Source: a virus
Taxonomy: Duplodnaviria > Caudoviricetes
Direction: 5' to 3' (one strand)
Virus record (IMG/VR): IMGVR_UViG_3300005330_000014
Span: 96,001-160,000 of that record
Length of the DNA stretch: 64,000 bases
In this document: positions 1 to 64,000 of the stretch, in pieces
Position numbering within the stretch: the stretch's first letter is position 1
Layout of the letters: each line of letters opens with the position of its first letter
The notes under the pieces: generated by a model
Database searches by the model: none
What the model was told of the DNA's origin: nothing
The model's input: only the letters and a program-made list of their open reading frames with translations
Position numbers and translations under genes: made by a program

Positions 1-9
1 TAACCATAA

Positions 10-177
10 TTATTTTGCTTCTGTTAATACTTTAGATACTTCTTTATAATTCAAATCTTTTAAAATCCGAGAGCGAAATTTCTCGGCACTACCTTTCGTG
101 CTGAAAGACGCTATTTCACACAACCAGTACGAATTTACAAAAGTGCAAAAAGCTTGTTTATAAATGATATAATACAT
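10..177 (-). CDS. small hypothetical protein (55 aa, not in ORF track)
   Basis: ATG at 177, open to TAA at 10-12 (MYYIIYKQAF...LTEAK); fits the tightly packed minus-strand run. Confidence 0.45.
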   Translation of the reverse strand: MYYIIYKQAFCTFVNSYWLCEIASFSTKGSAEKFRSRILKDLNYKEVSKVLTEAK

Positions 178-181
178 AAAA

Positions 182-406
182 CTAAATTAGATTGTTTCTC
201 AACTCTTTTAATTCGGGCGCATCTAAAAATTGAATTGCCGTAATTAAAGCCGCACGATCAGCTTCCTTATAACCATATTGGTTAGAGTAATAATGATTAA
301 TTTCTCTGATTCGATCTTCGGTAGGGCGCGGGGATACAGGATTAGCTAAATAAAATAATCCAACCCCTTTGATTAATGTTAAAAATTGTTCAGAATGTTG
401 ACTCAT
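182..406 (-). CDS. hypothetical protein
   Basis: 74-aa ORF in the gene run, preceded by an AACTAACTAACT leader. Confidence 0.6.
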   Translation of the reverse strand: MSQHSEQFLTLIKGVGLFYLANPVSPRPTEDRIREINHYYSNQYGYKEADRAALITAIQFLDAPELKELRNNLI

Positions 407-423
407 AAAAATTAGTTAGTTAG

Positions 424-876
424 TTAAAATAAACTCCTACGATATTTATTAAGAATACATTCAGCATATACGCATACCAAAGTTTCTTCATCCCACTCTA
501 CAAAGTCCTGTAGCTCCGGGCGGATAATTACTATTTTTGGATCAATATTATAGTTTAAATGAAAAAGTTCATGGCTTAATAGCCAAATTAAGAATTCAGT
601 TGTATTATTTAAATGGGTTTCACGAAAATATGATTCCTGAAAATCGTGATTAATATCTAATACCTGCGGAAAGAATTCGTCCGCCGGAGCAATAACCAAA
701 ACAGTATTTTTTTCTACATCTGCCTCCCCATCCCAACCATCATCCTTACTTTGTTTAATAGTTACTTTAATTTTTAAATCACTTTTTTGTAAGCCGGGCG
801 GCAAACAATAATGAACTATTTTAAGTAGATCGGAGTCCTTATAATCCGTCCGATTCTTTAAGACAATTTTGCTCAT
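424..876 (-). CDS. putative HEXXH zinc metallopeptidase-like protein
   Basis: LLSHELFHL motif with a downstream Glu (WDEETL); directly downstream of a promoter. Confidence 0.5.
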   Translation of the reverse strand: MSKIVLKNRTDYKDSDLLKIVHYCLPPGLQKSDLKIKVTIKQSKDDGWDGEADVEKNTVLVIAPADEFFPQVLDINHDFQESYFRETHLNNTTEFLIWLLSHELFHLNYNIDPKIVIIRPELQDFVEWDEETLVCVYAECILNKYRRSLF

Positions 877-882
877 AATTTT

Positions 883-910
883 ATTCTAGCAAATGGAGCA
901 AAGCTGTCAA
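883..910 (-). promoter_or_regulatory. sigma70-type promoter, probably leaderless
   Basis: TTGACA-16 nt (ending TGC)-TAGAAT; the A of the ATG at 876 lies 7 nt after the -10 box. Confidence 0.7.
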
Positions 911-978
911 GCACTTTCTTTGCCCACATTTTTTCTTGTGATTTGCCCATCTAAATTCTAAATTTACCAAACTGCCAG

Positions 979-1329
979 CTACCATCTATTTTTTCTTAAA
1001 TTATTTCTATATTGGGAATAGGGATCGGGATCAACAAATTCTTCCAAATATCTTTCTATCCAAGGATAATATCGTTCTTTATAAAGACACCACGCAAGCG
1101 GGCGCACAATCAAATAATTAATACCTAATAAGCAGCCAACGTAAAAGAATAATGCGCCGCGATCATAATTTAAATTGAATGCCAAAAAGTTGTAATAATA
1201 ACACAACCAAAACATTGAAATCATACCCAAAAGCATTACAAGTTTAAATGTAATTGAGACTAGGGAATAAATAACAAATTGCCGTGCGCGGACTTCTACC
1301 GGGGCGGCATAGAATTGTGTGGAACTCAT
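979..1329 (-). CDS. membrane protein
   Basis: two long hydrophobic segments. Confidence 0.6.
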   Translation of the reverse strand: MSSTQFYAAPVEVRARQFVIYSLVSITFKLVMLLGMISMFWLCYYYNFLAFNLNYDRGALFFYVGCLLGINYLIVRPLAWCLYKERYYPWIERYLEEFVDPDPYSQYRNNLRKNRW

Positions 1330-1443
1330 AGATTTGAATTATTATTAATTATTAAATTTCGGCGCGCATCGTGTCGAGCGATGTTTCTTCCAATTATAAG
1401 TCGGACCCTGAAACCGTCCAGCCCACGCCGGGAAATTACTAAT

Positions 1444-1749
1444 TTAATCCCATAAAATTACTTCATCAAGTGTTTGTGCGAATTTAAACCCCGGTTCTTT
1501 TTGCTTATTTATATATAATTGAACATATGGGAAAGCTGGGTGGCCGGGCCAATTATCTAAAATTTGTTTAGAGCATCTATCGCATAGCTTTTCTTTAGCT
1601 AATTCAGGATTTGCTTCAATTTCTAATCTAGTATGTCCAAAATTATTCCAAGATGTTGCACGGGGATGCTTTTTGCAGCGCGGACATTTCGGGCGGACAC
1701 CTTTTAAAGATTTAATAGTGACACTAACTTGCAAGTCTGGTTTAGCCAT
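1444..1749 (-). CDS. hypothetical protein with two CxxC pairs (putative zinc finger)
   Basis: CPRC and CDRC motifs. Confidence 0.6.
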   Translation of the reverse strand: MAKPDLQVSVTIKSLKGVRPKCPRCKKHPRATSWNNFGHTRLEIEANPELAKEKLCDRCSKQILDNWPGHPAFPYVQLYINKQKEPGFKFAQTLDEVILWD

Positions 1750-1755
1750 TTAGAC

Positions 1756-1783
1756 AGCCTAGCACTTCCAAAGTTATTGTCAA
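1756..1783 (-). promoter_or_regulatory. sigma70-type promoter, probably leaderless
   Basis: TTGACA-16 nt (ending TGC)-TAGGCT; ATG at 1749 lies 7 nt after the -10 box. Confidence 0.7.
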
Positions 1784-1817
1784 GATTTATTTTTGACTTT
1801 CTGAAACCAAACTTTAG

Positions 1818-2198
1818 TTATTTCTTATTCCAAACTTTAATTACTTTTTCCCCAATTTCTACTTGATATAGATTATTGAATTCTAATTCTGACCCATTAT
1901 AAGATTGATACCAACCGGGGATTTTCCAGTATGTTTCTTGTTTCTCGGGAGAAGTTAGTTTAATAACTACCCAATGTTCTTCGCCCGCGCCTTCTGAGCC
2001 ACCGAAACGCTCGGCAAGTTCTAATTTCCAGCCTAAACCAATTTCAAAAACATAATCATAACGATAATTATTTTGTCGCCAAGAATCAGTTTTATCGTCC
2101 AATTTATGCAAAAGCGCGGCCAAATGATTTTTATCCAATCTCCAAGACTGGTTCACTAACTCAATTACTTCCGTTTTAATTTCTCTGTTTGTATTCAT
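1818..2198 (-). CDS. conserved hypothetical phage protein
   Basis: GGSEGAGEEHW...GWYQSYNGSE pattern resembles a common uncharacterised phage family (recalled, not searched). Confidence 0.6.
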   Translation of the reverse strand: MNTNREIKTEVIELVNQSWRLDKNHLAALLHKLDDKTDSWRQNNYRYDYVFEIGLGWKLELAERFGGSEGAGEEHWVVIKLTSPEKQETYWKIPGWYQSYNGSELEFNNLYQVEIGEKVIKVWNKK

Positions 2199-2213
2199 AT
2201 TATTTGTTTGTTG

Positions 2214-2996
2214 TTATTTATTATTTTCTAACCTTAGTTTTCCTTCTTTTTCTGCCTGTTTAAATTTTGTTATATATTGTTTATCGTTGGAACTATACAA
2301 TAAGTGATAATTTTCAATAATAAACATTTTGAACCATCCGCTACTCATTGTAGTAATTAACTTTTTAAGACTTTTAGAATAAGATAGTTTATCCCCGGCG
2401 GTAAAGTCTGAGGGAATTAAATATCTTTCTAGAGCCGTTACCCAAATTTCTTCTTGAACTAACAATAATTGGTCACGAATACTTAATTGTTTAAATTTTC
2501 TCTCTAAACATTTAACTGAATTTTCATTTTCTAATATTCGATAATAAAGAGGTTCATCATAAACTGCTACAGCTTTGTGAATGTCATCGTGAACATATTT
2601 TCTATTAACTGCATCATTAAAGAATGCCCCGGCATCCTTATCTTTAAGCGCGGCCCATTTCTTTCCATGCACTTTAATCCAACCATTGACTAGTTTCTTG
2701 TATAATTCTGGATCAAATTTGCAACCCTTAGATTTAAGAAAAAGAATATCGTTAGCAGTTTTAAGCCAGTGAATATCCCAACCAAAATGACTACATTTTA
2801 GATTATAAAGTAAATTGGGGGCCAAATATTTAGCACTACCGTTTCTGTCAATTAATTCTTGAAATTCATCAATCCAATATCTTTGAACGTCTTTTGTTAC
2901 TGAAGGGTGTTTAGATATATAATCAGTATCTTTAGGCGCGCGAAATTCGGGGAACCAATATTTAATAGCTGTGGAACCAATTATTAAGTCGCTCAT
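2214..2996 (-). CDS. putative Pol-beta-like nucleotidyltransferase (uncharacterised phage family)
   Basis: IIGS-x14-DTD fits the hG[GS]...DxD signature; later HDDIH motif. Confidence 0.45.
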   Translation of the reverse strand: MSDLIIGSTAIKYWFPEFRAPKDTDYISKHPSVTKDVQRYWIDEFQELIDRNGSAKYLAPNLLYNLKCSHFGWDIHWLKTANDILFLKSKGCKFDPELYKKLVNGWIKVHGKKWAALKDKDAGAFFNDAVNRKYVHDDIHKAVAVYDEPLYYRILENENSVKCLERKFKQLSIRDQLLLVQEEIWVTALERYLIPSDFTAGDKLSYSKSLKKLITTMSSGWFKMFIIENYHLLYSSNDKQYITKFKQAEKEGKLRLENNK

Positions 2997-3001
2997 TTAA
3001 A

Positions 3002-4075
3002 TTAAATTTTATTAATTTCTTGGAAATACCAAATTCTAGCTTTTTTTGCAATCTCGCCACCAACATCTTTTTTATTTAATCCTGACGCTTCTAGTTCATC
3101 ATTGCATTCTTTAAGGATATCATTGGCTATAAATCTTAAAAAGTCTCCCATGCAAGTTTGTGGTGCGGCTTTATTATATAGATTGTTTTCTTTTAGATAG
3201 TTAAATCCTTGAGTCAATCTTTCAATATTAACATTCTTGTCTACAAATCCTTCAATTGTTTTAGCTTTTTCAATATCTACTTTAGCTAAAGTTTTTACAT
3301 GTGAACCAGCATGTTCTTGGCCCTTAACTTTAAACCAAAATTTAGTATTGCCAAAATCTTCCCCAGCAGCTTGCCAAACAATGCCCTCTCCAATTCCACT
3401 AACACCTAACGTTAAACCAAATGGAGATTCTTTCTCTACTTCTAAAGTATAGTTATTGATTAAATCCAGTGATTCCGCCGGGCGTTCAAAATCAATTTCA
3501 ATATCCCAGCGTTTCCCTTGATAAATACTGAAAATTCTATGGTTATTCCAATGAGATTCTAAATATGTTTTATCAAACTGAGAAAAATCCGCCCATTCGC
3601 GGGCGTTTTCATCATTTTCATCATAAATAACTAGGGCCGCGAAAATAGCCCAAAATTTATCTACTTCACTAATAGCAACTTTATTTTGAATTCCTTTCCC
3701 GGCCCATTCGCCATAAATTACCACAATATAGCTAGAATGATTGTCTTGATCAAATGCCATGTATAATTCATTAACTACTTCGAGCGGCAAATTATTAATA
3801 AATTGAGCAAAACCATAATTATCATCGCCCGGCTGAATAATCCTTTCGCGAGATTGACAATAAAATGATCTATCAGATTTAATCACAACTGAACAATTAG
3901 AACCATGAAGCTTTTCGGTCCCAAAATATTTCAGTTTAGGTAATACAGCCGCACGATTCATAATCGGCTGTTGATCCGCATCCAATCCCTGAAATTGTGC
4001 TTTCCATTGCACATTCCGCGCGGCATTTCTAAATTGTTCAATGCTAGGGAATTTATGTAAAGTAAAACTATTCAT
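3002..4075 (-). CDS. RNA ligase, Rnl2 family
   Basis: motif I EKLHGSN (adenylated Lys), IYGEWAG, GEGIVW, FKVKG motifs. Confidence 0.85.
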   Translation of the reverse strand: MNSFTLHKFPSIEQFRNAARNVQWKAQFQGLDADQQPIMNRAAVLPKLKYFGTEKLHGSNCSVVIKSDRSFYCQSRERIIQPGDDNYGFAQFINNLPLEVVNELYMAFDQDNHSSYIVVIYGEWAGKGIQNKVAISEVDKFWAIFAALVIYDENDENAREWADFSQFDKTYLESHWNNHRIFSIYQGKRWDIEIDFERPAESLDLINNYTLEVEKESPFGLTLGVSGIGEGIVWQAAGEDFGNTKFWFKVKGQEHAGSHVKTLAKVDIEKAKTIEGFVDKNVNIERLTQGFNYLKENNLYNKAAPQTCMGDFLRFIANDILKECNDELEASGLNKKDVGGEIAKKARIWYFQEINKI

Positions 4076-4119
4076 TATTTTTTAGTTTGGTTTAATTAAT
4101 TCAATAATTTAATATGTAA

Positions 4120-4506
4120 TTAAAGTAACACTCCTTGTTTAATTTTCGGCTTCAAGGTAAACATATCGGTTAATGGATGATTGTGAGCTTTTGGTTCTCT
4201 GGAGTATCCGCAATAACTTATTTTAAATTCTTCCAGCACCGACTTAATTTCTTCTACTTGTGCAGGCGTGGCATTAAAACTATGACCTATAGATTGGTTA
4301 CTACTCCCTATTATATAAATAACCCGTGAAAGCTTATCGACTTCCACGGTGCAAGATCGCCAAATTTGCCAACCTTTAGTTGTAGCACATACGCACCCAT
4401 GAGGAATACGATCATCTTGTTTACAAATTTCTAATCTGTATCTCGTATCTCCAACCACAGGAAATATTTTATATTCAAAAACAAATTTAGACATTTGGTT
4501 GTTCAA
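4120..4506 (-). CDS. hypothetical protein with HNHPLTDMF motif
   Basis: 128-aa ORF; motif at 4159-4185. Confidence 0.7.
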   Translation of the reverse strand: MNNQMSKFVFEYKIFPVVGDTRYRLEICKQDDRIPHGCVCATTKGWQIWRSCTVEVDKLSRVIYIIGSSNQSIGHSFNATPAQVEEIKSVLEEFKISYCGYSREPKAHNHPLTDMFTLKPKIKQGVLL

Positions 4507-4521
4507 TCAATTAACTAATGA

Positions 4522-4782
4522 CTAATCATTGTACTCAACTAATTCTCTATCAAATCGGCAAGGATCAGTAGCTAATTCTAATTCTTTAAACCAATTATCA
4601 TTACTAGAATCAGTTAATAATAAATGATCGTTTTGTTCCGGGCGGGAGGCGTAAATAGGATAAGCGCGGGCGGATATATTGCCACAAGGTAATTTAATAA
4701 CACTTAAATTGAATTCCGCGCGGTCGCCACGCATCCGAACGCGACGCGGCTTTTTAAGCAAGAAATCTAGAGTTAAATTCAT
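4522..4782 (-). CDS. hypothetical protein
   Basis: 86-aa ORF in the gene run. Confidence 0.55.
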   Translation of the reverse strand: MNLTLDFLLKKPRRVRMRGDRAEFNLSVIKLPCGNISARAYPIYASRPEQNDHLLLTDSSNDNWFKELELATDPCRFDRELVEYND

Positions 4783-4916
4783 TTATTTTTATTCTTTTTC
4801 TTTAATTCTTTCCACTTCAAATACCAAGCTAATTGCCCGGTTAAGCAGTACATTAATGCGTAAAATAGTTTCATAAATAATTAGTGTATTTCAATTTAAA
4901 TATAATTTAGTTTTGT

Positions 4917-5936
4917 TCAAGAATAACTGGCACTTGCGCCGCCGCCGCCGAAACTTCCGCCGCCAGCTTCGATACTAGAGCCGCCGCCGGGGATATTAAA
5001 AGAACTGTTATCATCATTATCTCTGCTCGATCCGCCTAAATTAAACGGAATAGGAACAGGAATATAAGTAGTACTGGTGCTATCGCGGTTGTCATCATCT
5101 TGACGACGCCGACGATTATCACGATATCTATCATTATTATTAACTTTCTTTCTCATTGGAATCGGCACAGGAACAGGCGCGATAACTGGACGACGAGATT
5201 TAGCAATTTTTTGAGTTACTCTAGTCACTGATTTTCTAGATGGACGAATAGAACTGAGAGGGAGAGAATCGGGGCGCGACGGCACAAAAACAGGCACTCC
5301 CTCATACACCCTAGACTCTTTAATTTCTTCTTTCTTTTTAAATACTATTCGATAAGCCAAATAACCAAAAACCCCCAAACAAATCACTACTAAAAATATA
5401 CCTAATGGGTTGCCAGCGTCTTCCGTTTTATTGATTTTAATAACATCCGCCCGAACTAACTGTTTATTGATTTCTGAAATTCCAGATTCCAATCCGGCGG
5501 CATACTGCTTCTGAGCAAATTTCGGAATAATTTGATTATTGAGAATTTGTTTTAATCGAATATCTGGCAAAACAGCTTCGTTTCCGTAACCCGTTTCAAA
5601 CCGTAACTTTTTGACATCAGGAAACCAAAATAAAACTAATCCATTACTCGTTTGTTTTTGTCCGATTTTCCATGCATTGGCAATTCGATTAGTATAATCT
5701 TCCAAAGATGATTCTGTATCGTATTTTAGAATACTAATAACAAATTGAGGATGATTCGGGGCACTTTTTTCAAGATTAGCTAATTCTTCGTTCATTAGCG
5801 CGGCATCGTTCTGAGAAATAATACCTACCCGATCATCAAAATATTTAGTAGGCGCGGGCGGAATTGTTTCGCTGAATGCGTTAAATGCTGAACCAGCCAA
5901 AGCTAGCGCGCCGATAATAAGGGTGAATGTTTTCAT
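4917..5936 (-). CDS. TPM-domain (YgcG-like) membrane protein
   Basis: signal peptide; YFDDRVGII, WKIGQK..NGLVL, ETGYGNEAVLPD TPM motifs; TM helix; Gly-rich GGGSFGGGGAS tail. Confidence 0.88.
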   Translation of the reverse strand: MKTFTLIIGALALAGSAFNAFSETIPPAPTKYFDDRVGIISQNDAALMNEELANLEKSAPNHPQFVISILKYDTESSLEDYTNRIANAWKIGQKQTSNGLVLFWFPDVKKLRFETGYGNEAVLPDIRLKQILNNQIIPKFAQKQYAAGLESGISEINKQLVRADVIKINKTEDAGNPLGIFLVVICLGVFGYLAYRIVFKKKEEIKESRVYEGVPVFVPSRPDSLPLSSIRPSRKSVTRVTQKIAKSRRPVIAPVPVPIPMRKKVNNNDRYRDNRRRRQDDDNRDSTSTTYIPVPIPFNLGGSSRDNDDNSSFNIPGGGSSIEAGGGSFGGGGASASYS

Positions 5937-5953
5937 ATTTATTATTGAGTTAT

Positions 5954-6136
5954 TTATTCATTGACAATTTTATCTAGTTGTTTTATTAATTCGAGCGCGT
6001 TAGAGTTGCACGTATTAGCATATGCTACCGAGTCCGCGTTTCTCGCTTCATCTTGTAAATGTTGAATTTGGCTTTTGATTATTTCCAATTGTGTTAATTT
6101 TAAAGCCGCACGGTTTATATCTAATGGTTCTGACAT
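5954..6136 (-). CDS. small coiled-coil hypothetical protein
   Basis: 60-aa ORF between the TPM and GT genes. Confidence 0.5.
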   Translation of the reverse strand: MSEPLDINRAALKLTQLEIIKSQIQHLQDEARNADSVAYANTCNSNALELIKQLDKIVNE

Positions 6137-6155
6137 ATTATTACTTGGTTGTTGG

Positions 6156-7121
6156 TTATTTAACTACTTCTCTTGCTTCAAAATATTTATCGACATAATC
6201 AGTTTGCGGGGCTAAGAAAAATCCGTTTTCATCTCTTTTAGTTATTTTCGACATAACCGGAGAGAAATCTTGGATTCTTTTTAAATATTGTCTTTTATTA
6301 ATGTCGCCGTGCCAAAGATGATATAAATCTCCCTTTACATAGCCAATTTTTCCTTGAACTAAGTAATAAAATGCTTCTGACCATTCATTAATATAATCTA
6401 AGTTATCAGTAAATGCTTTAGTTACGCAAGGATGGGGAATTTGCCCAGCGGATGCGTGCGCGATTACGTGGTCCGCTCCACCTATTAACGCTCTATCATA
6501 AAGCGGAACACATTCTAAAATTTCGCGATGGGATGCCCAAGCAAATCCAACGTGCCCATGAATATCATAGTTTAAACTAATATGGTCGTTTCGAGATTGG
6601 TTATAGGTTGCACAAAAGCTTCTCCAGATTTTAGTCCCAATTCGTGGTTTGTCAACAACTGTTTTTGCCAAATTAACATCGAAATTTGGTTTAATTTCAT
6701 CTTGTTCCAAATGGATGCAAAACTCAAAAGGCTGAATAATGTTATTAACTTGTAACTGTTTAACTCCATCGGTCAGCCAATTCTTATTAGTAAATAAAAC
6801 GTCAGCATCCACCCAAAAGACGTATTTAAATTCGGGCGGCAAATCTTTAATTATTTTATTTAATAGTGTTTCTTTATGCCAAAGTAATCCTTCGGTGTAG
6901 ACAATCGTAATGTTTGGATCGTTATACTTACTTAATTGTGATTGCCCCGGCCCAATAACCAATTCAATAATTCTATGGTTAAGATGTTTAATACTTTGAT
7001 ACCATTTATCGAATACTTTGCGGCGATACTCTGAATTTTTTGGATTAAAGAAACAGCTAATAATAACAGCTTCTTTGTGAGACTGATATCGACCGAGAGC
7101 AGTATTAATCACATTTCGCAT
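6156..7121 (-). CDS. glycosyltransferase-like protein (GT-A fold)
   Basis: YVFWVDADVLF DxD motif, WHKETLLN, GGAD and LYHLWHG motifs. Confidence 0.65.
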   Translation of the reverse strand: MRNVINTALGRYQSHKEAVIISCFFNPKNSEYRRKVFDKWYQSIKHLNHRIIELVIGPGQSQLSKYNDPNITIVYTEGLLWHKETLLNKIIKDLPPEFKYVFWVDADVLFTNKNWLTDGVKQLQVNNIIQPFEFCIHLEQDEIKPNFDVNLAKTVVDKPRIGTKIWRSFCATYNQSRNDHISLNYDIHGHVGFAWASHREILECVPLYDRALIGGADHVIAHASAGQIPHPCVTKAFTDNLDYINEWSEAFYYLVQGKIGYVKGDLYHLWHGDINKRQYLKRIQDFSPVMSKITKRDENGFFLAPQTDYVDKYFEAREVVK

Positions 7122-7216
7122 ATCTATTGATTATATAACCAAGATAATTCAAACAGTTATAAACTTTGGTATTTCTTTTAAATCTATTACGAAACAAAAG
7201 AATGTTTATACTTAAT

Positions 7217-7828
7217 TTAGTCAAATTTAACCACTGGCGCGGATTGGGCGGATTCATCGGCTTTAAAGAACGGTTTAGATTTAAAATTAAAGAATCCGGC
7301 GATTAAACTATTTGGAAATCCTACAATTACTTGATTGTATTTTTTAACTACTCCATTGTAATTGCGCCGCTCAACACTAATTCTATTTTCAGTTCCCTCT
7401 AATTCAATAGTTAAATTAGCATATTGCTGGGTGGCTTTTAGAGCAGGATAATTCTCAGTCACCATCATTAATCTACTAAGTGCTTGACTAATATTACCTT
7501 GTGCTTTTTCAAAGGACTGCAATTGTTCAGCGCTTTCGGGCGCTTTATTTTGTTGAATAGTTACTTGCCCAACGCTTGCTCTAGCCTTGGCAATATTAGT
7601 TAAAGTATCGCCTTCAAACTTGGCCGCGCCTTTAACAGTATTAACAAAATTAGGAATTAGATCATTACGTCGTTGATAGGTTGATTGCAAATTTCCCCAT
7701 TGTGCATCTACATTCACCGCTTCTTTATTAATTGTATTATATACTCCAAGTCCCCAGCTACCAATTCCGAATACGACGAACATGAGCAGGGCAACAAAGC
7801 CGCCGAAAATAAGTAATGCGAATTTCAT
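7217..7828 (-). CDS. lemA: LemA family protein
   Basis: N-terminal TM; YQRRNDLIPNFVNTVKG, ENYPALKA, LEGTENRISVERRNYN, FPNSLIAG motifs. Confidence 0.93.
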   Translation of the reverse strand: MKFALLIFGGFVALLMFVVFGIGSWGLGVYNTINKEAVNVDAQWGNLQSTYQRRNDLIPNFVNTVKGAAKFEGDTLTNIAKARASVGQVTIQQNKAPESAEQLQSFEKAQGNISQALSRLMMVTENYPALKATQQYANLTIELEGTENRISVERRNYNGVVKKYNQVIVGFPNSLIAGFFNFKSKPFFKADESAQSAPVVKFD

Positions 7829-7885
7829 AATATGTATATGTTGTATTAGATTTAAGACTAGATCGTTAATTTAGCAAATTTCAAA

Positions 7886-8449
7886 TTACTTCTTAATTAA
7901 TTCGGATATTTTTTCAACAATAACAACCCGGGGCGCAACAAGTGCTTTAACGCCCAATTCAATACGAGGAAGAGTAAATTGAAAAAGGACTGGCCCGCAC
8001 ATTGCAAAAGTCATAATTGCCCCTATAATAACGCCGAAAGTATTAACATGCATATCAGTCCAAGCTTTTTCCTTAAGCTTATTTTCTGCCTGAATATTAT
8101 GAAGTAGTACATAAAGGCTAATAATAGCTAGAGTTAATCCAAAAATGCCCATTAATAGATTATCTACAATTTGCCATCTAATATAATCAGCAATAAATAA
8201 AGGAGTTTGTTCGCCTACCGTTTGCCCGGCTTTATTAAGCAGAGGCCCAACTGTTTTGCCGGTTTCGGATGCCGTGGCTTTTACCCAATTAGTTAAATCA
8301 ATAGCATTTTGCTTAAAGATTTCATCGACGGGAGATTTACTAGTTACTTCTGTGGTTGGAGTAGGTGTAGCCGCCGGGCCATCCGCGAAAGCAGAGATGG
8401 ACAGAGTGAGTGACAGAATTAAGATGGATGTTAGTTTATTTGTTTTCAT
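7886..8449 (-). CDS. membrane protein with signal peptide
   Basis: signal peptide ending AFA; two TM segments. Confidence 0.65.
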   Translation of the reverse strand: MKTNKLTSILILSLTLSISAFADGPAATPTPTTEVTSKSPVDEIFKQNAIDLTNWVKATASETGKTVGPLLNKAGQTVGEQTPLFIADYIRWQIVDNLLMGIFGLTLAIISLYVLLHNIQAENKLKEKAWTDMHVNTFGVIIGAIMTFAMCGPVLFQFTLPRIELGVKALVAPRVVIVEKISELIKK

Positions 8450-8841
8450 ACTGATTACTTAATTACTTAGTTTTAGTTATTTGGTTTTTCTAGTTAGTTT
8501 AGTTTATTTCCTGAGATGATTAAAATAGAAAAGCCTTAGCTTCTCGCGCGGCTTCCCGAAAAGGTTTGTGCAACCATTGAAGAAATGGTGAACGAGTGTC
8601 CTTTTCAATTGGATAGCTTGCGCCGATAATCTTAGGAATTACTTGCATAGTTTTTGATCGATACATTCTGGGCCATAAAACCATTCCGCCCCGTAATCAA
8701 CTACCAATTTAATTGTTTTTTTTACCTAATGTGATTAGTTTTTCATTTTGTTACTTAATGTTAGTTTTGGTTGTTTAGTTGGTTTCTTGATTATATACTG
8801 ATTGTCGGTGAATCTTCTATTACTATGCCAATTCATTAGTT

Positions 8842-9144
8842 TTATAATAGCTTAACTTTTTTACTTTTAGTTGCAACTACTTTCACTTTATTGGCATTGG
8901 CCTTGTGGGTTTGCACAGCTTTCGCGCGCCCGACTTCCGCATTAATTACTTGATTAATTTTAGCTAAATCTGGCAATTTATTCATAATAAAAGAAGCAAC
9001 TTGTTCGGTCGTCCATTGGCCCGGCCCATTCGCGCGCAAATCTTTTAGAATAGTTACTTTACCTTCTTCCTGCACGGCTTCAAGTCGGCTGGCAAAGAGT
9101 TTTCCTGTACTGATTTTATATCCATTAGTTCGTTGAATTTGCAT
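8842..9144 (-). CDS. hypothetical protein
   Basis: 100-aa basic ORF. Confidence 0.6.
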   Translation of the reverse strand: MQIQRTNGYKISTGKLFASRLEAVQEEGKVTILKDLRANGPGQWTTEQVASFIMNKLPDLAKINQVINAEVGRAKAVQTHKANANKVKVVATKSKKVKLL

Positions 9145-9187
9145 AGTTTAGTGTATTATTTATTAATTGTTTCTTTCGTTTTTTTAG

Positions 9188-9496
9188 TTAATATTCTTCT
9201 TTTTCGTTCACCCATTTAAAATCCCAAGTATTTATTAAGAAAATGGTAGAGCATTTCTCGCATTTAAGTTTCATCGCAGTGGGACGGATAGAAATAGAAC
9301 AATTGCCGCGCGGCGGCTCCCATTCCCCGTTAGGCACTTTTTCAATTACTAGATGCGCCCCGCCAATATGTTTATTTTGCTTACAACGCCAAATTTTAAT
9401 TAATTTAGGTAAATTTTTAAACCAAAGTAATGATCCAACATACCAAAGACGTAAATTTAGTTCTAGTAACTTTGTTTCAAGTTTAAATTTATTCAT
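9188..9496 (-). CDS. hypothetical protein
   Basis: 102-aa ORF in the gene run, contains CEKC. Confidence 0.5.
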   Translation of the reverse strand: MNKFKLETKLLELNLRLWYVGSLLWFKNLPKLIKIWRCKQNKHIGGAHLVIEKVPNGEWEPPRGNCSISIRPTAMKLKCEKCSTIFLINTWDFKWVNEKEEY

Positions 9497-9501
9497 AACT
9501 T

Positions 9502-9837
9502 TTATGGTCTATGATATTTTAACAGGTCAGACAAACTTTTGCCATCACGATATACTGATTTTTCTAATCCGTCTTCATCAAAATAAGTAACTGAAAAACC
9601 ATCAATATCATGAAAAAAACCAGAAAGTGAGCAACGCGGCCACTCGTCACCAAAAAATAATCCACAAGTTTCCTCAACATTATCTAATGCATCTAATAAA
9701 CGCTCCAAGTCTTCTGGAGTATTGACTAGAGTAGTTATATAATCATACGCATCGCCGTCACCTAACATTGTATGAACATATACTTTATATTTGCTTTTAG
9801 GGGTATCAGTTGTGAGCGGTTGTCCAATAGTAATCAT
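9502..9837 (-). CDS. hypothetical protein
   Basis: acidic 111-aa ORF downstream of a promoter. Confidence 0.6.
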   Translation of the reverse strand: MITIGQPLTTDTPKSKYKVYVHTMLGDGDAYDYITTLVNTPEDLERLLDALDNVEETCGLFFGDEWPRCSLSGFFHDIDGFSVTYFDEDGLEKSVYRDGKSLSDLLKYHRP

Positions 9838-9915
9838 ATGATTGTGAATGTTTTTATAAACTTTAGAATCTTAAGAATTTTGAGAAATTTGAGAAATGCG
9901 GCATTCGAGTTTACC

Positions 9916-9943
9916 AGTCTAGCACTATTTGATTTGGTGTCAA
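9916..9943 (-). promoter_or_regulatory. sigma70-type promoter
   Basis: TTGACA-16 nt (ending TGC)-TAGACT. Confidence 0.65.
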
Positions 9944-9979
9944 GATTTATTTTCGATTAATTTTCATCCCTTTTTAGAC

Positions 9980-11482
9980 TTATTTTAGATAAGTTTCAGC
10001 TTGATTTTGACTTTCTAGGAGTGAGCGGATTTCAGAAAGTGTCCAATCTTTTAGTAATTGACTATTCAAAAAAGTAGGAATGAATTCACAATTTAATACT
10101 TCATCCCAACTTACCTGATCTTTTTGGTAATAAACTCCATCTTTATCTTTATAAACTGCAATTAGTCCTTTAGCAGACTTTTTAAGATTACCTTGATCTG
10201 TTTTTGGGTCTTTAAATATTTCTCTGCCTTCTCCGTTAACTTCGACATAAGTACTTTTTACCGCCCATCCGTCCGTATCTCGGCTAATACCATATACCAG
10301 ATAATAACTACCAATTCCGTACACAATATTTGTACTAGCAAATCCCTTCTTTTTTAATCCTTCACAAATTTTATTAAGAACGTCCCAATTAACGCCATCA
10401 CCAAGAATGGCACCGACTTTAGGATTTAATTCTTTGTATCCTTTAGCGTTAACAGTCCCGCCAAAAATTTCCCATAATCTTTCAATAGTTCCTTTATTTT
10501 CAACGCTACCTTCAGGAGCATCAGGATCACCAATAATAATTTTAACATTATCCCCGCTATCAGGACGAAAAACAGTTTTTCCATCACGGGCTAGAATTTT
10601 ATCTTTTAAAGTAATTGTAAATTCATTAATTACTCTCCAATAATCCCGGGTATCACTGACTATACTAACAATACCACGAGGATAAACGTCTTCAATTAGG
10701 CGACGGAACGCTTCGATTTCATTTTCGGGGCCGTAAGAAGCCATTACTGCGTGCTCACTTGCATTAACCGAACAAGATACTAATTCTTGATCCGAATTAG
10801 CATTATAATACTCTTCCATAAACTCAACGCCGGGCACCGTATCAGAGCCAACGAAGGAAGTGATAAATCCCGCGTCAATTAAAATTGCCGCTTCATGCCC
10901 AACACAACCACGATAAGAAAAGTTATGTCCTTGAAATTTAACGAAATCAGTATTTCCTACCGTTTCCATTGCGTATTTACTTAACAAGTCTTTAATTTGT
11001 TTTGCAGTGGTTGCGGCGGTAGATATAGGCCAAATATTGCAAGACATAATAGTTTCAACATATGCTTGAAGCCAGCCGAAATCTTTATGAGTAGTAAAAT
11101 ATATCAATGGAGCTACTTTATAAGGGACAAGGCTTCCCTCCGGTAAACAAAAGAATGCTAGCGGCAAATAACCTAAATCATGCAAGGCGGCAATATGCTC
11201 CACCCCTACATCATTCGGTCCAAGATAGTTATTAATACGACGAGTGAATCTCTGAACTACTTCTTCTTTAGGTTTTTGGAAGAAATTTTCATTCCATTGT
11301 TTAATTAAAAATTCTTTGAAGAAATATTGTGCTCCCACCCAGACGACGCCACTTTTAGGCGTAATTTGTCGATAAGATTTGCGCGGCGTCATGTTACCGA
11401 AAGCCAATGTCATCCCCGGTATAAATTGCCGTCTATGACCAATTTTATAAGCGTCGATTGTAGTTTCTGGTGTTATTTTCAT
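9980..11482 (-). CDS. nadV: nicotinamide phosphoribosyltransferase-like protein (NAMPT; possibly Namat of NARP1)
   Basis: DAYK, HNFSYRG, ASEHAVM, SIVSDT, VFRPDSG, ILGDGV, FKDPKTD, KKSAKG motifs; likely start ATG 11482 (track extends to 11533). Confidence 0.92.
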   Translation of the reverse strand: MKITPETTIDAYKIGHRRQFIPGMTLAFGNMTPRKSYRQITPKSGVVWVGAQYFFKEFLIKQWNENFFQKPKEEVVQRFTRRINNYLGPNDVGVEHIAALHDLGYLPLAFFCLPEGSLVPYKVAPLIYFTTHKDFGWLQAYVETIMSCNIWPISTAATTAKQIKDLLSKYAMETVGNTDFVKFQGHNFSYRGCVGHEAAILIDAGFITSFVGSDTVPGVEFMEEYYNANSDQELVSCSVNASEHAVMASYGPENEIEAFRRLIEDVYPRGIVSIVSDTRDYWRVINEFTITLKDKILARDGKTVFRPDSGDNVKIIIGDPDAPEGSVENKGTIERLWEIFGGTVNAKGYKELNPKVGAILGDGVNWDVLNKICEGLKKKGFASTNIVYGIGSYYLVYGISRDTDGWAVKSTYVEVNGEGREIFKDPKTDQGNLKKSAKGLIAVYKDKDGVYYQKDQVSWDEVLNCEFIPTFLNSQLLKDWTLSEIRSLLESQNQAETYLK

Positions 11483-11490
11483 ATTATTAT

Positions 11491-11562
11491 TTATTTTGTT
11501 ATTTGTTGATGTTTTGAAAATGTGCCGCGCCAAAAGTAAACGTGAGAATTGGTGATTTTCAT
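11491..11562 (-). pseudogene. probable N-terminal remnant of a NADAR gene (23 aa)
   Basis: MKITNSHVYFWRGTFS resembles the NADAR start (xxTxxxVyFWxgxFS); stops after 23 codons. Confidence 0.4.
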
Positions 11563-11565
11563 AAT

Positions 11566-12468
11566 TTAAATCTTTTCTCCGATAACCTGTTGGATTGTAG
11601 TATCCAAACTAAAAGTAATATTTTTCATTAATTTAGGCGCGCGGAGTTCTGTTTGAATCAATACATCATTTTTGCGCGGATACTCTGGATGAATTGCTAC
11701 ATGAATATTTTTCTCCCCTTTATTACATTGTTCTAATAACGTTCCATATTCAAGTAGGGTAATTGGGGCAACGGTTTCGTGGCTAAAATAAAATAGTATA
11801 TTCTCGCACAGTTCTAAGTGCTTATATTCCCACGCAATTTGTTCTCTTTCTACGTTTGGATCAGTAACATCAAAATTAGCCCGACGAGGGTTGGCTATAT
11901 TAAAAAATGGAAGTAATTTAGTTGCCGCTTCTGTTTGCCAATTATGCGCTCCACTAATTGAACCAGCAAGAAATAACCATTCATTATGAGGAAAAAATCC
12001 ATATCCATAAAAACACTCTGGAGCTTCTAGATAAATATGATTATTCCGTTCCCCCTTGATCAAAGTAATTGCTTCTTTTAAAATTTCATAACTTTCTGAT
12101 AACCCACTCTTATCGTCCAAAAGAAGATTATAGTAAAGTTTAGCCCCCGGGCCATAGTCAATTCCGGGGATATTTTCATTGATATATTCAACTTTAATAC
12201 CTACCAATTGAAAGAATGCATAAATGAAACGATATCTTTCAATCCGCGAGCAAGTATAAGGAATAACATAAAATCCTAATTCGTTGCATTCTCTTAAAAT
12301 GTCTAAAATCTTATTATGGGTAGTTCCGCAACCCTCTGGGTATTCGCTAACTGTGCAGTCGAAATCCACGGCTATAATCAATTTCTTATGTTTTTTATAA
12401 GTCTCAAATAATTTGTTGACGCAATTAGCACGGTCGAAATAAGGATCGGATTGAGTAGTCAGTTTCAT
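11566..12468 (-). CDS. fusion of HAD-family hydrolase and nucleoside 2-deoxyribosyltransferase-like domain
   Basis: N-terminal IIAVDFDCTV and LLLDDK (HAD); C-terminal FLAGSI..NWQ, NPRR, QIAWE..HLE, PITLLEYG (Nuc_deoxyri_tr2-like). Confidence 0.78.
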   Translation of the reverse strand: MKLTTQSDPYFDRANCVNKLFETYKKHKKLIIAVDFDCTVSEYPEGCGTTHNKILDILRECNELGFYVIPYTCSRIERYRFIYAFFQLVGIKVEYINENIPGIDYGPGAKLYYNLLLDDKSGLSESYEILKEAITLIKGERNNHIYLEAPECFYGYGFFPHNEWLFLAGSISGAHNWQTEAATKLLPFFNIANPRRANFDVTDPNVEREQIAWEYKHLELCENILFYFSHETVAPITLLEYGTLLEQCNKGEKNIHVAIHPEYPRKNDVLIQTELRAPKLMKNITFSLDTTIQQVIGEKI

Positions 12469-12476
12469 GAATTAGT

Positions 12477-12905
12477 TTATTTAAAATCTTTCAATCGGGC
12501 AGCGGCTTCTTCTTCTGTTTTAAATCCGGTAAAATTTATAACTCTGTCGCTCAATCCAAAGCTTACTTCTAGAACATACTCTTGGGCTTGCGGGTTATAA
12601 AACATTTGGTTATTATATTTTTTAGCTAATTCGGCATTGAATTTTTTAAACTCTTTTTCTCGCGGATTAGGTTTTAGTTGTTTAAACTGAAAGAAATAGC
12701 CGTTTTTATTTTTACCAGATTTCACGCCATAAGAAGCCTGAGTTAATAACTTTTTACTGTAGGGATTTAAATCATCTAAATATATCAAAATTTCAGGGAG
12801 AAATCTAAGTAAACTTAACGAGTCAATTTGTTCATCACCAAACTTCATTGATTTGGCTATGGAACGTAAAATTTCTTCGCGGGTATAAGTTTTTTTCTTT
12901 GTCAT
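12477..12905 (-). CDS. hypothetical protein, possible C-terminal AP2-like DNA-binding element
   Basis: ends with GFKTEEEAAARL. Confidence 0.55.
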   Translation of the reverse strand: MTKKKTYTREEILRSIAKSMKFGDEQIDSLSLLRFLPEILIYLDDLNPYSKKLLTQASYGVKSGKNKNGYFFQFKQLKPNPREKEFKKFNAELAKKYNNQMFYNPQAQEYVLEVSFGLSDRVINFTGFKTEEEAAARLKDFK

Positions 12906-12909
12906 AAAA

Positions 12910-13773
12910 TCAAGCCACTTTAATCACATGAATTTTGTCTTGCGGGTAAGGATAAGGTAATTCTTGGAATGAATTAGTAGTATAAACTTCATCAATTACT
13001 TCAAGTATATCTTTATAACCCTTGGAAAAAATCCCGTGGGTAACATACAAAATAATCCGCCCGGCGTTCTTTTTCTTTAATACTTTTGCTAGTTCGATAA
13101 ACGTCCTAGCCCCGTCAGCAATGTCGTCGAGAATTACAACTGTTTGATAATTCAAATCATCTACATAAACAATTGTTTCAATAATTTTACCCGTTTGTAA
13201 TTCTCTTAACTTATCCGCGCGGATAAAGTGATCATGCCCAAAATGCGCGGCAATATCATGGATTTTTTTATTAGCTCCAACATCAGGAGAAATTAAAAGA
13301 CACTGTTTATTAAGTAAAAGCTTATAAAGTTCGTTTTCACGGTCATAAATTAGATTTTTAAGAATATCCAACCGTTTTACTTCCTTAAGATTATTAATTA
13401 CTGCATTAGTAACTTCCGAGTGGCAATCAAAAGTAGTAACGGACTCAAAGTTTAGAAAGTTTAAGTAATCAGCGAATACTTTTAAACTAAGACTTTCCCC
13501 CGGATTATGAGCTTTATCCTGCCGCCCATAAGGAATATAAGGTAAAATAAGATGAATGGGGACTTTTTTAACTCTTAAAATTGCATCGCGCATTAAAGCC
13601 AATGTAAATAAATCATTAGAATTTTGAATCCGCGCGGTTATATAAACTCCATCACGCCAAAAATAAGTACTTTTAATTGATTCTTCGTTTAATTGAATAC
13701 CAATTTCGCCGCCGGGGAATAACCATTGTTTAAAACCTAACTCTAGTCTTCCATTGTTAGTAGTAATTTTCAT
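12910..13773 (-). CDS. prs: ribose-phosphate pyrophosphokinase-like protein (possibly Adps of NARP1)
   Basis: FPGGEI, PYIPYGRQDK, DCHS, ISPDVGA, VILDDIADGARTF, YVTHGIFS motifs; likely start ATG 13773. Confidence 0.9.
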   Translation of the reverse strand: MKITTNNGRLELGFKQWLFPGGEIGIQLNEESIKSTYFWRDGVYITARIQNSNDLFTLALMRDAILRVKKVPIHLILPYIPYGRQDKAHNPGESLSLKVFADYLNFLNFESVTTFDCHSEVTNAVINNLKEVKRLDILKNLIYDRENELYKLLLNKQCLLISPDVGANKKIHDIAAHFGHDHFIRADKLRELQTGKIIETIVYVDDLNYQTVVILDDIADGARTFIELAKVLKKKNAGRIILYVTHGIFSKGYKDILEVIDEVYTTNSFQELPYPYPQDKIHVIKVA

Positions 13774-13777
13774 ATTA

Positions 13778-13927
13778 TTAATTATTTTCTTTATCAATTA
13801 ACTTTTCAATTATATCCTGCTTTTTATTAGGAATAACTCTATTGGGCGGGATTTTTTGTCCACGCCCTTTGACCCGGCGGATACGTTTAATTGTATCTTT
13901 TCTTTTTTGTTTATCCGCGCGGTTCAT
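13778..13927 (-). CDS. small basic protein (49 aa, not in ORF track)
   Basis: MNRADKQKRKDTIKRIRRVKGRG...DKENN fills the gap exactly. Confidence 0.55.
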   Translation of the reverse strand: MNRADKQKRKDTIKRIRRVKGRGQKIPPNRVIPNKKQDIIEKLIDKENN

Positions 13928-13955
13928 TTATTAGCAATATTTTTGAGCATTTAAA

Positions 13956-14669
13956 TTAAGCAACCATTTGCTTTACTTCTTCCAAAAATCTTTGGCTCAA
14001 TGCGTTAGTTTTATAAATCGCTTCGGGGTGCCATTGAACAAAATTAGCTCTGTGGTTTTCATTTTTAATCCATTCAATAATTTTAGGCAGTTTAAGGTCT
14101 TCTCCTAATAAAGCTGTACCTACAATTTCAACCCCATTAGGTAAATGATGTAACTCGCGTGTTAACGGGCGCAAAATACCCATATGGTGCGCGCTATTTA
14201 CGAAATAGTCTTCATGATCGACTTCCACGTAATGGCAAAATTCAGCTTCATCATCTTCTAGTTTAATCCCGGCCCCGCTAGGAGAATGACAAACCGTACT
14301 ACCGCCATAATTAATATCAGTTAGTGTCAATTTAAGGAAGTGAGAACAATATAATTGGAAATTACGACAAACGCCCGCGATTGGTTTGCCCAATTCAATG
14401 AACTTATTCATTAAGTAAATTTCACGAATGTCACGCTTACGATCAAAATTGTCCATATTTTCACATTTTAATAGTGGGCTGCCGTAAGTAGCGGGAAAAA
14501 TATCTCGTCCACCGCCGCCAAAATAAATATCCGCCCGCTCTGCCCAATAATCTAAATTGGCAGTATCGTCGTGAGTTACATATACATAATTCCAACCGAA
14601 ATACTTTTCAAGCATTTCATGAATATGTTTAGTGAAAATAGATGGACCGGTAGTTAGAGCGAGAGGCAT
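13956..14669 (-). CDS. class I glutamine amidotransferase / peptidase C26 (PuuD-like)
   Basis: GGGRDI, GVCRNFQ (catalytic Cys), VNSAHH, QWHPE (His-x-Glu). Confidence 0.88.
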   Translation of the reverse strand: MPLALTTGPSIFTKHIHEMLEKYFGWNYVYVTHDDTANLDYWAERADIYFGGGGRDIFPATYGSPLLKCENMDNFDRKRDIREIYLMNKFIELGKPIAGVCRNFQLYCSHFLKLTLTDINYGGSTVCHSPSGAGIKLEDDEAEFCHYVEVDHEDYFVNSAHHMGILRPLTRELHHLPNGVEIVGTALLGEDLKLPKIIEWIKNENHRANFVQWHPEAIYKTNALSQRFLEEVKQMVA

Positions 14670-14752
14670 ATAATTTAATTGTATGGTTGTTGCAGTTAGC
14701 TATTTAGTTGATTTTAGTTTATGTATTTAGAGAGTTAGGAAAGAAAAGATAT

Positions 14753-15649
14753 TCATCCAGCGTATTCGATTAATTTAGCATGTTTTTCGATAAAGTCAAG
14801 GTTTTCTTTCGAGTCTTCATTTTCTAAATTAAATTTCACACGAATTTTAGATACCTCGCACAAAAATAGAGCCTTATAATTATTGTTATAATCTTCTAAG
14901 TAGAAATATTGTGCGCCTAAGTCATGCGAAAAATTATCTCTGATTTGATCGACATTAATAGACCAAATTTGTTTGATTAATTCAATGTTATGGGTATAAA
15001 GTATTGAAGCTCGATATTTTTGGATAAATTTCTCTGGCGAGGTATATAATAGATTGTGATTATACACACTTCCTCTTTGTCGCTCACCCTCCCAGCGGTA
15101 CTTGACTAAGCCAGTAATAAAACTAGTCATCGCAGGGCTACTAATATAAATCGCGGGGCCGGTTAAGTGAAAAGCCGCCCATTCTTTAGTTTTTTCATCA
15201 CTTGTAATTATTGCGGTATATTCGGGGAATTCTTTAAAAATTAAATCTTCTGAGCAATCTAACAGAGATTTTAATTCATTAAGACGCGCGATTTCACTTT
15301 TAATTCTATCAATTTCAGAAGTTTTACAACAAACTAAAATATTAAGCTTAGAATAATCTGGCTGGAAATCCGTGCGCGTCTGAAATCCTTTTTCGTAATA
15401 ATAGTGAAAACTTTTAAATATTTCGGGATTATAAAAAATTGCGTTAAAAATGCCACGGCAAGAACGCGGCCAAAAATTATCAGTTACATTATTGATATCC
15501 AACCACGAAAACAATACTGGATTATAATTAGAATTCAAGGGAAATGTAGATGAACGACGCGCCGGATTATACTTAGTTATATTGTCTGAGTCAGAAATGT
15601 AAACACCTTTGAAAGTTGATTCAATTTTCTTTTTTAATTCTTCGTCCAT
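14753..15649 (-). CDS. hypothetical protein, possible distant member of the CRExF paralog family
   Basis: RSCRGIFN and SPAMTSFITGLVK loosely match the family motifs. Confidence 0.6.
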   Translation of the reverse strand: MDEELKKKIESTFKGVYISDSDNITKYNPARRSSTFPLNSNYNPVLFSWLDINNVTDNFWPRSCRGIFNAIFYNPEIFKSFHYYYEKGFQTRTDFQPDYSKLNILVCCKTSEIDRIKSEIARLNELKSLLDCSEDLIFKEFPEYTAIITSDEKTKEWAAFHLTGPAIYISSPAMTSFITGLVKYRWEGERQRGSVYNHNLLYTSPEKFIQKYRASILYTHNIELIKQIWSINVDQIRDNFSHDLGAQYFYLEDYNNNYKALFLCEVSKIRVKFNLENEDSKENLDFIEKHAKLIEYAG

Positions 15650-15751
15650 AATGATAAATGATTATATTAAGTTAATACTTAGTTATTTAGTTAAAGTTTT
15701 TGGAAGCCGCCGGATTCATTAGTAAAATAAACATCTTTGATGGAATAGTGA

Positions 15752-16147
15752 TTAGTTGAAATTGATTTCTTGGAACTCCCCATTTTTGTCTGTAGCAAAT
15801 ACTCTTTTAAAGTTTAACGAAGTAATAACACGGGCACAGAACTTGCATGGACTTGAAGTATTAATTTTTTCATTTCTATCTACTCTAACGACAGCCATTG
15901 TATAACCCGTGTAATCTTCTCTACGGCCACGCAATATTGCCATCAATTCAGCATGACAACCGCAATCTTCATAATAATTATATTCTATATTTTTAGGATG
16001 GCTTTGTTTCTTATTATGAGCCAGAGAAATCATTTTCCTCTTATTATAAATTGCGGCTACGTGGAAACAACGGCTATCCCCACGCATTTCGGGAGCTAAA
16101 GCTAATGCAATTTCTTTAAGTTTTTCAAGATTTTTAGGAGAATTCAT
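15752..16147 (-). CDS. zinc-dependent cytidine/dCMP deaminase-like protein
   Basis: HAE and SSPCKFC zinc motifs. Confidence 0.8.
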   Translation of the reverse strand: MNSPKNLEKLKEIALALAPEMRGDSRCFHVAAIYNKRKMISLAHNKKQSHPKNIEYNYYEDCGCHAELMAILRGRREDYTGYTMAVVRVDRNEKINTSSPCKFCARVITSLNFKRVFATDKNGEFQEINFN

Positions 16148-16184
16148 TTTTATTTAGTGTAAATATATAACAACACTACTATTT

Positions 16185-17231
16185 ATGATAATATATACCA
16201 AAGAATTAGCAAATCAACTTGTAGAGCTACAGAAAAATGTATCTTTTAAGGAAGCAAGAAAAATTTTAAATATCAGTTACTATCAAGCTAGGAAATTATT
16301 AATAAAATTTGGATTTAAAACCGTTCAAAAAAATAAGCCTTTAATCCCCATTCAAGAAAATTACTTTGAAATTATTGATACCGAAGATAAAGCTTATTTT
16401 TTGGGATTTATAGGGGCAGATGGGTGTATTAATGATAAACACGCTTTATCTATTCACTTACAAAAAGACGATCAGATTATTCTAAAGCAGTTTTTGCATT
16501 ATACAAATAGCCAACATACTATTAAATTCGGAAAAACTAAGAACACAACCAGTTCTTTTCCTGATTTTTTTGAGTGGGCTATGATTTATATCTCTAGGAA
16601 AAATTTCGTACAACATTTATTACAATTGAATATTACCCCTCGTAAGAGTCTCACATTAATTCCTCCGCCAGAAAATAGCATTCCCAATCATTTAATGCAT
16701 CACTTTATAAGAGGTTACTTCGATGGAGATGGCGGGGCTTATTTCAATAGTAACAGTAAAAACATTAAAGGCAAAACTTTATATCAATTTAATGGCTCTT
16801 TCACGGGAACCAAGGAAATGTTAACTTATATTGAGTCGTATTTACATCAACAAGAAATAAAAACTTCTTGGACCAAAAGAATGAAAGATAATTCAAACAA
16901 TTATACTTTATTGATACATGGTAATATACAGGGAACTAAACTATACGAATATATGTATCAAAATCATACAATATGTTTAGACCGTAAATTAATTCTATTT
17001 AAAAAATGTAAAGATATAGCAGAATCAGTTATTAACAATAGAACAAGTAAATATAGATTTATTACAAAATATCCTTCCATTAAGTCTCCTTGGTCTTATC
17101 AATTTAAAATTAATAAAAAGAAATATAGCGGATATGGAGCAACCGAAGAAGAATGCAAAAAGAATCTTAATGCAAAGTATTTGGAAATATCTGGAATAAA
17201 TTTAGGAGAGGGGCTGCGTAGCTTAATTTAA
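16185..17231 (+). mobile_element. free-standing LAGLIDADG homing endonuclease
   Basis: two motifs FLGFIGADG and FIRGYFDGDG; AP2-like C-terminus; only long plus-strand gene in the minus-strand arm. Confidence 0.9.
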
Positions 17232-17233
17232 TA

Positions 17234-17494
17234 CTAAGAGTATTCCGAATCAGCCAATATTTCTTCATTTAGAAACTCTTCAATTTCCGGCGCTTTTTCA
17301 TCTATATACTTAATTATATCATTCCCTTCACTATCGCTCTGAGGCTCAACTCCTAATCTAGTTTCGCGGGCATCTACTACTTGAACAGCGGAAAGTAATG
17401 CCAGCCATCGTGACAATACTTTTGGTTTCTTCAAGATTTCTCTAGTTAATGTTTCTGCTTGTTGTGGAGAATAAGGTTTTTGATGCTTGCCCAT
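17234..17494 (-). CDS. hypothetical protein
   Basis: 86-aa ORF, convergent with the endonuclease. Confidence 0.6.
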   Translation of the reverse strand: MGKHQKPYSPQQAETLTREILKKPKVLSRWLALLSAVQVVDARETRLGVEPQSDSEGNDIIKYIDEKAPEIEEFLNEEILADSEYS

Positions 17495-17590
17495 AATTAT
17501 AGATTTTTATGTTACTAAATGACCAATTAGTTAATTTATTAATTTAGTTAAGTTAAATCTTGGGATAGAACCAAGAAATTAGTTAATTTG

Positions 17591-17965
17591 TTAGACTAGT
17601 GTTTCGCCGTTTGCTTCCGCCGCAACGACAATACGGCCCAAAGCTACCTTTAAACCATTACGACGATTAAAGCAATCAGGTTTACCTTTTTTAGTAGTAG
17701 CTTTAGCAGTGGCTTTATATTCTTGTCCCGATTTACTAGTTACTTCAACTTGCGTAAATCCACCATGACTTAAAATAATCGGGCGGACTTCGGCAAGAGT
17801 AGGAGTTTTCAAAAATTCATTAAACTTACCATGTTTAATATGAACTAGTCTAGTAGTTAGAAGGCTCTTAACGTCCGCAGGGTTATGAGATACCCTTCGG
17901 AAGTGTGCGACTCTGACTTTATGACCAGCAGTTCTGAGTTGTTGTACTGTGATGTTATGTTTCAT
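17591..17965 (-). CDS. conserved hypothetical phage protein
   Basis: C-terminal DCFNRRNGLKVALGR resembles a common phage motif DxFxxxxGxxxAxxR. Confidence 0.65.
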   Translation of the reverse strand: MKHNITVQQLRTAGHKVRVAHFRRVSHNPADVKSLLTTRLVHIKHGKFNEFLKTPTLAEVRPIILSHGGFTQVEVTSKSGQEYKATAKATTKKGKPDCFNRRNGLKVALGRIVVAAEANGETLV

Positions 17966-18022
17966 ATACTTATTATACTTATTGGTTTATTGGTTAGTTA
18001 CTTGGTTACTTGTTTGTTTTGT

Positions 18023-18880
18023 TTATTCTAGTGATTTTTCAAAATCTTCAACTACATGAGCAAATTTATTGAGTATTTTAGTTTGCATTTTAGGTGTAAG
18101 CAAAAAGAACGCGGAACTAAATTGACGATATTCTAAAGTGGTAAATCCTTTAGGTTCCTGCGAGTGATATTTCATTCGATAATCTCCTTTGACTGCAAAT
18201 TTAGTAGTTCTTAATTCCTCTTTTTCAGAAATGCCAGCGGGTAGACTTTCCGGGAAATAAGTATCATAAACTTTATCTAATTCTTTGATCAATTCATTAG
18301 TTTTGTCTGGTGCATAAATCCCTTCAAATATTTTTGAGGCAATTCTGTTGTCGCAAAATTTAATATGAATATGAAAGCCAGCCGAACGGAAAGTTACTTC
18401 CTTATTAGGTTTTTCGTATTTATACTTTGAATCAGGGGTTCTTTTACCCGTATAAGCATTATAAGTAGGCTTTTTACTGGAATAAACATTGCCCGGATCA
18501 ATAAATGAATATTCAGATTTATCTACATAAGGAGTTAATAAAGTTTCATAACCATACAAAGTAGTAAGATAATTACGCACAATTTTCAACCAATGATTTA
18601 GAGTATCTACAGCTAATCCCGATTTCATCGAAGCATGGCAAGCTATTTCTTTGCCAACAATTTCAAAAGCAGTCCCGTCCGCAATAATATTGAAAAGGTT
18701 GTTAGATTGCAGTACAGGATTAATATCCAAATCCATTGGCGCAAAGGGATTACCCTTATTTCCAAGTAACAATTTATCTGTTTGTAGATAATTCGCAATC
18801 AATTTAGTAGCATTGAATATCTGCTTTGGCTTTGAATTTGCCAAAAAGAATTCAATTTCAAATCCGTAGTTTAAGCTCAT
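18023..18880 (-). CDS. phiEco32-like COOH.NH2 ligase type 2 (divergent)
   Basis: YGFEIEF, ADGTAFEI, RSAGFHIHI, GDYRMK, LEYRQFS motifs. Confidence 0.75.
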   Translation of the reverse strand: MSLNYGFEIEFFLANSKPKQIFNATKLIANYLQTDKLLLGNKGNPFAPMDLDINPVLQSNNLFNIIADGTAFEIVGKEIACHASMKSGLAVDTLNHWLKIVRNYLTTLYGYETLLTPYVDKSEYSFIDPGNVYSSKKPTYNAYTGKRTPDSKYKYEKPNKEVTFRSAGFHIHIKFCDNRIASKIFEGIYAPDKTNELIKELDKVYDTYFPESLPAGISEKEELRTTKFAVKGDYRMKYHSQEPKGFTTLEYRQFSSAFFLLTPKMQTKILNKFAHVVEDFEKSLE

Positions 18881-18902
18881 AATATGAATTAGTTAATTTG
18901 TT

Positions 18903-19520
18903 TTATTGGACAGTTTCTGTATCTACAGCAGTTTCAGGCGGCTTAATTAGCCATTTAGTTAAAGATAAAGTGTCGGTGGGTTTCTTTTTGAAATAATTAA
19001 CAAAACCTCCAGCCTCCCATCCGCCCACGCCTAACGATTTAACTGTTTGCACAGTATAACCATCCATAAAATGTAGGATTGCCGGAATTACTTGCCGCGC
19101 CAAATCATACGCCTCCAAAGCCGCTACAAAGTTATCATTTGCATTGGCATAATAAACAGCCGCCGCGCGGAGGAATAAAGTAAACATACCCCGACGAACG
19201 GCACTACTCGCCCAAAATGGGGAAATTTCCAAAATAATACAATTTACAACATTCGTATTATAAATAACAATTCTTTCCTCTTCAGGAATATTTAATTTAA
19301 TTTCGCGGTTTCTGAAAAACTTATCGATTTTTTCGATATCAATCCCAGTTTTATTAAATCCAACAAATCTGGTATTTTTATTGAAAGAATAACCAAAACT
19401 TTCCCGGCAAGTAAAACATGCTCCGCCCTGATTTGTTTTAATAGAATAAGTAAAGAAAGCTCCTTGATTATAACCGTATGGAGCCACTGATTTTAAATGT
19501 AACGTTTCTTTGGAAATCAT
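18903..19520 (-). CDS. uncharacterised paralog family member (CRExF family)
   Basis: TCRESF, ISPFW, MFTLFLRAA, FMDGYT. Confidence 0.75.
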   Translation of the reverse strand: MISKETLHLKSVAPYGYNQGAFFTYSIKTNQGGACFTCRESFGYSFNKNTRFVGFNKTGIDIEKIDKFFRNREIKLNIPEEERIVIYNTNVVNCIILEISPFWASSAVRRGMFTLFLRAAAVYYANANDNFVAALEAYDLARQVIPAILHFMDGYTVQTVKSLGVGGWEAGGFVNYFKKKPTDTLSLTKWLIKPPETAVDTETVQ

Positions 19521-19589
19521 AAAATTATAAAAACTATAACGATTAACTACTTTGTTTAATTATTTTTATTTATTTAATCTTAACTATAA

Positions 19590-20255
19590 TTATTGATCAG
19601 TCGTTTTGCTTAAAAAAGCAGAGAAAATCTCCGGTAATCTATCACGGTTAGCACAATTAATTATTACATTACTAAATCTAGAAACAAACCTTGCTCCAGT
19701 TATCCCCATAGTATTTGGATCAAACGCCATTTTAGTAGGATGGATATTACCTTCCAAAAAGAACATGATTGCCGGGACTACTTGGGCGGCTAACGGATAA
19801 GCTTGTAACGCTTCCTCAAAATTTCCGCCGTGAGCCGTTTTTGGGTAGAAAATCGCCGCGCATCTCAAAAATAACGTAAATATTGCTTGAGTAATTATAT
19901 TCTGCATCCAGAACGGATCAATCTCCAAAACAATAAAATTAGGAATATCTGTTTTATAAATAACAATTTCTTGTATTTCAATTCCCGCTTTTCTCAATTT
20001 CGCCTCGCGGCGCATAAAAAACTGATTAACCTTTTTAATTCCTTCTTCTCCTAAATTTTTACTGTGCCATGCAATTCGTTTGATTTCTGGCTTTAAAAAT
20101 GAAGCAAAATTCTCGCGACAAGTGCATAAATGAATAATTCGACTATTATCATCCAGCATCATAAAATACCCGCCACTATAAGTATCTCCTTCCCGATTGA
20201 AGGTTTGGGCATAGTAACCATCATTAACTACTGGAATTACTTGGTCAGTTATCAT
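19590..20255 (-). CDS. uncharacterised paralog family member (CRExF family)
   Basis: TCRENF, IDPFW, IFTLFLRCA, FLEG; clear tandem paralog of 18903..19520. Confidence 0.75.
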   Translation of the reverse strand: MITDQVIPVVNDGYYAQTFNREGDTYSGGYFMMLDDNSRIIHLCTCRENFASFLKPEIKRIAWHSKNLGEEGIKKVNQFFMRREAKLRKAGIEIQEIVIYKTDIPNFIVLEIDPFWMQNIITQAIFTLFLRCAAIFYPKTAHGGNFEEALQAYPLAAQVVPAIMFFLEGNIHPTKMAFDPNTMGITGARFVSRFSNVIINCANRDRLPEIFSAFLSKTTDQ

Positions 20256-20448
20256 AATTCAATTTTAATTTAATGTTTGAGTATTTTTATTTTCTTGTTC
20301 TTAAGTTCTATGTTTCTACAACGTCTATAAATCTTATCAAGTCTTATAATTTCTGTACATGCAATGGTCGGTTTTCCATAATAAGGCCGCGCGATGAATC
20401 TGTCAAGAACTTTTTTCAAAAAGTTTTACTCTAGAAAATCGGGCGGAT

Positions 20449-20925
20449 TTACTTTAATTTGTCCACGCGGATTAATTCGGGATTTTCAAAAATATTCCCG
20501 ACAATCTCTAATCCCATATATTCAACTACCTCTTTCAATATTTCTTTAATTGATTGTTCGGGGTAAATCCCTGTTGCGTCATGTATTTTTTGTTTATAAC
20601 CAATAGCCGCGCGGCCAAGCATCAAACCAAATCCGCAAAAATACTTTTCTCCAGCTCCAAACTCACAACTTACATCGTCAAATTGAACAGGTGTTTTACC
20701 ATTTAAACCAACACCACATTCAGCATTACATTTAAGTAAATCGCCCTCATAAATCTCTTTATTGTTTTTATCTAGTAATCCAGTGAATTGTTGAATTACG
20801 AATTCTTCGTGTTGCTGACCGTTTGTGGTTAGTTGATATAACTCTTGGAAATCCGCAGGAAAGTACATTAACGAATTACCTTCATAATTATCAAAACACC
20901 AAACTCTAAATTTAATTGTTTTCAT
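20449..20925 (-). CDS. YopX family protein
   Basis: IKFRVW, QQFTGLLDKNNKEIYEGD, EIVGNIFENPEL. Confidence 0.85.
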   Translation of the reverse strand: MKTIKFRVWCFDNYEGNSLMYFPADFQELYQLTTNGQQHEEFVIQQFTGLLDKNNKEIYEGDLLKCNAECGVGLNGKTPVQFDDVSCEFGAGEKYFCGFGLMLGRAAIGYKQKIHDATGIYPEQSIKEILKEVVEYMGLEIVGNIFENPELIRVDKLK

Positions 20926-20937
20926 AGTATTTAAAGA

Positions 20938-21336
20938 TTAAAGATTTGGATACTTAGTATTACCCGATTTGACGGTATTAAATGAATCTTGAATATAACA
21001 AACTAAGTAAGAGTCATAATCTAATTTATGAAGAGTTGCAAGAGTGTTGAAATAGTAACTGACTAATTTCTCTTTTTTAAAGGCACAAGATTTAAAGTTG
21101 CGCCCGCGAATTGCCGCCGGAATTTCTTTATAATCATTATAAACTAGTAAAGATAAATAAAACTTGTCATGGTCGCTAATACTTAACTTACTAATTTTCC
21201 TTTTATAGTCTAAAAACTTAAGTAATTGTTTTTTAACTCCGTCCCAATTTGCGCCCGAATTAGCTTTTAAAACAATTAAAGCCGCCGGAATCCGGGGACG
21301 TTCCTGATTCTTATTTTCAATTTTTTCAGCTTTCAT
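20938..21336 (-). CDS. hypothetical protein
   Basis: 132-aa ORF. Confidence 0.6.
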   Translation of the reverse strand: MKAEKIENKNQERPRIPAALIVLKANSGANWDGVKKQLLKFLDYKRKISKLSISDHDKFYLSLLVYNDYKEIPAAIRGRNFKSCAFKKEKLVSYYFNTLATLHKLDYDSYLVCYIQDSFNTVKSGNTKYPNL

Positions 21337-22141
21337 ATTTTTCTCTATATTTTTTCAAAAATTCATTAACTAATGCTTCAGGGAATTCCTGACGTTTAGC
21401 CGCCGCGAGCATCTTATCTAAACTATCATAATCATTACCCGGGGATGAACGCCATGATCGTGCGGACTCAATTCTTTTACCTTCCGTTTCGTCTCTTACC
21501 CCGATCCAGCCATGACCATCTTTATTAAAGGATATTTCATAATAAATTCGATTTACAGCTTTTTCTCCGCCCTTATAAGAATAAGGCGACCATCTAGCTA
21601 AAGTGAATTTTCCATTAGGCCACCGGATATTCTTGCCTGCAAGCTCGCATTCAATATTATTAATATCTTCTAATTTAGCCCAAAATCTTAAAGTTTTCTT
21701 ATTTTTACCTTCACCCTTGACCCATTTAAAAGTAACTGAAGAAAAATCGTTCGCGCCCTTTCTAATATATATTCTATCTACTTCTAGTAGTGTTCCAGCG
21801 GGAATTGTAACTGAATAAAATTTGCCACGTTCTTTTGATTCCAGTTCTCTTTGTTGGGCAGCAAATTTCTGATAAGCTTCCCAATTAGAATCTTGAACAG
21901 TTGTTTCATGGATAATTGTACAACCATTGCTAAATGGCTTAGATTTTCTAATCGTTTTGATTTTTGAATAAGCTCCATTATATTTAATTCTAAGTTTATC
22001 GGCTTTTTCTTTATATTGTTTATATCCATCGGGAAGTAATTCGTCCAACAGTGTTTCATTTCTGGACTCTTTATACAAAGGAAACTTCCACGGTTTACTT
22101 AATTGAATTTGAGTAGTTAGTTCGGGGATATAAAGTTTCAT
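21326..22141 (-). CDS. conserved hypothetical phage protein
   Basis: LYIPEL..ESRN..VTIPAGTLLEVDRIYIRKG..RFWAKL pattern; likely start ATG 22141. Confidence 0.7.
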   Translation of the reverse strand: MKLYIPELTTQIQLSKPWKFPLYKESRNETLLDELLPDGYKQYKEKADKLRIKYNGAYSKIKTIRKSKPFSNGCTIIHETTVQDSNWEAYQKFAAQQRELESKERGKFYSVTIPAGTLLEVDRIYIRKGANDFSSVTFKWVKGEGKNKKTLRFWAKLEDINNIECELAGKNIRWPNGKFTLARWSPYSYKGGEKAVNRIYYEISFNKDGHGWIGVRDETEGKRIESARSWRSSPGNDYDSLDKMLAAAKRQEFPEALVNEFLKKYREKYES

Positions 22142-22151
22142 AAGGTTTTTA

Positions 22152-22424
22152 TTATTTTTGTTTATCTTTAAATGCTTGACGCGCTTTGTCATACTCTTCT
22201 TTAGTTGCTAATTCGACAGAATGTTCATGGAAATTACTTTCTACTGCATTACCCTCATAAGAATACCACATACTACCTAAACCAACATATCCTTGGGTTT
22301 TAGGATAACCATTTAATGGTTGAGAGATTTCTCTGATTTGACAAAAATGCACAGGGCAGCATCCATAAGGAATAACTTTAATATAATCCCCGATTTTGAA
22401 TTTGCTTTCTATAGTTTTGTTCAT
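22152..22424 (-). CDS. hypothetical protein
   Basis: KFKIGDYIKV start suggests an SH3/KOW-like fold; likely start ATG 22424. Confidence 0.55.
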   Translation of the reverse strand: MNKTIESKFKIGDYIKVIPYGCCPVHFCQIREISQPLNGYPKTQGYVGLGSMWYSYEGNAVESNFHEHSVELATKEEYDKARQAFKDKQK

Positions 22425-22624
22425 AGGTAATTTAATTCTTGATAGCAAATTAATTAGTTAAACGAAAAGCCGCCGGGTATGGATATGATTGATAAGAGAG
22501 GGTCAACCATATTACCACGGCCCGGCGGATACTGTCAAGATTTATTTTTTAGAATTTTTCGATTTCTTTTTGGGATTTATTTTACTCGATTAAATCAACG
22601 AACTTCACTCATCTATCTTATTTG

Positions 22625-23038
22625 CTAGCGTTTATTTTTAAATTCCTCAAACCATTTGTCTAGCTCAAGGATGCGTGGATAGACATACTCCAATTCAAAA
22701 CTAATCAATTTAGATTTTTTATCTCTAACGTCTTTTCTGATAGTTAAATATTCTAAATCTAAATCCATGCCCGCGAAATTAATATAATTAAGAGTTATAG
22801 GTGCGGCCATTAATAACTTTTGATATTCTAATGTGTTCCAATTTTTGGAATCTTGGTTGTAAGGCTTTAAAGTATTTTCTTGATATTTCTGATGGGCGGC
22901 ATTTTGTTTGCGGGCGTTATCCCAAAGCTCGAATAAATCAATTTCGGCAGCTTCCTTGGATTCGTATTCAAACGGCAGGGTATCCGTAGCTCCCCAAGTA
23001 TATTTATCACCTATTTCATATAAAAGGACTAGTTTCAT
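22625..23038 (-). CDS. hypothetical protein
   Basis: 137-aa ORF. Confidence 0.6.
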   Translation of the reverse strand: MKLVLLYEIGDKYTWGATDTLPFEYESKEAAEIDLFELWDNARKQNAAHQKYQENTLKPYNQDSKNWNTLEYQKLLMAAPITLNYINFAGMDLDLEYLTIRKDVRDKKSKLISFELEYVYPRILELDKWFEEFKNKR

Positions 23039-23068
23039 ATTAATTTTTAATTTGTGACAGAAATTCTA

Positions 23069-23389
23069 TTAATCTTTCAGTTTTTTTATTTTGTCGCTCG
23101 CAAACATATCTGTCAAAGGGTGATTATGTGTTCTATCTGATTTGTCTAAAATAATCATATTATTGTAAACATAATTTCTCATTTGGGCGTATTCTCTATC
23201 TGCGTCTCGATAAAAATATACTAAAGTTTTGCCGGTTGTACGACTCACGCTGGTAGATAAAATCTTAAAACCGCGCTCATTATTGTCCAGTAATAATTGA
23301 TAACTTCTAGGGCCGACTCCGATATCCCGCAAATCTTCTAGAGATAATGAAGGTTTAATCCTAAATTTTAATCCGGGTTTTAGGTTCAT
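23069..23389 (-). CDS. hypothetical protein with HNHPLTDMF motif
   Basis: motif at 23102-23128. Confidence 0.7.
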   Translation of the reverse strand: MNLKPGLKFRIKPSLSLEDLRDIGVGPRSYQLLLDNNERGFKILSTSVSRTTGKTLVYFYRDADREYAQMRNYVYNNMIILDKSDRTHNHPLTDMFASDKIKKLKD

Positions 23390-23397
23390 AAATAGGT

Positions 23398-23703
23398 TTA
23401 TAAAGATTTAGATTTTATGTAACTTAATTCATATCTAGGATGACCCACCGAGTAACGATTAAAACAACTGTAATTTGTGCCCGCATAGAACACAAACTGT
23501 AACCATATAATTTTGCCATTAGTTATTTTTGTAGGCAAGAAAGCAAATCTATAAAATCCCTGCGCGGCTTTATTTTCATCATTTAATCCGGTTTTACGAA
23601 AATGCTCAATTTGTTCACTTAATTTCCGAAAAACAGGAACAGCATTAAAATCAAACAATCGTAAAAACTGCGCGCGGCTTTTAATTTTAGATTGCTTTTT
23701 CAT
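23398..23703 (-). CDS. hypothetical protein
   Basis: 101-aa ORF. Confidence 0.55.
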   Translation of the reverse strand: MKKQSKIKSRAQFLRLFDFNAVPVFRKLSEQIEHFRKTGLNDENKAAQGFYRFAFLPTKITNGKIIWLQFVFYAGTNYSCFNRYSVGHPRYELSYIKSKSL

Positions 23704-23714
23704 ATATTTTAATT

Positions 23715-24449
23715 TTATTTAGCTATTTCAAAGGGTGCTGATTCTTCTATTTTCCAAAGATCGTGAACGGGACAAATTGTAGTAGAAGAATAATTTGACG
23801 AATATAAAAAATTAGTATTTGCCAGTTTCTGATTGAATTCTTCTTTGGTGATATTTCGCGCTCCATTAGCTTTAAATGTAATCATATGAGCAGAAGCCGC
23901 CGACCCAAAATCTTTAGAATAGCCTTGTATTAATTTATGAGCAGTTTGTAAAGCAATAAACTTATCAATTTTTTCTTCTTGTAGTAAGTTAACCTGCAAT
24001 AACTCAAAATAATTTTCGGGGACCAATAGAACGCCGGGCTCATACAAGGCGTGGATTAATTGAATAGTGGAGGTTAGAAGAAGTTTATATTTAAAATATT
24101 TTAACTCAATAGTAAAATAAGCATTATTTTTGTCGAAATGAACAGAGCATGGAAATCCCAATTCTGCGATTTCAGCAATCCACTTACTGATAGATTCTTC
24201 GCTATATGGAATTTTACTTAAGGGATGGCTTATTTCAATTTTTGAAGTTGTAAGATCAATCGGTCTTGATGTAAGAACATAAAAACAAATTTGTCCACTT
24301 GACTTATCCAATATAACTTCACCGTTTTCGTTAAATGTCTTATAAAAGACCGTAGACGTTATATTTTTTAATGACTCTAAAATTAGATAATTATAATTAC
24401 GCGGGGTTTCTACTGGACTAGGGGTTGGAGTGGAAATTGTCATATTCAT
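23715..24449 (-). CDS. hypothetical protein
   Basis: 244-aa ORF within the amidoligase region. Confidence 0.65.
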   Translation of the reverse strand: MNMTISTPTPSPVETPRNYNYLILESLKNITSTVFYKTFNENGEVILDKSSGQICFYVLTSRPIDLTTSKIEISHPLSKIPYSEESISKWIAEIAELGFPCSVHFDKNNAYFTIELKYFKYKLLLTSTIQLIHALYEPGVLLVPENYFELLQVNLLQEEKIDKFIALQTAHKLIQGYSKDFGSAASAHMITFKANGARNITKEEFNQKLANTNFLYSSNYSSTTICPVHDLWKIEESAPFEIAK

Positions 24450-24490
24450 ACCTCTTTTTACCTTATATTTATCTATAATAATTTTTAAGT

Positions 24491-25138
24491 TTAAGTTTCT
24501 TTATATAAATTCAACTTAATTTCGTCTTCTGTTTTGTTTCCAAACTGGGTAAATGGACCAGAATGCATTTCTGATTGTAACGTTCTAACGCTGGCTTCTG
24601 AAAATTTAGTATATCCATCTAAAAATAGTCTCATAAAATTCATCAACTGCGGACCATACTTTGATTTATTCATTGTTTCAAATATATCCCCGCCAACCAC
24701 ATGGTTTCTACCCCATCTTAATAAAATACCAAAAAGGGCACGTTTCATTTTTCCGTCTTCCGAATCTACCCACCACGGAGAAACACGCACCGCACTAATA
24801 GTAGTTCTAGTGGTCAAGTATAGTTTCGTTCGAGGATGAATATCCAAGAGCGTTTCAATTTGATTGATAAAATCAGCTATATTGGCCGTTAGATTCCCGG
24901 CATGAGCATATAATAGGGAATGCATTTTTTCGCCCCAAACGTTGCCGTGCTCTTCTAAACAATGAGCCCACGTATCATATTTATTAGCTAGCGTTTCATC
25001 GCTGCTTTTCCGGCTAGTACATTCACCTTTCAATCTATTAATTTTTGCTAAAGCAATAAATCCATCATTTGCGTCAGAGGTTTCATCGGGATTGACATCG
25101 TATCCCCAATTTTTTACTAATTTTAATTTTGCTGTCAT
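24491..25138 (-). CDS. uncharacterised paralog family member (CRExF family)
   Basis: HCLEEH, VSPWW, LFGILLR, FLDGYT; likely start ATG 25138. Confidence 0.7.
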   Translation of the reverse strand: MTAKLKLVKNWGYDVNPDETSDANDGFIALAKINRLKGECTSRKSSDETLANKYDTWAHCLEEHGNVWGEKMHSLLYAHAGNLTANIADFINQIETLLDIHPRTKLYLTTRTTISAVRVSPWWVDSEDGKMKRALFGILLRWGRNHVVGGDIFETMNKSKYGPQLMNFMRLFLDGYTKFSEASVRTLQSEMHSGPFTQFGNKTEDEIKLNLYKET

Positions 25139-25172
25139 TTTATTCTTATTTAGTTTAGGTTTTAGTTTAAGT

Positions 25173-26117
25173 TTAACTTCCTTCCAATAGATCGATAACC
25201 TTTTGCTTATATTCAAACGTGCCTTTTTCGCAAATAGAAACTTCTATACTTTTTCTAATCATTTTCCCGTCTCCTTCAACCAGACGTTTCATTAGTTCGG
25301 GTCGAAACTGATAACTATCCACGGCGGCATTATAATAATAAGAGGCAATTTTAAAATTGGGTTTAAATAACAAATTATGTAACGCTACGATTCCTCCGCC
25401 GTGCGAAGTAGTAGATAAACCATTGACTGGCATTTCTTCTTTAGTGTAATTATCTTCAATCGGATTCCTAAAGAATGTTTTATAATTATATTTTTTAAAA
25501 AGATTAATCATTCTAAGTAAAGCCGCCGAATATTCTTTATCACAAGATTTATCTACAGGTAAGTCGCCAGATATGACTTTCTTTAGAGTTTCTTGATAAT
25601 TCGTCCCAGCTTGGTGGGCCGGAGACACTCTAATTAGATTTAGATATAAGGCCAACATAGGCAATGCGCGCAGCCACTCGTTAGACCCAACTAAAATAAA
25701 ATATTGATTTTGACTAGTATCTTTTGTCGTGTTTTTGATTAAAAACTCCTGAGAAAGAGGTATCGCCAAGTCTTGTTCAATTTGATTTAAGAAATCTTTG
25801 ATTAAAGATACTAATATATTAATTTCAATATTCTGGTGTTTGTTAGGTATAACAATTAATAGCCTTAAATATTTTGGAATCTTACCGCCGCCCTTAAAAG
25901 CGTCCCAAACATTATCGTTAAAATAATCCTTACACCCTGTAATACCATTATATAATATACGATTATTTTCTGAAAGCCAGCAGAAAGTGATATGTCCTTG
26001 ATCGTAATGGGTAGGAACTTCTATTTTAATTAAACACGGATCAACATCGGAATTGTCTATCTCCGTGATAGGCGCGGCGGCTTCATATTTATATTTAATA
26101 GTTTTAGTTTGTAACAT
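25173..26117 (-). CDS. uncharacterised paralog family member (divergent)
   Basis: GCKDYFND, FLNQIEQDL, SNEW, LYLNLIR. Confidence 0.7.
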   Translation of the reverse strand: MLQTKTIKYKYEAAAPITEIDNSDVDPCLIKIEVPTHYDQGHITFCWLSENNRILYNGITGCKDYFNDNVWDAFKGGGKIPKYLRLLIVIPNKHQNIEINILVSLIKDFLNQIEQDLAIPLSQEFLIKNTTKDTSQNQYFILVGSNEWLRALPMLALYLNLIRVSPAHQAGTNYQETLKKVISGDLPVDKSCDKEYSAALLRMINLFKKYNYKTFFRNPIEDNYTKEEMPVNGLSTTSHGGGIVALHNLLFKPNFKIASYYYNAAVDSYQFRPELMKRLVEGDGKMIRKSIEVSICEKGTFEYKQKVIDLLEGS

Positions 26118-26182
26118 ATTTTACTGATTAAAAAACTTACTTATAAGCTATTATTAATTCTTATTATTTATTGCTTATTTAT

Positions 26183-26902
26183 TTATTTTGTTAGATAGAC
26201 CGAAGGCTTTTCCCTTTTAGGTTTGGAATAAACATAATCCCCAATTTCTCTATCATAACGTCCAGTTTCAGCCCCTTCTCCATTAAAAAATGAAACCCAC
26301 CCGTAAAAATTACGAATATATTGTTTTTTTAATTTTGTATACCCTGATAAAAATAATTCAACCGCCTCTCTAGTCATAGCAAAGTATGGTTCGGCAAATA
26401 AAGCGATATTAATAGGGTCTTTAAGATTACTGTTATATCTAGTCCCGGCACGTAATAAGATTGTCAAAAAATTAAATCTTAATTTGTCATTCCACCATTT
26501 AGAAAGAATAACTAAACAGTACTTTGGGCGCACAGGTTTAAATTGTAACTTCTGGCTACTTGTTAGCTTCAGTTTTTTCTCAATTAGATCAATAAATTTA
26601 ATTAGGCCCGAATAACTATCTCCATGAGAGAAAAGAAATTGGGTTTTAATTACCCCGGAATAATCACTGATAACATCATGAAATGATTCTCTACAAGACT
26701 CGACACAATCAATATTCACACAATTATATTGAGTATACTGATCGGGAACAGATAAAATACCAAAACTACCTTTATAATGTAAATCATCTTCCCCACATTC
26801 GGGATCAACGACAACGATTGGACGATTTTTGTCAAAAACAATTTTGTCGATAATTTTAAATTTAGATTTAGATTGTTTGGATTTTGTAGATTTAGTTTTC
26901 AT
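26183..26902 (-). CDS. uncharacterised paralog family member (CRExF family)
   Basis: SCRESFHD, FIDLIEKKL, LSKWW, FLTILLRA, FLSGYT, GWVSFF. Confidence 0.75.
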   Translation of the reverse strand: MKTKSTKSKQSKSKFKIIDKIVFDKNRPIVVVDPECGEDDLHYKGSFGILSVPDQYTQYNCVNIDCVESCRESFHDVISDYSGVIKTQFLFSHGDSYSGLIKFIDLIEKKLKLTSSQKLQFKPVRPKYCLVILSKWWNDKLRFNFLTILLRAGTRYNSNLKDPINIALFAEPYFAMTREAVELFLSGYTKLKKQYIRNFYGWVSFFNGEGAETGRYDREIGDYVYSKPKREKPSVYLTK

Positions 26903-26925
26903 GACAATTAACAGTAATAGTGAAT

Positions 26926-27240
26926 TTATTTAGGGATAACCAAAGTAAACATTGTTGTTAAGGGGTGATTATGGTCTTTTAAAGTTTTTTGTTTAGTTTT
27001 GGCTGGCTGGACATGTTGCGAAAGTATAGTAATATAATGATTGTCATAATAAAAATCAAGGTATCCGCCGACTCTGCTTATATAATCAATACGGAATACT
27101 TCTCCGCTCTCAAATATTTCTTTTGCTAGCTCTAGATTTAAACCATTGTATTCAGCTAAATTTTCAATGATTTCTTCCGGCAGGCGATTAATGGTAATGA
27201 AATCCCCGCGTTCTAATTTTTGAAATTCAGCTAATTCCAT
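26926..27240 (-). CDS. hypothetical protein with HNHPLTTMF motif
   Basis: motif at 26947-26973. Confidence 0.7.
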   Translation of the reverse strand: MELAEFQKLERGDFITINRLPEEIIENLAEYNGLNLELAKEIFESGEVFRIDYISRVGGYLDFYYDNHYITILSQHVQPAKTKQKTLKDHNHPLTTMFTLVIPK

Positions 27241-27281
27241 ATATCAAATAATAATATTAATAATAAGAAAATATACGGCAA

Positions 27282-27689
27282 TTAACCTTTACACCAGTCG
27301 CCCGAGACAATTTTTTTATTTAAAATATGGGCAGGTAAGTCTCTTTTATTGTAAGAATAGATAGTCGCGGACACTTCTTGGTTTAATTCGGCAGAAAAGA
27401 TAGTAATTTCTTGCTTATTGTATCCCGCGCCCGCCTCCATTGAATCAATCGATTGCAAGGCTATAGGGTCAACTTCATGTAACTCGACTACTACTTGACC
27501 TTCTCCGGCGGCAATACACGGATAAAAACCAAGATTGTATAATTCAAATCCGTCCACTTTTAAGGTTTCAATATATTTTTGACCATTAAATCGTTGGAAG
27601 TTATATGTTTTATCACGGTTATTTGGGTCGCTAGGATTCCCGCGCCTCAAAGTGCCGTAAGACAAAATATAGTTAGTTTGTTTTTTCAT
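27282..27689 (-). CDS. gamma-glutamylcyclotransferase (AIG2/GGACT-like)
   Basis: LSYGTLRRG, LYNLGFYP, VVVELHEV, IDSMEAGAGY. Confidence 0.88.
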   Translation of the reverse strand: MKKQTNYILSYGTLRRGNPSDPNNRDKTYNFQRFNGQKYIETLKVDGFELYNLGFYPCIAAGEGQVVVELHEVDPIALQSIDSMEAGAGYNKQEITIFSAELNQEVSATIYSYNKRDLPAHILNKKIVSGDWCKG

Positions 27690-27697
27690 AAAAATTA

Positions 27698-27964
27698 CTA
27701 TTCAAAATCTCGATTTTCGGTTGATACATAATGCTTCATATATGTTTGGAAATCCGCCCGAGTCACGGCAGCCATATCAAAACAACAATCTTCCATAATT
27801 AAAAAATCTTCTTTGGTGTTATTAGTATAAATTCTGGCTACCGCTTCCTTCTCACTGATTTTTCTATACCACTTTCTATTGTATCGAAAATCGAACCCCT
27901 CGGGGATTGCTCCAATTAGCATTATCTCCGCGTGTTGAAATTTTCTAGTAACAAACGTACCCAT
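27698..27964 (-). CDS. small paralog (FRYxxxWxxK family)
   Basis: GFDFRYNRKWYRKI. Confidence 0.65.
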   Translation of the reverse strand: MGTFVTRKFQHAEIMLIGAIPEGFDFRYNRKWYRKISEKEAVARIYTNNTKEDFLIMEDCCFDMAAVTRADFQTYMKHYVSTENRDFE

Positions 27965-28000
27965 TATTAATTACGAGTTCTTAGTCGTTTATTTTAAGAA

Positions 28001-28207
28001 TTAATCTTTTTCAAGAACCGCTACCCGATGGCGGCAATTAAATTGTGTAATTGGTAAAAATAGCCATTTACAATCAGTATTGCGCCGCGTTTCTTGACAT
28101 AAATTAGTATCTAATTTTTCGTACCATCGACCATTATATCGGAATTCGCTTTTCGGATTAACCAATTCAAGCTGAACGACCATGAAATGTTTGAAACGCG
28201 AGCCCAT
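28001..28207 (-). CDS. small paralog (FRYxxxWxxK family)
   Basis: SEFRYNGRWYEKL. Confidence 0.65.
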   Translation of the reverse strand: MGSRFKHFMVVQLELVNPKSEFRYNGRWYEKLDTNLCQETRRNTDCKWLFLPITQFNCRHRVAVLEKD

Positions 28208-28238
28208 AAGATTTCTTAGATTTTCTTAATGTGCGTCT

Positions 28239-28266
28239 AAGATAGCACTGATTTTAGAAAAGTCAA
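28239..28266 (-). promoter_or_regulatory. sigma70-type promoter
   Basis: TTGACT-16 nt (ending TGC)-TATCTT. Confidence 0.62.
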
Positions 28267-28282
28267 AGTTTGTTTTTTAAAA

Positions 28283-28945
28283 TTAAACTGCTATGATAGC
28301 ACGATCAAAGCAATAATCCGTTAAGCTCCCTTCGATTAGTTTATTTACTAAATTTTGGCAATAAATCACCGCCGGATCATCTAATAACATGCATTCAGGA
28401 TGCGTCTGGATTCCCAACATATTGGTTTTTTTATAATAAACAATTTCTGGCTCAACGGGAGTATCCATTTCTTCCTGATCCCCGCCTTCGTGGTAAGGAG
28501 ATAAATTCTCTGCCCATCCAATAATTTTATAGTCATCAGGTGGTAAATTAAACGGCCATTGTAAATTATGGTGCGTTGAGATTAAATCAAATTCTTGACC
28601 ATCAAAAGTTTTAATATAATGATAAACTGGGTGCCTCATATGTTGCACTAATTTACCGCCAGATAGCACGCTTGCCCCTTGTGAGCTTCGACAAACGCCA
28701 ACAAATGGAATACCCTTTTTAATTACTTGATTAAACAATTCAAATTCATAAATATCCCGAGAAGGATTAGTAGAAACAAAAGGATGTTCTTGTTCTCCAT
28801 AATATTTAGGGGACCAATCTGATCCTCCGGTGCCTAAAACCAATTCCGCTTCATCAATATTATTCGTTAATTCAAAGCCCAATGGAAGAATCCATTTAGC
28901 ATCATGCGCGCCGCCATTAACAACGTATAATTTTCGTTTTTTCAT
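28283..28945 (-). CDS. class I glutamine amidotransferase / peptidase C26
   Basis: GTGGSDW, GVCRSSQ, STHH, QTHPE. Confidence 0.88.
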   Translation of the reverse strand: MKKRKLYVVNGGAHDAKWILPLGFELTNNIDEAELVLGTGGSDWSPKYYGEQEHPFVSTNPSRDIYEFELFNQVIKKGIPFVGVCRSSQGASVLSGGKLVQHMRHPVYHYIKTFDGQEFDLISTHHNLQWPFNLPPDDYKIIGWAENLSPYHEGGDQEEMDTPVEPEIVYYKKTNMLGIQTHPECMLLDDPAVIYCQNLVNKLIEGSLTDYCFDRAIIAV

Positions 28946-28965
28946 ATTCTTTATAAAGTTATTTA

Positions 28966-29409
28966 TTAATCTAAAATTTCCGTTTTTGGTTCATGAAAAG
29001 TAATTACATCAAAAGTTTGATCTTGTTTGATTAAGTAAGCTTTCAGCTTAAATTTCGGAACAATTACTAAATCATTTAAATTACTGGATAAATAACCAAA
29101 GATACGCCTTCTGTTTGGCCTTTTGTCATTTAAAAAAACTTCCATGAACATAAAACTATAGGCTCGGAACCAATGATTATTAAATCTAAAAATAGCCCCC
29201 TTTTGTAAATCCTTGACGGGCATTAATTCGTAATTACGTTGATTAACTCCAGCAGAAAATAACATAGAAATATTAATTATTGATAATAGGTTAAAAATGG
29301 CCGGTTTTACGTGTTTGCCGGTATGGGGTAGAAAGGATAACCACTGGAGAGAATGAAAAACTCCGGCGACACAATCCCCTTTTTTGTTGCTAACTAGGCA
29401 ACCAACCAA
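28966..29409 (-). CDS. hypothetical protein containing an FRFxxxW repeat unit
   Basis: GAIFRFNNHWFRA; true start uncertain. Confidence 0.5.
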   Translation of the reverse strand: MVGCLVSNKKGDCVAGVFHSLQWLSFLPHTGKHVKPAIFNLLSIINISMLFSAGVNQRNYELMPVKDLQKGAIFRFNNHWFRAYSFMFMEVFLNDKRPNRRRIFGYLSSNLNDLVIVPKFKLKAYLIKQDQTFDVITFHEPKTEILD

Positions 29410-30372
29410 CTAACTAACCAAATGTTTAGAGGAATTAGCTAATCCCCATTCAGAATAAACATCTAAATCTTTGACATCTCTTAGCTGATTTAAGCGAATA
29501 GTTAAGTGTTTTGGTAAATTCAAGGCAGCAACGATTTCTTCTGCAAGTCCCTTGTTGTTTTCAATAACGGCAGAACGCGCCATCTCTTTTTTAATTTTGA
29601 AAATAGATTTGTAATCATCATTAAAATAACGATTTACCGCTTCGGTAGCTAAATCATATATTAACGCAACCAATTTAGGAGAACTAATCCAGTAGTTAGA
29701 TAATAGTCTATATTCCAGTCCGGGATATTCAGGCTTAGGACGATGCGCCCCTAGATTACGACCATACAGAGTTTTGCGTTGCAATGAAGTAGTATCATTG
29801 TCCACCAAAACAAAAGGCACCGCCACAAAATAATCTAATAACTTAACTAAAGTAATGACACTATCAAAATCATTTAACGGCAAGCTTTTCTTTCTGTCTT
29901 GGTCGGCACGGGCAATTGCGAAATGTCCGCCCGCCGAGCGACGAGCACCACTAAAATCAGGCGGGATAATTTGGCATACGTCCCATGCATCATACTCAGG
30001 ATTACAACCAATTTTATTGGCTTCTGGGTGTTCCATGAAGCGTGGATCAAATTCATGACTAGCTTTAATTTTAATCTTAAACCGGCCTTCACTCTCTTTG
30101 ATTAAATAATCATTAATTAAACTTAATGACGAGCCAATACTTTTAATAAAATCTTCTTTAGAGGTTGCGGGGCGAACCGTAAATTCTCCCATTGTATTAT
30201 CATAATAAAGATTAGTATGTTCGTCCAACCGAATTGGATCATACTTGTCCACTTTAAGTACGTCAATTGCGCTCACAACATCTCCGCTTGAAACATCTTC
30301 AATAAAAAATTCAGGATCGGCCCCAAAAGTTAATGCGGTTGTTTTATTTACTAATTCATTTTTGCTTTTCAT
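29410..30372 (-). CDS. phiEco32-like COOH.NH2 ligase type 2
   Basis: TFGADPEFF, DNTMGEF, GCNPEYDAW, RSAGGH, LYG..GAHRPK, GLEYRLLSNYW. Confidence 0.9.
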   Translation of the reverse strand: MKSKNELVNKTTALTFGADPEFFIEDVSSGDVVSAIDVLKVDKYDPIRLDEHTNLYYDNTMGEFTVRPATSKEDFIKSIGSSLSLINDYLIKESEGRFKIKIKASHEFDPRFMEHPEANKIGCNPEYDAWDVCQIIPPDFSGARRSAGGHFAIARADQDRKKSLPLNDFDSVITLVKLLDYFVAVPFVLVDNDTTSLQRKTLYGRNLGAHRPKPEYPGLEYRLLSNYWISSPKLVALIYDLATEAVNRYFNDDYKSIFKIKKEMARSAVIENNKGLAEEIVAALNLPKHLTIRLNQLRDVKDLDVYSEWGLANSSKHLVS

Positions 30373-30418
30373 TTTTTCTCCTTGTTTGTTATTATCTCTA
30401 TTTTAGTTTATTTTAATA

Positions 30419-30709
30419 TTACGTGATTTTATGAGGTTTTTTATTTAATACACAAACCTTCTTATATACAGGAATGTTGTAATAAACATCTTCCGCCCTT
30501 TCTCTAGCATTAGGTTCGCGGCCCCAATTTTCTGATACTTTTATCATCCATTTTCTGTCATATCGAAACTCTGAACCTATTCTAATATCTTGGAATGACT
30601 CAAAAGAATAAACAGGGCTAAACAAATCTAAATATTGATATTCGGGCCACATTTGGTTTTTAATTATAATATCTGTCTGAATAGTTGTCCGAATTATTCT
30701 CGCGGTCAA
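30419..30709 (-). CDS. small paralog (FRYxxxWxxK family)
   Basis: IGSEFRYDRKWMIKV. Confidence 0.65.
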   Translation of the reverse strand: MTARIIRTTIQTDIIIKNQMWPEYQYLDLFSPVYSFESFQDIRIGSEFRYDRKWMIKVSENWGREPNARERAEDVYYNIPVYKKVCVLNKKPHKIT

Positions 30710-30857
30710 TATGCTTCATATAATTAGGCCGCATTGCTAAATAATTCATATATCTACAAAGATTAATGTCGGGATGTTTCTTTTTCTTAAATCGCACACA
30801 ATGTAGCAAATTAAATAAAAGAATAATCAGAATATAAATAACGAAATCGTTCATTTT

Positions 30858-32018
30858 TTATTCCTCCCAAGAATTAACTACTTCACTGTCATCAATTTCT
30901 AACATTTGGACTCGACGATTTCTGCCGCCAACTTGGACAATTCCTGAAACTACAAATTTCTTACCCATTTTAGTTACCCTTAAATTGGAAACATCAGGAA
31001 ATTCAAACGTTCGATGATTATTAGCATTATTATTAACTGGGGCAGCAACAGCCCGAGGTTGGACAGGAGGCGGAACGGCAACGCGAACAGGTTCAGGTGC
31101 CGGTGCTGGAGCGGCGCGAACTACTGGCGGCGGAGCTACGGGAGCAGGAGGGGCAGGAGCTACGCGGGCAGCTTGCGGGGCGACGACAGCGGCAGGAATA
31201 GCCGGAACAGGAGTAATAGCCGGGACCACTCTATTATTTAATACATCAGTAATTACTCTTGTATAATTTCTTAATGTGGTAGACTCTAGGTTATCCCCCA
31301 AACTAGAACAACTATTCAACTCTAGAACAACGCAATTCCGATTAGTTTCATTGTAACAAATATCTACGCTAGCTAGGTCTAACCCTAAAGCATTCATTGC
31401 TTTAATTGATTCAACTTTAACGCAATCGGGAAGCGTTACTCCTTCACGAGCGAAAATCCATTGACCATGATTTCTAATTTGATAATTAACTTCGGTGCCT
31501 TCTGGAAGGTCTGAGCGAACTTTCTTTTGAATATAATCGAAAATCTTAACTCCATCGCGGTCACGAATCATATGCACACGATATTCATGTTTCTTAGGAA
31601 AATACTTAACATATAATTGAGTGCGAGGACTTAATTGCGCCTCAGTTTCAGCGATAACTAATCCGGCGGCTGAATGTCCATTTAATATTTCCCGGCAAGC
31701 TACCTTGCTCCCCTCGCGAATCCATCGTGCAGCCACCGCGCGATCTTCTGTAAATTCAGGAATTGAAACATTAGCTTCTCTTAATTTAAGAAATGTTTTC
31801 TTTTTGCAAACAGCAATAGCAACGCTACGGGGGTTATTCAACCATCTAACGTTAGCATTATTCCAGACAGGCTGACCAGAAAAACCTAAATTAACAACTA
31901 AATGATTCGGATTATAAGTATAATCACCGTCAGAACGAACACGGGGACAATTTAATGATTGAGCGAGTAAACGGCCCGCTGTAGATGTTGGCTTGTATGC
32001 AATAACGCGTGGATTCAT
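30858..32018 (-). CDS. ATP-grasp (RimK-like) ligase with Pro/Ala-rich linker and small C-terminal domain
   Basis: CKKKTF, GHSAAG loop, HEYRVH, IRN, ALGLDLASVDI, VLELNS; low-complexity linker at 31038-31229. Confidence 0.85.
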   Translation of the reverse strand: MNPRVIAYKPTSTAGRLLAQSLNCPRVRSDGDYTYNPNHLVVNLGFSGQPVWNNANVRWLNNPRSVAIAVCKKKTFLKLREANVSIPEFTEDRAVAARWIREGSKVACREILNGHSAAGLVIAETEAQLSPRTQLYVKYFPKKHEYRVHMIRDRDGVKIFDYIQKKVRSDLPEGTEVNYQIRNHGQWIFAREGVTLPDCVKVESIKAMNALGLDLASVDICYNETNRNCVVLELNSCSSLGDNLESTTLRNYTRVITDVLNNRVVPAITPVPAIPAAVVAPQAARVAPAPPAPVAPPPVVRAAPAPAPEPVRVAVPPPVQPRAVAAPVNNNANNHRTFEFPDVSNLRVTKMGKKFVVSGIVQVGGRNRRVQMLEIDDSEVVNSWEE

Positions 32019-32056
32019 AATATTTATTACTTGTTAGTTTTTGATTTAGTTGTTAG

Positions 32057-33133
32057 TTATTTCTCGGTTTCTTTATTCATTTGTTCAGCTAAGATTTCAC
32101 CTATAGACGTATTCAAAACGTTTGGATTTGAAGGAGGTAGCAATAAAAGTGGTTGCCCATCATTATCTAGTTTTAATTTTTCAGGATTTAAATCTAATTC
32201 TTTTTGAGTTATTTCATGATCGAAAACCTCAACATATTCCAATTTTTCGTTCTCTAAATCGTGAGAATATTTCAGCCGAGCAGTTAGTCTTATTTGGTCC
32301 GGCACAGTCTCTAACTCTCTTATGATATATTTTCTAATTAGTTTCTTGATTCCTTTATGATGTTTTTTGTATAACCATACAAGTTGGCTAATGGATAATT
32401 CGCGCGAATAAGGATCGTCCCACAACACATATTTTTTTTTTATAGAATCCAAATCTCCCAATAGTGACATTTCAGACATTCTGTGGGCAACAACTTCTTG
32501 AATCGGCCCTTGATATTTAAATGTCTTTTTAGTTCTAGAAAATGATTGCGATGGCAAATATGCTGTTTTTTGCTTAAGTGGTGCGGGCATCCAAATCTTA
32601 TTACTATGCCATACTGTTTTTTCTTCATTCCAATGACCTAAAGACTCATTAAAAATATAAAACTCTCCTTTATTATCTAATATTACCATCTTGGAAGAAT
32701 TAATATATCTTTCAATTAATTTTTTGAACCACCATGTAGTATAAGCTTCTATGTCTCCAGCAAGTATTTTTCGTAGAATAATGTTATTAAAAACATAAGT
32801 GTCACTATGTTCTCCTTTGAAATCCAAATCCGATATTGTTCCATTAAAAGCAAAACATACGTTATCATTAATAGAAAATGGATGTAAGTTTTCAGGGATA
32901 ATATGCCCGGACGAACATTTTCTAAAATGAACTAAAATAGGACACCCTGCTGGGATTAATGAGTAAAATTCATGAAAAGCTTTTAAATCTTTGTCAAAAT
33001 CTTTTCTAATAAACAATTGATTATCTTGCATATAAGCAATACCTAATCCATCATTATTTATTTTATAGATACTTTCAAAGGTTTCAAAAGTTTCCCGCTG
33101 AGAGTTAGGTTTATTTACGATAATAAGGCACAT
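32057..33133 (-). CDS. class II (Ntn) glutamine amidotransferase
   Basis: N-terminal MC, NNDGLG, HFRKCSSG, LHPF, FNGTI, SDT. Confidence 0.85.
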   Translation of the reverse strand: MCLIIVNKPNSQRETFETFESIYKINNDGLGIAYMQDNQLFIRKDFDKDLKAFHEFYSLIPAGCPILVHFRKCSSGHIIPENLHPFSINDNVCFAFNGTISDLDFKGEHSDTYVFNNIILRKILAGDIEAYTTWWFKKLIERYINSSKMVILDNKGEFYIFNESLGHWNEEKTVWHSNKIWMPAPLKQKTAYLPSQSFSRTKKTFKYQGPIQEVVAHRMSEMSLLGDLDSIKKKYVLWDDPYSRELSISQLVWLYKKHHKGIKKLIRKYIIRELETVPDQIRLTARLKYSHDLENEKLEYVEVFDHEITQKELDLNPEKLKLDNDGQPLLLLPPSNPNVLNTSIGEILAEQMNKETEK

Positions 33134-33160
33134 TGGTAGTGGTGGTTAATTATGGAAATC

Positions 33161-33188
33161 AGACTAGCATCAAAAAGAGGAAAGTCAA
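33161..33188 (-). promoter_or_regulatory. sigma70-type promoter (near-duplicate of 37541-37568)
   Basis: TTGACT-16 nt (ending TGC)-TAGTCT. Confidence 0.7.
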
Positions 33189-33236
33189 ATTTTCGTTTTT
33201 AGGTGAATTTTTTAATTTAATGACTTAATTATTTAG

Positions 33237-33437
33237 TTATTTGAGATGAAAACTTAATGTCATCACGCTTTCTTTTCGAGGAAACTGGGTAGGGTTGGCC
33301 CACGTTTTGTCTCCAACGAATTTTACTGCAAAATCATCATTCGTTTTAAGCCAAGTGTCTTCTAGAGCGCGGAATTTACCATTAATTTTAATAGCCTCAA
33401 AAATTGAAAGCGTCCATTTTCGTTTGACATTTGACAT
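33237..33437 (-). CDS. small hypothetical protein
   Basis: 66-aa ORF. Confidence 0.45.
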   Translation of the reverse strand: MSNVKRKWTLSIFEAIKINGKFRALEDTWLKTNDDFAVKFVGDKTWANPTQFPRKESVMTLSFHLK

Positions 33438-33468
33438 AAAATATAATATTATTTCTCGATACTTGTAT

Positions 33469-34308
33469 TTATATCATGTCCCCGATTTCAATCGATGCGA
33501 TTTCTGAATCTTCCAATAAGCCTTTTAAAAAAACTCCACGCTCTCTAGTGTTATAAGTAAATGGGACTATCTTATTTATTTTTCTAGGAAAAACCTGATC
33601 TAAATCCGCCTTTTTCTCTTTAATAGCCAAATCATAGCAAGGATAACAATGTTTTTTACCATTATACATGTGTCCGTTGCCGTAACCAACGAAAGGCTGC
33701 CCGCATTTTTCGCATTTATCCTTGGGAGGAATAACATAGCTAGGAGTTGAATTATATTTGAATAAACTAATATTTTCGGAGGTTCTAATTCCTTTCCCTC
33801 CACATTCCCACCAGTCCATAACCGGATTAAAAAAGTTAAACTTTCCGTCGTTATTCATTATTACGAAACGGCTGGATGTAGGTAACACTTTTTCCACTAA
33901 AAATTTAAAATAATCAGAACTAGCAGCGGACTTATTACAAAATCCTTTCAATAAGATTAATAAATTAATTGCGTGGCAATATTCAGGTTTATTAAGACTT
34001 GCTTTCATGTCCCAAATACGACCAGTCTGAGCCATAACTAAATCTTGGTCTATACGATACGGGCCACAAAAACCTTTGGTATTTTTTTCTGTGTAAGGTT
34101 CTTTAGCTATATCAATTAAACAAGAATGAGTTTTATTCTGTTCGTATAATTTAAGCAAGGAGTCGAATTGCTTGAAGTTTTTACGAATATATATTTTTCC
34201 ATTTTTAGCTACCGCAATACCATATAAATCCGCCCGCTCATTCTTCATTTTTTCTATTAAAATTTCTGGCAACTCAATATCGGCAGGCTTACAAATTAGA
34301 ATACTCAT
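33469..34308 (-). CDS. degenerate class II glutamine amidotransferase-like protein with C-terminal zinc finger
   Basis: MSILICKP start (Cys replaced), DLYGIA, VIMNNDGKF; CEKC...CYPC. Confidence 0.65.
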   Translation of the reverse strand: MSILICKPADIELPEILIEKMKNERADLYGIAVAKNGKIYIRKNFKQFDSLLKLYEQNKTHSCLIDIAKEPYTEKNTKGFCGPYRIDQDLVMAQTGRIWDMKASLNKPEYCHAINLLILLKGFCNKSAASSDYFKFLVEKVLPTSSRFVIMNNDGKFNFFNPVMDWWECGGKGIRTSENISLFKYNSTPSYVIPPKDKCEKCGQPFVGYGNGHMYNGKKHCYPCYDLAIKEKKADLDQVFPRKINKIVPFTYNTRERGVFLKGLLEDSEIASIEIGDMI

Positions 34309-34364
34309 AAAAACAAATAATATATTTCAATAATTTTAAGTTAATTTTTAACTACATACCAATA

Positions 34365-34931
34365 CTAATCGCGGAATCTCATATTCATATAGTCATATTC
34401 TTCATCAGGATCATAATGTTTATATGGTTTGCCATAAATACCATAATGAATTCCATTATAAATATATTTACTATATAAATGGTAAAAAGTAAATTCTCCA
34501 TTATTATTTAACAAAGCGATTGGAACTACTTTAGATATTGCTTCATCTAATAAATATCCAAAATTAGTTTGAGTAGGGTCTTTAGTAAGCTTACAAAACT
34601 TATCCAATAACGCAGATATGTTTAATAGATCAATACTATCTTTTGAATCAAACACAACCGAGTATTTGCCGTGGCAAAAGAAAATTGGCTCAACCTCTCT
34701 TTTGACAATACTAATCAAGGCTGCATAATTTTCCTTGTTAAGCCAATCAATTGTTTTTACTAATTCTCTGACTGAAGAGATTTTAATAAATCCTAGCGTT
34801 GATTTTTCGGAGCAATAAGCATATACAATATATATAAAATAATTGCCAATTGTTTGGTTATTTTTGGTTTCGATATTTTCTAAAATATCATCGAAATCTA
34901 ATTCAGCATTTTTTACTTTTGCTATAAACAT
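34365..34931 (-). CDS. highly degenerate class II GATase-like paralog
   Basis: IALLNNNGEFTFY parallels VILDNKGEFYIF and ALLDNEGKIEII in neighbours; no N-terminal nucleophile. Confidence 0.5.
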   Translation of the reverse strand: MFIAKVKNAELDFDDILENIETKNNQTIGNYFIYIVYAYCSEKSTLGFIKISSVRELVKTIDWLNKENYAALISIVKREVEPIFFCHGKYSVVFDSKDSIDLLNISALLDKFCKLTKDPTQTNFGYLLDEAISKVVPIALLNNNGEFTFYHLYSKYIYNGIHYGIYGKPYKHYDPDEEYDYMNMRFRD

Positions 34932-34971
34932 AAGTTTAGGTTTAAAATTTTAGTTTAAATCTTAAACTATA

Positions 34972-36582
34972 CTATTTAATAGCTTGATTGTAAGTTTTAG
35001 TATAAAAAGACTTAAATTCGTCGTTGGCATCGAAAAACTTATATAAGTAAGGATAATCTTGTCTGTTTTTGCAAACAAATTCATAGAAGAACACCCAGCT
35101 TGCCATATCTTTAATCGAAGCATTACCGGGGCGGCAGAAATCGCACAAAGAGGCCACGAAATCTATGTTTTTCAATAACTCATTTTTGTCTTTAGTTGAT
35201 CTGAAAATTCTAAATTCTACTGTTTGACCGTTGCTAGATTCAAAATTCACAGCAGTTCTATGATCGAATTTAAGTCTAATAACTTCCCCAGCCCCAGAAA
35301 CGATATGCCCATTTTTAAATTGGAGGCCGCGAGTTGTAGTAAAGTCACTAAACATATTTGCTTTACGACCGGCCATAATCTCAATAAATTGTCTATTGTT
35401 GGGGTTATGAATAAACGTCATTAATTTAGAGGCGGCAAGACCATAACCGCTCTGCCCTAGAGTTTTACCGTACCAATCATCTCCATGAGTTAAAGCATTT
35501 TTACTAATATGAATATGGCACCCGCAGCCCGTTCCCCGATCAGCCCCTTGTTGGGGAGGTTGATAAGGAGCGCAATAAATACTATCATTATTTAATATAG
35601 CCTCAAAGAAACTATTCCACGCTTCGCGATGATATTTAATATCAGCGGGGCAAGAAACCACTTCAAATCCCATTTGTAATGTGCCATCCCTCTTAATAAT
35701 AGCTTTTAATTCGCTCTTTTTAATTACTTCATCGGCATCAATCAAACCGCGACCATAATTGTCTCTAACTTCGTATTCTAATTCTACTCCAATTAATTTT
35801 GGATGTACTCCGCTTGCCGTAACAGAAAAAGAGTTAATATCTTTATCACCGAAAGCGGCTTTTGTAATCTCGCTAACTAATTTATTAGAAGAATCGCTAA
35901 TATGTTCTTTAAAATGGCGCTCGCTTCTATCAGTATAGGCTTTCAGAATAATTCTAGAAGCATTTCCCTGACAATTACCGCAAAATCCTTTATAAAAGTT
36001 TTTAGAATTTTCAAAGTTATGCTGACAGTATTTACATGTAACAATCTTTTTTGCATCAAAACAAGATTTGCAGCAATTACCAGAATTTCCATTATTTAAA
36101 ATAAAAGGAACATAAGAAGATAAACTATTTACTGTTATCTTTTTTTCACATAAACTGCATTTCATATCTAAGCTTGAATCTAAACTTGAATCTTCGGTTT
36201 CAGTTACCGTGAAATAACTATTACCATAAATTGATACGGAGGGATTAATAGGTCTACGTAAAGGATGTTTAATCTCATTATTACTTTCATCAGAACAATC
36301 TTCCTCTTGAGAGTCTGCCCTTTTTTCCGAAACTTTAGGGGCTCGTGTTTTAATTACTTTGCTCCCTCTAACTACTGAATTATATTTAATTGGACGAGGC
36401 TCTTTCGGGGCAGACGCCTTAGCATAACTCAATTCTTCGTTCTGAGCCGGAATAGATTTCTTTAATTCTCCTCTCTTTGTTTCTAATTCCTCAATGCGCT
36501 CGCGAAAACTTCTCGATGCAGTCTCGACGTAAGGCTTTACGGTAATAGAAGGTTTTGATTCGATATTTTTTTCTTCAGACAT
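34972..36582 (-). CDS. putative amidoligase (COOH.NH2 ligase superfamily) with N-terminal Cys-rich region
   Basis: IGVELEYE, KRDGTL..GFEVVS, GCGCHIHIS, AVN, TVEFRIF; four CxxC pairs upstream. Confidence 0.88.
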   Translation of the reverse strand: MSEEKNIESKPSITVKPYVETASRSFRERIEELETKRGELKKSIPAQNEELSYAKASAPKEPRPIKYNSVVRGSKVIKTRAPKVSEKRADSQEEDCSDESNNEIKHPLRRPINPSVSIYGNSYFTVTETEDSSLDSSLDMKCSLCEKKITVNSLSSYVPFILNNGNSGNCCKSCFDAKKIVTCKYCQHNFENSKNFYKGFCGNCQGNASRIILKAYTDRSERHFKEHISDSSNKLVSEITKAAFGDKDINSFSVTASGVHPKLIGVELEYEVRDNYGRGLIDADEVIKKSELKAIIKRDGTLQMGFEVVSCPADIKYHREAWNSFFEAILNNDSIYCAPYQPPQQGADRGTGCGCHIHISKNALTHGDDWYGKTLGQSGYGLAASKLMTFIHNPNNRQFIEIMAGRKANMFSDFTTTRGLQFKNGHIVSGAGEVIRLKFDHRTAVNFESSNGQTVEFRIFRSTKDKNELLKNIDFVASLCDFCRPGNASIKDMASWVFFYEFVCKNRQDYPYLYKFFDANDEFKSFYTKTYNQAIK

Positions 36583-36628
36583 ATAATTTAATGGTTAATA
36601 ATTTTGTTTGACTTAGTTTTATTGAGTT

Positions 36629-37492
36629 TTATTTACTTGTCGCGTTGATAGTATCTAAATAATGATCTACCTCTTCGAGTTCATCAGCGGGGATTTCTTC
36701 TAAATTAACAAAATCTTCTGCTTCAGATTCTAAACGTAATGTTTCTGCCATGCGGTCTGCGGCATCTAGTTCATTTTCAATATCTACTACATTATCTTCA
36801 TTACTGTCATGCTCTGGAAAATCAGGGTCCACCGGATGATTAACTATTCTAATTAGTCCGCCGCCCGTTCCGCTATTTTGCCTATGAGGATTAGGGCCAA
36901 AATAACTATTATTTATATTATTATTTGTAAATCTTTCTTTAATTTCTTTATAATATCCGTTAGATGCCCAAATTACTCCTTCTTCGATCCATTCCCCGCT
37001 TTCCTCATTAATTATTTCGATTTTTCCCTCGTTATCTAATAAGGCTAATTTATTTCCTTTCCCAATGGCATTTTTAACAAACCACAAAAAACCTTTATTT
37101 CTCCACCATTTCCTTTTCGGGTTATCATTATCAAAACCTTTTAGGATAATTTCTCCAAATCCAAAGGTATCGCTCATTCCAGCAAATTTAGAACTAAAAT
37201 AATGTAAAACTCCATTATGGCAAAAATGCAAACGGTCTGAAATTACAAACGGGTGGCAATTAGCTTCATTTTTGGCTCCACTGGTGGCAAATCGGGCGTG
37301 GACGATAATTGGACAACCAATAGTTTTTTTGTAAGCTTCATACAATGAAGCAAAATCAAAAAATCCTTTTTCTATATGAATAGCCCCATCTTTAAAATAA
37401 GAGAAGCCCGCTCCATCTCCGTTTGAATTAACAATGTTTTCCAGAAATTCCGCCGGTAGTTCTTTTCCAGTCGATGTTAGAATAGTACACAT
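36629..37492 (-). CDS. class II (Ntn) glutamine amidotransferase
   Basis: N-terminal MC, NGDGAG, HARFATSG, CHPF, HNGVL, SDT. Confidence 0.9.
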   Translation of the reverse strand: MCTILTSTGKELPAEFLENIVNSNGDGAGFSYFKDGAIHIEKGFFDFASLYEAYKKTIGCPIIVHARFATSGAKNEANCHPFVISDRLHFCHNGVLHYFSSKFAGMSDTFGFGEIILKGFDNDNPKRKWWRNKGFLWFVKNAIGKGNKLALLDNEGKIEIINEESGEWIEEGVIWASNGYYKEIKERFTNNNINNSYFGPNPHRQNSGTGGGLIRIVNHPVDPDFPEHDSNEDNVVDIENELDAADRMAETLRLESEAEDFVNLEEIPADELEEVDHYLDTINATSK

Positions 37493-37540
37493 ACGATTTA
37501 ATACTGATTTATTTCGTCTTTTTTGGGTTATGTTGAAATC

Positions 37541-37568
37541 AGGCTAGCATCCAAATCTGAAAAGTCAA
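37541..37568 (-). promoter_or_regulatory. sigma70-type promoter (near-duplicate of 33161-33188)
   Basis: TTGACT-16 nt (ending TGC)-TAGCCT. Confidence 0.7.
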
Positions 37569-37635
37569 ATTTTCGTTTTTTTCGCCTGAGCTTTTAGTTT
37601 ATCTAAATTTATTGATTTGTTTCAAGTAAAGCAAA

Positions 37636-38052
37636 TTACCACGGGAGAGCTTCATCTCGATATTCCTCTTCAAGAGATTCTAAGATTTCGTCTATTTCAT
37701 CCGCCTCTGACTTGACAATATTCTTTTTATGTTTAACTGACCTAGATTTTCCTTTATCTTTATCTAAAACAAACATGTCGGTTAGAGGATGATTATGATA
37801 AAAACCAGCTTTTAATTCTTTGTTTATAGGTTTGATTTCAGTATCTAAAATCAGGCTTAAGATATAATAAGATATTCTCCATTTAGAAAAACCGGGGACT
37901 ATCACGGTATTACTCTGACTGAAAGTATTTATTAGGTATGTATTTTTACTTTCGCAACTAAATATTTCTACGATCTCTCCCCAAGACTTATGGAAAGCTT
38001 CTTTAACAGAAAATCTCGCGCCCGGCTTTAGTAATGTTCCAAGATTATTCAT
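37636..38052 (-). CDS. hypothetical protein with HNHPLTDMF motif and acidic tail
   Basis: motif at 37771-37797. Confidence 0.7.
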   Translation of the reverse strand: MNNLGTLLKPGARFSVKEAFHKSWGEIVEIFSCESKNTYLINTFSQSNTVIVPGFSKWRISYYILSLILDTEIKPINKELKAGFYHNHPLTDMFVLDKDKGKSRSVKHKKNIVKSEADEIDEILESLEEEYRDEALPW

Positions 38053-38555
38053 AGAAATTTTAAATTTGTTTTATAAAACCTTAAATTCAAAATCATGTAA
38101 TTTAAGTAGAATAACATCAAATATGAAAAACAAAAATAAACATCGCGGCAACAGTTAAGACACCACAAGCCTGTCTCGAAAGAGAGTGGACATTAAGGAC
38201 ATTTTTCCGAAAGGCGAACCACGGTACTTCAGGAGCGCGAGCCGTCATTACTTAATGAAAAATTTGCAGAAACTTAGCGGGAAACGCAAGGGCAAAAATC
38301 CTAAACAAGTAGACATAGTTGAAATTATTCTCATAGTTTAATGTAGTTATCTAGCCTAATCCCCGATAAAAAACGGGAAGGAACCTACTGTAATGACGCT
38401 ATATTAAATAATATATTTTATTTGTATTGACCGTAAGGTTTAATATAGTGGACTTTTCATGTTCTAACGAGTTTCCGCAGGGCAATATCATTAAACTTTA
38501 ATAAGGTACAATCAAATAATAAAAACGCAGTTTTTAAACCGTAATGTAGGTTAGT

Positions 38556-39527
38556 TTATATATCTGAACCGCCCGGGAAATGATCTTGACAAACAATTAA
38601 TGGATTTCTTTTTGGCGGCGCAGCGTCTAATACTTTTTGTGCAATTATTTTTTCTTGAAGAATCTTTAAATATTTTGCTATATTATTTTTTGCTGCCTCT
38701 TCATATTTCAACTTAAAGAAGTCGATAGTGAAAATAGGAGTCTTTTTATTTAATAATTGAGAATAAATTAGTTGCTGATTACGATAAAATTCTTTTTTAG
38801 GTAAATAGGTTGCATCTCTTTGTATTAATTCCTGATTTTCAACAAAAAGATCAAACGGGCAGCCCAACCGAGACAATCTTAAATTTAAGAAAACATTTTC
38901 TTCTGCGCTTAAAGTTGCGTAATTTAAATCGGCGCAAGTCTCAATTAAACGTTGAATATTTTTAACATAAACCGCCGGGAAATTAAAATGTTCTTCCAAA
39001 AAAGAGGCTGCGTCCCTTGCGTGAACAGTAAATGTTCTATTCTTCCCAGAAAAACGATGTAATAAACAAGCGAGAATAACGCTTGCAGATGATTGCTGCA
39101 CAATACTTGCACAGTATTTATCGTTTTGTTTTAATAGAAAATAATAATAACTTAAATTAAAGTAAGGAGAACTATCGGCATTTGATCGAATCTTATTCCA
39201 TAATGGCTCTAAATCTGAAATAGTAATAGATTTTACTATACATAGCCCTTTAGATAGTTGATTATAAATATAATCCATTTGAGCCACCTTATCTGATGGA
39301 CGAAATTCTTCCATAGCTCTTTTTCTATCGTCTTGCGCTCTATCTAGTTTTAATCGATCAATCGCCATTTTTGCTTCTGGTGTAGTTTGTTCTATTGCTG
39401 TTTGGGCAATTTCAACTTCTTGTGCTTTAACAACCATATATTTCTTTATTTCGTTTTCTTGTATTTTTCTTTGAATTCTTAAATCAAATGTCGTAATTGC
39501 TTTGTGAATTCGTCTAAAAAACTGCAT
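38556..39527 (-). CDS. hypothetical protein
   Basis: 323-aa ORF directly downstream of a promoter; first gene of the left arm. Confidence 0.7.
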   Translation of the reverse strand: MQFFRRIHKAITTFDLRIQRKIQENEIKKYMVVKAQEVEIAQTAIEQTTPEAKMAIDRLKLDRAQDDRKRAMEEFRPSDKVAQMDYIYNQLSKGLCIVKSITISDLEPLWNKIRSNADSSPYFNLSYYYFLLKQNDKYCASIVQQSSASVILACLLHRFSGKNRTFTVHARDAASFLEEHFNFPAVYVKNIQRLIETCADLNYATLSAEENVFLNLRLSRLGCPFDLFVENQELIQRDATYLPKKEFYRNQQLIYSQLLNKKTPIFTIDFFKLKYEEAAKNNIAKYLKILQEKIIAQKVLDAAPPKRNPLIVCQDHFPGGSDI

Positions 39528-39536
39528 GATTCCAAA

Positions 39537-39564
39537 ATCCTAGCATCTAAAGAATGAAAGTCAA
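39537..39564 (-). promoter_or_regulatory. sigma70-type promoter with very short leader
   Basis: TTGACT-16 nt (ending TGC)-TAGGAT; ATG 10 nt after the -10 box. Confidence 0.68.
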
Positions 39565-39945
39565 CTTTTGCCATTTATTTTCTGATTTAATTCAAGAAAT
39601 TTCACGTTTATATAAGATAGAAGGAAAATAAAGTGTAAATGAGATTGGCAATTAATTGTCCCGCCGCGAGGCAGAACAAAAATCGCTTTATTAAACTTAA
39701 ATGCGAACAAACGGGCCGCTGAACCTTCAAGCGGATGACAAAGCCAATCAAAATCGGCCCGCTTTTCTCAAAATTGACCGATCAAAACAAAACAATTTTT
39801 CTCTGTAAATTATCATTCTTAAGAATTTTATTGTCTCAAAACTTGATTATGAGTCTCATTAATGTAGATTCGTAAGTGTCTGGTATCCAAATGGTTTGGA
39901 GGCAGGAAAGTAAATTCAACAAAAAAAGGAAGGCTAGGAAAGTTT

Positions 39946-40821
39946 ATGGATAAAAACGCAATTATTAAGCAGTATGAAACAGTGGCTTATTCTCACCCCG
40001 TTCTTAAAAAACAGGAAGAATATGATTTAATTAAAGGGTATAAAAAAAATGGCGACCCTGCGGCCAAGGAAAAATTAATTAACTCCTATTTGAGAACGGT
40101 TATTAATTTGTCGAAAAAATTCGCACACAATAATAACCTTGACATTTTAGACTTAATTCAATCTGGAATCGTGGGAATTGTGACAGCATTGGATGGGTTT
40201 GATTTAAGTCAGTATAAGAAAATAACTAAAAATACAGGAAGCTTGTTCGCTTTTTGGTGCTATCGCCATATTTTATGTGAGATAGATGCATATTATCGTA
40301 ATAACATTCGTCAAGTAGCTGTTACTTTTACTACAAATAACAGGCTATTTAAAATAAACAATATGTATAAACAAGGTTTATTTAATAAATATGAAACATT
40401 GTATGATGATGCTGTAGTTAAACATATCTCAAAAGAACTTAAATTAAAAGATAAAGAAGTAAAACTATTATTAACTTTATTTAAGCCAGCGGTGGAACTT
40501 GACAGAGAGCCAGAAACTTCTGAAAGCGAACACGATAACCACAATTCAAGTTATCAAGATACTATTCTAAAAGATTATTCTGATAATGAAACCCCGGCGG
40601 ATATTTATGAAAGAAATGAAAAGTATGAAGATTTAATTAGTAAAATTGATAACCTTGATAAAGAAGATCGTTATATTATTCAACATCGTTTTGGAATTAA
40701 TTGCGAAGTAGAAAGTTTGTCTGATATTGGCAAGAAAATCGGATGCTCTACTGGAAATGTGGCCGCGCGGACTAAAAAAATTCAAGATAAGCTGAAAAAT
40801 ATGATTACGACTCAAATCTAA
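39946..40821 (+). CDS. phage RNA polymerase sigma-70 family factor (RpoD/RpoH-like)
   Basis: EEYDL..AKEKLINSYLRTV, DLIQSG..G...A.D.FD (region 2); region 4 HTH RFGI..ESLSDIGKKIG. Confidence 0.88.
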   Translation: MDKNAIIKQYETVAYSHPVLKKQEEYDLIKGYKKNGDPAAKEKLINSYLRTVINLSKKFAHNNNLDILDLIQSGIVGIVTALDGFDLSQYKKITKNTGSLFAFWCYRHILCEIDAYYRNNIRQVAVTFTTNNRLFKINNMYKQGLFNKYETLYDDAVVKHISKELKLKDKEVKLLLTLFKPAVELDREPETSESEHDNHNSSYQDTILKDYSDNETPADIYERNEKYEDLISKIDNLDKEDRYIIQHRFGINCEVESLSDIGKKIGCSTGNVAARTKKIQDKLKNMITTQI

Positions 40822-40857
40822 ATCATATAACGAAACAGACACTAAAATCTCAAATCT

Positions 40858-41181
40858 ATGAATACACACGATTCCATCCCCGAAGTCGGGGCTCAAACCG
40901 GCGATGACTCAGAAAAAGTCGCACAAACTCAAAATCAACAAATTGCTTATTTAATTGAAGCGACTACTGTTGATACTCATGTAAATATTATGATTTCTTT
41001 ACTTGAAAAAATCAATTTCAAGTTAGTTCAGAATATTCTTGAAAATACCCCGGCGGATAAACAGGATAATCTTCACTATAAAGTTCTTAAGGCGACTTTT
41101 GAATACTATGAGCATGTAAATGATGCTTTTAATGACGAAGCCGCGCCCGAAGCCCCTTTAATTACTCCAGTATTTAGATAA
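40858..41181 (+). CDS. hypothetical protein
   Basis: 107-aa ORF. Confidence 0.65.
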   Translation: MNTHDSIPEVGAQTGDDSEKVAQTQNQQIAYLIEATTVDTHVNIMISLLEKINFKLVQNILENTPADKQDNLHYKVLKATFEYYEHVNDAFNDEAAPEAPLITPVFR

Positions 41182-41361
41182 ATGATGAATTTCAATATCG
41201 AAAGCAATTCTGAAAAATATGAGCCTAGTCCAGAAGAGTTAGCAGAATTTGGATTAATGGAATTATTACAAATTAATTGTCCCGATAAGGATAGGCATAA
41301 TGCAATTCGACTAAGCGGTAGCGATGACGGGTGCCTCACTTGCGGATATTATAGCAAATAA
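41182..41361 (+). CDS. small hypothetical protein (59 aa, not in ORF track)
   Basis: MMNFNIES...CLTCGYYSK fills the gap exactly. Confidence 0.55.
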   Translation: MMNFNIESNSEKYEPSPEELAEFGLMELLQINCPDKDRHNAIRLSGSDDGCLTCGYYSK

Positions 41362-41369
41362 TCATACTT

Positions 41370-41840
41370 ATGACTCTTAATCAAATTAAAGTAAACTTAT
41401 TCAGTCATTTTAAAGAAAATAATCAATTTATCTATCCTGACGACCGACTAAAAGTTGTTCCAATTTCAGAAACGCCCGAGTTACATTATGCTGCAATTAT
41501 AGAAGCATTAAAGGATTTTGAAGCTGCTAAATTGGTTTCTAGAATTGAATACATAGAGGGGAAAAAAGTAAAAGAAAATAAAATTGGATATATTCTTGAA
41601 AAGCCAGCCGAATTGTTTACTCAAAACCTACAAATCCCCGGCGATTTAGCTCTTGAAATTTCCACCTTAGTTAATTCATTAAATGTTGATTTGCCGGATA
41701 TGAAGAAGTTTTCCTCAAGTCCTTTGGGAATTACTCTTAATGATATTGAAATACTTATTTTATTGGCCCGCGCGTACGTTAACCAAGCAAAAGGCGGTGA
41801 AATTCAAGGTAAAGAAGAATCGAATGATTTTTTGAGTTAA
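41370..41840 (+). CDS. hypothetical protein
   Basis: 156-aa ORF. Confidence 0.65.
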   Translation: MTLNQIKVNLFSHFKENNQFIYPDDRLKVVPISETPELHYAAIIEALKDFEAAKLVSRIEYIEGKKVKENKIGYILEKPAELFTQNLQIPGDLALEISTLVNSLNVDLPDMKKFSSSPLGITLNDIEILILLARAYVNQAKGGEIQGKEESNDFLS

Positions 41841-41863
41841 CGAAATCATATAACCTTAAAAGT

Positions 41864-42955
41864 ATGATTAATGTTAATGTCCCGATCAATAGTGTGTCTT
41901 TTGGCTTTGTTGCCGCGAATATTCTTGTTGAATTATTTAAACGAAAAATAGATATTCGATTATTTCCAATCGGCGGACAAGTAGATTTAAGTTCATATTC
42001 AGTAGCCGCGCGGCTACCCGGATTTGAAAACTATCTAAAAGAATCTATTTATTATGCTTTGGAAAAATTTGATCGAAACGATCCGACTTTAAAACTTTGG
42101 CATATTCGAGATTCAGAACAGTCATACGGAGTCCGGCGGAACCTATTAACTTTTCATGAGTTAAGTGAACTAACTCCAAATGAAGTAAATATCTTAAGAA
42201 ATCAAGATACTATTTATTTAACTTCTAAATATTCTCAAGAGGTTTTTAAAAAGTATAATATTGATTCAATTTATTGTCCACTTGCATTCGATAGCCTTCA
42301 TTTTAATAGAATTGAAAAAAGAGCTTATAAAGACGACAGAATTGTATGGGGTTTAGTTGGAAAATTAGAACCGTCCCGAAAAGGCCACGCGAAAGTCATC
42401 CAAAACTGGATTAAGAAATACGGGAATAATCATAAACATGTTTTACATTTACATGTTAATAACCCATTCTTAAATAAGGAACAAAATGAAGGGCTGTTAA
42501 ATCAGATTTGGAACGGACAAAAACCTTTCAATATTAATGTTTTGCCACAGGTTCAAACATTAACAACTCTTAATCAGTGTTATAATAGTATTGATATTAT
42601 TCTTGATGGTTCGAGGGCGGAAGGATTTTCTTTGCCAAGTTTTCATTGTTTAGCTTTAGGTAAACATGGAGTTATTCATAATGCCACAGCAATGAAAGAT
42701 TGGCTACCTAAATCGGGTGCCGTAACGTTTGAATCATCTAATTTAATTGAACCCTACGATAATATGTTTTTTCCGAAAGGTGTTCCTTGGAATCAAGGTT
42801 TAATTTGGGATTGGGATGATAATGAGTTTCTTTCTGCTATGGAAACTGCCGAAAGAAAATTCTTGTATAATCCTTTAAATGAAACTGGATTACAACTACA
42901 ACAAGAATATACTTGGCAAAAAACTGTTGATATTCTTTTGAAAAACTTAAAATGA
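41864..42955 (+). CDS. glycosyltransferase, GT4/GT-B
   Basis: VGKLEPSRKG, SRAEGFSLP..LALGK, YTWQK. Confidence 0.85.
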   Translation: MINVNVPINSVSFGFVAANILVELFKRKIDIRLFPIGGQVDLSSYSVAARLPGFENYLKESIYYALEKFDRNDPTLKLWHIRDSEQSYGVRRNLLTFHELSELTPNEVNILRNQDTIYLTSKYSQEVFKKYNIDSIYCPLAFDSLHFNRIEKRAYKDDRIVWGLVGKLEPSRKGHAKVIQNWIKKYGNNHKHVLHLHVNNPFLNKEQNEGLLNQIWNGQKPFNINVLPQVQTLTTLNQCYNSIDIILDGSRAEGFSLPSFHCLALGKHGVIHNATAMKDWLPKSGAVTFESSNLIEPYDNMFFPKGVPWNQGLIWDWDDNEFLSAMETAERKFLYNPLNETGLQLQQEYTWQKTVDILLKNLK

Positions 42956-43021
42956 TTTTATTTATTCCTTTAGTTGCATTGGTTATTTTAGTTTCTTTTA
43001 TTAGTTTATTTCAAACGTAAT

Positions 43022-43324
43022 ATGAAATTTTTAACAATTCGACCGGAAATTCAAAAGTTAATTGATTATATTAAGAGTAATGAATCTAAGTTTGAAGCTA
43101 GATTTGTTCATTATGATAAGATGATTTCAGACGGGCATGTTACCTTATATTATAGCGGCTACATAAGCGTTGGATTTAACCGATTAAGAGTTTTCTGGGG
43201 ATTGGAAAGTGGTCTTGTACACGAAATAATTGATCGTTTCTTTAAAAGAAAGGCTGAAAAACAATTACAAAGCGAGAAAAACGCAGAAGAACAAGTATTA
43301 TTTAATTTACAAAATCTAAAATAA
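43022..43324 (+). CDS. hypothetical protein
   Basis: 100-aa ORF. Confidence 0.55.
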   Translation: MKFLTIRPEIQKLIDYIKSNESKFEARFVHYDKMISDGHVTLYYSGYISVGFNRLRVFWGLESGLVHEIIDRFFKRKAEKQLQSEKNAEEQVLFNLQNLK

Positions 43325-43329
43325 CTATT

Positions 43330-43515
43330 ATGCCAATCTATATTCAAATTTATCTAGCTATAGGATTTTTATTTACTTTGTTCACTTTATCTTATCATTC
43401 TCTTGCTAAATCTTCTAATTTAAAAAAATCTGATTTAATCCCCACGATTATCGTTTGTCTGTTCTTCTGGCCGGTTTCAATTCCTTTATATATTCAGAAA
43501 GTTCTAAAAAAGTAA
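43330..43515 (+). CDS. small membrane protein
   Basis: two hydrophobic segments, FFWP motif. Confidence 0.6.
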   Translation: MPIYIQIYLAIGFLFTLFTLSYHSLAKSSNLKKSDLIPTIIVCLFFWPVSIPLYIQKVLKK

Positions 43516-43516
43516 G

Positions 43517-43864
43517 ATGCCTAATTATCAATTCACAAACAGTAAAGGAGAAATAGTAGAACATTATTTTGCTATTCAAGATGCCCCACCGATTGGCTCA
43601 ACAATAAAGATTGGCCGCGCGAAATTTACTAGAATCCCGTCTGATACTCAGGTCGCGGTAGACACTCGAATTGATCCCTTTAGCAAACAAAAGTTTTTAG
43701 ATAAAACAAATAAGCCGGGGACTCTTGGATCATTACAAGATCAAGCCAGAGAACTTCATGAAAAGAGAAAACAGCAAACCGGCGGACAAGATCAAATTAA
43801 AGACAGCTTTATTGAATCAAGTAAGAAAACTAGACGCGGTAAAGTTTATATAGATAAGGATTAA
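43517..43864 (+). CDS. FmdB-like small protein (zinc ligands lost)
   Basis: MPNYQF start resembles the FmdB MPxYxY start; lacks the CxxC motifs. Confidence 0.45.
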   Translation: MPNYQFTNSKGEIVEHYFAIQDAPPIGSTIKIGRAKFTRIPSDTQVAVDTRIDPFSKQKFLDKTNKPGTLGSLQDQARELHEKRKQQTGGQDQIKDSFIESSKKTRRGKVYIDKD

Positions 43865-43957
43865 AGATGGCTATTTTGTTTTCGGAATAATCACAATAGG
43901 TTTTGGGATTGGAGTAATTATCGGTTTAATGATTTGGTTTAAGATTTTATAAAACAT

Positions 43958-44452
43958 ATGGATTGGAATGAATATTTTTTCAGGCACGTTTACTTAGCCG
44001 CACAGAAATCAAAAGATACAAAAACTAAGGTTGGCGCTATTTTAGTTAAAGATAATACTTGTATTTCTGAAGGTTATAATGGGATATGTAGAGGGGTTAA
44101 TGATTATAATTATGAGGACGGAAGAAATGAAAGGCCAATCAAGTACTTCTTTTATGAACACGCAGAAAGAAATTGTCTGTATACATGTAATAGACATGGA
44201 ATATCTACTTTAGGGGCGACTATGTATATTGGAGGGATGCCATGCGCCGATTGTGCGCGAGCAATCATTCAATGCGGGATTTCTAAGATAGTTTTACATA
44301 AACAAAGACCAAAATTTGATCATCTAGAGAAATGGGTGGAATCTACTAAGTATTCCAAAATCATGTTAGACGAAGCTAATATTCCTATTGAAATATATGA
44401 TAAGCAATTAGGTATTGAGGTTTTTATAGATGGGAAAACGCTTTTAGTTTAA
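43958..44452 (+). CDS. dCMP deaminase
   Basis: SKD..TKVGA, GYNG, HAERN, PCADCARAIIQ. Confidence 0.92.
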   Translation: MDWNEYFFRHVYLAAQKSKDTKTKVGAILVKDNTCISEGYNGICRGVNDYNYEDGRNERPIKYFFYEHAERNCLYTCNRHGISTLGATMYIGGMPCADCARAIIQCGISKIVLHKQRPKFDHLEKWVESTKYSKIMLDEANIPIEIYDKQLGIEVFIDGKTLLV

Positions 44453-44464
44453 TGATTAGATTTA

Positions 44465-44821
44465 ATGATTAAACAATATATAAAAGCTATTCAAAATAAT
44501 TTGTCCGCCGATTTACTTTCTAAGGATTGGGAAGGTTCAATTGGATTGGGGGGACATTGCTATGTAGCTTCCGAGGCTCTTTATCATTTACTTAATAAGT
44601 CTTATTATCCTTGCATTTTAACTCATAAAGAGTTTCCTAAAGGATTATCCGCCGGGCAAACGCACTGGTTTTTGAAAAATGATAAAAATGAAATACTTGA
44701 TGTTACTAAATCGCAATTTGGTAAAACTTATATTCCTTATGAATTAGCGAAACATTGTGGGTTTTTAACAAAACAGCCAAGTAAAAGATGCCAAACTCTT
44801 TTAAATAGGATTAAATTATGA
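44465..44821 (+). CDS. conserved phage protein with possible Cys-His-Asp triad
   Basis: GHCYVASE, THWFL, ILDVT. Confidence 0.6.
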   Translation: MIKQYIKAIQNNLSADLLSKDWEGSIGLGGHCYVASEALYHLLNKSYYPCILTHKEFPKGLSAGQTHWFLKNDKNEILDVTKSQFGKTYIPYELAKHCGFLTKQPSKRCQTLLNRIKL

Positions 44822-45006
44822 ATTTTCTTAAAAGACTTTTAATAATAGTAGTTTTTATTTTAATGGTAATTTGGATATTCTTGGCTATAACTTTAGGTTT
44901 TACTATTGGCATTGTAGATTGGATTATCACTGGAGAAAATCACATATACAATAGTTGGGATAAACCTATCGAATTCTTACTACGTTTATCTAGTTTTGAA
45001 GAATAA
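44818..45006 (+). CDS. small membrane protein
   Basis: long N-terminal hydrophobic stretch. Confidence 0.55.
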   Translation: MNFLKRLLIIVVFILMVIWIFLAITLGFTIGIVDWIITGENHIYNSWDKPIEFLLRLSSFEE

Positions 45007-45008
45007 TT

Positions 45009-45200
45009 ATGAATCATAAATACGAAGACGAACAAAAGATAATTGAAAATACCGAAGAAGCTAAAAAACAATTTGGAGAACACTGCGGAAGTCAAATTAT
45101 TAAATTATCAATTCAAGAAATTCAAGCATTACTAACTGGAAAATTGGTAGCCGTGGATGTCATGTCAGAGTATGTAGTTTTTATTGAATTAAAAAATTAA
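45009..45200 (+). CDS. small hypothetical protein
   Basis: 63-aa ORF. Confidence 0.55.
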   Translation: MNHKYEDEQKIIENTEEAKKQFGEHCGSQIIKLSIQEIQALLTGKLVAVDVMSEYVVFIELKN

Positions 45201-45201
45201 T

Positions 45202-45651
45202 ATGAAAATTCAAATTAAAAAACTAAGCGAAAATGCGATAATACCAACTCGTGCATCCGCCGGGGCTGCTGGGTATGATTTATATTCAACTGAAGATTGT
45301 ATATTGAACCCGGGTGAACGTCATTTATTTAAAACTAATTTATCAATTCAAATTCCGCCCGGATACTACGGTAGAATTGCTCCGCGTTCAGGGCTAGCCC
45401 TTAAACAAGGTATTGATGTTCTAGCTGGAGTTATAGACGAAGATTATGCTGGAGATGTAGGGGTAATATTGTTAAATACGGCGATCATACCAACTTCATT
45501 AGAAATATATCCATATTATAGTTTATATGTTAGAAAGGGTGACAGAATCGCTCAGATTATTTTTGAAAAATATCATGAGGTAGAATTTGAAGAAGTAAAC
45601 GAATTAACTGAAACGGCGCGGGGAGAAAATGGATGGGGCAGCACAGGATAA
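45202..45651 (+). CDS. dut: trimeric dUTPase
   Basis: AGYDL, IAPRSG, GVIDEDYAG, GDRIAQ, RGENGWGSTG. Confidence 0.95.
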   Translation: MKIQIKKLSENAIIPTRASAGAAGYDLYSTEDCILNPGERHLFKTNLSIQIPPGYYGRIAPRSGLALKQGIDVLAGVIDEDYAGDVGVILLNTAIIPTSLEIYPYYSLYVRKGDRIAQIIFEKYHEVEFEEVNELTETARGENGWGSTG

Positions 45652-45768
45652 TTACTACACCTTTTAATCCTTAATTTTAACAAAAATTTTCCGCGCCCGA
45701 GTGGTTCGGAAAAATTTTTCATTTAAAAGGGTTTAAATAGGGTAAATATATTCACAGAATTATATAAA

Positions 45769-47733
45769 GTGAATATGGTAAAAAACGAAGATTGGCAAAT
45801 TATTTCAGATGAATTTACAAGTAAATATAAAGATAAAAAAGTTCCTTGGGGGTTTGGTGCGCTAGGTTTTATTGTCTACAAGCGTACTTACAGTAGAACA
45901 AAAGAAAGTGGTGAATCCGAAGAATGGCATGAAACCATTCAGCGATGCATTAATGGCGCTCAAAAAATCGGCGCTCAATATTCTAAAGAAGAAGCGGAGA
46001 AACTTTTTGATTATATTTTTAATTTAAAGTGTAATTTTGGTGGCCGAATGTTATGGCAACTAGGAACTACTACGGTAGATAGATTTGGGCTCGCCAGCCT
46101 GCTAAATTGCTGGTTTGTTTCCATGAGAGACATGGAAGATTTTTGTTTCTTATTTGAACATTTAATGTTGGGTGGTGGGGTTGGTTATTCAGTTAAGCGT
46201 GAAGATATTCACGAGTTGCCGCGCATTAAAAAGGGAATTGAAATTAAACATGTTTTAACTAAAGATGCTGATTTTATTGTTCCCGATAGTCGTCAGGGAT
46301 GGGTTCAGTTGCTAAGAAATTTACTTTTAGCTTTTTATAATGGTGGTAAGTCATTTACTTATTCTACAATTCTCATTAGAGGCGCGGGAGAATTTATTCG
46401 TGGATTCGGTGGCACAGCAAGTGGGCCGGGCATCCTAATAGAGGGAATTGATAAAATTGTTAAAATCTTTCAGTCAAGAGAAGGTAAAAAACTACGTTCA
46501 ATTGATGTTTTAGATATTAATAATATTATTGGTTCTATTGTTGTTGCGGGTAACGTTCGTCGCAGTGCTGAAATAGCTATTGGCGACCCTGATGATTATC
46601 TTTATTTAAGAGCTAAAAATTGGTCGCTAGGGAATATTCCTAATTGGCGTAGCATGTCCAATAATTCTATTTATGCTGATAGCTATGATCATATTAGCAG
46701 CGAAGTTTGGGCTACTGGATATGAAGTTAATGAAGTAACTAAATGCGCCAAGGGAGAAGCATATGGTTTTATTAATATGCCTCTTAGTCAAACGTTTGGG
46801 CGACTAGGAGAAGAAAGAAAAGATAATTGTGAAGGTTTTAATCCCTGCGCAGAAATAAGCCTTGCCGATGGCGAAGCCTGTAATCTTTGCGAGATTTATC
46901 TAAACAATATAACTTCTAAAGAAGAATTATTTGAATGCTCTAAATTGCTTTACAAAACCCAAAAATGCATTTGGGATTTACCTGCTCTTTACGAGAAAAC
47001 AAGTAAAATTGTTAAAAAGAATCGTCGTATCGGATTAGGTGTAACTGGTATTTGCCAATCTTTAGATAAATTACCTTGGCTAGACGAATGTTATCAAGAA
47101 TTAAGAAAGTTTGATAAAGAATGGTCTAAAAAGCGCGGATGGCCCGAAAGTATTAAACTAACCACAGTTAAGCCTAGCGGAACATTAAGTTTACTTGCTG
47201 GTTCTGTTCCCGGTGTTCACCCCGGATACGACAAGTTCTATCAAAGAACTATTCGTATGAGTAGTAGCGATAAATTAGTTAATATTTGTCGCAATTTGGG
47301 TTATCATGTAGAATATGCTTTAAATTTTGATAACAGTGAAAATCATGATACTGTAGTTATCTATTTTCCCTGCAAATCCACCGAAAATACTCTGGTAGCC
47401 GCCGATGTTGACGCTATCAAACAATTAGAATTAGTAAAACAATTACAAACAGTTTGGTCGGATAATGCAGTTTCGGTAACGGTTTATTATAAACCAGAAG
47501 AATTGCCCTCCATTAAAGAATGGTTAAAGAATAACTACGAACATAATATTAAATCGGTTAGTTTTTTACTTCATCAAAATCACGGATTTAAGCAAGCTCC
47601 ATACCAGTCTATTACAGAGGAACAATATAATTCTTCTATTAAGAAGATTAAATCCATATCTGAAACCTATGATGTAGGAGCAGGGGATTTAGAAACACAA
47701 GAATGCAGTTCTGGAAGTTGCCCTATAAGGTAA
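45769..47733 (+). CDS. nrdJ: class II (adenosylcobalamin) ribonucleotide reductase, monomeric RTPR type
   Basis: NCWF, GNVRRSAEI, NPCAEI, ACNL, VKPSGTLS, C-terminal ECSSGSCPIR. Confidence 0.95.
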   Translation: MNMVKNEDWQIISDEFTSKYKDKKVPWGFGALGFIVYKRTYSRTKESGESEEWHETIQRCINGAQKIGAQYSKEEAEKLFDYIFNLKCNFGGRMLWQLGTTTVDRFGLASLLNCWFVSMRDMEDFCFLFEHLMLGGGVGYSVKREDIHELPRIKKGIEIKHVLTKDADFIVPDSRQGWVQLLRNLLLAFYNGGKSFTYSTILIRGAGEFIRGFGGTASGPGILIEGIDKIVKIFQSREGKKLRSIDVLDINNIIGSIVVAGNVRRSAEIAIGDPDDYLYLRAKNWSLGNIPNWRSMSNNSIYADSYDHISSEVWATGYEVNEVTKCAKGEAYGFINMPLSQTFGRLGEERKDNCEGFNPCAEISLADGEACNLCEIYLNNITSKEELFECSKLLYKTQKCIWDLPALYEKTSKIVKKNRRIGLGVTGICQSLDKLPWLDECYQELRKFDKEWSKKRGWPESIKLTTVKPSGTLSLLAGSVPGVHPGYDKFYQRTIRMSSSDKLVNICRNLGYHVEYALNFDNSENHDTVVIYFPCKSTENTLVAADVDAIKQLELVKQLQTVWSDNAVSVTVYYKPEELPSIKEWLKNNYEHNIKSVSFLLHQNHGFKQAPYQSITEEQYNSSIKKIKSISETYDVGAGDLETQECSSGSCPIR

Positions 47734-47861
47734 AATTTGAGTTAATAATCTCAATTAGAAATCTTTGGGTAGGCTTGTATTGGGAAACTTGGCCTGATCC
47801 ATATCGTTTAGACGTTTGGTTTTGTATTGGAATTATTGCTTTACACTGTTATACACAGTAA
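47703..47861 (+). CDS. small hypothetical protein (52 aa) overlapping the end of nrdJ
   Basis: MQFWKLP...RNLWVGLYW...CYTQ; open reading frame across an otherwise empty gap. Confidence 0.4.
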   Translation: MQFWKLPYKVKFELIISIRNLWVGLYWETWPDPYRLDVWFCIGIIALHCYTQ

Positions 47862-47960
47862 TAACAAAACTATTTTTCAGTAAAATTTAATTAATTTTAG
47901 TGTAAATTGTATTATAACTTTACAATTAACCTAATTATTTAACAATTATATTAAAATACT

Positions 47961-48389
47961 ATGGGAATAGAAGACGATAATTTTAATCAAGCCAAGGAAT
48001 TTGCTCATAACGCCCAAGAATCACAAGATGAAGCAGCGGTAGCTCGGGTGGCTAATAATCAAATTCAAAAGGCTCAATTAACAGTTCTTAAATTTATTGC
48101 TAGTATTGTAGCTACTTCAGCAGTAGCTCTTATTCCAGTAATAATTTCTGACCACTATGCTCTAGCAGACTTAAAAATGTCTGTTGGTCTGATTATCACA
48201 AGTCAAAAAACTGCGGATAGTAAAATTACAGACTTACAAAAAAGTGTATTTCCTGTTCGTTCTTGGTGGAGTTTTGGGATGCAAACAGATTTCGTTAAAC
48301 AGTTAGAATCTCAGAATAGAAATCTTAACTTCAAAACACCAGATGTTAAATCTATTCAAGAGTCTCATTTGGGAGATTTAGCTCCTTAA
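47961..48389 (+). CDS. single-pass membrane protein
   Basis: one TM (FIASIVATSAVALIPVII) followed by a coiled coil. Confidence 0.6.
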   Translation: MGIEDDNFNQAKEFAHNAQESQDEAAVARVANNQIQKAQLTVLKFIASIVATSAVALIPVIISDHYALADLKMSVGLIITSQKTADSKITDLQKSVFPVRSWWSFGMQTDFVKQLESQNRNLNFKTPDVKSIQESHLGDLAP

Positions 48390-48425
48390 ATTAATGAATC
48401 AAAATCATATAGCTTAAAAGAGCTT

Positions 48426-49208
48426 ATGATTGACATACTGGTATTAGATTTTAATAAAGAGCAGGAAAGTATTATCCTGCTTCATTCTATACAGAAATAT
48501 TGTAAGTTTCCATATAGAGTAATATTTTTAGATAATGGCTCAAAAAAGTATTATTCTTATGATTTTCGAGATAAGGGATTTATAGACTACTTAATAGTCA
48601 ATGATAAAAACTACGGATTAGGGATAGGAACAAAGCAATTATTTGAAGCCGCGCAATCTGAGTACTGTTTTTACATACAAAATGATCAATATTTTCATAG
48701 AGATTTTCTAGAAACTGAACTTCTTTATCTACAAAGCGCGATTGATCAGAATTACCAAGGAAAAATAATTAAGTCTGTTTCTATTGCCGGGGATACTTGC
48801 CAAGGGCAATACTCCGAAAGGGCGCATTTAATTAAAGCTAAATTTTACCAATCGTTAGAACCCTTAAGTGAAGGTGGCTGTGGCCCAAAACACAACCTGA
48901 TTTGGAGAGAAGAACAAATCCAAAAGATTTATAAAAATAATAATTATCTTCACTATATCTATCAACATCCGTTAGTGGCGGATAATGGCAAAAGAGCCAT
49001 CCGAGAGAATCCAGACGGCTCCCTGTGGCAGCATGAGCCTGATTCCAAACGTCTTTGGTTATTGAATGGTCCAGTTAAGGAAAAGTTTGTTTATCCTTAT
49101 TTTACTGATGAAGAATGGGATAAAGTATTAGAAACTCAAACTTGGGCACCCGGGGTCGTACCCGAACGAGAACAAAACTCTTCATTTATAGTTCCACATT
49201 GGCATTAA
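48426..49208 (+). CDS. glycosyltransferase, GT2-like
   Basis: IDILVLDFN, VIFLDNGS, NYGLG, FYIQND. Confidence 0.8.
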   Translation: MIDILVLDFNKEQESIILLHSIQKYCKFPYRVIFLDNGSKKYYSYDFRDKGFIDYLIVNDKNYGLGIGTKQLFEAAQSEYCFYIQNDQYFHRDFLETELLYLQSAIDQNYQGKIIKSVSIAGDTCQGQYSERAHLIKAKFYQSLEPLSEGGCGPKHNLIWREEQIQKIYKNNNYLHYIYQHPLVADNGKRAIRENPDGSLWQHEPDSKRLWLLNGPVKEKFVYPYFTDEEWDKVLETQTWAPGVVPEREQNSSFIVPHWH

Positions 49209-49214
49209 AACAAT

Positions 49215-50033
49215 ATGTTTAGTATCTATTCTAGTTTATTCAATCTAAAATCTTTTGATATTGATTATCAATTCATTCTTAAGAATTGGGCGGATTTCAT
49301 TGGTTATCGTGGGGAAATTGTAATTGCAATCAATAATTCTTATGAGGATGACGGATATACTACCCAAAAGATAGTTACTTTGTCGCAAAAATACCCAATC
49401 AGAGTAGTTTATACAAATATTCCTTATAGTAAAAATACATTTGATGGAGATATTAAGAATGCCGCGCTACAGGCAACTAGCGATAAATTTCCTTTAAAAA
49501 TACAAATGGATTTTGACGAAGTAATTCCTTCATTTAGCCGCCCGCTTTGGGATGAAGTAGCAGACAAATTACTTAATTCTCCATATGAAGCAGTTTTTGT
49601 CCCAAGTATTGATTTGTATGGAGGTGAAACTCAAATTCGTAAAAATCATAATATTGGTCTAAAATGGAGAATTCATAAGAGAGGGTTAAAGCGTGGAGTT
49701 TGGCGCGGGGCTAAATTAGATAAAGGATTAATTGCTACCGACCGTTCGGATACATGTGAACTTTTATCCCCCGATGACGAATTAGTTCCTACTATTAATA
49801 TTACGCCGCCCGACTTCCTTAAGCCTGAAAATTCTCATAACCTAAGAGATAAAATTTATACTTTTCATTTAGGATATTTAAACTTAGCTCGTCGTCAAAA
49901 GCTAAATGAAGATTTTTGGTCTAAAAAATGGTCTGAACGCAGCGGAAAACCAGAAAATGTTATTATAGATTTAGAAAAACTTAAAAGAGAAGATACGGTT
50001 CCCCATAATTTGCCTCTTTGGGATAAAATTTAA
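49215..50033 (+). CDS. glycosyltransferase, GT2-like
   Basis: IKNAALQ, IQMDFDEVI, FHLGY. Confidence 0.72.
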   Translation: MFSIYSSLFNLKSFDIDYQFILKNWADFIGYRGEIVIAINNSYEDDGYTTQKIVTLSQKYPIRVVYTNIPYSKNTFDGDIKNAALQATSDKFPLKIQMDFDEVIPSFSRPLWDEVADKLLNSPYEAVFVPSIDLYGGETQIRKNHNIGLKWRIHKRGLKRGVWRGAKLDKGLIATDRSDTCELLSPDDELVPTINITPPDFLKPENSHNLRDKIYTFHLGYLNLARRQKLNEDFWSKKWSERSGKPENVIIDLEKLKREDTVPHNLPLWDKI

Positions 50034-50056
50034 GATAAAAATTATATACTCTAGTC

Positions 50057-50302
50057 ATGATACTAGATCGTAAATTTTTTAAATATCAGGTAATTGATAA
50101 AGCCACCGGACGCGAAGTTAAGTTACCGGAAAATTGCATATTAGATTATGTCAACGATAAAGAAGGAATGGTATGCTTTAAGAGTGTAGATAGTTTCACT
50201 AAAAGAGTGGTAAATCCCATGACTCATGAAGAATATGATGTTACGACTCCCGTTTCATATCACGTAAAATCGGCGGAAATTGAAATAATTTCACTATATT
50301 AA
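50057..50302 (+). CDS. hypothetical protein
   Basis: 81-aa ORF. Confidence 0.55.
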   Translation: MILDRKFFKYQVIDKATGREVKLPENCILDYVNDKEGMVCFKSVDSFTKRVVNPMTHEEYDVTTPVSYHVKSAEIEIISLY

Positions 50303-50305
50303 TTC

Positions 50306-51055
50306 ATGAGTTTACCAATTTCTCTACTTTTTGCTACTACTACTAAGGGTCATTTTGATAGACGCTATATTTATAGTTCCACTCTCCAAGATTGGGAAGC
50401 TCAAAAACATTTAGATATTTTCTCATACAAACGCGCACATATCAAGAATGGCAAAGAGGATGCTAATTGGACGGCAGAAGGAATGAGAGAAGATATTTTA
50501 TCTTATGATTTTAATGAAGTTTTAATTACTGAAGGTAATTTTAAACATTTTGATGCCAGTCACTCAATCGGTCAACTTCAAGATATAGGAACTTTAATCG
50601 AAAATATTCCCACTCCTTATATTTTCTTTCTTGAAGATGATTTTTTGGTCAGAGCTAAGAATAATAATTTAGAATTTCATATTAAACAATCAATTGAATT
50701 ATTGGAATCAAATGAGGGTGTATCTCAAGTTAGAGTTCCCCGGCATTTTAATGATTTCCCTCATTATAAAACTTTGCATCGCTGTCATAATGGTTGGTTA
50801 AGTCAAGATGATATTTTCAGTTTTAATCCATATATCGCGCGGACAAGTGATATTGTTAAATTATATAACTCAGTAGCCGTGCAACAAGATTTGATTATTG
50901 GATTAATTAACCAAGGAATATTAAACTCGGAATTAACTTTCACAAACTTGGCCCGCCAACTTCGCGGCCCTTATTCATTTTGGTCTTTTGGTAGCTCGAA
51001 CATTCAATGCTATCACATTGGAACGAAACAGGGAGAAGAAGATAAATTAGATTAA
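50306..51055 (+). CDS. glycosyltransferase-like protein (GT-A)
   Basis: YIFFLEDDF, FSFNP, CYHIG. Confidence 0.65.
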   Translation: MSLPISLLFATTTKGHFDRRYIYSSTLQDWEAQKHLDIFSYKRAHIKNGKEDANWTAEGMREDILSYDFNEVLITEGNFKHFDASHSIGQLQDIGTLIENIPTPYIFFLEDDFLVRAKNNNLEFHIKQSIELLESNEGVSQVRVPRHFNDFPHYKTLHRCHNGWLSQDDIFSFNPYIARTSDIVKLYNSVAVQQDLIIGLINQGILNSELTFTNLARQLRGPYSFWSFGSSNIQCYHIGTKQGEEDKLD

Positions 51056-51058
51056 TTT

Positions 51059-51523
51059 ATGCTTAATCCTAAAATTCGATTAATTATTAAAAATGCTTTC
51101 AAAGACACTACTTACTTTGGAAAAAGTATAATTATTTCACCAGATCAATTTCAGTCAGATTTAATTTGGAAAGAAGTAAATAGTATTCTGCCTACTTGGA
51201 TGCTTAGTCAGTCAAAATACTCGGCTATCAAGGAAATAAGATTAAAAAATCAGCATACTTTAATTTTTATCACCGATAGAAATCCTGATTATCTATGTGG
51301 ATATCGGGCAAATATAGTTTATCTAAACAAAATCACAAATCCTGAAACAATCCAACTAATCGCGCGGCCTTTGTTATCTGTTCAATTTAACCCAGTAGAA
51401 CAAGAAAAAACAAATGAATTTGAAAATGAATTGATTAGATTGGGGATTTATGATGAATCCGACCGAACTAAATTTCCACAACCCAAACTAATTAATTTAG
51501 ACGAATTAGGCATTTTACTATAA
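51059..51523 (+). CDS. hypothetical protein resembling a fragment of a terminase-type ATPase
   Basis: IRLKNQHTLIF..NPDYLCGYRANIVYLNK parallels NGSxI..npdxlRGxxxxxxxDE, but without Walker A or the Walker B acids. Confidence 0.4.
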   Translation: MLNPKIRLIIKNAFKDTTYFGKSIIISPDQFQSDLIWKEVNSILPTWMLSQSKYSAIKEIRLKNQHTLIFITDRNPDYLCGYRANIVYLNKITNPETIQLIARPLLSVQFNPVEQEKTNEFENELIRLGIYDESDRTKFPQPKLINLDELGILL

Positions 51524-51525
51524 CT

Positions 51526-51885
51526 ATGATTAACCTCTTAATTGATGAAGGGTATTACGTTGATTTTCTAAGTATTTTAGAAGTCAAGTTGTTAAAATCT
51601 GATGACAAAACGCGCGACTCACTTTCCAAACAATTTCTTTTTTATTCTAATTCTTTAGGCGAACAAATTGGAGATTCAAAACTCGAAGAAATTCTCGACA
51701 GCGTTCTTTATAAAAAACTAAAAGATGTTAATCAAATTCTTTTTGAGACGATAGATAATTGTAAGAAGTATCAAATTGATGCGCGCACGATTGACGCAAT
51801 GAACCATACTCGCTGGATTTTAAAGAACGAAATACAAAGAACATTTTTTGGTAAATCTACGGGGGAAGTTAAAATAGGATATTAA
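51526..51885 (+). CDS. DUF6165/DUF4254-like helical protein
   Basis: DFLSILEVK, VNQILFETID, N..R..LK..I, EVKIGY pattern of small proteins found in glycosylation clusters. Confidence 0.55.
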   Translation: MINLLIDEGYYVDFLSILEVKLLKSDDKTRDSLSKQFLFYSNSLGEQIGDSKLEEILDSVLYKKLKDVNQILFETIDNCKKYQIDARTIDAMNHTRWILKNEIQRTFFGKSTGEVKIGY

Positions 51886-51888
51886 AAA

Positions 51889-52533
51889 ATGGTTTTTCCT
51901 TTTGTTGTTTACGGTAAGAATCGTTCTAATGATGTTTTAGAATGGCATAAGAAAGTATATGACCGTTTGGGAATCGCGATGAATTATTTTGAATTTGATT
52001 TCCCTTATATTTCTCATGGCAACGCTATTGATCAAGTCATTCATTCTTTAATTAATGGCGGAAACTGTCCCGATTACTTTATAATCAGTGAAATTGATAG
52101 TATTCCTTTAAGATTTGATACTTTTGGCGATCTATATAAAAAAGTTGAAGACAAGCAAACAATAGCGGGCGGATTTCATCAGAGCAATCATTTAACCAAA
52201 GCAGATGGAACTTGTAATCGGCCTTATATCAGTCCTTCCATGCATATGATTTCAACAAAATTATATAATGATTTAGGGCGACCAAGCTATGACCACGGCG
52301 GGGATTGTGATTGCGCCGAATTAGTAACTAAAGTAGCTCAAGAAAAAGGATATTGTATAGCTGGAATTTGGCCGCGCGCAGTAGATCAACCTATGTATGA
52401 TTTAGGGAATGGTTTAAAATTTGGATTTGGAACGACCTACGGGAATTACTATTACCATCAAATGAATTCGAGTCAAGATGGTCATGTAGAAAATTTTATA
52501 GCTAAATGCAAAGAAGTAATACAAAATAACTAA
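51889..52533 (+). CDS. glycosyltransferase-like protein (GT-A)
   Basis: HGNAID, IISEIDSIPL, YHQ. Confidence 0.55.
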   Translation: MVFPFVVYGKNRSNDVLEWHKKVYDRLGIAMNYFEFDFPYISHGNAIDQVIHSLINGGNCPDYFIISEIDSIPLRFDTFGDLYKKVEDKQTIAGGFHQSNHLTKADGTCNRPYISPSMHMISTKLYNDLGRPSYDHGGDCDCAELVTKVAQEKGYCIAGIWPRAVDQPMYDLGNGLKFGFGTTYGNYYYHQMNSSQDGHVENFIAKCKEVIQNN

Positions 52534-52542
52534 AAAATTAAT

Positions 52543-52713
52543 ATGCTAGATTCGGGAATACAACAAATCAGTGACTATATGACTTCAATTGGAGATGATG
52601 ACTATATTTTAGATGATTATACGATAATTGATGGGGAAGTAAGATTAATAGCGACTTGTACGCAGGGAGAATTACATCCCGATTCTTACGACGAATTTGG
52701 TTATCCTATTTAA
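52543..52713 (+). CDS. small acidic protein (56 aa, not in ORF track)
   Basis: MLDSGIQQ...DEFGYPI fills the gap before ATG 52716. Confidence 0.55.
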   Translation: MLDSGIQQISDYMTSIGDDDYILDDYTIIDGEVRLIATCTQGELHPDSYDEFGYPI

Positions 52714-52715
52714 TT

Positions 52716-53384
52716 ATGAAGATCGACGCTTTTATTACTTGTGTTGGGGAAAATGCTAGGAAATTTCTAGCTGTTTCTCTCGGCTTTAACAAGAAACTAT
52801 TTGACAATGTTTATGTTATCACGACTGAAAAATCAACTGAAACTCATGAATTGTGCGCCCGGGCCGGAGTAGAATGTGTTACTACTGATTTATTTTACAA
52901 AAATCACGCAGTATTCAATCGCGGGGCTGCCCTTAATGATGTTTTTGATTTAATTAAACCTGCCGATTGGGTTTGTCATTTAGATGCCGACATTATCTTA
53001 CCCTCCACTTTCCTTGAATGGAAAAATAATTATAATGATTCTATTGAATATTTTTGGGGGTGCCGCCGGATTTTTATCCCGGCCATTTATGATTTATCTG
53101 ATTTAATGACTGGAAAAGTAATCGAAGACGTTTTTGAAAAACCTTACGGAATTGGTTATGGGTATATGCAACTTTGGAACGTTAATAGTGAAGTTGTTAA
53201 ATCGGGGGCTAAATATCCTGAAAGTTATGATTCATCTAATTCTGACTGGCAGTGGCGCAACTTTTGGGGCGAAACAATTAACGGAGACAAAGAATATACT
53301 AAAAATTTAAAGGAATTACCAATTAGCTGTTTACATTTAGGGCTGCCCGGCCTTGATAATAACCAAAGTTTTTGGGGAGAATAA
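52716..53384 (+). CDS. glycosyltransferase, GT2-like
   Basis: FNRGAALN, CHLDADIIL, GYMQLW, CLHLG; likely start ATG 52716. Confidence 0.75.
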   Translation: MKIDAFITCVGENARKFLAVSLGFNKKLFDNVYVITTEKSTETHELCARAGVECVTTDLFYKNHAVFNRGAALNDVFDLIKPADWVCHLDADIILPSTFLEWKNNYNDSIEYFWGCRRIFIPAIYDLSDLMTGKVIEDVFEKPYGIGYGYMQLWNVNSEVVKSGAKYPESYDSSNSDWQWRNFWGETINGDKEYTKNLKELPISCLHLGLPGLDNNQSFWGE

Positions 53385-53385
53385 C

Positions 53386-53985
53386 ATGGGAAGTTTATCT
53401 TACTTCAATCTCAATGATTATGTTAATCAGTATAATCTAAATGGATTTCTTGAAACGGGTTTGGGACACGGGCATGGGATTCAATATGCTACTACTTGCA
53501 ACTTTGAAATTTGTTATTCAATTGAAATATCTAAAGAAGTAATTCAACGATATCACAGGATGTATGGTAATAATTCAAAAATTAATATTATACAAGGAAC
53601 TAGCAAATTTGGATTACAGCATGTATTTGAACATGATTCCAATAAACAATATTTAATCTTTTTGGATGCCCATTTCCCGGCGGCTGATTTAGGTTTTGCA
53701 GGTTTTAATGATGAAAAGAATGACTCTCTTAAGTATCCCCTGCTTGACGAATTAAAAATAATTAAAAGCCGCGCGGATAAAGGTTATAAAGACGTTATAA
53801 TTGTCGATGACTTAATGTTTTATTCAAACGAGATTTTCCCAGATTCTCATATTAAAAGCTATTTTAAAATTGAGCCGCCAAAAGACAATAACTGCTTAGA
53901 TAAAATCATGAGTTATTTTGATAAAACTCACAAAGCAGAATTGGTTAAACAGTTTAGTGGTTTTGGGATTTTTACACCTAATTAA
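53386..53985 (+). CDS. class I SAM-dependent methyltransferase-like protein
   Basis: FLETGLGHG, SIEI, IFLDAH, IIVDD. Confidence 0.72.
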   Translation: MGSLSYFNLNDYVNQYNLNGFLETGLGHGHGIQYATTCNFEICYSIEISKEVIQRYHRMYGNNSKINIIQGTSKFGLQHVFEHDSNKQYLIFLDAHFPAADLGFAGFNDEKNDSLKYPLLDELKIIKSRADKGYKDVIIVDDLMFYSNEIFPDSHIKSYFKIEPPKDNNCLDKIMSYFDKTHKAELVKQFSGFGIFTPN

Positions 53986-53986
53986 T

Positions 53987-54802
53987 ATGAAAATAGCAGG
54001 ATGGAATTTCGGATTGTTTGGTGATTTAGTTATGAATACTACATTAGCCAAAACTTTTAAAACTCATAACCCAGATAGTAATTTAATTTTTTGTGTTGGA
54101 CGCAAATATTCTGCAATTTTACCTTTATTTTATAATCATCCTTGCATAGATGGATTTCACGTATGGGAAGGTTGTGATGATTGGCCGACCAATAATGATA
54201 GTAAATATATAGAGTCTGGGCGATTTGATAAAGTATATTCCGCGTGCCCTCAACATAAACGGCAAGATTGGTATAAATACAATCATTATATTGAAGAAGT
54301 GCATGATATGAACGATTTCCCTCCACCTGTCGATATGCAATGTCATTTAGATAAATGGTTTCAAACAGAAGAAAGAAGTCAAAAACTAATAACAACTTCT
54401 TTAGTTTCTGGAAATGATCCGCTTGGGCGCGCACTTGATTCTAATCAAATACTAAGCTTACACAAAGATATTGAAAAGTTAGGATATAAAGTGGTTAGGC
54501 TGGATACCAAACAATGCCCAACATTAGAAAATGATTATCCTGCTTCCAAACTTAGTTTATTAGACGCGGTAAAGTTATTACTAACTTCTAAACTACATTT
54601 AACAGTTGACACTTCTTATTCGTGGATCGGTTCAAGTTATAGTCATCCAGTTTTATCTCTACATGGAATTAATTATCCAGATATGGATATTGAGCATGTG
54701 AAAAGTCACGTTCCCTTTAATCCAAATGCGCGAGCTATAATTTCAAACAGTGTCAAGGAAATAAAAAATCAATCTATTATTGATGTTATCAAATCTTTCT
54801 AA
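53987..54802 (+). CDS. glycosyltransferase, GT9 (heptosyltransferase)-like
   Basis: GLFGDLVM..K..PDS.L, HLTVDTSYSWIG. Confidence 0.75.
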   Translation: MKIAGWNFGLFGDLVMNTTLAKTFKTHNPDSNLIFCVGRKYSAILPLFYNHPCIDGFHVWEGCDDWPTNNDSKYIESGRFDKVYSACPQHKRQDWYKYNHYIEEVHDMNDFPPPVDMQCHLDKWFQTEERSQKLITTSLVSGNDPLGRALDSNQILSLHKDIEKLGYKVVRLDTKQCPTLENDYPASKLSLLDAVKLLLTSKLHLTVDTSYSWIGSSYSHPVLSLHGINYPDMDIEHVKSHVPFNPNARAIISNSVKEIKNQSIIDVIKSF

Positions 54803-54818
54803 ATTATATAGATAAAGA

Positions 54819-55316
54819 ATGAGTAACACTGAAGTTCATTTTAGTTCAAAATCTAACGAATGGGAAACCCCTAAATATGTTTTTAATTATTTAGACAATG
54901 AGTTCAATTTTACTCTGGACGCAGCAGCGACAAAAGATAATTGGTTGATTTCTGATTACTTTACTCCTGAAGACGATGCTCTTACAAAAGATTGGTCGGC
55001 ATATAAATCAATTTGGTGTAATCCTCCTTATGGCAGGTTAATAAGTAAGTTTATTCAAAAAGGTTATGAAGAATCTTTGAAAGGATGTACTGTTGTTTTC
55101 CTAATCCCGGCCCGCGTGGATACTAAATGGTGGCACGAATATTGTTCAAAAGGTGAAGTTAGATTTATAAAAGGTAGATTGAGTTTTAACAACAGATCAT
55201 TTCCGTCGTGGCGCGAAGATGGAAGTCATTTAAAATCCCCGGCACCCTTTCCGTGCGCCGTTGTTATTTTCGGCAACTCACCATCAACTTCCTATGTCAC
55301 TATTCCAAAACCTTAA
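54819..55316 (+). CDS. phage DNA N6-adenine methyltransferase (Dam family)
   Basis: WETP, FTLDAAA, WCNPPYG, LIPARVDTKWW, IKGRLSF. Confidence 0.9.
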   Translation: MSNTEVHFSSKSNEWETPKYVFNYLDNEFNFTLDAAATKDNWLISDYFTPEDDALTKDWSAYKSIWCNPPYGRLISKFIQKGYEESLKGCTVVFLIPARVDTKWWHEYCSKGEVRFIKGRLSFNNRSFPSWREDGSHLKSPAPFPCAVVIFGNSPSTSYVTIPKP

Positions 55317-55332
55317 ACAACTAATTTTCAAT

Positions 55333-56389
55333 ATGATTCATGCAAAACGTCCCCGGGTTTTATTCATTTTAAAAAAAAGAAATAATCAATGGGGGCCGCA
55401 TGATGGATACAGTGCTTGCGGTGGATTTAGTTCGGGATTGTATAATTCTGCTAATTTCGTTAATGAAATGCTACGAGAAAATAATATCGAATCCAATATT
55501 GTTGAGGTATTTGACGGACATTGTATTGATAAAGAAGTTCATACTTTTCAACCCACTCATGTAATTTTAGAAGCAATTGTTTTTCCTCCTGAGAAGTTTC
55601 AAATTTTAACTAAACTTCATCCAAAAATTAAATGGATTATTCGTAACCATAGCGAAGTTCCTTTTCTAGCAAATGAGGGGAACGGGATAGATTGGATGCT
55701 GAAATATATTAAATATCCAAATGTTTATATTTCAAATAATTCAAAAAATATCAATACTGATTTTATGGATTTGGTTGGATATTTGGGGTGCCCACCGGAT
55801 AAAGTTGTTTATTTACCCAACTATTATCATCCAAAAAGATCATACAAAACATGTCCATCGGCACGGGGAAGAGTTGCATATTGCCTGTCTAGGGGCAATC
55901 CGTCCGTTGAAAAATCAAGTCATTCAAGCAGTGGCCGCAATTGAGTTTGCAGAGAAAATTAATAAACCATTAAGATTTCATGTTAACGGAACAAGAGTCG
56001 AGGGTAATGGTGAGCCAGTTCTTAAAAATCTCAGATTACTATTTACTCATTTTCCGAAGCATAAGTTGATTGAACATCCTTGGCGTCCTCATAATGAGTT
56101 TTTAGAACTTATTGGGAAGATGGATATTTCAATGCAGGTATCTTTTAGTGAGACGTTCAATATAATTACTGCCGATGCCGTTTCAATGGGTATTCCAATT
56201 GTTGTATCCCCTGAAATTAAATGGGTGGATTATATGTCACATGCCAATCCAAACGACACAGACAGTATAGTAAACAAATTAAATGCGGCATATGGCAACT
56301 ACTATCTCCCCACAGTAAATAAACATTTGCTTAAACAATACTCTAAGAAAAGTAAAGATATTTGGTTAGATTTTCTAAAAATAAAATGA
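55333..56389 (+). pseudogene. GT4 glycosyltransferase split by a +1 frameshift near 55831-55850
   Basis: N-half (SGLYNSA..YLPNYY) and C-half (CLGAIRPLKN, SFSETFNI..DA..G.P) lie in different frames; removing 1 nt gives 351 aa. Confidence 0.75.
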
Positions 56390-56748
56390 GTAAAACTATT
56401 CTTCCTTCGTTTTGTTTCCCTTGGGAAAATTCTTTTAAATCTGGCGATGTAATTTCATTAGAAAATGAAGTAACTAAAGAAGGAAAACATATTACCAATT
56501 ATTACAAATTTATTGGAGTGTTGTCTTGTAAAGGACACATAAACAATAAACAAAAGCCGCGCGATTTGATTGTTTTGCAAAACATTAATACCAAAGATTT
56601 CATCGGCGGGCGGATTGGAGTTGATGTAGCTTTTAGTAAAAGTTTATTAAGATTTGTTACTATGTTCGACGGGATTTGCTATGGGAAAACTATAAGCGAA
56701 TTGAAAAGAGTATATGGTTGGCAGGACGCACTAGAATTAGAAAAGTAA
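56386..56748 (+). CDS. hypothetical protein
   Basis: likely start ATG 56386 overlapping the upstream stop. Confidence 0.55.
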   Translation: MSKTILPSFCFPWENSFKSGDVISLENEVTKEGKHITNYYKFIGVLSCKGHINNKQKPRDLIVLQNINTKDFIGGRIGVDVAFSKSLLRFVTMFDGICYGKTISELKRVYGWQDALELEK

Positions 56749-56754
56749 CTAATT

Positions 56755-57648
56755 ATGAAAATTAGAATATATGGTGAACCCAGTGATAATACAGTTTGGC
56801 CCCCGGCCTATTTACCAGCGATTAAGCGCGGATTAATTGAACTGGGTCATGAGTTAGTTGATGACGTAAAATTAGCAGACGTATTATATTGTAATGATCC
56901 TAACGGGGAATACCAAATTTCACATGATACGATAGATTTTAATAAGCCGAGTGTTCTTAATATTTTAGATATTCCAACGTATTTATCTGAATTTCATCTA
57001 AATAGAGTGCTTGGAAACTTAAATTGGAGAATTGAACAAGTTAATGCGGTTACTTCAATTTCTAAAACCGTTCAATCACAAATCAAAGAGATATTTGGAG
57101 TAGATAGTACGGTTGTATATCAGCCAACTAAACCAATAACGCGATTGAATTTAGAAAAAAAAGAAAGTGGAGTAAAGTTTCTTTATGTTGGTCGCGCACA
57201 TAGCCCAAACAAAAGATTTGATTTGGTCAAGAATCTAATTCAAAAGTATTACGAAGAGGGCCAATTACTTATTATAGGATCAGAAAATCCTTGTTTTGGA
57301 ACATATGTTGGCATGGTTAATGATGTAACTTTAAATAATTATTATAATCTTTGCGATTATGTTTTATTGCCAAGCTCATTTGAAGGAATTGGTTTAACTA
57401 GCATTGAAGCAATTTTAGCAGGCAAATATCCAATACTAAGTAATGATTGCGCGGCTGCAATAGAATTTCTCCCCGAGTTCGCCTGCGACCCAAATCCGGC
57501 GGCTATGTTTGAAAAAATTCAAGAAATTGAAAACAATAAATCCCATTATGACTGGTTAGTTCGACAGTATGATAGAAAGTACCGTGAACAATTCAATTAT
57601 AAATCCGTGGCACAAAATATTGTCAATGTTTTAGAAAGCGTTATTTAA
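56755..57648 (+). CDS. glycosyltransferase, GT4/GT-B
   Basis: LYVGRA..NKR, LPSSFEGIGL..IEAI..G. Confidence 0.85.
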   Translation: MKIRIYGEPSDNTVWPPAYLPAIKRGLIELGHELVDDVKLADVLYCNDPNGEYQISHDTIDFNKPSVLNILDIPTYLSEFHLNRVLGNLNWRIEQVNAVTSISKTVQSQIKEIFGVDSTVVYQPTKPITRLNLEKKESGVKFLYVGRAHSPNKRFDLVKNLIQKYYEEGQLLIIGSENPCFGTYVGMVNDVTLNNYYNLCDYVLLPSSFEGIGLTSIEAILAGKYPILSNDCAAAIEFLPEFACDPNPAAMFEKIQEIENNKSHYDWLVRQYDRKYREQFNYKSVAQNIVNVLESVI

Positions 57649-57649
57649 A

Positions 57650-58399
57650 ATGAAAATAGGAATTATTTTTACAGCGTTCAACTCAGCAGATTTAATCCTT
57701 AAATGCCTAGACCCGTGGATTAAAGTTAAAAACACTTTAAATCATCAGTTTGTTTATAGTTGCGTTTCAGTCCCTTTTGAAAAATTCAATATAGATAAAA
57801 CTGACAATACAGTTGAATTAATTAAAACAACTGGCATCATGGATTTTTTGTTTGCCGATGGACAATTCAAATCTGAAATAGCCGCGCGGGGCATCTGTTT
57901 AGATTATTTAAAAGATAATGGGTGTGATTTTATTTGGCAAGTTGATGCTGACGAATTTTATACAGTAGAAGATATAACAAATATAGTTAATTACATAGAA
58001 AAAGACAAATCTACATTCTGGTGGAAACTTTGTCTTAAAAACTATTTTCAAACAGACAAACAATATTTGGCTGAACCATTTACTCCGGCGCGGATTTTTA
58101 GAGTTAATCAACCTCCTTATAAATTGGGTGATTTCATTCAAGATAATGACATTTCGTTTTTTTATCAACGGGCAGAAATACCTAATTCATTTGTTAAAAG
58201 TAAAGTGATTCCACGCGAAGTAAATTGGACAAAGCACTTAAGTTGGTTAAACGGGTCGCGTAGTCGCGACAAAATTTTTTACCAAAATAAACGCTGGGGT
58301 AAGTCAAGTTATATATATGATGAGGTTACAGAAACGGTAAACTTTAATCCTGACTATTATCCCGGTGGACAATTTCCTGAAGTAATACAAGAAATTTAA
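57650..58399 (+). CDS. glycosyltransferase, GT2-like
   Basis: EIAARG, WQVDADEFY, KHLSW. Confidence 0.78.
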   Translation: MKIGIIFTAFNSADLILKCLDPWIKVKNTLNHQFVYSCVSVPFEKFNIDKTDNTVELIKTTGIMDFLFADGQFKSEIAARGICLDYLKDNGCDFIWQVDADEFYTVEDITNIVNYIEKDKSTFWWKLCLKNYFQTDKQYLAEPFTPARIFRVNQPPYKLGDFIQDNDISFFYQRAEIPNSFVKSKVIPREVNWTKHLSWLNGSRSRDKIFYQNKRWGKSSYIYDEVTETVNFNPDYYPGGQFPEVIQEI

Positions 58400-58401
58400 A
58401 T

Positions 58402-58905
58402 ATGATTATAGAAACACACAAATCCGACACCCAAGATCAGATTTTCTTTTACGAACAAGATTTTTATTGTTTATCTAATTTTTCTTCATTTACCTTACAG
58501 TGGAAAGGGCTTAGATTTGATACTTCGGAAGCCACGTATCATTGGGAAAAATTCTTAACTTATGAATCCGCGTCTATTTCCGAATTAGAAGTTATTCGTA
58601 AAAAAATCTCACTTGCTCCATCCGCTCACGAAGCATTTCAATTATCTAGAAAATATAAAGAGTTAGTTCGCCCAGATTGGGACAATGTTAAAATTGATAT
58701 TATGAAAGAAATTTTATGGGCGAAAGTAAAACAACACGAATATGTGCGCCAGAAACTTGTATCATCTGGCAATAGACAATTAATTGAAGATTCGTGGCGG
58801 GACGATTTTTGGGGTTGGGGACCAAATAAAGACGGCAAAAATATACTTGGTGAGTTATGGATGATGATACGAGGAGAATTAGATAATCAAAATTATATAA
58901 CTTAA
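58402..58905 (+). CDS. NADAR (YbiA-like) family N-glycosidase / ADP-ribosylhydrolase
   Basis: LSNFS, TSEATY..KF, RPDW..VK..IM, K..QH, LIEDS..D.FWG.G, GKNILG.LWM.IR. Confidence 0.92.
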   Translation: MIIETHKSDTQDQIFFYEQDFYCLSNFSSFTLQWKGLRFDTSEATYHWEKFLTYESASISELEVIRKKISLAPSAHEAFQLSRKYKELVRPDWDNVKIDIMKEILWAKVKQHEYVRQKLVSSGNRQLIEDSWRDDFWGWGPNKDGKNILGELWMMIRGELDNQNYIT

Positions 58906-58917
58906 ATATATAATATA

Positions 58918-59088
58918 ATGACAGAATTTGATAAAGCTAAACAAGAATTTCTAGATAACTACCTTGAAGAAAAATTTCCCGGGGAATTAAAAGAGTTATA
59001 CGGGGACATTGTTGGAATTTTAAAAGCTGGATTTGAAGCTGGAATTAGATTTGTCGAAGATTACGAAGATATCAGAAGAGATAATTAA
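58918..59088 (+). CDS. small hypothetical protein (56 aa, not in ORF track)
   Basis: MTEFDKAK...IRRDN; stop abuts the next ATG at 59089. Confidence 0.55.
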   Translation: MTEFDKAKQEFLDNYLEEKFPGELKELYGDIVGILKAGFEAGIRFVEDYEDIRRDN

Positions 59089-59409
59089 ATGACTGACGCC
59101 CAATTTGAGAAACAACGATTTGATATAGTCAAAAACTACTTTGATTATTACAATATTTTGTGTCTTGAAGAAGATTTAGGATTATCTATAAGCTCGTCTG
59201 CGCCCGGCTTATATCATGTTTTTACTACCAAAGACGATATTCTGACTCATCAATATAGTATTTCAGACGCCAAACTAAAAGAAATCTCGAAAAGTCTTAA
59301 ATTAATTACGATTAAAAATATTTTCATTAGCACAAAATTAAAATCGTATGAAGATAAATTAATGAAGAGATACGAAAATAATCCGCTGGATTGGGAACAA
59401 AGTCACTAA
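59089..59409 (+). CDS. hypothetical protein
   Basis: 106-aa ORF. Confidence 0.55.
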   Translation: MTDAQFEKQRFDIVKNYFDYYNILCLEEDLGLSISSSAPGLYHVFTTKDDILTHQYSISDAKLKEISKSLKLITIKNIFISTKLKSYEDKLMKRYENNPLDWEQSH

Positions 59410-59415
59410 GTTTTT

Positions 59416-60267
59416 ATGAAAGTTTGCATCTTAGGTGGTGGATTTATTGCTAAAAACCTTATCAAATATCTTGAAAAGCAAAAAGATATTAATATCTTAG
59501 CTGTTGGATATGAAGCTGTTAATTCGCACGCTTCAATTAGATTCGACATTAGAAATTCTGACAGTATTGAATTGTGTTTTATAAATGGTCCTTATAATAT
59601 TATTATAAATTGTACGGGTATTTCCAATTTTTCTAGCTGCGAAGATAATAATAATTATTCTTTTGATGTAAATTGTCATGGACCCCTTAATATTTTAGAC
59701 TATATCCATTGTGATTCTCATACCACTCGTTTTATTAACTTAGGAAGCATTCGAGAATTTGATTCTGATTCGTGGTATGCGCGCACAAAAAAAATATCTA
59801 GAGAAATCGTTGGGTATTATCGTGAACAAAAAGGCATGTGGGCCGCGCAATTATATTTACCTAATATAGTAGGAAAAGAACAGGATGCCGCGCGATTTGT
59901 TGTCCCTAAAGTTATTGATTTTGTTGAAAATTTTGCTAAAAATCCGGCGGACTCAAAACTCAAATTAGGGAATCTAGATTCTACACTTAATTTAATTCAT
60001 GTGGATACAGCCTGTGAACTTATCTGGCGCGCGGCTCAATCGCAAACCCCTATAGACTACTTACTTACAGGAGAAAAAATTTTGTTAAAAGATTTTGTAG
60101 TTAAAATATTTCAAAAATTTGGCATACAAGATTGGGAAAATTACGTTGAAATTGACCAGTCATTAGTTCGCCCGAACGATAATCCTTATTATATAGAATT
60201 AGTTAAACATGCTTTAAAAAGTAATGATACGGTTGATGACATTATTAATAAGCTATGTCAGGCTTAA
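59416..60267 (+). CDS. NAD-dependent epimerase/dehydratase, GDP-mannose 4,6-dehydratase-like (divergent)
   Basis: ILGGGFIA Rossmann start, YARTK, LKLGNLDS, DYLL.TG, YVEID..LVRP. Confidence 0.75.
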   Translation: MKVCILGGGFIAKNLIKYLEKQKDINILAVGYEAVNSHASIRFDIRNSDSIELCFINGPYNIIINCTGISNFSSCEDNNNYSFDVNCHGPLNILDYIHCDSHTTRFINLGSIREFDSDSWYARTKKISREIVGYYREQKGMWAAQLYLPNIVGKEQDAARFVVPKVIDFVENFAKNPADSKLKLGNLDSTLNLIHVDTACELIWRAAQSQTPIDYLLTGEKILLKDFVVKIFQKFGIQDWENYVEIDQSLVRPNDNPYYIELVKHALKSNDTVDDIINKLCQA

Positions 60268-61022
60268 TCGGAGTTGAATGGCGCGGTGGCAACAAATTAG
60301 GAGATAGACTTTGCCGAATTTCTCTTTTCGAGAATTATTACAAGAATACAGGCGATAAATTAATTGATTTGATTGGCATGGAATATACTAAGTATAATCC
60401 TTATGTTTTACAAATCTCTGATATTCACCCCAATACTTTATCTAGAATTGAAAAGCGGTGCTTATGGAATTATCCGCCGCGTGCCGTTCCTTTTGATTCG
60501 TTTAAAACGATGGCGCACGAAGTTTGTGCCCGATGGGATTTGCCAGTTTGTTATTTAAATAGGTCGCGCTTATATAAATACGAAGATTCGATTAAGTTTC
60601 CTAGAAGTTTAGTTATCAACACTACGGGGCGTGGACACGGCGCAATTCCCCTACATGTTATTAAACATATTCGAGAAGCTTATAAAAATTATACAATTAT
60701 ACAAATTGGTGGTTTGACTGATATTGACGCGGGCGCGGATTTAGATCGGCGCGGCTGTGATTTTTGGGAATCTGCTAAATACATGAGTGAATGTGAAATC
60801 GCTATCATTCCAGATAGTTTTTGTTATTGGCTTTCCAAGTGTTATAGAATGCATCGTAAAGTTATACTAACTAACTTATCCGCCGAGAATTGTGAAAAGT
60901 TCTTACCGCGCGGCTATCATATTGATAATTGGGAACAAGATTGGTGGCTAGAGTTAGATGCTGAATTTTACAATATTTACGAACAAGACTTTGGCATAAC
61001 TAAATCCTATTTATCAATCTAA
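60255..61022 (+). CDS. glycosyltransferase, GT9-like
   Basis: KLGDRLC, IIQIGG, IIPDS..YW. Confidence 0.6.
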   Translation: MSGLIGVEWRGGNKLGDRLCRISLFENYYKNTGDKLIDLIGMEYTKYNPYVLQISDIHPNTLSRIEKRCLWNYPPRAVPFDSFKTMAHEVCARWDLPVCYLNRSRLYKYEDSIKFPRSLVINTTGRGHGAIPLHVIKHIREAYKNYTIIQIGGLTDIDAGADLDRRGCDFWESAKYMSECEIAIIPDSFCYWLSKCYRMHRKVILTNLSAENCEKFLPRGYHIDNWEQDWWLELDAEFYNIYEQDFGITKSYLSI

Positions 61023-61375
61023 TGAATACGGTTAATGGTCGTTTTGATTTACTTTGTTTAAAAGGATCAACTACTGAGATTTTAGATTTTGGTTCGGGCG
61101 CGCGAAATAAGATTGTAATATCTAATCAAAAAGTTCCCTTTACTACCTTTTTCATATCACCAAATATTTACATACTCCCAGACCACTTCTATATATTACA
61201 AAATGACAAACTTATTAAAGTAAATGAATTAATTTCCAAATCGGGTGGCTTCATTTTAGACAAATTCGGGCGGACGAAATCATATATTTTGGTAGACAAA
61301 CAAGAAAATAACATTGGAATTCCTGATATTGATATTTGGTATGACGGAGATTTAGTAATTAGAAAAAATATTTAA
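61022..61375 (+). CDS. hypothetical protein
   Basis: 117-aa ORF. Confidence 0.55.
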   Translation: MNTVNGRFDLLCLKGSTTEILDFGSGARNKIVISNQKVPFTTFFISPNIYILPDHFYILQNDKLIKVNELISKSGGFILDKFGRTKSYILVDKQENNIGIPDIDIWYDGDLVIRKNI

Positions 61376-61379
61376 AGTA

Positions 61380-61820
61380 ATGAATAATCGTATTAAGTTT
61401 AGAATTTGGGACAAAGTAGAAAAAGAGTGGCTTGATCCCGATAGTTTCGCTTTATCAGGAAACGGAAATGGATTATTGTTTAAAGATTATAATGAATGGA
61501 TACAATTTAATTCTGAAGATTTTGAGATTCAACAGTTTACAGGTGAATATGATAGTAAAAATATTCCGATTTATGAGGGCGATATTATGGCTTCGCGCGG
61601 GAACTACATAACCGATGAACTTGATAAAAATGGTAAATTCCCTGACTTATTTTGTGTTGTTGTTTGGAATAAAAATCATACTAGATTTGGTTTAAAAGCA
61701 ATTGAAGACTATAAGGATTATGATCCAAATGGGGAATTTAGCCATGTTTGGACATGTTATCTTTCGACTTTCAAAGAAGTAATTGGCAATATTTATGAAA
61801 ACCCGAAACTGCTTAAATAA
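61380..61820 (+). CDS. YopX family protein
   Basis: IKFRIWD, QQFTG..D....IYEGDI, EVIGNIYENP. Confidence 0.85.
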   Translation: MNNRIKFRIWDKVEKEWLDPDSFALSGNGNGLLFKDYNEWIQFNSEDFEIQQFTGEYDSKNIPIYEGDIMASRGNYITDELDKNGKFPDLFCVVVWNKNHTRFGLKAIEDYKDYDPNGEFSHVWTCYLSTFKEVIGNIYENPKLLK

Positions 61821-62123
61821 ATGAGTGAAGAACAAGGCAGTAGTTTCACTATTTTTATAGGTGGGAAGCCGCCCGATCCTGTGCCTGCCGAAAATGAACC
61901 TAATAATATTGGGGAAATCAACCGACAAGCACAAGCTGGTAATATTGACTTTGCTAAATGGTGGACATGCAAATGGAAATCGGGTATCGAAAAAAGAGTT
62001 ATAAAAAGTTGCTGCGGTCGTAGTGAAGAAGTTCTAACTATCGCATGTAACAAACTCGAAATAACTATGTTGACCCCCTTGATATGTGCAAGGTGCTCTC
62101 ACCATTCTCCAAAAGACATTTAA
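61821..62123 (+). CDS. Cys-rich hypothetical protein
   Basis: CKW, SCCG, C..., CARC. Confidence 0.55.
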   Translation: MSEEQGSSFTIFIGGKPPDPVPAENEPNNIGEINRQAQAGNIDFAKWWTCKWKSGIEKRVIKSCCGRSEEVLTIACNKLEITMLTPLICARCSHHSPKDI

Positions 62124-62131
62124 TAACAACT

Positions 62132-63268
62132 ATGAGTAAAGCTAAAGAAAAAAATAAAGAGGAAGAAACAGACGAAAAAGTTTTAACACCACAGCAGCAA
62201 GCCGCCGCGTTATTTAAAGGTAATAAAACAGATATTTACAACCACGAAGCAGATCATCATTCTCAAACTCCATCTTCTAGTTTGATTATGAATTCTATTA
62301 TGGGTGGTGGATTGCCTTCGGGCGCGTCCCGTGCAATCGGCAATAGTTCCGGCGGCAAATCTTCTTGTTCTCTGGATTTTATGTTTCATTTCTTGCAGCA
62401 AGTTACTAAACGTAAAGGCGTTTACGCCGACGCGGAAGGAAAACTAAACAAAAATATTAGAGAACGTTCTGGTGTTAAATTCGTGACTGATCCCGAGTTA
62501 TGGGAAGATGGAACTTGTTTAATTGTTCAAACTAATGTGTTTGAATTTTTATTCTCCTTTATGGGGGATTTAATGAGAAACAATCCAACTGATACTAAAT
62601 ATTTCTTTATTGTTGATTCAATTGATATGTTAGCGCGGCGCGATGACTTGCTTAAAAATATGGAAGATTCAGCCAAGGTTGCGGGCGGAGCAGTTTTAAC
62701 TTCAGTATTTTTAAAACAAACTTCAGCGGCGATGGCAAAGCGCGGACATTATTGCGTATTTATTTCTCAAGTTAGAGATGCGGTAAAAATTGACCCGCGC
62801 CAAAAAACGGATACTAATAAACAAGGAAAAGCGTCGGGCGGACATGCGTTAGAACATGCCCCTGAATGGGTATTAGATTTTCAACCTAGATATCAGGATG
62901 ATATAATCAGGGAAGATGACAATGACAAGAAATCTAAACCATTAGGACATTATTGCAGAATTAACATTGTTAAATCGAATAATGAGACTTACGGACAAGA
63001 GATTAGATATCCAATTAGATATGGGCGCACAGGCGGCACTTCTGTTTGGGTGGAAAAAGAGATTGCAGACTTTGCTTTAATGTGGAATTTCGCCAAAAAA
63101 GAGAAAAGCTCTTATTACTTTTCAGACGAATTAAAACAAGAATTTGCCGATAACAATATAGAAATCCCTGAAAAATTCGTTGGAATTAATAAGTATATGC
63201 AATTTTTTGAAGACCGCGCGGACGTAACCAGTTTTCTTTACAAAAAATTCACCAAACTCTTAGGGTAA
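62132..63268 (+). CDS. recA: RecA/UvsX-like recombinase
   Basis: GGGLP, Walker A GNSSGGKS, DAEG, IVDSI, FISQVR, GGHALEH; likely start ATG 62132. Confidence 0.88.
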   Translation: MSKAKEKNKEEETDEKVLTPQQQAAALFKGNKTDIYNHEADHHSQTPSSSLIMNSIMGGGLPSGASRAIGNSSGGKSSCSLDFMFHFLQQVTKRKGVYADAEGKLNKNIRERSGVKFVTDPELWEDGTCLIVQTNVFEFLFSFMGDLMRNNPTDTKYFFIVDSIDMLARRDDLLKNMEDSAKVAGGAVLTSVFLKQTSAAMAKRGHYCVFISQVRDAVKIDPRQKTDTNKQGKASGGHALEHAPEWVLDFQPRYQDDIIREDDNDKKSKPLGHYCRINIVKSNNETYGQEIRYPIRYGRTGGTSVWVEKEIADFALMWNFAKKEKSSYYFSDELKQEFADNNIEIPEKFVGINKYMQFFEDRADVTSFLYKKFTKLLG

Positions 63269-63269
63269 A

Positions 63270-63683
63270 ATGAAATTCTATTCAATTCACGGCAAATTAG
63301 TCACTGTTAATGTGTCTAAATATCGCGTGGATTGGCAAAGAAAAGTCAGCGCGCCACAATTTGCCGCAAAATCCTTCTTATTTCCGTACTGGAGAAATGA
63401 TATAGTATTGGAGGAATTAAGGATTCCCGGCAGTTTGTTTAGAATTGATTTGGTTAATTTAAGTAAAAAAGTAATAATTGAAATTAGTCCCCGCTCCTTA
63501 CACGTTAATTATAACAAATTTATGCATAGAAACCGGGCTGGCTATCTCAAGAAAATTAAAAGTGACGCAGAAAAACTAAAATGGGCAGAAAAATCAGGGT
63601 TTAAATTTGTAGAATTCTACGATGAAGACCTTGCCAATCTTTCTCCAGAGTATTTAAAAGAAAAATTTGATTTAGATTTATGA
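63270..63683 (+). CDS. putative PD-(D/E)XK / DUF559-like endonuclease
   Basis: EE.RIP..RIDL...IIEI...H pattern. Confidence 0.6.
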   Translation: MKFYSIHGKLVTVNVSKYRVDWQRKVSAPQFAAKSFLFPYWRNDIVLEELRIPGSLFRIDLVNLSKKVIIEISPRSLHVNYNKFMHRNRAGYLKKIKSDAEKLKWAEKSGFKFVEFYDEDLANLSPEYLKEKFDLDL

Positions 63684-63895
63684 CTAATGAAGAATTAAGG
63701 GAATTGACGGGTAAAGTTGAGATAGAAGATATGTTAACTCATTTTCTATATCTGTTAGTCCGCGATTATTTACCTGCCGGAATAATTGAAGAGTTGGTCA
63801 GAAAAACGGAAAAAAATAAAATTCTATATACTAATGGATATTTAGCTAAATATGCAGAATTGCTATCCAATAGATTAAAAGATAAAAATGTGTAA
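63680..63895 (+). CDS. hypothetical protein
   Basis: 71-aa ORF with ATGA overlap. Confidence 0.6.
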   Translation: MTNEELRELTGKVEIEDMLTHFLYLLVRDYLPAGIIEELVRKTEKNKILYTNGYLAKYAELLSNRLKDKNV

Positions 63896-63926
63896 ATATT
63901 GATAGCTTTTTAAAATTTACGAAATT

Positions 63927-64000
63927 ATGCCCAAAAAATTTAAAGACCCGGCGGATCAACCATTCCAATTCCCCCAAGCATTGCTAAAGTCCATCGACGA
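63927..64000 (+). CDS. 5-prime part of a gene running off the window
   Basis: MPKKFKDPADQPFQFPQALLKSID, open to the end of the window. Confidence 0.5.
   Translation, partial: MPKKFKDPADQPFQFPQALLKSID

Follow-up and report, generated by a model that had tools for sequence, protein, structure and literature searches.

An enlarged phiEco32-type cassette of amide ligases and amidotransferases in a 208-kb uncultured soil phage

The window analyzed here is a 64,000-nucleotide stretch (positions 96,001 to 160,000 of IMG/VR record IMGVR_UViG_3300005330_000014) from the 208-kb genome of an uncultured soil phage. It carries an enlarged version of a cassette for making and cutting glutamate-type amide bonds that was previously known from small phages. 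The ligases comprise three with the glutamine synthetase (GS) fold, encoded at 34972, 29410, and 18023, and one RimK-like ATP-grasp enzyme (30858). The amidotransferases (GATases) are two class I enzymes of the C26 family (28283 and 13956) and four class II paralogs, two apparently active (36629 and 32057) and two degenerate (33469 and 34365); there is also a single gamma-glutamyl(amine) cyclotransferase (GGACT; 27282). All of these genes had been named in an initial annotation, and every one is present as an intact minus-strand open reading frame, co-oriented with the others (Table 1). Active sites are complete in every enzyme of the cluster except the two conserved, dead class II paralogs. 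Searches of the whole 208-kb genome with profiles built from the cluster families found no further copies, so chance falls far short of explaining why they cluster. Genes for nucleotide and NAD salvage border the cluster.

Table 1. Features of the cluster, in order along the minus strand, with promoter-like motifs at the end.
Feature	Coordinates	Strand	Length (aa)	Evidence
GATII-A, active class II (Ntn) glutamine amidotransferase-like; first gene of core	36629..37492	-	287	catalytic residues, profile
Amidoligase_2-like GS-fold ligase; N-terminus disordered	34972..36582	-	536	homologs, invariant motifs, AF2 model
 four-CxxC zinc-ribbon module	~35971-36159	-		
 catalytic domain	~34972-35940	-		
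F188, truncated, catalytically dead class II GATase paralog	34365..34931	-	188	hhalign
GATII-B, conserved pseudo-amidotransferase	33469..34308	-	279	paralogy, lost catalytic residues
Small beta-barrel family member 1	33237..33437	-	66	jackhmmer, hmmsearch with small family
GATII-C, active class II GATase-like; ATP-grasp directly downstream	32057..33133	-	358	catalytic residues
RimK-like ATP-grasp ligase	30858..32018	-	386	phrog_2599 1.5e-51
 core	~31230-32018	-		
 Pro/Ala/Val-rich linker and ~55-aa aromatic-acidic-ended C-terminal domain	~30858-31229	-		
Small beta-barrel family member 2	30419..30709	-	96	family profile searches
COOH-NH2 ligase type 2 (GCS2-like)	29410..30372	-	320	PF14395 1.1e-11; phrog_3815 1.3e-43
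Small beta-barrel family member 3; true start maybe further downstream	28966..29409	-	147 (ORF)	hmmsearch 2.9e-22
Class I GATase/Peptidase C26	28283..28945	-	220	PF07722 6e-15; phrog_7218 2e-26
Small beta-barrel family member 4	28001..28207	-	68	family profile searches
Small beta-barrel family member 5; C-terminus ...RDFE	27698..27964	-	88	family profile searches
Gamma-glutamyl(amine) cyclotransferase, AIG2/GGACT fold; last gene of core	27282..27689	-	135	PF06094 2.4e-16
Third GS-fold carboxylate-amine ligase	18023..18880	-	285	invariant motifs, AF2 model
Second C26 class I GATase	13956..14669	-	237	PF07722 4.6e-15
Promoter-like motif TTGACTTT-N10-RTGCTA, upstream of GATII-A	37545..37568	-		
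Further exact copies of the motif	39541-39564, 33165-33188, 28243-28266, 14776-14799	-		

The conserved core of the cluster spans 10.2 kb, from 27282 to 37492, and its synteny recurs in at least four related contigs of large uncultured phages. The order kept is GATII-A, amidoligase, F188, GATII-B, a small protein, GATII-C, and ATP-grasp, followed by small proteins, COOH-NH2 ligase, C26, and GGACT. Synteny from GATII-A to GGACT is found in L004/L011, L006/L010, L008, and L012 (our labels for the related contigs), at protein identities of 30 to 57%, and the cluster genes do occur together across related phages. The relatives also carry extra genes, namely a Peptidase_M19 dipeptidase (in L004) and a second RimK, or a peptide deformylase, which fit with peptide metabolism.

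All four ligases are catalytically intact as judged by their residues. The identification of 34972 as an amidoligase holds: distant members among its 25 homologs carry PF12224, the family invariants are G265, E267, E269, D299, E307, H356, H358, R406, E456, and R458, and the AF2 model, confident over residues 136 to 536, matches YbdK, glutamine synthetase, PafA, Dop, and GmaS. For PF12224 on 34972, as for the class II GATases, the Pfam scores lie below the curated cutoffs, and it is profiles, transitive homology, and predicted folds that carry these assignments. The 29410 ligase has homologs in 308 phage records and orthologs, 49 to 57% identical, in L010, L011, and L012. Both 29410 and 18023 had been called type 2 COOH-NH2 ligases. 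The label suits 29410 (PF14395 and phrog_3815), but 18023, while indeed a GS-fold ligase, is better called a separate family: its sequence matches are phrog_3815 only (8.8e-6) and, by hhalign, the 29410 family (E 9.5e-4), and its family has no Pfam model and no match in 50,697 phage records. Eleven motif residues (G6, E8, E10, D68, E73, R165, H170, H172, R224, E250, and R252) are invariant in 12 homologs, and the AF2 model (pLDDT 85.8) matches glutamine synthetases (TMq 0.39 to 0.48, probability 1.0). In this phage the 18023 gene lies about 8.4 kb away from the core. In two relatives its homolog is inside the cluster, flanked by the COOH-NH2 ligase and C26 in L012 and adjoining the COOH-NH2 ligase in L013.

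The ATP-grasp assignment of 30858 is borne out by phrog_2599 and by profile matches to RimK (7qys, 5zct, and 4iwx) and ArgX (3vpb), with D219, E233, and N235 invariant in the family. The zinc ribbons of the amidoligase and the tethered acidic-tailed domain of the ATP-grasp would fit a macromolecular target, protein or nucleic acid, no less well than a small molecule, which weighs against the reading favored below.

Two intact and two degenerate class II GATases had been proposed, and the residues agree. GATII-A begins Met-Cys, and 11 homologs show no variation at C2, R67, N93-G94, or D108; it matches GATase_4 at 6.2e-5, and its profile matches the GlmS and PurF glutaminase domains at 1e-5. GATII-C, a paralog of GATII-A (phmmer 1.7e-26), also begins Met-Cys and retains the full catalytic set, and in both proteins the equivalents of GlmS Cys1, Arg73, Asn98-Gly99, and Asp123 are kept. 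Each of these two genes lies directly upstream of a ligase, GATII-A before the amidoligase (an arrangement repeated in L004, L006, L008, and L009) and GATII-C before the ATP-grasp. GATII-B is paralogous to both (phmmer 1e-8 to 4e-10), and in the window, L004, L006, and L008 it has Ser for Cys2 and has lost the equivalents of R67, H80, N93, and D108. F188 aligns with the GATII family from residue 2 (hhalign probability 95.5%, E 1.5e-8); at that position Phe or Ile replaces Cys in four phages and Ser does so in L009, and the gene is syntenic in L004, L006, L008, and L012.

The C26 and cyclotransferase assignments also stand. Both C26 proteins match Peptidase_C26 at about 5e-15 with the Cys-His-Glu triad intact (invariant Cys85, His182, and Glu184 in 28283), and they are 25% identical to each other; the GGACT family keeps an invariant YGTLR motif, E69, and E85. 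Downstream of the ligase, L010, L011, L012, and L013 each have an ortholog of 28283, and GGACT orthologs lie downstream of C26 in L010, L012, and L013. Early-type promoters had been described across the region. A generic sigma-70 scan showed no excess over shuffled sequence, but the motif TTGACTTT-N10-RTGCTA occurs in the window in five exact minus-strand copies, against 1.6 expected at up to two mismatches, and five of the seven exact copies in the 208-kb genome are upstream of this region's blocks.

The initial annotation took the full 24 kb as one system. That span is overstated: what is conserved is the 10.2-kb core together with the 18023 ligase, and about 13 kb is unrelated filler. It is an evenly poised question whether the unit is just 27282-37492 plus 18023, with 13956 working with the salvage genes and the roughly 25 intervening genes being unrelated early genes. 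The genes between 13956 and 27282 encode a dCMP deaminase, YopX, a LAGLIDADG endonuclease on the opposite strand, and many family-less proteins; Prs-like and NAPRTase-family genes follow 13956, which has weak paralog matches but no close ortholog in the relatives' clusters. However, the promoter-like motif found ahead of the core blocks also precedes 13956, the L013 cluster holds two C26 genes, and homologs of 24491 and 23715 come after GGACT in L012 too. Membership of 13956 in the system is uncertain, its only ties being paralogy and the common motif.

We consider the cluster to be probably an enlarged, jumbo-phage "gamma-glutamyl amide operon," whose ligases would assemble a short amide or peptide, based on glutamate, on a soluble acceptor. 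For every member, the chemistry beyond family level is predicted from sequence. The ammonia donors, the erasers (GGACT and C26), and the reversible pathway of the initial annotation are likewise candidate roles. Inspection of N-termini found no signal peptides, and the enzymes should therefore be at work in the cytoplasm of infected cells. Each ligase would convert a carboxylate to an acyl-phosphate and then join it to an amine, the acceptor being perhaps a small molecule or a cell-wall precursor. The active class II GATases may hydrolyze glutamine to give ammonia to the neighboring ligase or, alternatively, cut gamma-glutamyl amides in the manner of EgtC/YafJ. The C26 (PuuD/GGH-type) and GGACT enzymes could remove or recycle gamma-glutamyl groups, and the two dead GATase paralogs and five small beta-barrel proteins might serve as noncatalytic subunits or adaptors. 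Taken together, the enzymes mirror those of the gamma-glutamyl (glutathione) cycle.

The small beta-barrel family is restricted to the cluster by hmmsearch. Syntenic copies of member 1 lie between GATII-B and GATII-C in L008, L010, L011, and L012, and member 2 has syntenic copies upstream of the COOH-NH2 ligase in L010, L011, and L012; for member 5, an Atlas structure search gave EF-P N-domain/KOW-like small barrels (TM ~0.5), a lead only. In several relatives the small proteins have acidic tails with a Trp near the end. This feature bears on a different reading, that the ATP-grasp, like RimK or LysX, acts on a protein C-terminus that the other enzymes extend, amidate, or trim, as RimK does on S6, TTL on tubulin, LysX on LysW, and PafA/Dop on Pup. 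Candidate acceptors would be the tails of the small proteins or the ATP-grasp's own tethered C-terminal domain. The nearest solved relatives of the ATP-grasp, RimK and ArgX, ligate onto a protein C-terminal Glu, and the amidoligase fold matches PafA and Dop too. Moreover, the C-terminal tail is conserved, and its end is aromatic and acidic in 10 of 13 domain-bearing sequences (five locus orthologs and eight library representatives), with ends such as WEE, FWED, FWQD, WYQDVD, WAEQEND, HFQDEE, and WAKEE. However, the pattern is short and is missing from three variants that have the domain, acidic tails are mostly absent from the window's own small proteins, and no LysW, Pup, or S6 homology was found. 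The podophage ATP-grasps, of about 250 aa, have no C-terminal extension, and their cassette works without it. On balance we judge such tail modification unlikely.

In peptidoglycan, the stem peptides include a gamma-linked D-Glu, and enzymes that depend on a GATase (MurT/GatD and LtsA) amidate the carboxylates of these peptides. If the ligases added residues to the free carboxylates of peptidoglycan precursors in the cytoplasm, or amidated residues there, the altered envelope could block later phages. This superinfection-exclusion hypothesis, the prevailing one in the literature, is stated for the podophage cassette in PMC5498523 and PMC10580990, which attribute it to Iyer and co-workers (Iyer et al. 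2009 in PMC10580990). The enzymes look cytoplasmic, placing them in the same compartment as the precursors, but no Mur-ligase, transpeptidase, flippase, or peptidoglycan-binding domain was found in or near the cluster, and we hold this reading to be distinctly improbable. More doubtful still is a catabolic or salvage role, in which C26, Cys-Ntn, GGACT, and M19 enzymes degrade host glutathione, gamma-glutamyl-polyamines, or folyl-polyglutamates, releasing amino acids or disarming a host molecule, while the ligases re-route the pieces. The C26 family includes gamma-glutamyl hydrolase and PuuD, salvage genes adjoin the cluster, and the GCS-like ligase, ATP-grasp, cyclotransferase, and L004 Peptidase_M19 dipeptidase parallel the gamma-glutamyl cycle. 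Four intact ATP-dependent ligases are nevertheless hard to square with catabolism alone, and M19 was observed in a single relative.

The closest known system is the cassette of phiEco32/LUZ24/RIO-1-type phages, predicted in 2009 by Iyer, Abhiman, Burroughs, and Aravind (as cited in PMC10580990), named the "gamma-glutamyl amide linkage operon" by Hardies et al. 2013 (as cited in PMC4819975), and also called the "peptidoglycan modification cassette" (PMC5498523). That our cluster is a larger form of it, as had been suggested, is upheld: Salinivibrio phage CW02 and Pseudoalteromonas phage HP1 have one each of GATase II, COOH-NH2 ligase, amidoligase, ATP-grasp, and GGCT, and CW02 additionally has one class I GATase. 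Common to both are a COOH-NH2 ligase (PF14395), an Amidoligase_2-type ligase, a RimK-like ATP-grasp, class II and class I/C26 GATases, and GGCT, in co-oriented genes on a non-structural arm with a sigma-like factor gene adjoining. Identity is 33 to 42% for the ATP-grasp (234 phage records) and about 30 to 34% for the ligase. CW02 likewise has interleaved small beta-barrel-like proteins (gp1, 4, 6, 7, 11, 13, 14, and 17), but the family here differs and is cluster-restricted. In contrast to those podophages, of 45 to 77 kb, this phage has 208 kb, and its class II paralogs number four, including two conserved pseudoenzymes, where the podophages have one long GATase II. It also differs from them in having the 18023 family, two C26 genes, the N-terminal zinc-ribbon module of the amidoligase, and the Pro/Ala linker and acidic-tailed C-terminal domain of the ATP-grasp. 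What this version adds is a third family of ligases, pseudo-amidotransferases that are conserved, five small beta-barrel proteins confined to the cluster, an ATP-grasp whose Pro/Ala linker leads to a C-terminal domain with an aromatic-acidic tail, and a promoter-like motif concentrated in this region. These extra parts suggest a way to find the product of the cassette.

A two-gene module of Amidoligase_2 and a short GATase is known from OM43 phages (MEP401/402) and Marvin-like mycobacteriophages (PMC10580990), which are the sole matches to the GATII-A and 34972 pair in the deposited phage genomes; MEP402 has the two genes side by side. There the pair stands alone, whereas here it heads a block of about 16 genes, and 34972 has an N-terminal extension of about 215 residues, unlike its OM43 and Marvin-like counterparts. 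The best solved sequence relatives of 30858 are RimK and LysX-ArgX (7qys, 5zct, 4iwx, and 3vpb), with the Mg/ATP ligands D and E-x-N aligned, but at E-values of only 2e-4 to 1e-3 and with no S6 or LysW homolog here; their acceptor is a protein C-terminal Glu, that of 30858 a candidate fused domain. The gamma-glutamyl cycle and the Puu and Egt pathways comprise GCS, glutathione synthetase, GGCT, PuuD (C26), and EgtC (a class II amidohydrolase). The cluster enzymes are not orthologous to these cellular enzymes; the likeness is one of folds, which match one for one: GCS2-like ligase, ATP-grasp, C26 hydrolase, Ntn amidohydrolase, and cyclotransferase.

The core of the amide-ligase cluster (27282-37492, minus strand; genes are named here by their start coordinates) contains two ligases of the glutamine synthetase (GS) fold, and a third, 18023, lies downstream. 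Every gene named in the initial annotation proved to be an intact ORF, correctly placed. For the COOH-NH2 ligase that it proposed at 29410, Pfam and PHROGs agree directly (PF14395, COOH-NH2 ligase type 2, 44.9 bits, with the cut-off at 25; phrog_3815, 1.3e-43), and the GS/GCS motif residues E21, H150, E220, and R222 are invariant, as judged from sequence alone. The 536-aa product of 34972 directly matches PF12224 at only 13.8 bits. Its annotation as a third amidoligase is borne out by its 25 homologs, of which the distant ones, found at E values of 5e-29 to 1e-4, bear PF12224, by the invariance of the ligase motifs G-x-E-x-E, H-x-H, and E-x-R, and by an AF2 model, confident from residue 136, that resembles YbdK, glutamine synthetases, PafA/Dop, and gamma-glutamylmethylamide synthetase. 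Ahead of this catalytic domain, four CxxC motifs form a zinc-ribbon module. A complex prediction for residues 136-536 with the class II amidotransferase 36629 scored 0.25 against a mark of 0.34 and carries no weight either way. The 285-aa product of 18023, previously called a second type-2 ligase, has no Pfam match even at E <=1, and its similarity to phrog_3815 (8.8e-6) and to the 29410 family (hhalign probability 22%, E 9.5e-4) is weak. The ligase motif set of the GS/GCS superfamily is nevertheless retained across 12 homologs, and the predicted structure (pLDDT 85.8) matches glutamine synthetases. The assignment to the superfamily therefore stands, and because the link to PF14395 is weak we treat 18023 as a separate family within it. 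Motifs and predicted folds thus place both 34972 and 18023 among the putative GS/GCS carboxylate-amine ligases.

The four class II amidotransferase-like genes of the cluster are paralogs, and the initial division into two intact and two degenerate copies is correct as judged by the N-terminal Cys and the glutamine-site residues. The products of 36629 and 32057 start with Met-Cys and keep the residues aligned with GlmS Cys1, Arg73, Asn98-Gly99, and Asp123. In 33469, position 2 is Ser and all of these GlmS-site residues are gone, both here and in three relatives; 34365 is shortened, and its Cys is replaced by Phe or Ile. Since the class II nucleophile and glutamine site have been lost, 33469 and 34365 are classed as degenerate paralogs rather than enzymes. 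Both pseudo-amidotransferases are conserved across phages, and conserved pseudoenzymes hint at a multi-subunit complex. The two C26 class I amidotransferases that had been recognized, 28283 and 13956, exceed the Pfam cut-off and have an intact Cys-His-Glu triad in G-x-C-x-G and H-P-E contexts. Similarly, the gamma-glutamylcyclotransferase at 27282 is GGACT/AIG2-like by PF06094 (60.8 bits) and its catalytic Glu, with YGTLR, E69, and E85 invariant. Profiles of all seven families, run over the whole genome, revealed no additional copy.

Interspersed with these enzymes is a family of small beta-barrel proteins with a core of ~55 residues and the motif F-R-Y-x-x-K/R-W. Five copies are present in the window (33237, 30419, 28966, 28001, and 27698) and none elsewhere in the genome. 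Of five related loci examined, four have 3-6 copies at matching positions and the cut locus L008 has one; podophage-type loci have none. An Atlas model resembling small KOW/EF-P-N-like barrels provides a lead only. In Salinivibrio phage CW02, eight small SH3-like proteins (gp1, 4, 6, 7, 11, 13, 14, and 17) are interleaved in the classical cassette (L017, 2-7801), and all eight have the C-terminal sequence L-x-P-x-(L/I)-L-E-(E/D)-N followed by one last aliphatic residue. We found no mention of this shared C-terminal tail in the cassette literature searched.

The remaining ligase, 30858, had been annotated as an ATP-grasp enzyme, and PHROGs identifies it as RimK-like (phrog_2599, 1.5e-51). It is not recognized as an ATP-grasp by Pfam: a search of the whole genome with PF08443 (RimK) gave zero matches, 30858 included. 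By tblastn it is 33-42% identical to the ATP-grasps of CW02, HP1, CVT22, and others. A profile built from five orthologs matches the RimK structures 7qys, 5zct, and 4iwx and the ArgX structure 3vpb, with the metal ligands Asp and Glu-x-Asn aligned. Over the 208-kb genome, the ATP-grasp profile found 30858 and no second member. The protein carries an extension in which a Pro/Ala/Val linker of ~60-70 residues leads to a domain of ~55 residues; podophage ATP-grasps, at ~250 aa, are without linker and domain. The extreme C-terminus is aromatic-acidic in 10 of the 13 domain-bearing sequences examined (five locus orthologs and eight library representatives; the ATP-grasp family comprises 6,411 cluster representatives). 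By hhalign the domain shows no relation to the small beta-barrel family, its HMM matches nothing in podophage loci or in the rest of the genome, and a word-based homolog search returned the query itself only.

The cluster combines these enzyme families, with intact catalytic residues, in a conserved gene order. From their families, the ligases would form several amide bonds in ATP-dependent reactions via acyl-phosphates, glutamine hydrolysis beside two of the ligases would either supply ammonia or cleave gamma-glutamyl amides, and the C26 and GGACT enzymes would strip gamma-glutamyl groups. The enzymes probably act in the cytoplasm, where they would assemble an amide or peptide based on glutamate on a soluble acceptor and trim it. 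The enzyme set can be likened to the gamma-glutamyl cycle. The main alternative, suggested by the kinship of 30858 with RimK and ArgX and by its tethered acidic tail, is that the system modifies a protein or a carrier tail. A carrier-based assembly line seems improbable. In such a scheme, the tethered domain of 30858 would be a swinging arm, the product would be built on its terminal carboxylate and then amidated and trimmed by the neighboring ligases, amidotransferases, and hydrolases, and the dead amidotransferases and small beta-barrel proteins would serve as docking subunits. If true, this would name the acceptor of a cassette that is present in hundreds of phages. Modification of cell-wall precursors has also been hypothesized for the podophage cassette (PMC5498523, PMC10580990); nothing in this cluster adds support to it.

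Large uncultured contigs, which reach 224 kb, carry homologs of 34972 and 18023, and around these homologs the genes co-occur in the same order as in the window: 36629-type amidotransferase, amidoligase, 188-aa dead paralog (34365), 33469-type amidotransferase, small protein, and 32057-type amidotransferase, followed by ATP-grasp, small proteins, COOH-NH2 ligase, small proteins, C26, and GGACT. Protein identity between the window and its syntenic relatives is about 30-57%. In L012, the COOH-NH2 ligase and C26 genes flank the 18023 homolog; the homolog adjoins the COOH-NH2 ligase in L013, a different lineage whose cluster also holds two C26 genes, an Amidoligase_2, and a GGACT. For this reason we assign 18023 to the system although in this phage it is downstream of the core, at a distance of ~8.4 kb. 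Some relatives carry extras: a Peptidase_M19 dipeptidase and a second RimK in L004/L011, a peptide deformylase in L012, and multiplied amidoligase and active amidotransferase genes in L009. The M19 dipeptidase, present in one relative, fits the comparison with the gamma-glutamyl cycle. Homing endonucleases split the block at different sites in different phages, and the block seems to be a favored landing site for them.

The initial interpretation, a glutamyl/amide modification by one system over ~24 kb, is upheld in part. The families, the intact ligase sites, and the conserved order of the core, together with 18023, support it; a single 24-kb unit is probably an overstatement, and ~25 other genes intervene between 13956 and 27282. 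These include a dCMP deaminase, a plus-strand LAGLIDADG endonuclease, YopX, and several paralog families without known relatives; 14753 (298 aa) has no family match and no usable Atlas model. Part of this filler is also syntenic, as homologs of 24491 and 23715 come after the GGACT gene in L012 too. The relatives' clusters contain no close ortholog of the C26 gene 13956, which adjoins Prs-like and NAPRTase-family genes; paralogy and a common promoter-like motif would tie it to the system. These neighbors look like a phage module for the salvage or reconstitution of NAD+/PRPP, akin to the phage NAD-reconstitution pathways proposed as counter-defense. A nucleotide- or DNA-modification role, considered because of the neighboring nucleotide genes and the zinc ribbons, found no specific evidence. 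Three small proteins have HNHPLT(D/T)MF near the C-terminus, and two of them flank the core, just upstream of 36629 and just downstream of the GGACT gene; their D-M-F ending may echo QADMF, the peptide with which Pol III alpha binds the beta clamp.

The source is a single viral contig of 208,233 bp (95% complete by CheckV), of which the window covers positions 96,001-160,000; GC content is ~33%. The public runs in which this DNA occurs are metagenomes from rhizosphere and soil. When the core was compared with 50,697 phage records by megablast, there was no match; a single-protein IMG/VR scan with 34972 also gave none, and one with the ATP-grasp gave 1 distant podophage-like contig only. Leftward from ~39.5 kb, the minus strand of the window encodes nearly all genes; those from 39.9 kb onward are on the plus strand, and the switch falls at a divergent region adjoining a sigma-like gene. 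Sigma-like genes occur at the equivalent position in L004 and L009, and another lies near the CW02 cassette. Homologs of the gene 38556 occupy the corresponding place in L006, L008, and L009, its Atlas model resembles HD-domain phosphohydrolases (TM up to 0.86 by target), and a PDEase_I gene lies near the L004 cluster; 38556 may encode a phosphohydrolase of nucleotides or cyclic nucleotides.

Generic sigma-70 and terminator scans gave counts no higher than in shuffles. However, an exact intergenic motif, TTGACTTT-N10-RTGCTA, interpretable as a -35 element with an extended -10, has seven copies in the 208-kb genome, five of them on the minus strand of the window. Their positions divide the core into three units with a common signal. 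In a second promoter-like class, TTGACA is separated from TATTAT or TAATAT by a GC-rich spacer (CCGCGCGG/CCGCCGGG type); the genome's GC palindrome may be part of promoter spacers.

Features in and around the amide-ligase cluster and in related loci
Feature	Position	Strand	Remarks
DUF7277/DUF7275 protein, RNA ligase, TPM-domain protein, LemA, B12-dependent ribonucleotide reductase	2214-8449; 45769-47733	-; +	
NAPRTase-family protein (517 aa, 1.6e-34), 300-aa nucleoside 2-deoxyribosyltransferase-like-domain protein, ribose-phosphate pyrophosphokinase-like protein (phrog_619, 4.6e-76)	9980-13797	-	
LAGLIDADG/other homing endonucleases	16185-17231	+	opposite strand to cluster
LAGLIDADG/other homing endonucleases, related loci	L010 10948-12039, 13880-14860; L011 8387-9481, 13128-13916; L012 7793-8812		opposite strand
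Four paralogous proteins, 205-241 aa	18903-19520, 19590-20255, 24491-25216, 26183-26902	-	no family assignment found
Second promoter-like class	20378-20406, 22509-22538	-	two longest intergenic gaps of filler region
HNHPLT(D/T)MF proteins	37636-38052, 26926-27240, 23069-23389	-	
323-aa protein	38556-39527	-	upstream of cluster; preceded by the same promoter-like motif
Sigma-70-like protein	39946-40821	+	weak region 2 and region 4 matches; at divergent point
Putative promoters, TTGACTTT-N10-RTGCTA	upstream of 38556, 36629, 32057, 28001, 13956	-	exact match

The cluster is a larger variant of the phiEco32-type cassette, in a different kind of phage. The amide-ligase cassette was predicted in 2009 (as cited in PMC10580990); in the literature searched, we found neither its product nor its target identified. 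As in that cassette, a COOH-NH2 ligase, an Amidoligase_2-type ligase, and a RimK-like ATP-grasp are all present in the window, with class II amidotransferase and GGCT genes in one co-oriented block conserved across phages. The CW02 and HP1 cassettes have one each of GATase II, COOH-NH2 ligase, amidoligase, ATP-grasp, and GGCT, and CW02 also has one class I GATase. In contrast, the small-protein family, the extended ATP-grasp, the amidoligase zinc ribbons, and the two pseudo-amidotransferases have not been reported for the podophage cassette. The expanded cluster thus offers new handles on the cassette product, namely a candidate tethered acceptor domain, pseudoenzymes, a third ligase family, and cluster-only small proteins, and these could decide between metabolite synthesis, cell-wall alteration, and protein tagging. 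The first two genes of the cluster are similar to an amidoligase-GATase pair that stands alone in OM43 and Marvin-like phages. In the LysW system, a zinc-ribbon carrier ending in EDWGE works with LysX/Z/Y/J/K partners. No LysW-like protein or downstream Lys/Arg enzyme was found in the window, and the likeness is one of logic only, in that the window pairs an aromatic-acidic C-terminal tail with a RimK/ArgX-like ligase.

What the first reader, a model, noticed from the sequence alone, without database searches (positions are those of the whole stretch)
14753..26902. Unknown protein family amplified to 4-6 copies among the amide ligases
Seen: 18903, 19590, 24491 and 26183 share C(R/L)ExF/H ... 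FxxxxExxL ... (S/D)xxW ... FxxxLR ... F(L/M)xG(YT). 25173 (CKDYFND..SNEW..LNLIR) and 14753 (SCRGIFN) match more loosely. The near-invariant Cys, Trp and Arg look functional. I cannot assign a family. Inference: interchangeable specificity subunits, carriers or a catalytic partner for the ligases, diversified by duplication as expected in an arms race with host targets.
Basis: partly seen in the sequence, partly recalled or inferred. Interest (0 to 1): 0.72.

Follow-up and report, generated by a model that had tools for sequence, protein, structure and literature searches.

The report
Stripped-down ligase-fold paralogs in phage
An uncultured 208-kb phage carries five clear copies, and one very distant copy, of a large unnamed phage protein family whose predicted fold resembles a cut-down glutamine-synthetase-type amide ligase that lacks the usual catalytic residues; the copies sit among real peptide-ligase genes, so they may be non-canonical enzymes or partners of that system, but their function is untested.

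Summary
ORFs 18903, 19590, 24491 and 26183 are significantly similar (BLASTP E 5e-28 to 9e-5). ORF 25173 is a divergent long form (family HMM E 3e-5). ORF 14753 joins only through iterated profiles. The genome has no other copy.

The family is large: 1264 clusters at 50% identity, 759 of them at E<=1e-10. It is unnamed, with no Pfam, PHROGs or NCBIfam match, no PDB sequence match, and no tblastn hit in 50,697 deposited phage genomes. Cys38, Trp103 and Arg118 are invariant across 94 diverse members.

Members of three different subfamilies lie directly upstream of PF14395 ligases in three phages. Others lie beside Peptidase_C26. Still others, including natural tandem fusions, have no ligase nearby.

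The copies belong to at least four old subfamilies that are kept together in related phages. This is not a recent burst of duplication.

Best reading (about 0.45): ligase-fold derivatives with a new Cys/Arg/Glu/Trp site, working in or beside the phage peptide-ligase module.

The parts
18903..19520 (-). Family member, 205 aa, subfamily A. The stop lies 22 bp upstream of the start of COOH-NH2 ligase 18023.
   Evidence: Family HMM E 4e-64. AF2 model pLDDT 92.9. In clade A of the tree.
19590..20255 (-). Family member, 221 aa, subfamily A. Tandem neighbour of 18903.
   Evidence: BLASTP to 18903 E 4.7e-28. HMM E 6.5e-49.
24491..25216 (-). Family member, subfamily B1. The likely true start is the ATG at 25138 (215 aa). 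Followed directly by 23715.
   Evidence: HMM E 2e-39. Orthologue P0008 is 38% identical. Gene call P0002 is 215 aa.
25173..26117 (-). Divergent long form of the family, 314 aa.
26183..26902 (-). Family member, 239 aa, subfamily B2.
   Evidence: HMM E 2.3e-32. BLASTP to 24491 E 1.6e-6. Tree.
14753..15649 (-). Probable very distant member, 298 aa. The Cys is kept; Trp is replaced by Tyr and Arg by Lys.
   Evidence: Not hit directly (E 0.42). Linked through L003:9506-10210 and the long forms. Alignment.
18023..18880 (-). COOH-NH2 ligase (GS-like amidoligase) with the G-F-E-I-E, H-I-H and E-Y-R motifs. Directly downstream of 18903.
   Evidence: phrog_3815 E 8.8e-6. Invariant columns in A3.
29410..30372 (-). 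Second COOH-NH2 ligase, phiEco32-like type 2.
   Evidence: PF14395 E 1.1e-11. phrog_3815 E 1.3e-43.
30858..32018 (-). ATP-grasp peptide ligase, RimK-like.
   Evidence: phrog_2599 E 1.5e-51. Weak RimK/MptN NCBIfam hits.
13956..14669 (-). Peptidase_C26 / class-I glutamine amidotransferase-like protein.
   Evidence: PF07722 E 4.6e-15.
28283..28945 (-). Second Peptidase_C26 / GATase-I-like protein.
   Evidence: PF07722 E 6e-15.
27282..27689 (-). Gamma-glutamyl cyclotransferase, AIG2-like.
   Evidence: PF06094 E 2.4e-16.
23715..24449 (-). Unrelated 244-aa protein of unknown family. It forms a conserved gene pair with subfamily-B1 members.
   Evidence: jackhmmer finds orthologues only. Each lies directly after a B1 member in L001, L011 and L012.

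Best explanation
The six genes are members of one large, unnamed family of phage proteins. Most members are about 195 aa; a long form is about 290-315 aa.

The family is a minimised and strongly diverged derivative of the glutamine-synthetase-like carboxylate-amine ligase fold, the fold of PafA/Dop, gamma-glutamylcysteine ligase, YbdK and the phage COOH-NH2 ligases. It has lost the ligases' metal- and ATP-binding residues (G-x-E-x-E, H-x-H, E-x-R). It has instead fixed a new polar set: Cys38-Arg39-Glu40, Glu73, Trp103, Arg110 and Arg118.

Inferred, not shown:
- The proteins work as dimers or hetero-oligomers. Natural tandem fusions exist, and phages keep several old subfamilies side by side.
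- They act in or next to the phage's peptide-ligation and gamma-glutamyl module (COOH-NH2 ligases, ATP-grasp ligase, Peptidase_C26, GGACT).
- Within that module they could be a Cys-dependent enzyme, for example an acyl-transfer or amidase step analogous to Dop versus PafA. Alternatively they could be catalytically dead ligase-like subunits that hold the substrate or target for the true ligases.

Shown: family membership, conservation, copy number, the fold ranking and the gene neighbourhoods.
For: Family and copies:
- Pairwise and HMM statistics.
- 1264 library proteins at E<=1e-3 and 759 at E<=1e-10.
- C38, W103 and R118 invariant in 94 sequences.

Fold:

Loss of ligase residues:
- The ligase alignment A3 has invariant G6, E10, H170, R235, E250 and R252.
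- The family's first core strand (G20-x-F22-F-T-Y) holds no conserved acidic residue.

Neighbourhoods:
- 18903 lies directly upstream of ligase 18023.
- Long form L010:9121-9990 lies directly upstream of a PF14395 ligase in an unrelated 225-kb phage.
- In L013 the order is long form, then P0067, then a PF14395 ligase, with an Amidoligase_2 gene 5 kb away.
- In L009 the order is Peptidase_C26, then a member.
- Peptidase_C26 lies within 10 kb in L001, L011, L012 and the P0010 and P0019 contigs.

Oligomer hint:
- P0168 and its relatives are two full domains in one chain.
- Multi-copy arrays recur in L015, L011, L012, L013 and G001.
- The tree shows old subfamilies kept together.
Against: - No sequence or profile similarity to the ligases (hhalign probability 0.1-0.2), to PDB sequences or to Pfam.
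- Residue-level superposition was not available, so the position of the Cys/Arg/Trp site relative to the ligase active site is unknown.
- Many members have no ligase nearby: the fused form sits in a replication module; also L003/L016 and L015.
- Most contexts come from related AT-rich soil phages, so co-location with Peptidase_C26 may be inherited gene order.
- The UFV-P2 amidoligase cluster has no member.
- No biochemical data exist.
Confidence: 0.45

Rival explanations
1. The family is an independent Cys-dependent enzyme or binding protein acting on RNA, nucleotides or NAD-related metabolites. It merely shares the phage's early 'auxiliary' region with the ligases.
For: Several members lie directly after or near RNA ligase genes: L012 has a PHA02142/RNA_ligase gene immediately upstream, and L003/L016 have one 2.4 kb upstream. 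RtcB and a SpoU methylase lie near P0067. NAMPT, PRPP synthetase, NADAR and dCMP deaminase are neighbours in the window and L011. The fused form sits with DnaB, DNA polymerase A and RNase H. The conserved Arg-rich helix plus Trp would suit a phosphate or base ligand.
Against: No fold or sequence match to any known nucleic-acid or nucleotide enzyme. Three immediate adjacencies to PF14395 ligases involve three different subfamilies.
Confidence: 0.25
2. The family is a set of non-enzymatic host-takeover or anti-defence binders. The conserved Cys, Trp and Arg are structural, and the paralogues each recognise a different host target.
For: The family is phage-restricted, multi-copy and highly divergent, and is located in an early region full of small unknown genes. 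Copy number differs between relatives: three clustered copies in the window against one in L001.
Against: An invariant polar constellation (C-R-E, E, W, R-R, R) across 94 sequences at a mean column identity of 20% is more typical of an active or ligand site than of diversifying binders. The subfamilies are old and orthologous across phages rather than rapidly turning over.
Confidence: 0.15
3. The resemblance to GS-like ligases is convergent or an aligner artefact, and the family has a fold of its own.
Against: Two separately built models of members about 20% identical both put the same superfamily first. These rows align 140-188 residues, against 65-100 for unrelated rows. The genes are embedded among true ligases of that fold.
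Confidence: 0.3

Closest known systems
Phage phiEco32-like COOH.NH2 ligase type 2 (Pfam PF14395; Iyer, Abhiman, Burroughs and Aravind 2009, Mol Biosyst 5:1636, cited from my own knowledge and from the reference list of PMC4431377)
   Same: Both are phage-encoded and of similar small size, especially the long form. Both have a predicted GS-like fold. They are encoded side by side in three phages and sit in the same module with ATP-grasp, GATase/Peptidase_C26 and AIG2/GGACT genes.
   Different: No HMM or profile similarity. The G-x-E-x-E, H-x-H and E-x-R residues that are invariant in the window's ligases are absent. The family instead has invariant Cys, Trp and Arg.
PafA (Pup ligase) and Dop (depupylase/deamidase) of actinobacteria, PDB 4bjr and 9cku
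   Different: PafA and Dop are 450-500 aa with a C-terminal domain and the canonical Glu/Arg ATP-Mg site. The family is 200-300 aa, shows no sequence similarity to them, and occurs in phages only.
YbdK / gamma-glutamylcysteine ligase (GCS2, GshA) carboxylate-amine ligases, PDB 1tt4, 1v4g, 3nzt and 3ln7
   Different: These are larger enzymes with metal-binding glutamates, and there is no profile match.
Amidoligase cluster of LUZ24-like phages (for example Pseudomonas phage UFV-P2, PMC3890496)
   Same: The same enzyme set: a PF14395 ligase, Amidoligase_2, GATase, ATP-grasp and AIG2. Two unknown proteins of about 285 aa lie just upstream of the ligase.
   Different: None of the UFV-P2 proteins matches the family, long-form or iterated HMMs (best E 0.16).

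Membership tests
The unnamed C-W-R family itself (as defined by alignment A2) | Significant match to the family HMM | tested here: met
   18903, 19590, 24491 and 26183 score E 4e-64 to 2e-32, and 25173 scores E 2.9e-5. 14753 scores E 0.42 directly and joins only through iterated profiles.
The unnamed C-W-R family itself (as defined by alignment A2) | Invariant Cys38, Trp103 and Arg118 | tested here: met
   Present in five of the six window copies. 14753 keeps the Cys but has Tyr and Lys at the other two positions.
COOH-NH2 ligase type 2 (PF14395) | Pfam HMM match above the 25-bit cut-off | tested here: not met
   None of the six copies has a PF14395 hit. A genome-wide PF14395 search finds only 29410.
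COOH-NH2 ligase type 2 (PF14395) | N-terminal strand G-x-E-x-E (metal-binding glutamates), plus the H-x-H and E-x-R motifs | tested here: not met
   These residues are invariant in ligase alignment A3 (G6, E10, H170, R235, E250, R252; E8 and H172 at least 90% conserved). The family's conserved columns hold no equivalent; its first core strand is G-x-F-F-T-Y. hhalign probability is 0.1-0.2.
Glutamine synthetase-like carboxylate-amine ligase fold (superfamily level) | Three-dimensional similarity to solved members over most of the domain | tested here: inconclusive
Glutamine synthetase-like carboxylate-amine ligase fold (superfamily level) | ATP-dependent ligation activity | not testable with these tools
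   This needs biochemistry. The missing glutamates argue against canonical activity.
PafA/Dop (Pup_ligase family) | Sequence-family membership | tested here: not met
   No Pfam, NCBIfam or PDB-sequence hit. The likeness is structural only.

The most novel reading that the evidence does not exclude
The family is a new catalytic branch of the GS-like fold in which an invariant cysteine replaces ATP-Mg chemistry. It would be a phage-specific thiol-dependent transferase or amidase that, as homo- or heterodimers of several subfamilies, edits, transfers or removes the peptide or gamma-glutamyl tags written by the neighbouring COOH-NH2 and ATP-grasp ligases. This would be a viral counterpart of the PafA/Dop writer-eraser pair, aimed at host or phage proteins.
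Probability: 0.15. Interest if true: 0.85.

Novelty: new variant of a known kind. Interest (0 to 1): 0.55.

Why it matters
Phage amidoligase modules (COOH-NH2 ligase, ATP-grasp, GATase, GGCT) were predicted in 2009 to write peptide tags, yet they still have no known substrates or products.

This family has more than a thousand sequence clusters, no annotation in any library tested here, a fixed Cys/Arg/Glu/Trp site on a ligase-like scaffold, and repeated placement next to those ligases. That makes it a concrete handle on the problem. It offers candidate partners or acceptor-handling subunits to co-express with the ligases.

It would also give Pfam and PHROGs a new family covering an abundant group of uncultured large soil phages. 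If the cysteine is catalytic, it would add a new chemistry to the GS-like fold.

Tried and rejected
- Complex prediction of ligase 18023 with 18903: the job returned 'no answer' (score 0.01). It says nothing either way.
- Foldseek against PDB, BFVD, AFDB clusters and Swiss-Prot gave nothing convincing. In AFDB clusters only one uncharacterised look-alike scored well (TM 0.76), and an entry labelled LAGLIDADG scored TM 0.52; I did not pursue the latter.
- ESM Atlas searches by shape and by features gave noise.
- Sequence libraries: Pfam, PHROGs and NCBIfam gave no hit, nor did a PDB-sequence HMM search.
- hhalign of the family and of the long forms against the ligases found no similarity.
- tblastn of 18903, 25173 and L010_9121 against 50,697 phage records found no match.
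- Megablast of the region found no match.
- Pattern-based locus searches with alignment A4 in IMG/VR, JGI metagenomes and GTDB genomes found no confirmed relatives. A2 was too diverse to seed such a search. Single-protein scans with 18903 and P0008 found nothing.
- 23715 and 21326 tested as seventh copies: rejected, as each retrieves only its own orthologues.
- UFV-P2 ORF19/ORF20 tested as long-form members: rejected.
- dN/dS was not attempted, because the paralogues are 20-38% identical and synonymous sites are saturated.
- The 2009 amidoligase paper (PMC3268129) is not held in the library, so its content is cited from memory only.
Full report
**What is in the window.** The window is bases 96001-160000 of a single 208,233-bp virus record. 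IMG/VR classes the record as linear, and CheckV puts it at about 95% complete. G+C is about 34%. From about 39.5 kb down to 0.4 kb nearly all genes run on the minus strand.

**Check of the observation.**
- All-against-all BLASTP:
  - 18903/19590: E 4.7e-28, 38% identity
  - 18903/26183: E 1e-5
  - 18903/24491: E 9e-5
  - 24491/26183: E 1.6e-6
  - 24491/25173: E 0.004
- An HMM of the four core proteins was searched against all 606 ORFs of at least 50 aa in the genome. It found 25173 (E 6e-4) and nothing else.
- The later 94-sequence family HMM gave 4e-64, 6.5e-49, 2e-39 and 2.3e-32 for the four core copies, and 2.9e-5 for 25173.
- 14753 is not hit directly (E 0.42). Its orthologue in another phage is L003:9506-10210 (E 4e-26).
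  - That orthologue is hit by an HMM of the long forms at E 1.5e-5.
  - A profile of 14753 plus this orthologue hits the long form L010:9121-9990 at E 2.8e-4 among 1414 sequences.
  - jackhmmer from 14753 gathers only family members and none of the roughly 1000 unrelated phage ORFs in the database.
  - In the alignment its SCRGIF lines up with the invariant Cys, but Trp is Tyr and Arg is Lys.
- The count is therefore five clear copies plus one very distant one. 23715 and 21326 are not members.
- 24491 most likely starts at the ATG at 25138 (215 aa), as in the database gene call P0002.

**How big and how known the family is.**
- A profile search of 1.84 billion cluster representatives found 1264 proteins at E<=1e-3 and 759 at E<=1e-10. 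Most are 185-220 aa, and a few are about 400 aa.
- Across 94 diverse members, mean column identity is 20%. Cys38, Trp103 and Arg118 (18903 numbering) are invariant. Tyr15, Gly20, Phe22, Arg39, Phe68, Glu73, Leu76, Phe151 and Gly154 are at least 90% conserved. Glu40, Arg110, Thr114 and Tyr138 are also strongly conserved.
- No member matches Pfam, PHROGs or NCBIfam or any PDB sequence.
- Sources give no name beyond 'hypothetical protein'.
- tblastn of 18903, 25173 and another long form against 50,697 deposited phage genomes finds nothing.
- As far as these libraries show, the family is confined to uncultured phages. Most members come from Logan, ENA and JGI assemblies.

**Fold.**
- An AlphaFold2 model of 18903 built on the 94-row alignment is confident (pLDDT 92.9, pTM 0.89).
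- Foldseek finds no solved or viral structure. In AFDB clusters it finds only an uncharacterised look-alike.
- I then modelled the long form 25173 on a separate alignment (pLDDT 70, with the core at 85-97). The same superfamily comes first and more strongly:
- Twelve of the top 14 rows are carboxylate-amine ligases. The first unrelated row aligns only 91 residues.
- Two members about 20% identical thus point independently to the glutamine-synthetase-like ligase fold. That is also the fold of the phage's own COOH-NH2 ligases.

**Not a canonical ligase.**
- The window's ligases and their homologues keep invariant G6, E10, H170, R235, E250 and R252, with E8 and H172 at least 90% conserved. These are the G-x-E-x-E, H-x-H and E-x-R signatures of this enzyme class (my knowledge of Iyer et al. 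2009).
- Profile-profile comparison of the family, or of the long forms, with the ligases gives probability 0.1-0.2.
- The family's first core strand reads G-x-F-F-T-Y, with no conserved acidic residue.
- The conserved polar residues lie mainly on a short helix after strand 2 (C-R-E) and on two helices (E73; W103, R110, R118).
- Canonical ATP-Mg ligation is therefore unlikely. A new site has been fixed instead. Whether it occupies the old cradle could not be tested, because residue-level superpositions are not returned.

**Neighbourhood in the window.**
- COOH-NH2 ligases at 18023 and 29410
- RimK-like ATP-grasp ligase at 30858
- Peptidase_C26/GATase-I at 13956 and 28283
- GGACT at 27282
- Three Ntn-type GATase_4-like paralogues at 32057, 33469 and 36629
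- NAMPT-like, PRPP synthetase and deoxyribosyltransferase-like genes at 9980-13797
- dCMP deaminase-like gene at 15752
- LAGLIDADG endonuclease on the opposite strand at 16185

This is the phage amidoligase set described in 2009. 18903 ends 22 bp before ligase 18023.

**Neighbourhoods elsewhere.**
- Three members of three different subfamilies lie directly upstream of PF14395 ligases:
  - 18903 (subfamily A) in the window.
  - The long form L010:9121-9990 in an unrelated 225-kb IMG/VR phage.
  - P0067 (subfamily B2) in L013. It is itself preceded by a long form, and an Amidoligase_2 gene lies 5 kb further on.
- In the 225-kb phage another member follows a Peptidase_C26 gene directly.
- Peptidase_C26 is within 10 kb of members in L001, L011, L012 and the P0010 and P0019 contigs.
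- Against a strict link:
  - The tandem-fused form sits among DnaB, DNA polymerase A and RNase H, with no ligase within 10 kb.
  - L003/L016 keep the order '18903-like member, then 17591-like gene' without the ligase.
  - L015 has four copies and no ligase in 11 kb.
  - The UFV-P2 amidoligase cluster has no member.
- Many contexts come from related AT-rich soil phages, so they are not independent.
- I read the coupling as real but facultative, at about 0.4.

**Copy-number pattern.**
- Multi-copy arrays recur:
  - L015 has member, long form (split into two ORFs), member, then a fragment.
  - L011 and L012 each have one A copy and one B1 copy.
  - L013 has a long form plus a B2 copy.
  - The 225-kb phage has a fused pair, a 349-aa form and a long form.
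- A quick maximum-likelihood tree has SH-aLRT support only and many open forks. It places the window's copies as follows:
  - 18903 and 19590 in clade A (support 99)
  - 24491 in clade B1, together with L001, L015, L011 and L012 copies
  - 26183 in clade B2, with both halves of the fused protein and the ligase-adjacent P0067
  - 25173 with the other long forms
  - 14753 with its orthologue on a long branch
- The set is therefore old and co-retained, not a recent burst. This weakens the arms-race reading.
- It suggests division of labour or hetero-oligomers, as do the natural two-domain fusions.

**Mechanism proposed.**
- Shown: membership, conservation, fold ranking, adjacency and fusions.
- Inferred: the proteins are dimeric ligase-fold derivatives that either use Cys38 in an acyl-transfer or amidase step on the products of the neighbouring ligases, or are dead ligase-like subunits presenting a substrate. 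Overall confidence is 0.45.
- Rivals:
  - An unrelated nucleotide- or RNA-directed function (0.25). RNA ligase, RtcB and NAD-salvage neighbours support it.
  - Non-enzymatic host-target binders (0.15).
  - Cutting across all of these, the possibility that the fold likeness is fortuitous (0.3).

**Novelty and verdict.** The family is a real, abundant and unannotated phage family. The best description is a new, strongly diverged variant of a known fold class, embedded in a known but functionally unsolved phage module. Its function remains untested. Interest 0.55.

Noticed in passing
window 23715-24449 (-); L001:10672-11379; L011:3490-4206; L012:1653-2435; L016:257-958: An unannotated protein of about 240 aa (no Pfam, PHROGs or NCBIfam hit) directly follows a subfamily-B1 member in the window and in L001, L011 and L012. 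This is a conserved gene pair and a candidate partner. L016 also carries an orthologue, near the start of its contig.
   Followed up: partly
window 23069-23389 (-) and 26926-27240 (-): Two small proteins interleaved with the family carry the C-terminal HNHPLT(D/T)MF peptide that is shared with other scattered small proteins of this genome (BLAST pairs). Earlier notes of this scan already describe the peptide.
   Followed up: no
window 16185-17231 (+): A LAGLIDADG-type homing endonuclease gene lies on the opposite strand, inside the minus-strand gene run between the dCMP deaminase-like gene and ligase 18023. A paralogue lies elsewhere in the genome (E 6e-9). Relatives carry similar endonucleases at other spots.
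   Followed up: no
window 32057-33133, 33469-34308, 36629-37492 (-): Three paralogous Ntn-type GATase_4-like proteins (E 4e-23 to 4e-5 to each other; weak PF13230 hits). This is a second expanded family in the same module.
   Followed up: no
window 20449-20925 (-), 61380-61820 (+) and three further genome sites: Five YopX-domain paralogues are spread over the genome. YopX copies are also near family members in L015 and L003.
   Followed up: no
window 9980-13797 (-): A likely NAD-salvage and nucleotide block: a NAMPT/NAPRTase-like gene, a protein with a nucleoside 2-deoxyribosyltransferase-like domain, and a PRPP synthetase-like gene. A similar block with NADAR lies beside a family member in L011.
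   Followed up: no
L015:4381-5119: The long-form gene of this contig is split into two overlapping ORFs (139 aa and 125 aa), both hit by the long-form HMM. This suggests a frameshift, a pseudogene or an assembly error.
   Followed up: no
L012:3565-4986; L016:4929-6239; L003:4287-5597: RNA ligase genes (PF09414, in L012 together with PHA02142) lie immediately or 1.7-2.4 kb upstream of family members in three contigs. In the window the RNA ligase is far away, at 3002-4075.
   Followed up: no
L009:7434-9565 (G001): A 349-aa family member with a C-terminal extension of about 125 aa is flanked by Peptidase_C26 and a 3-dehydroquinate-synthase-like gene. An NAD-dependent epimerase lies next door. This hints at a small-molecule pathway.
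   Followed up: no
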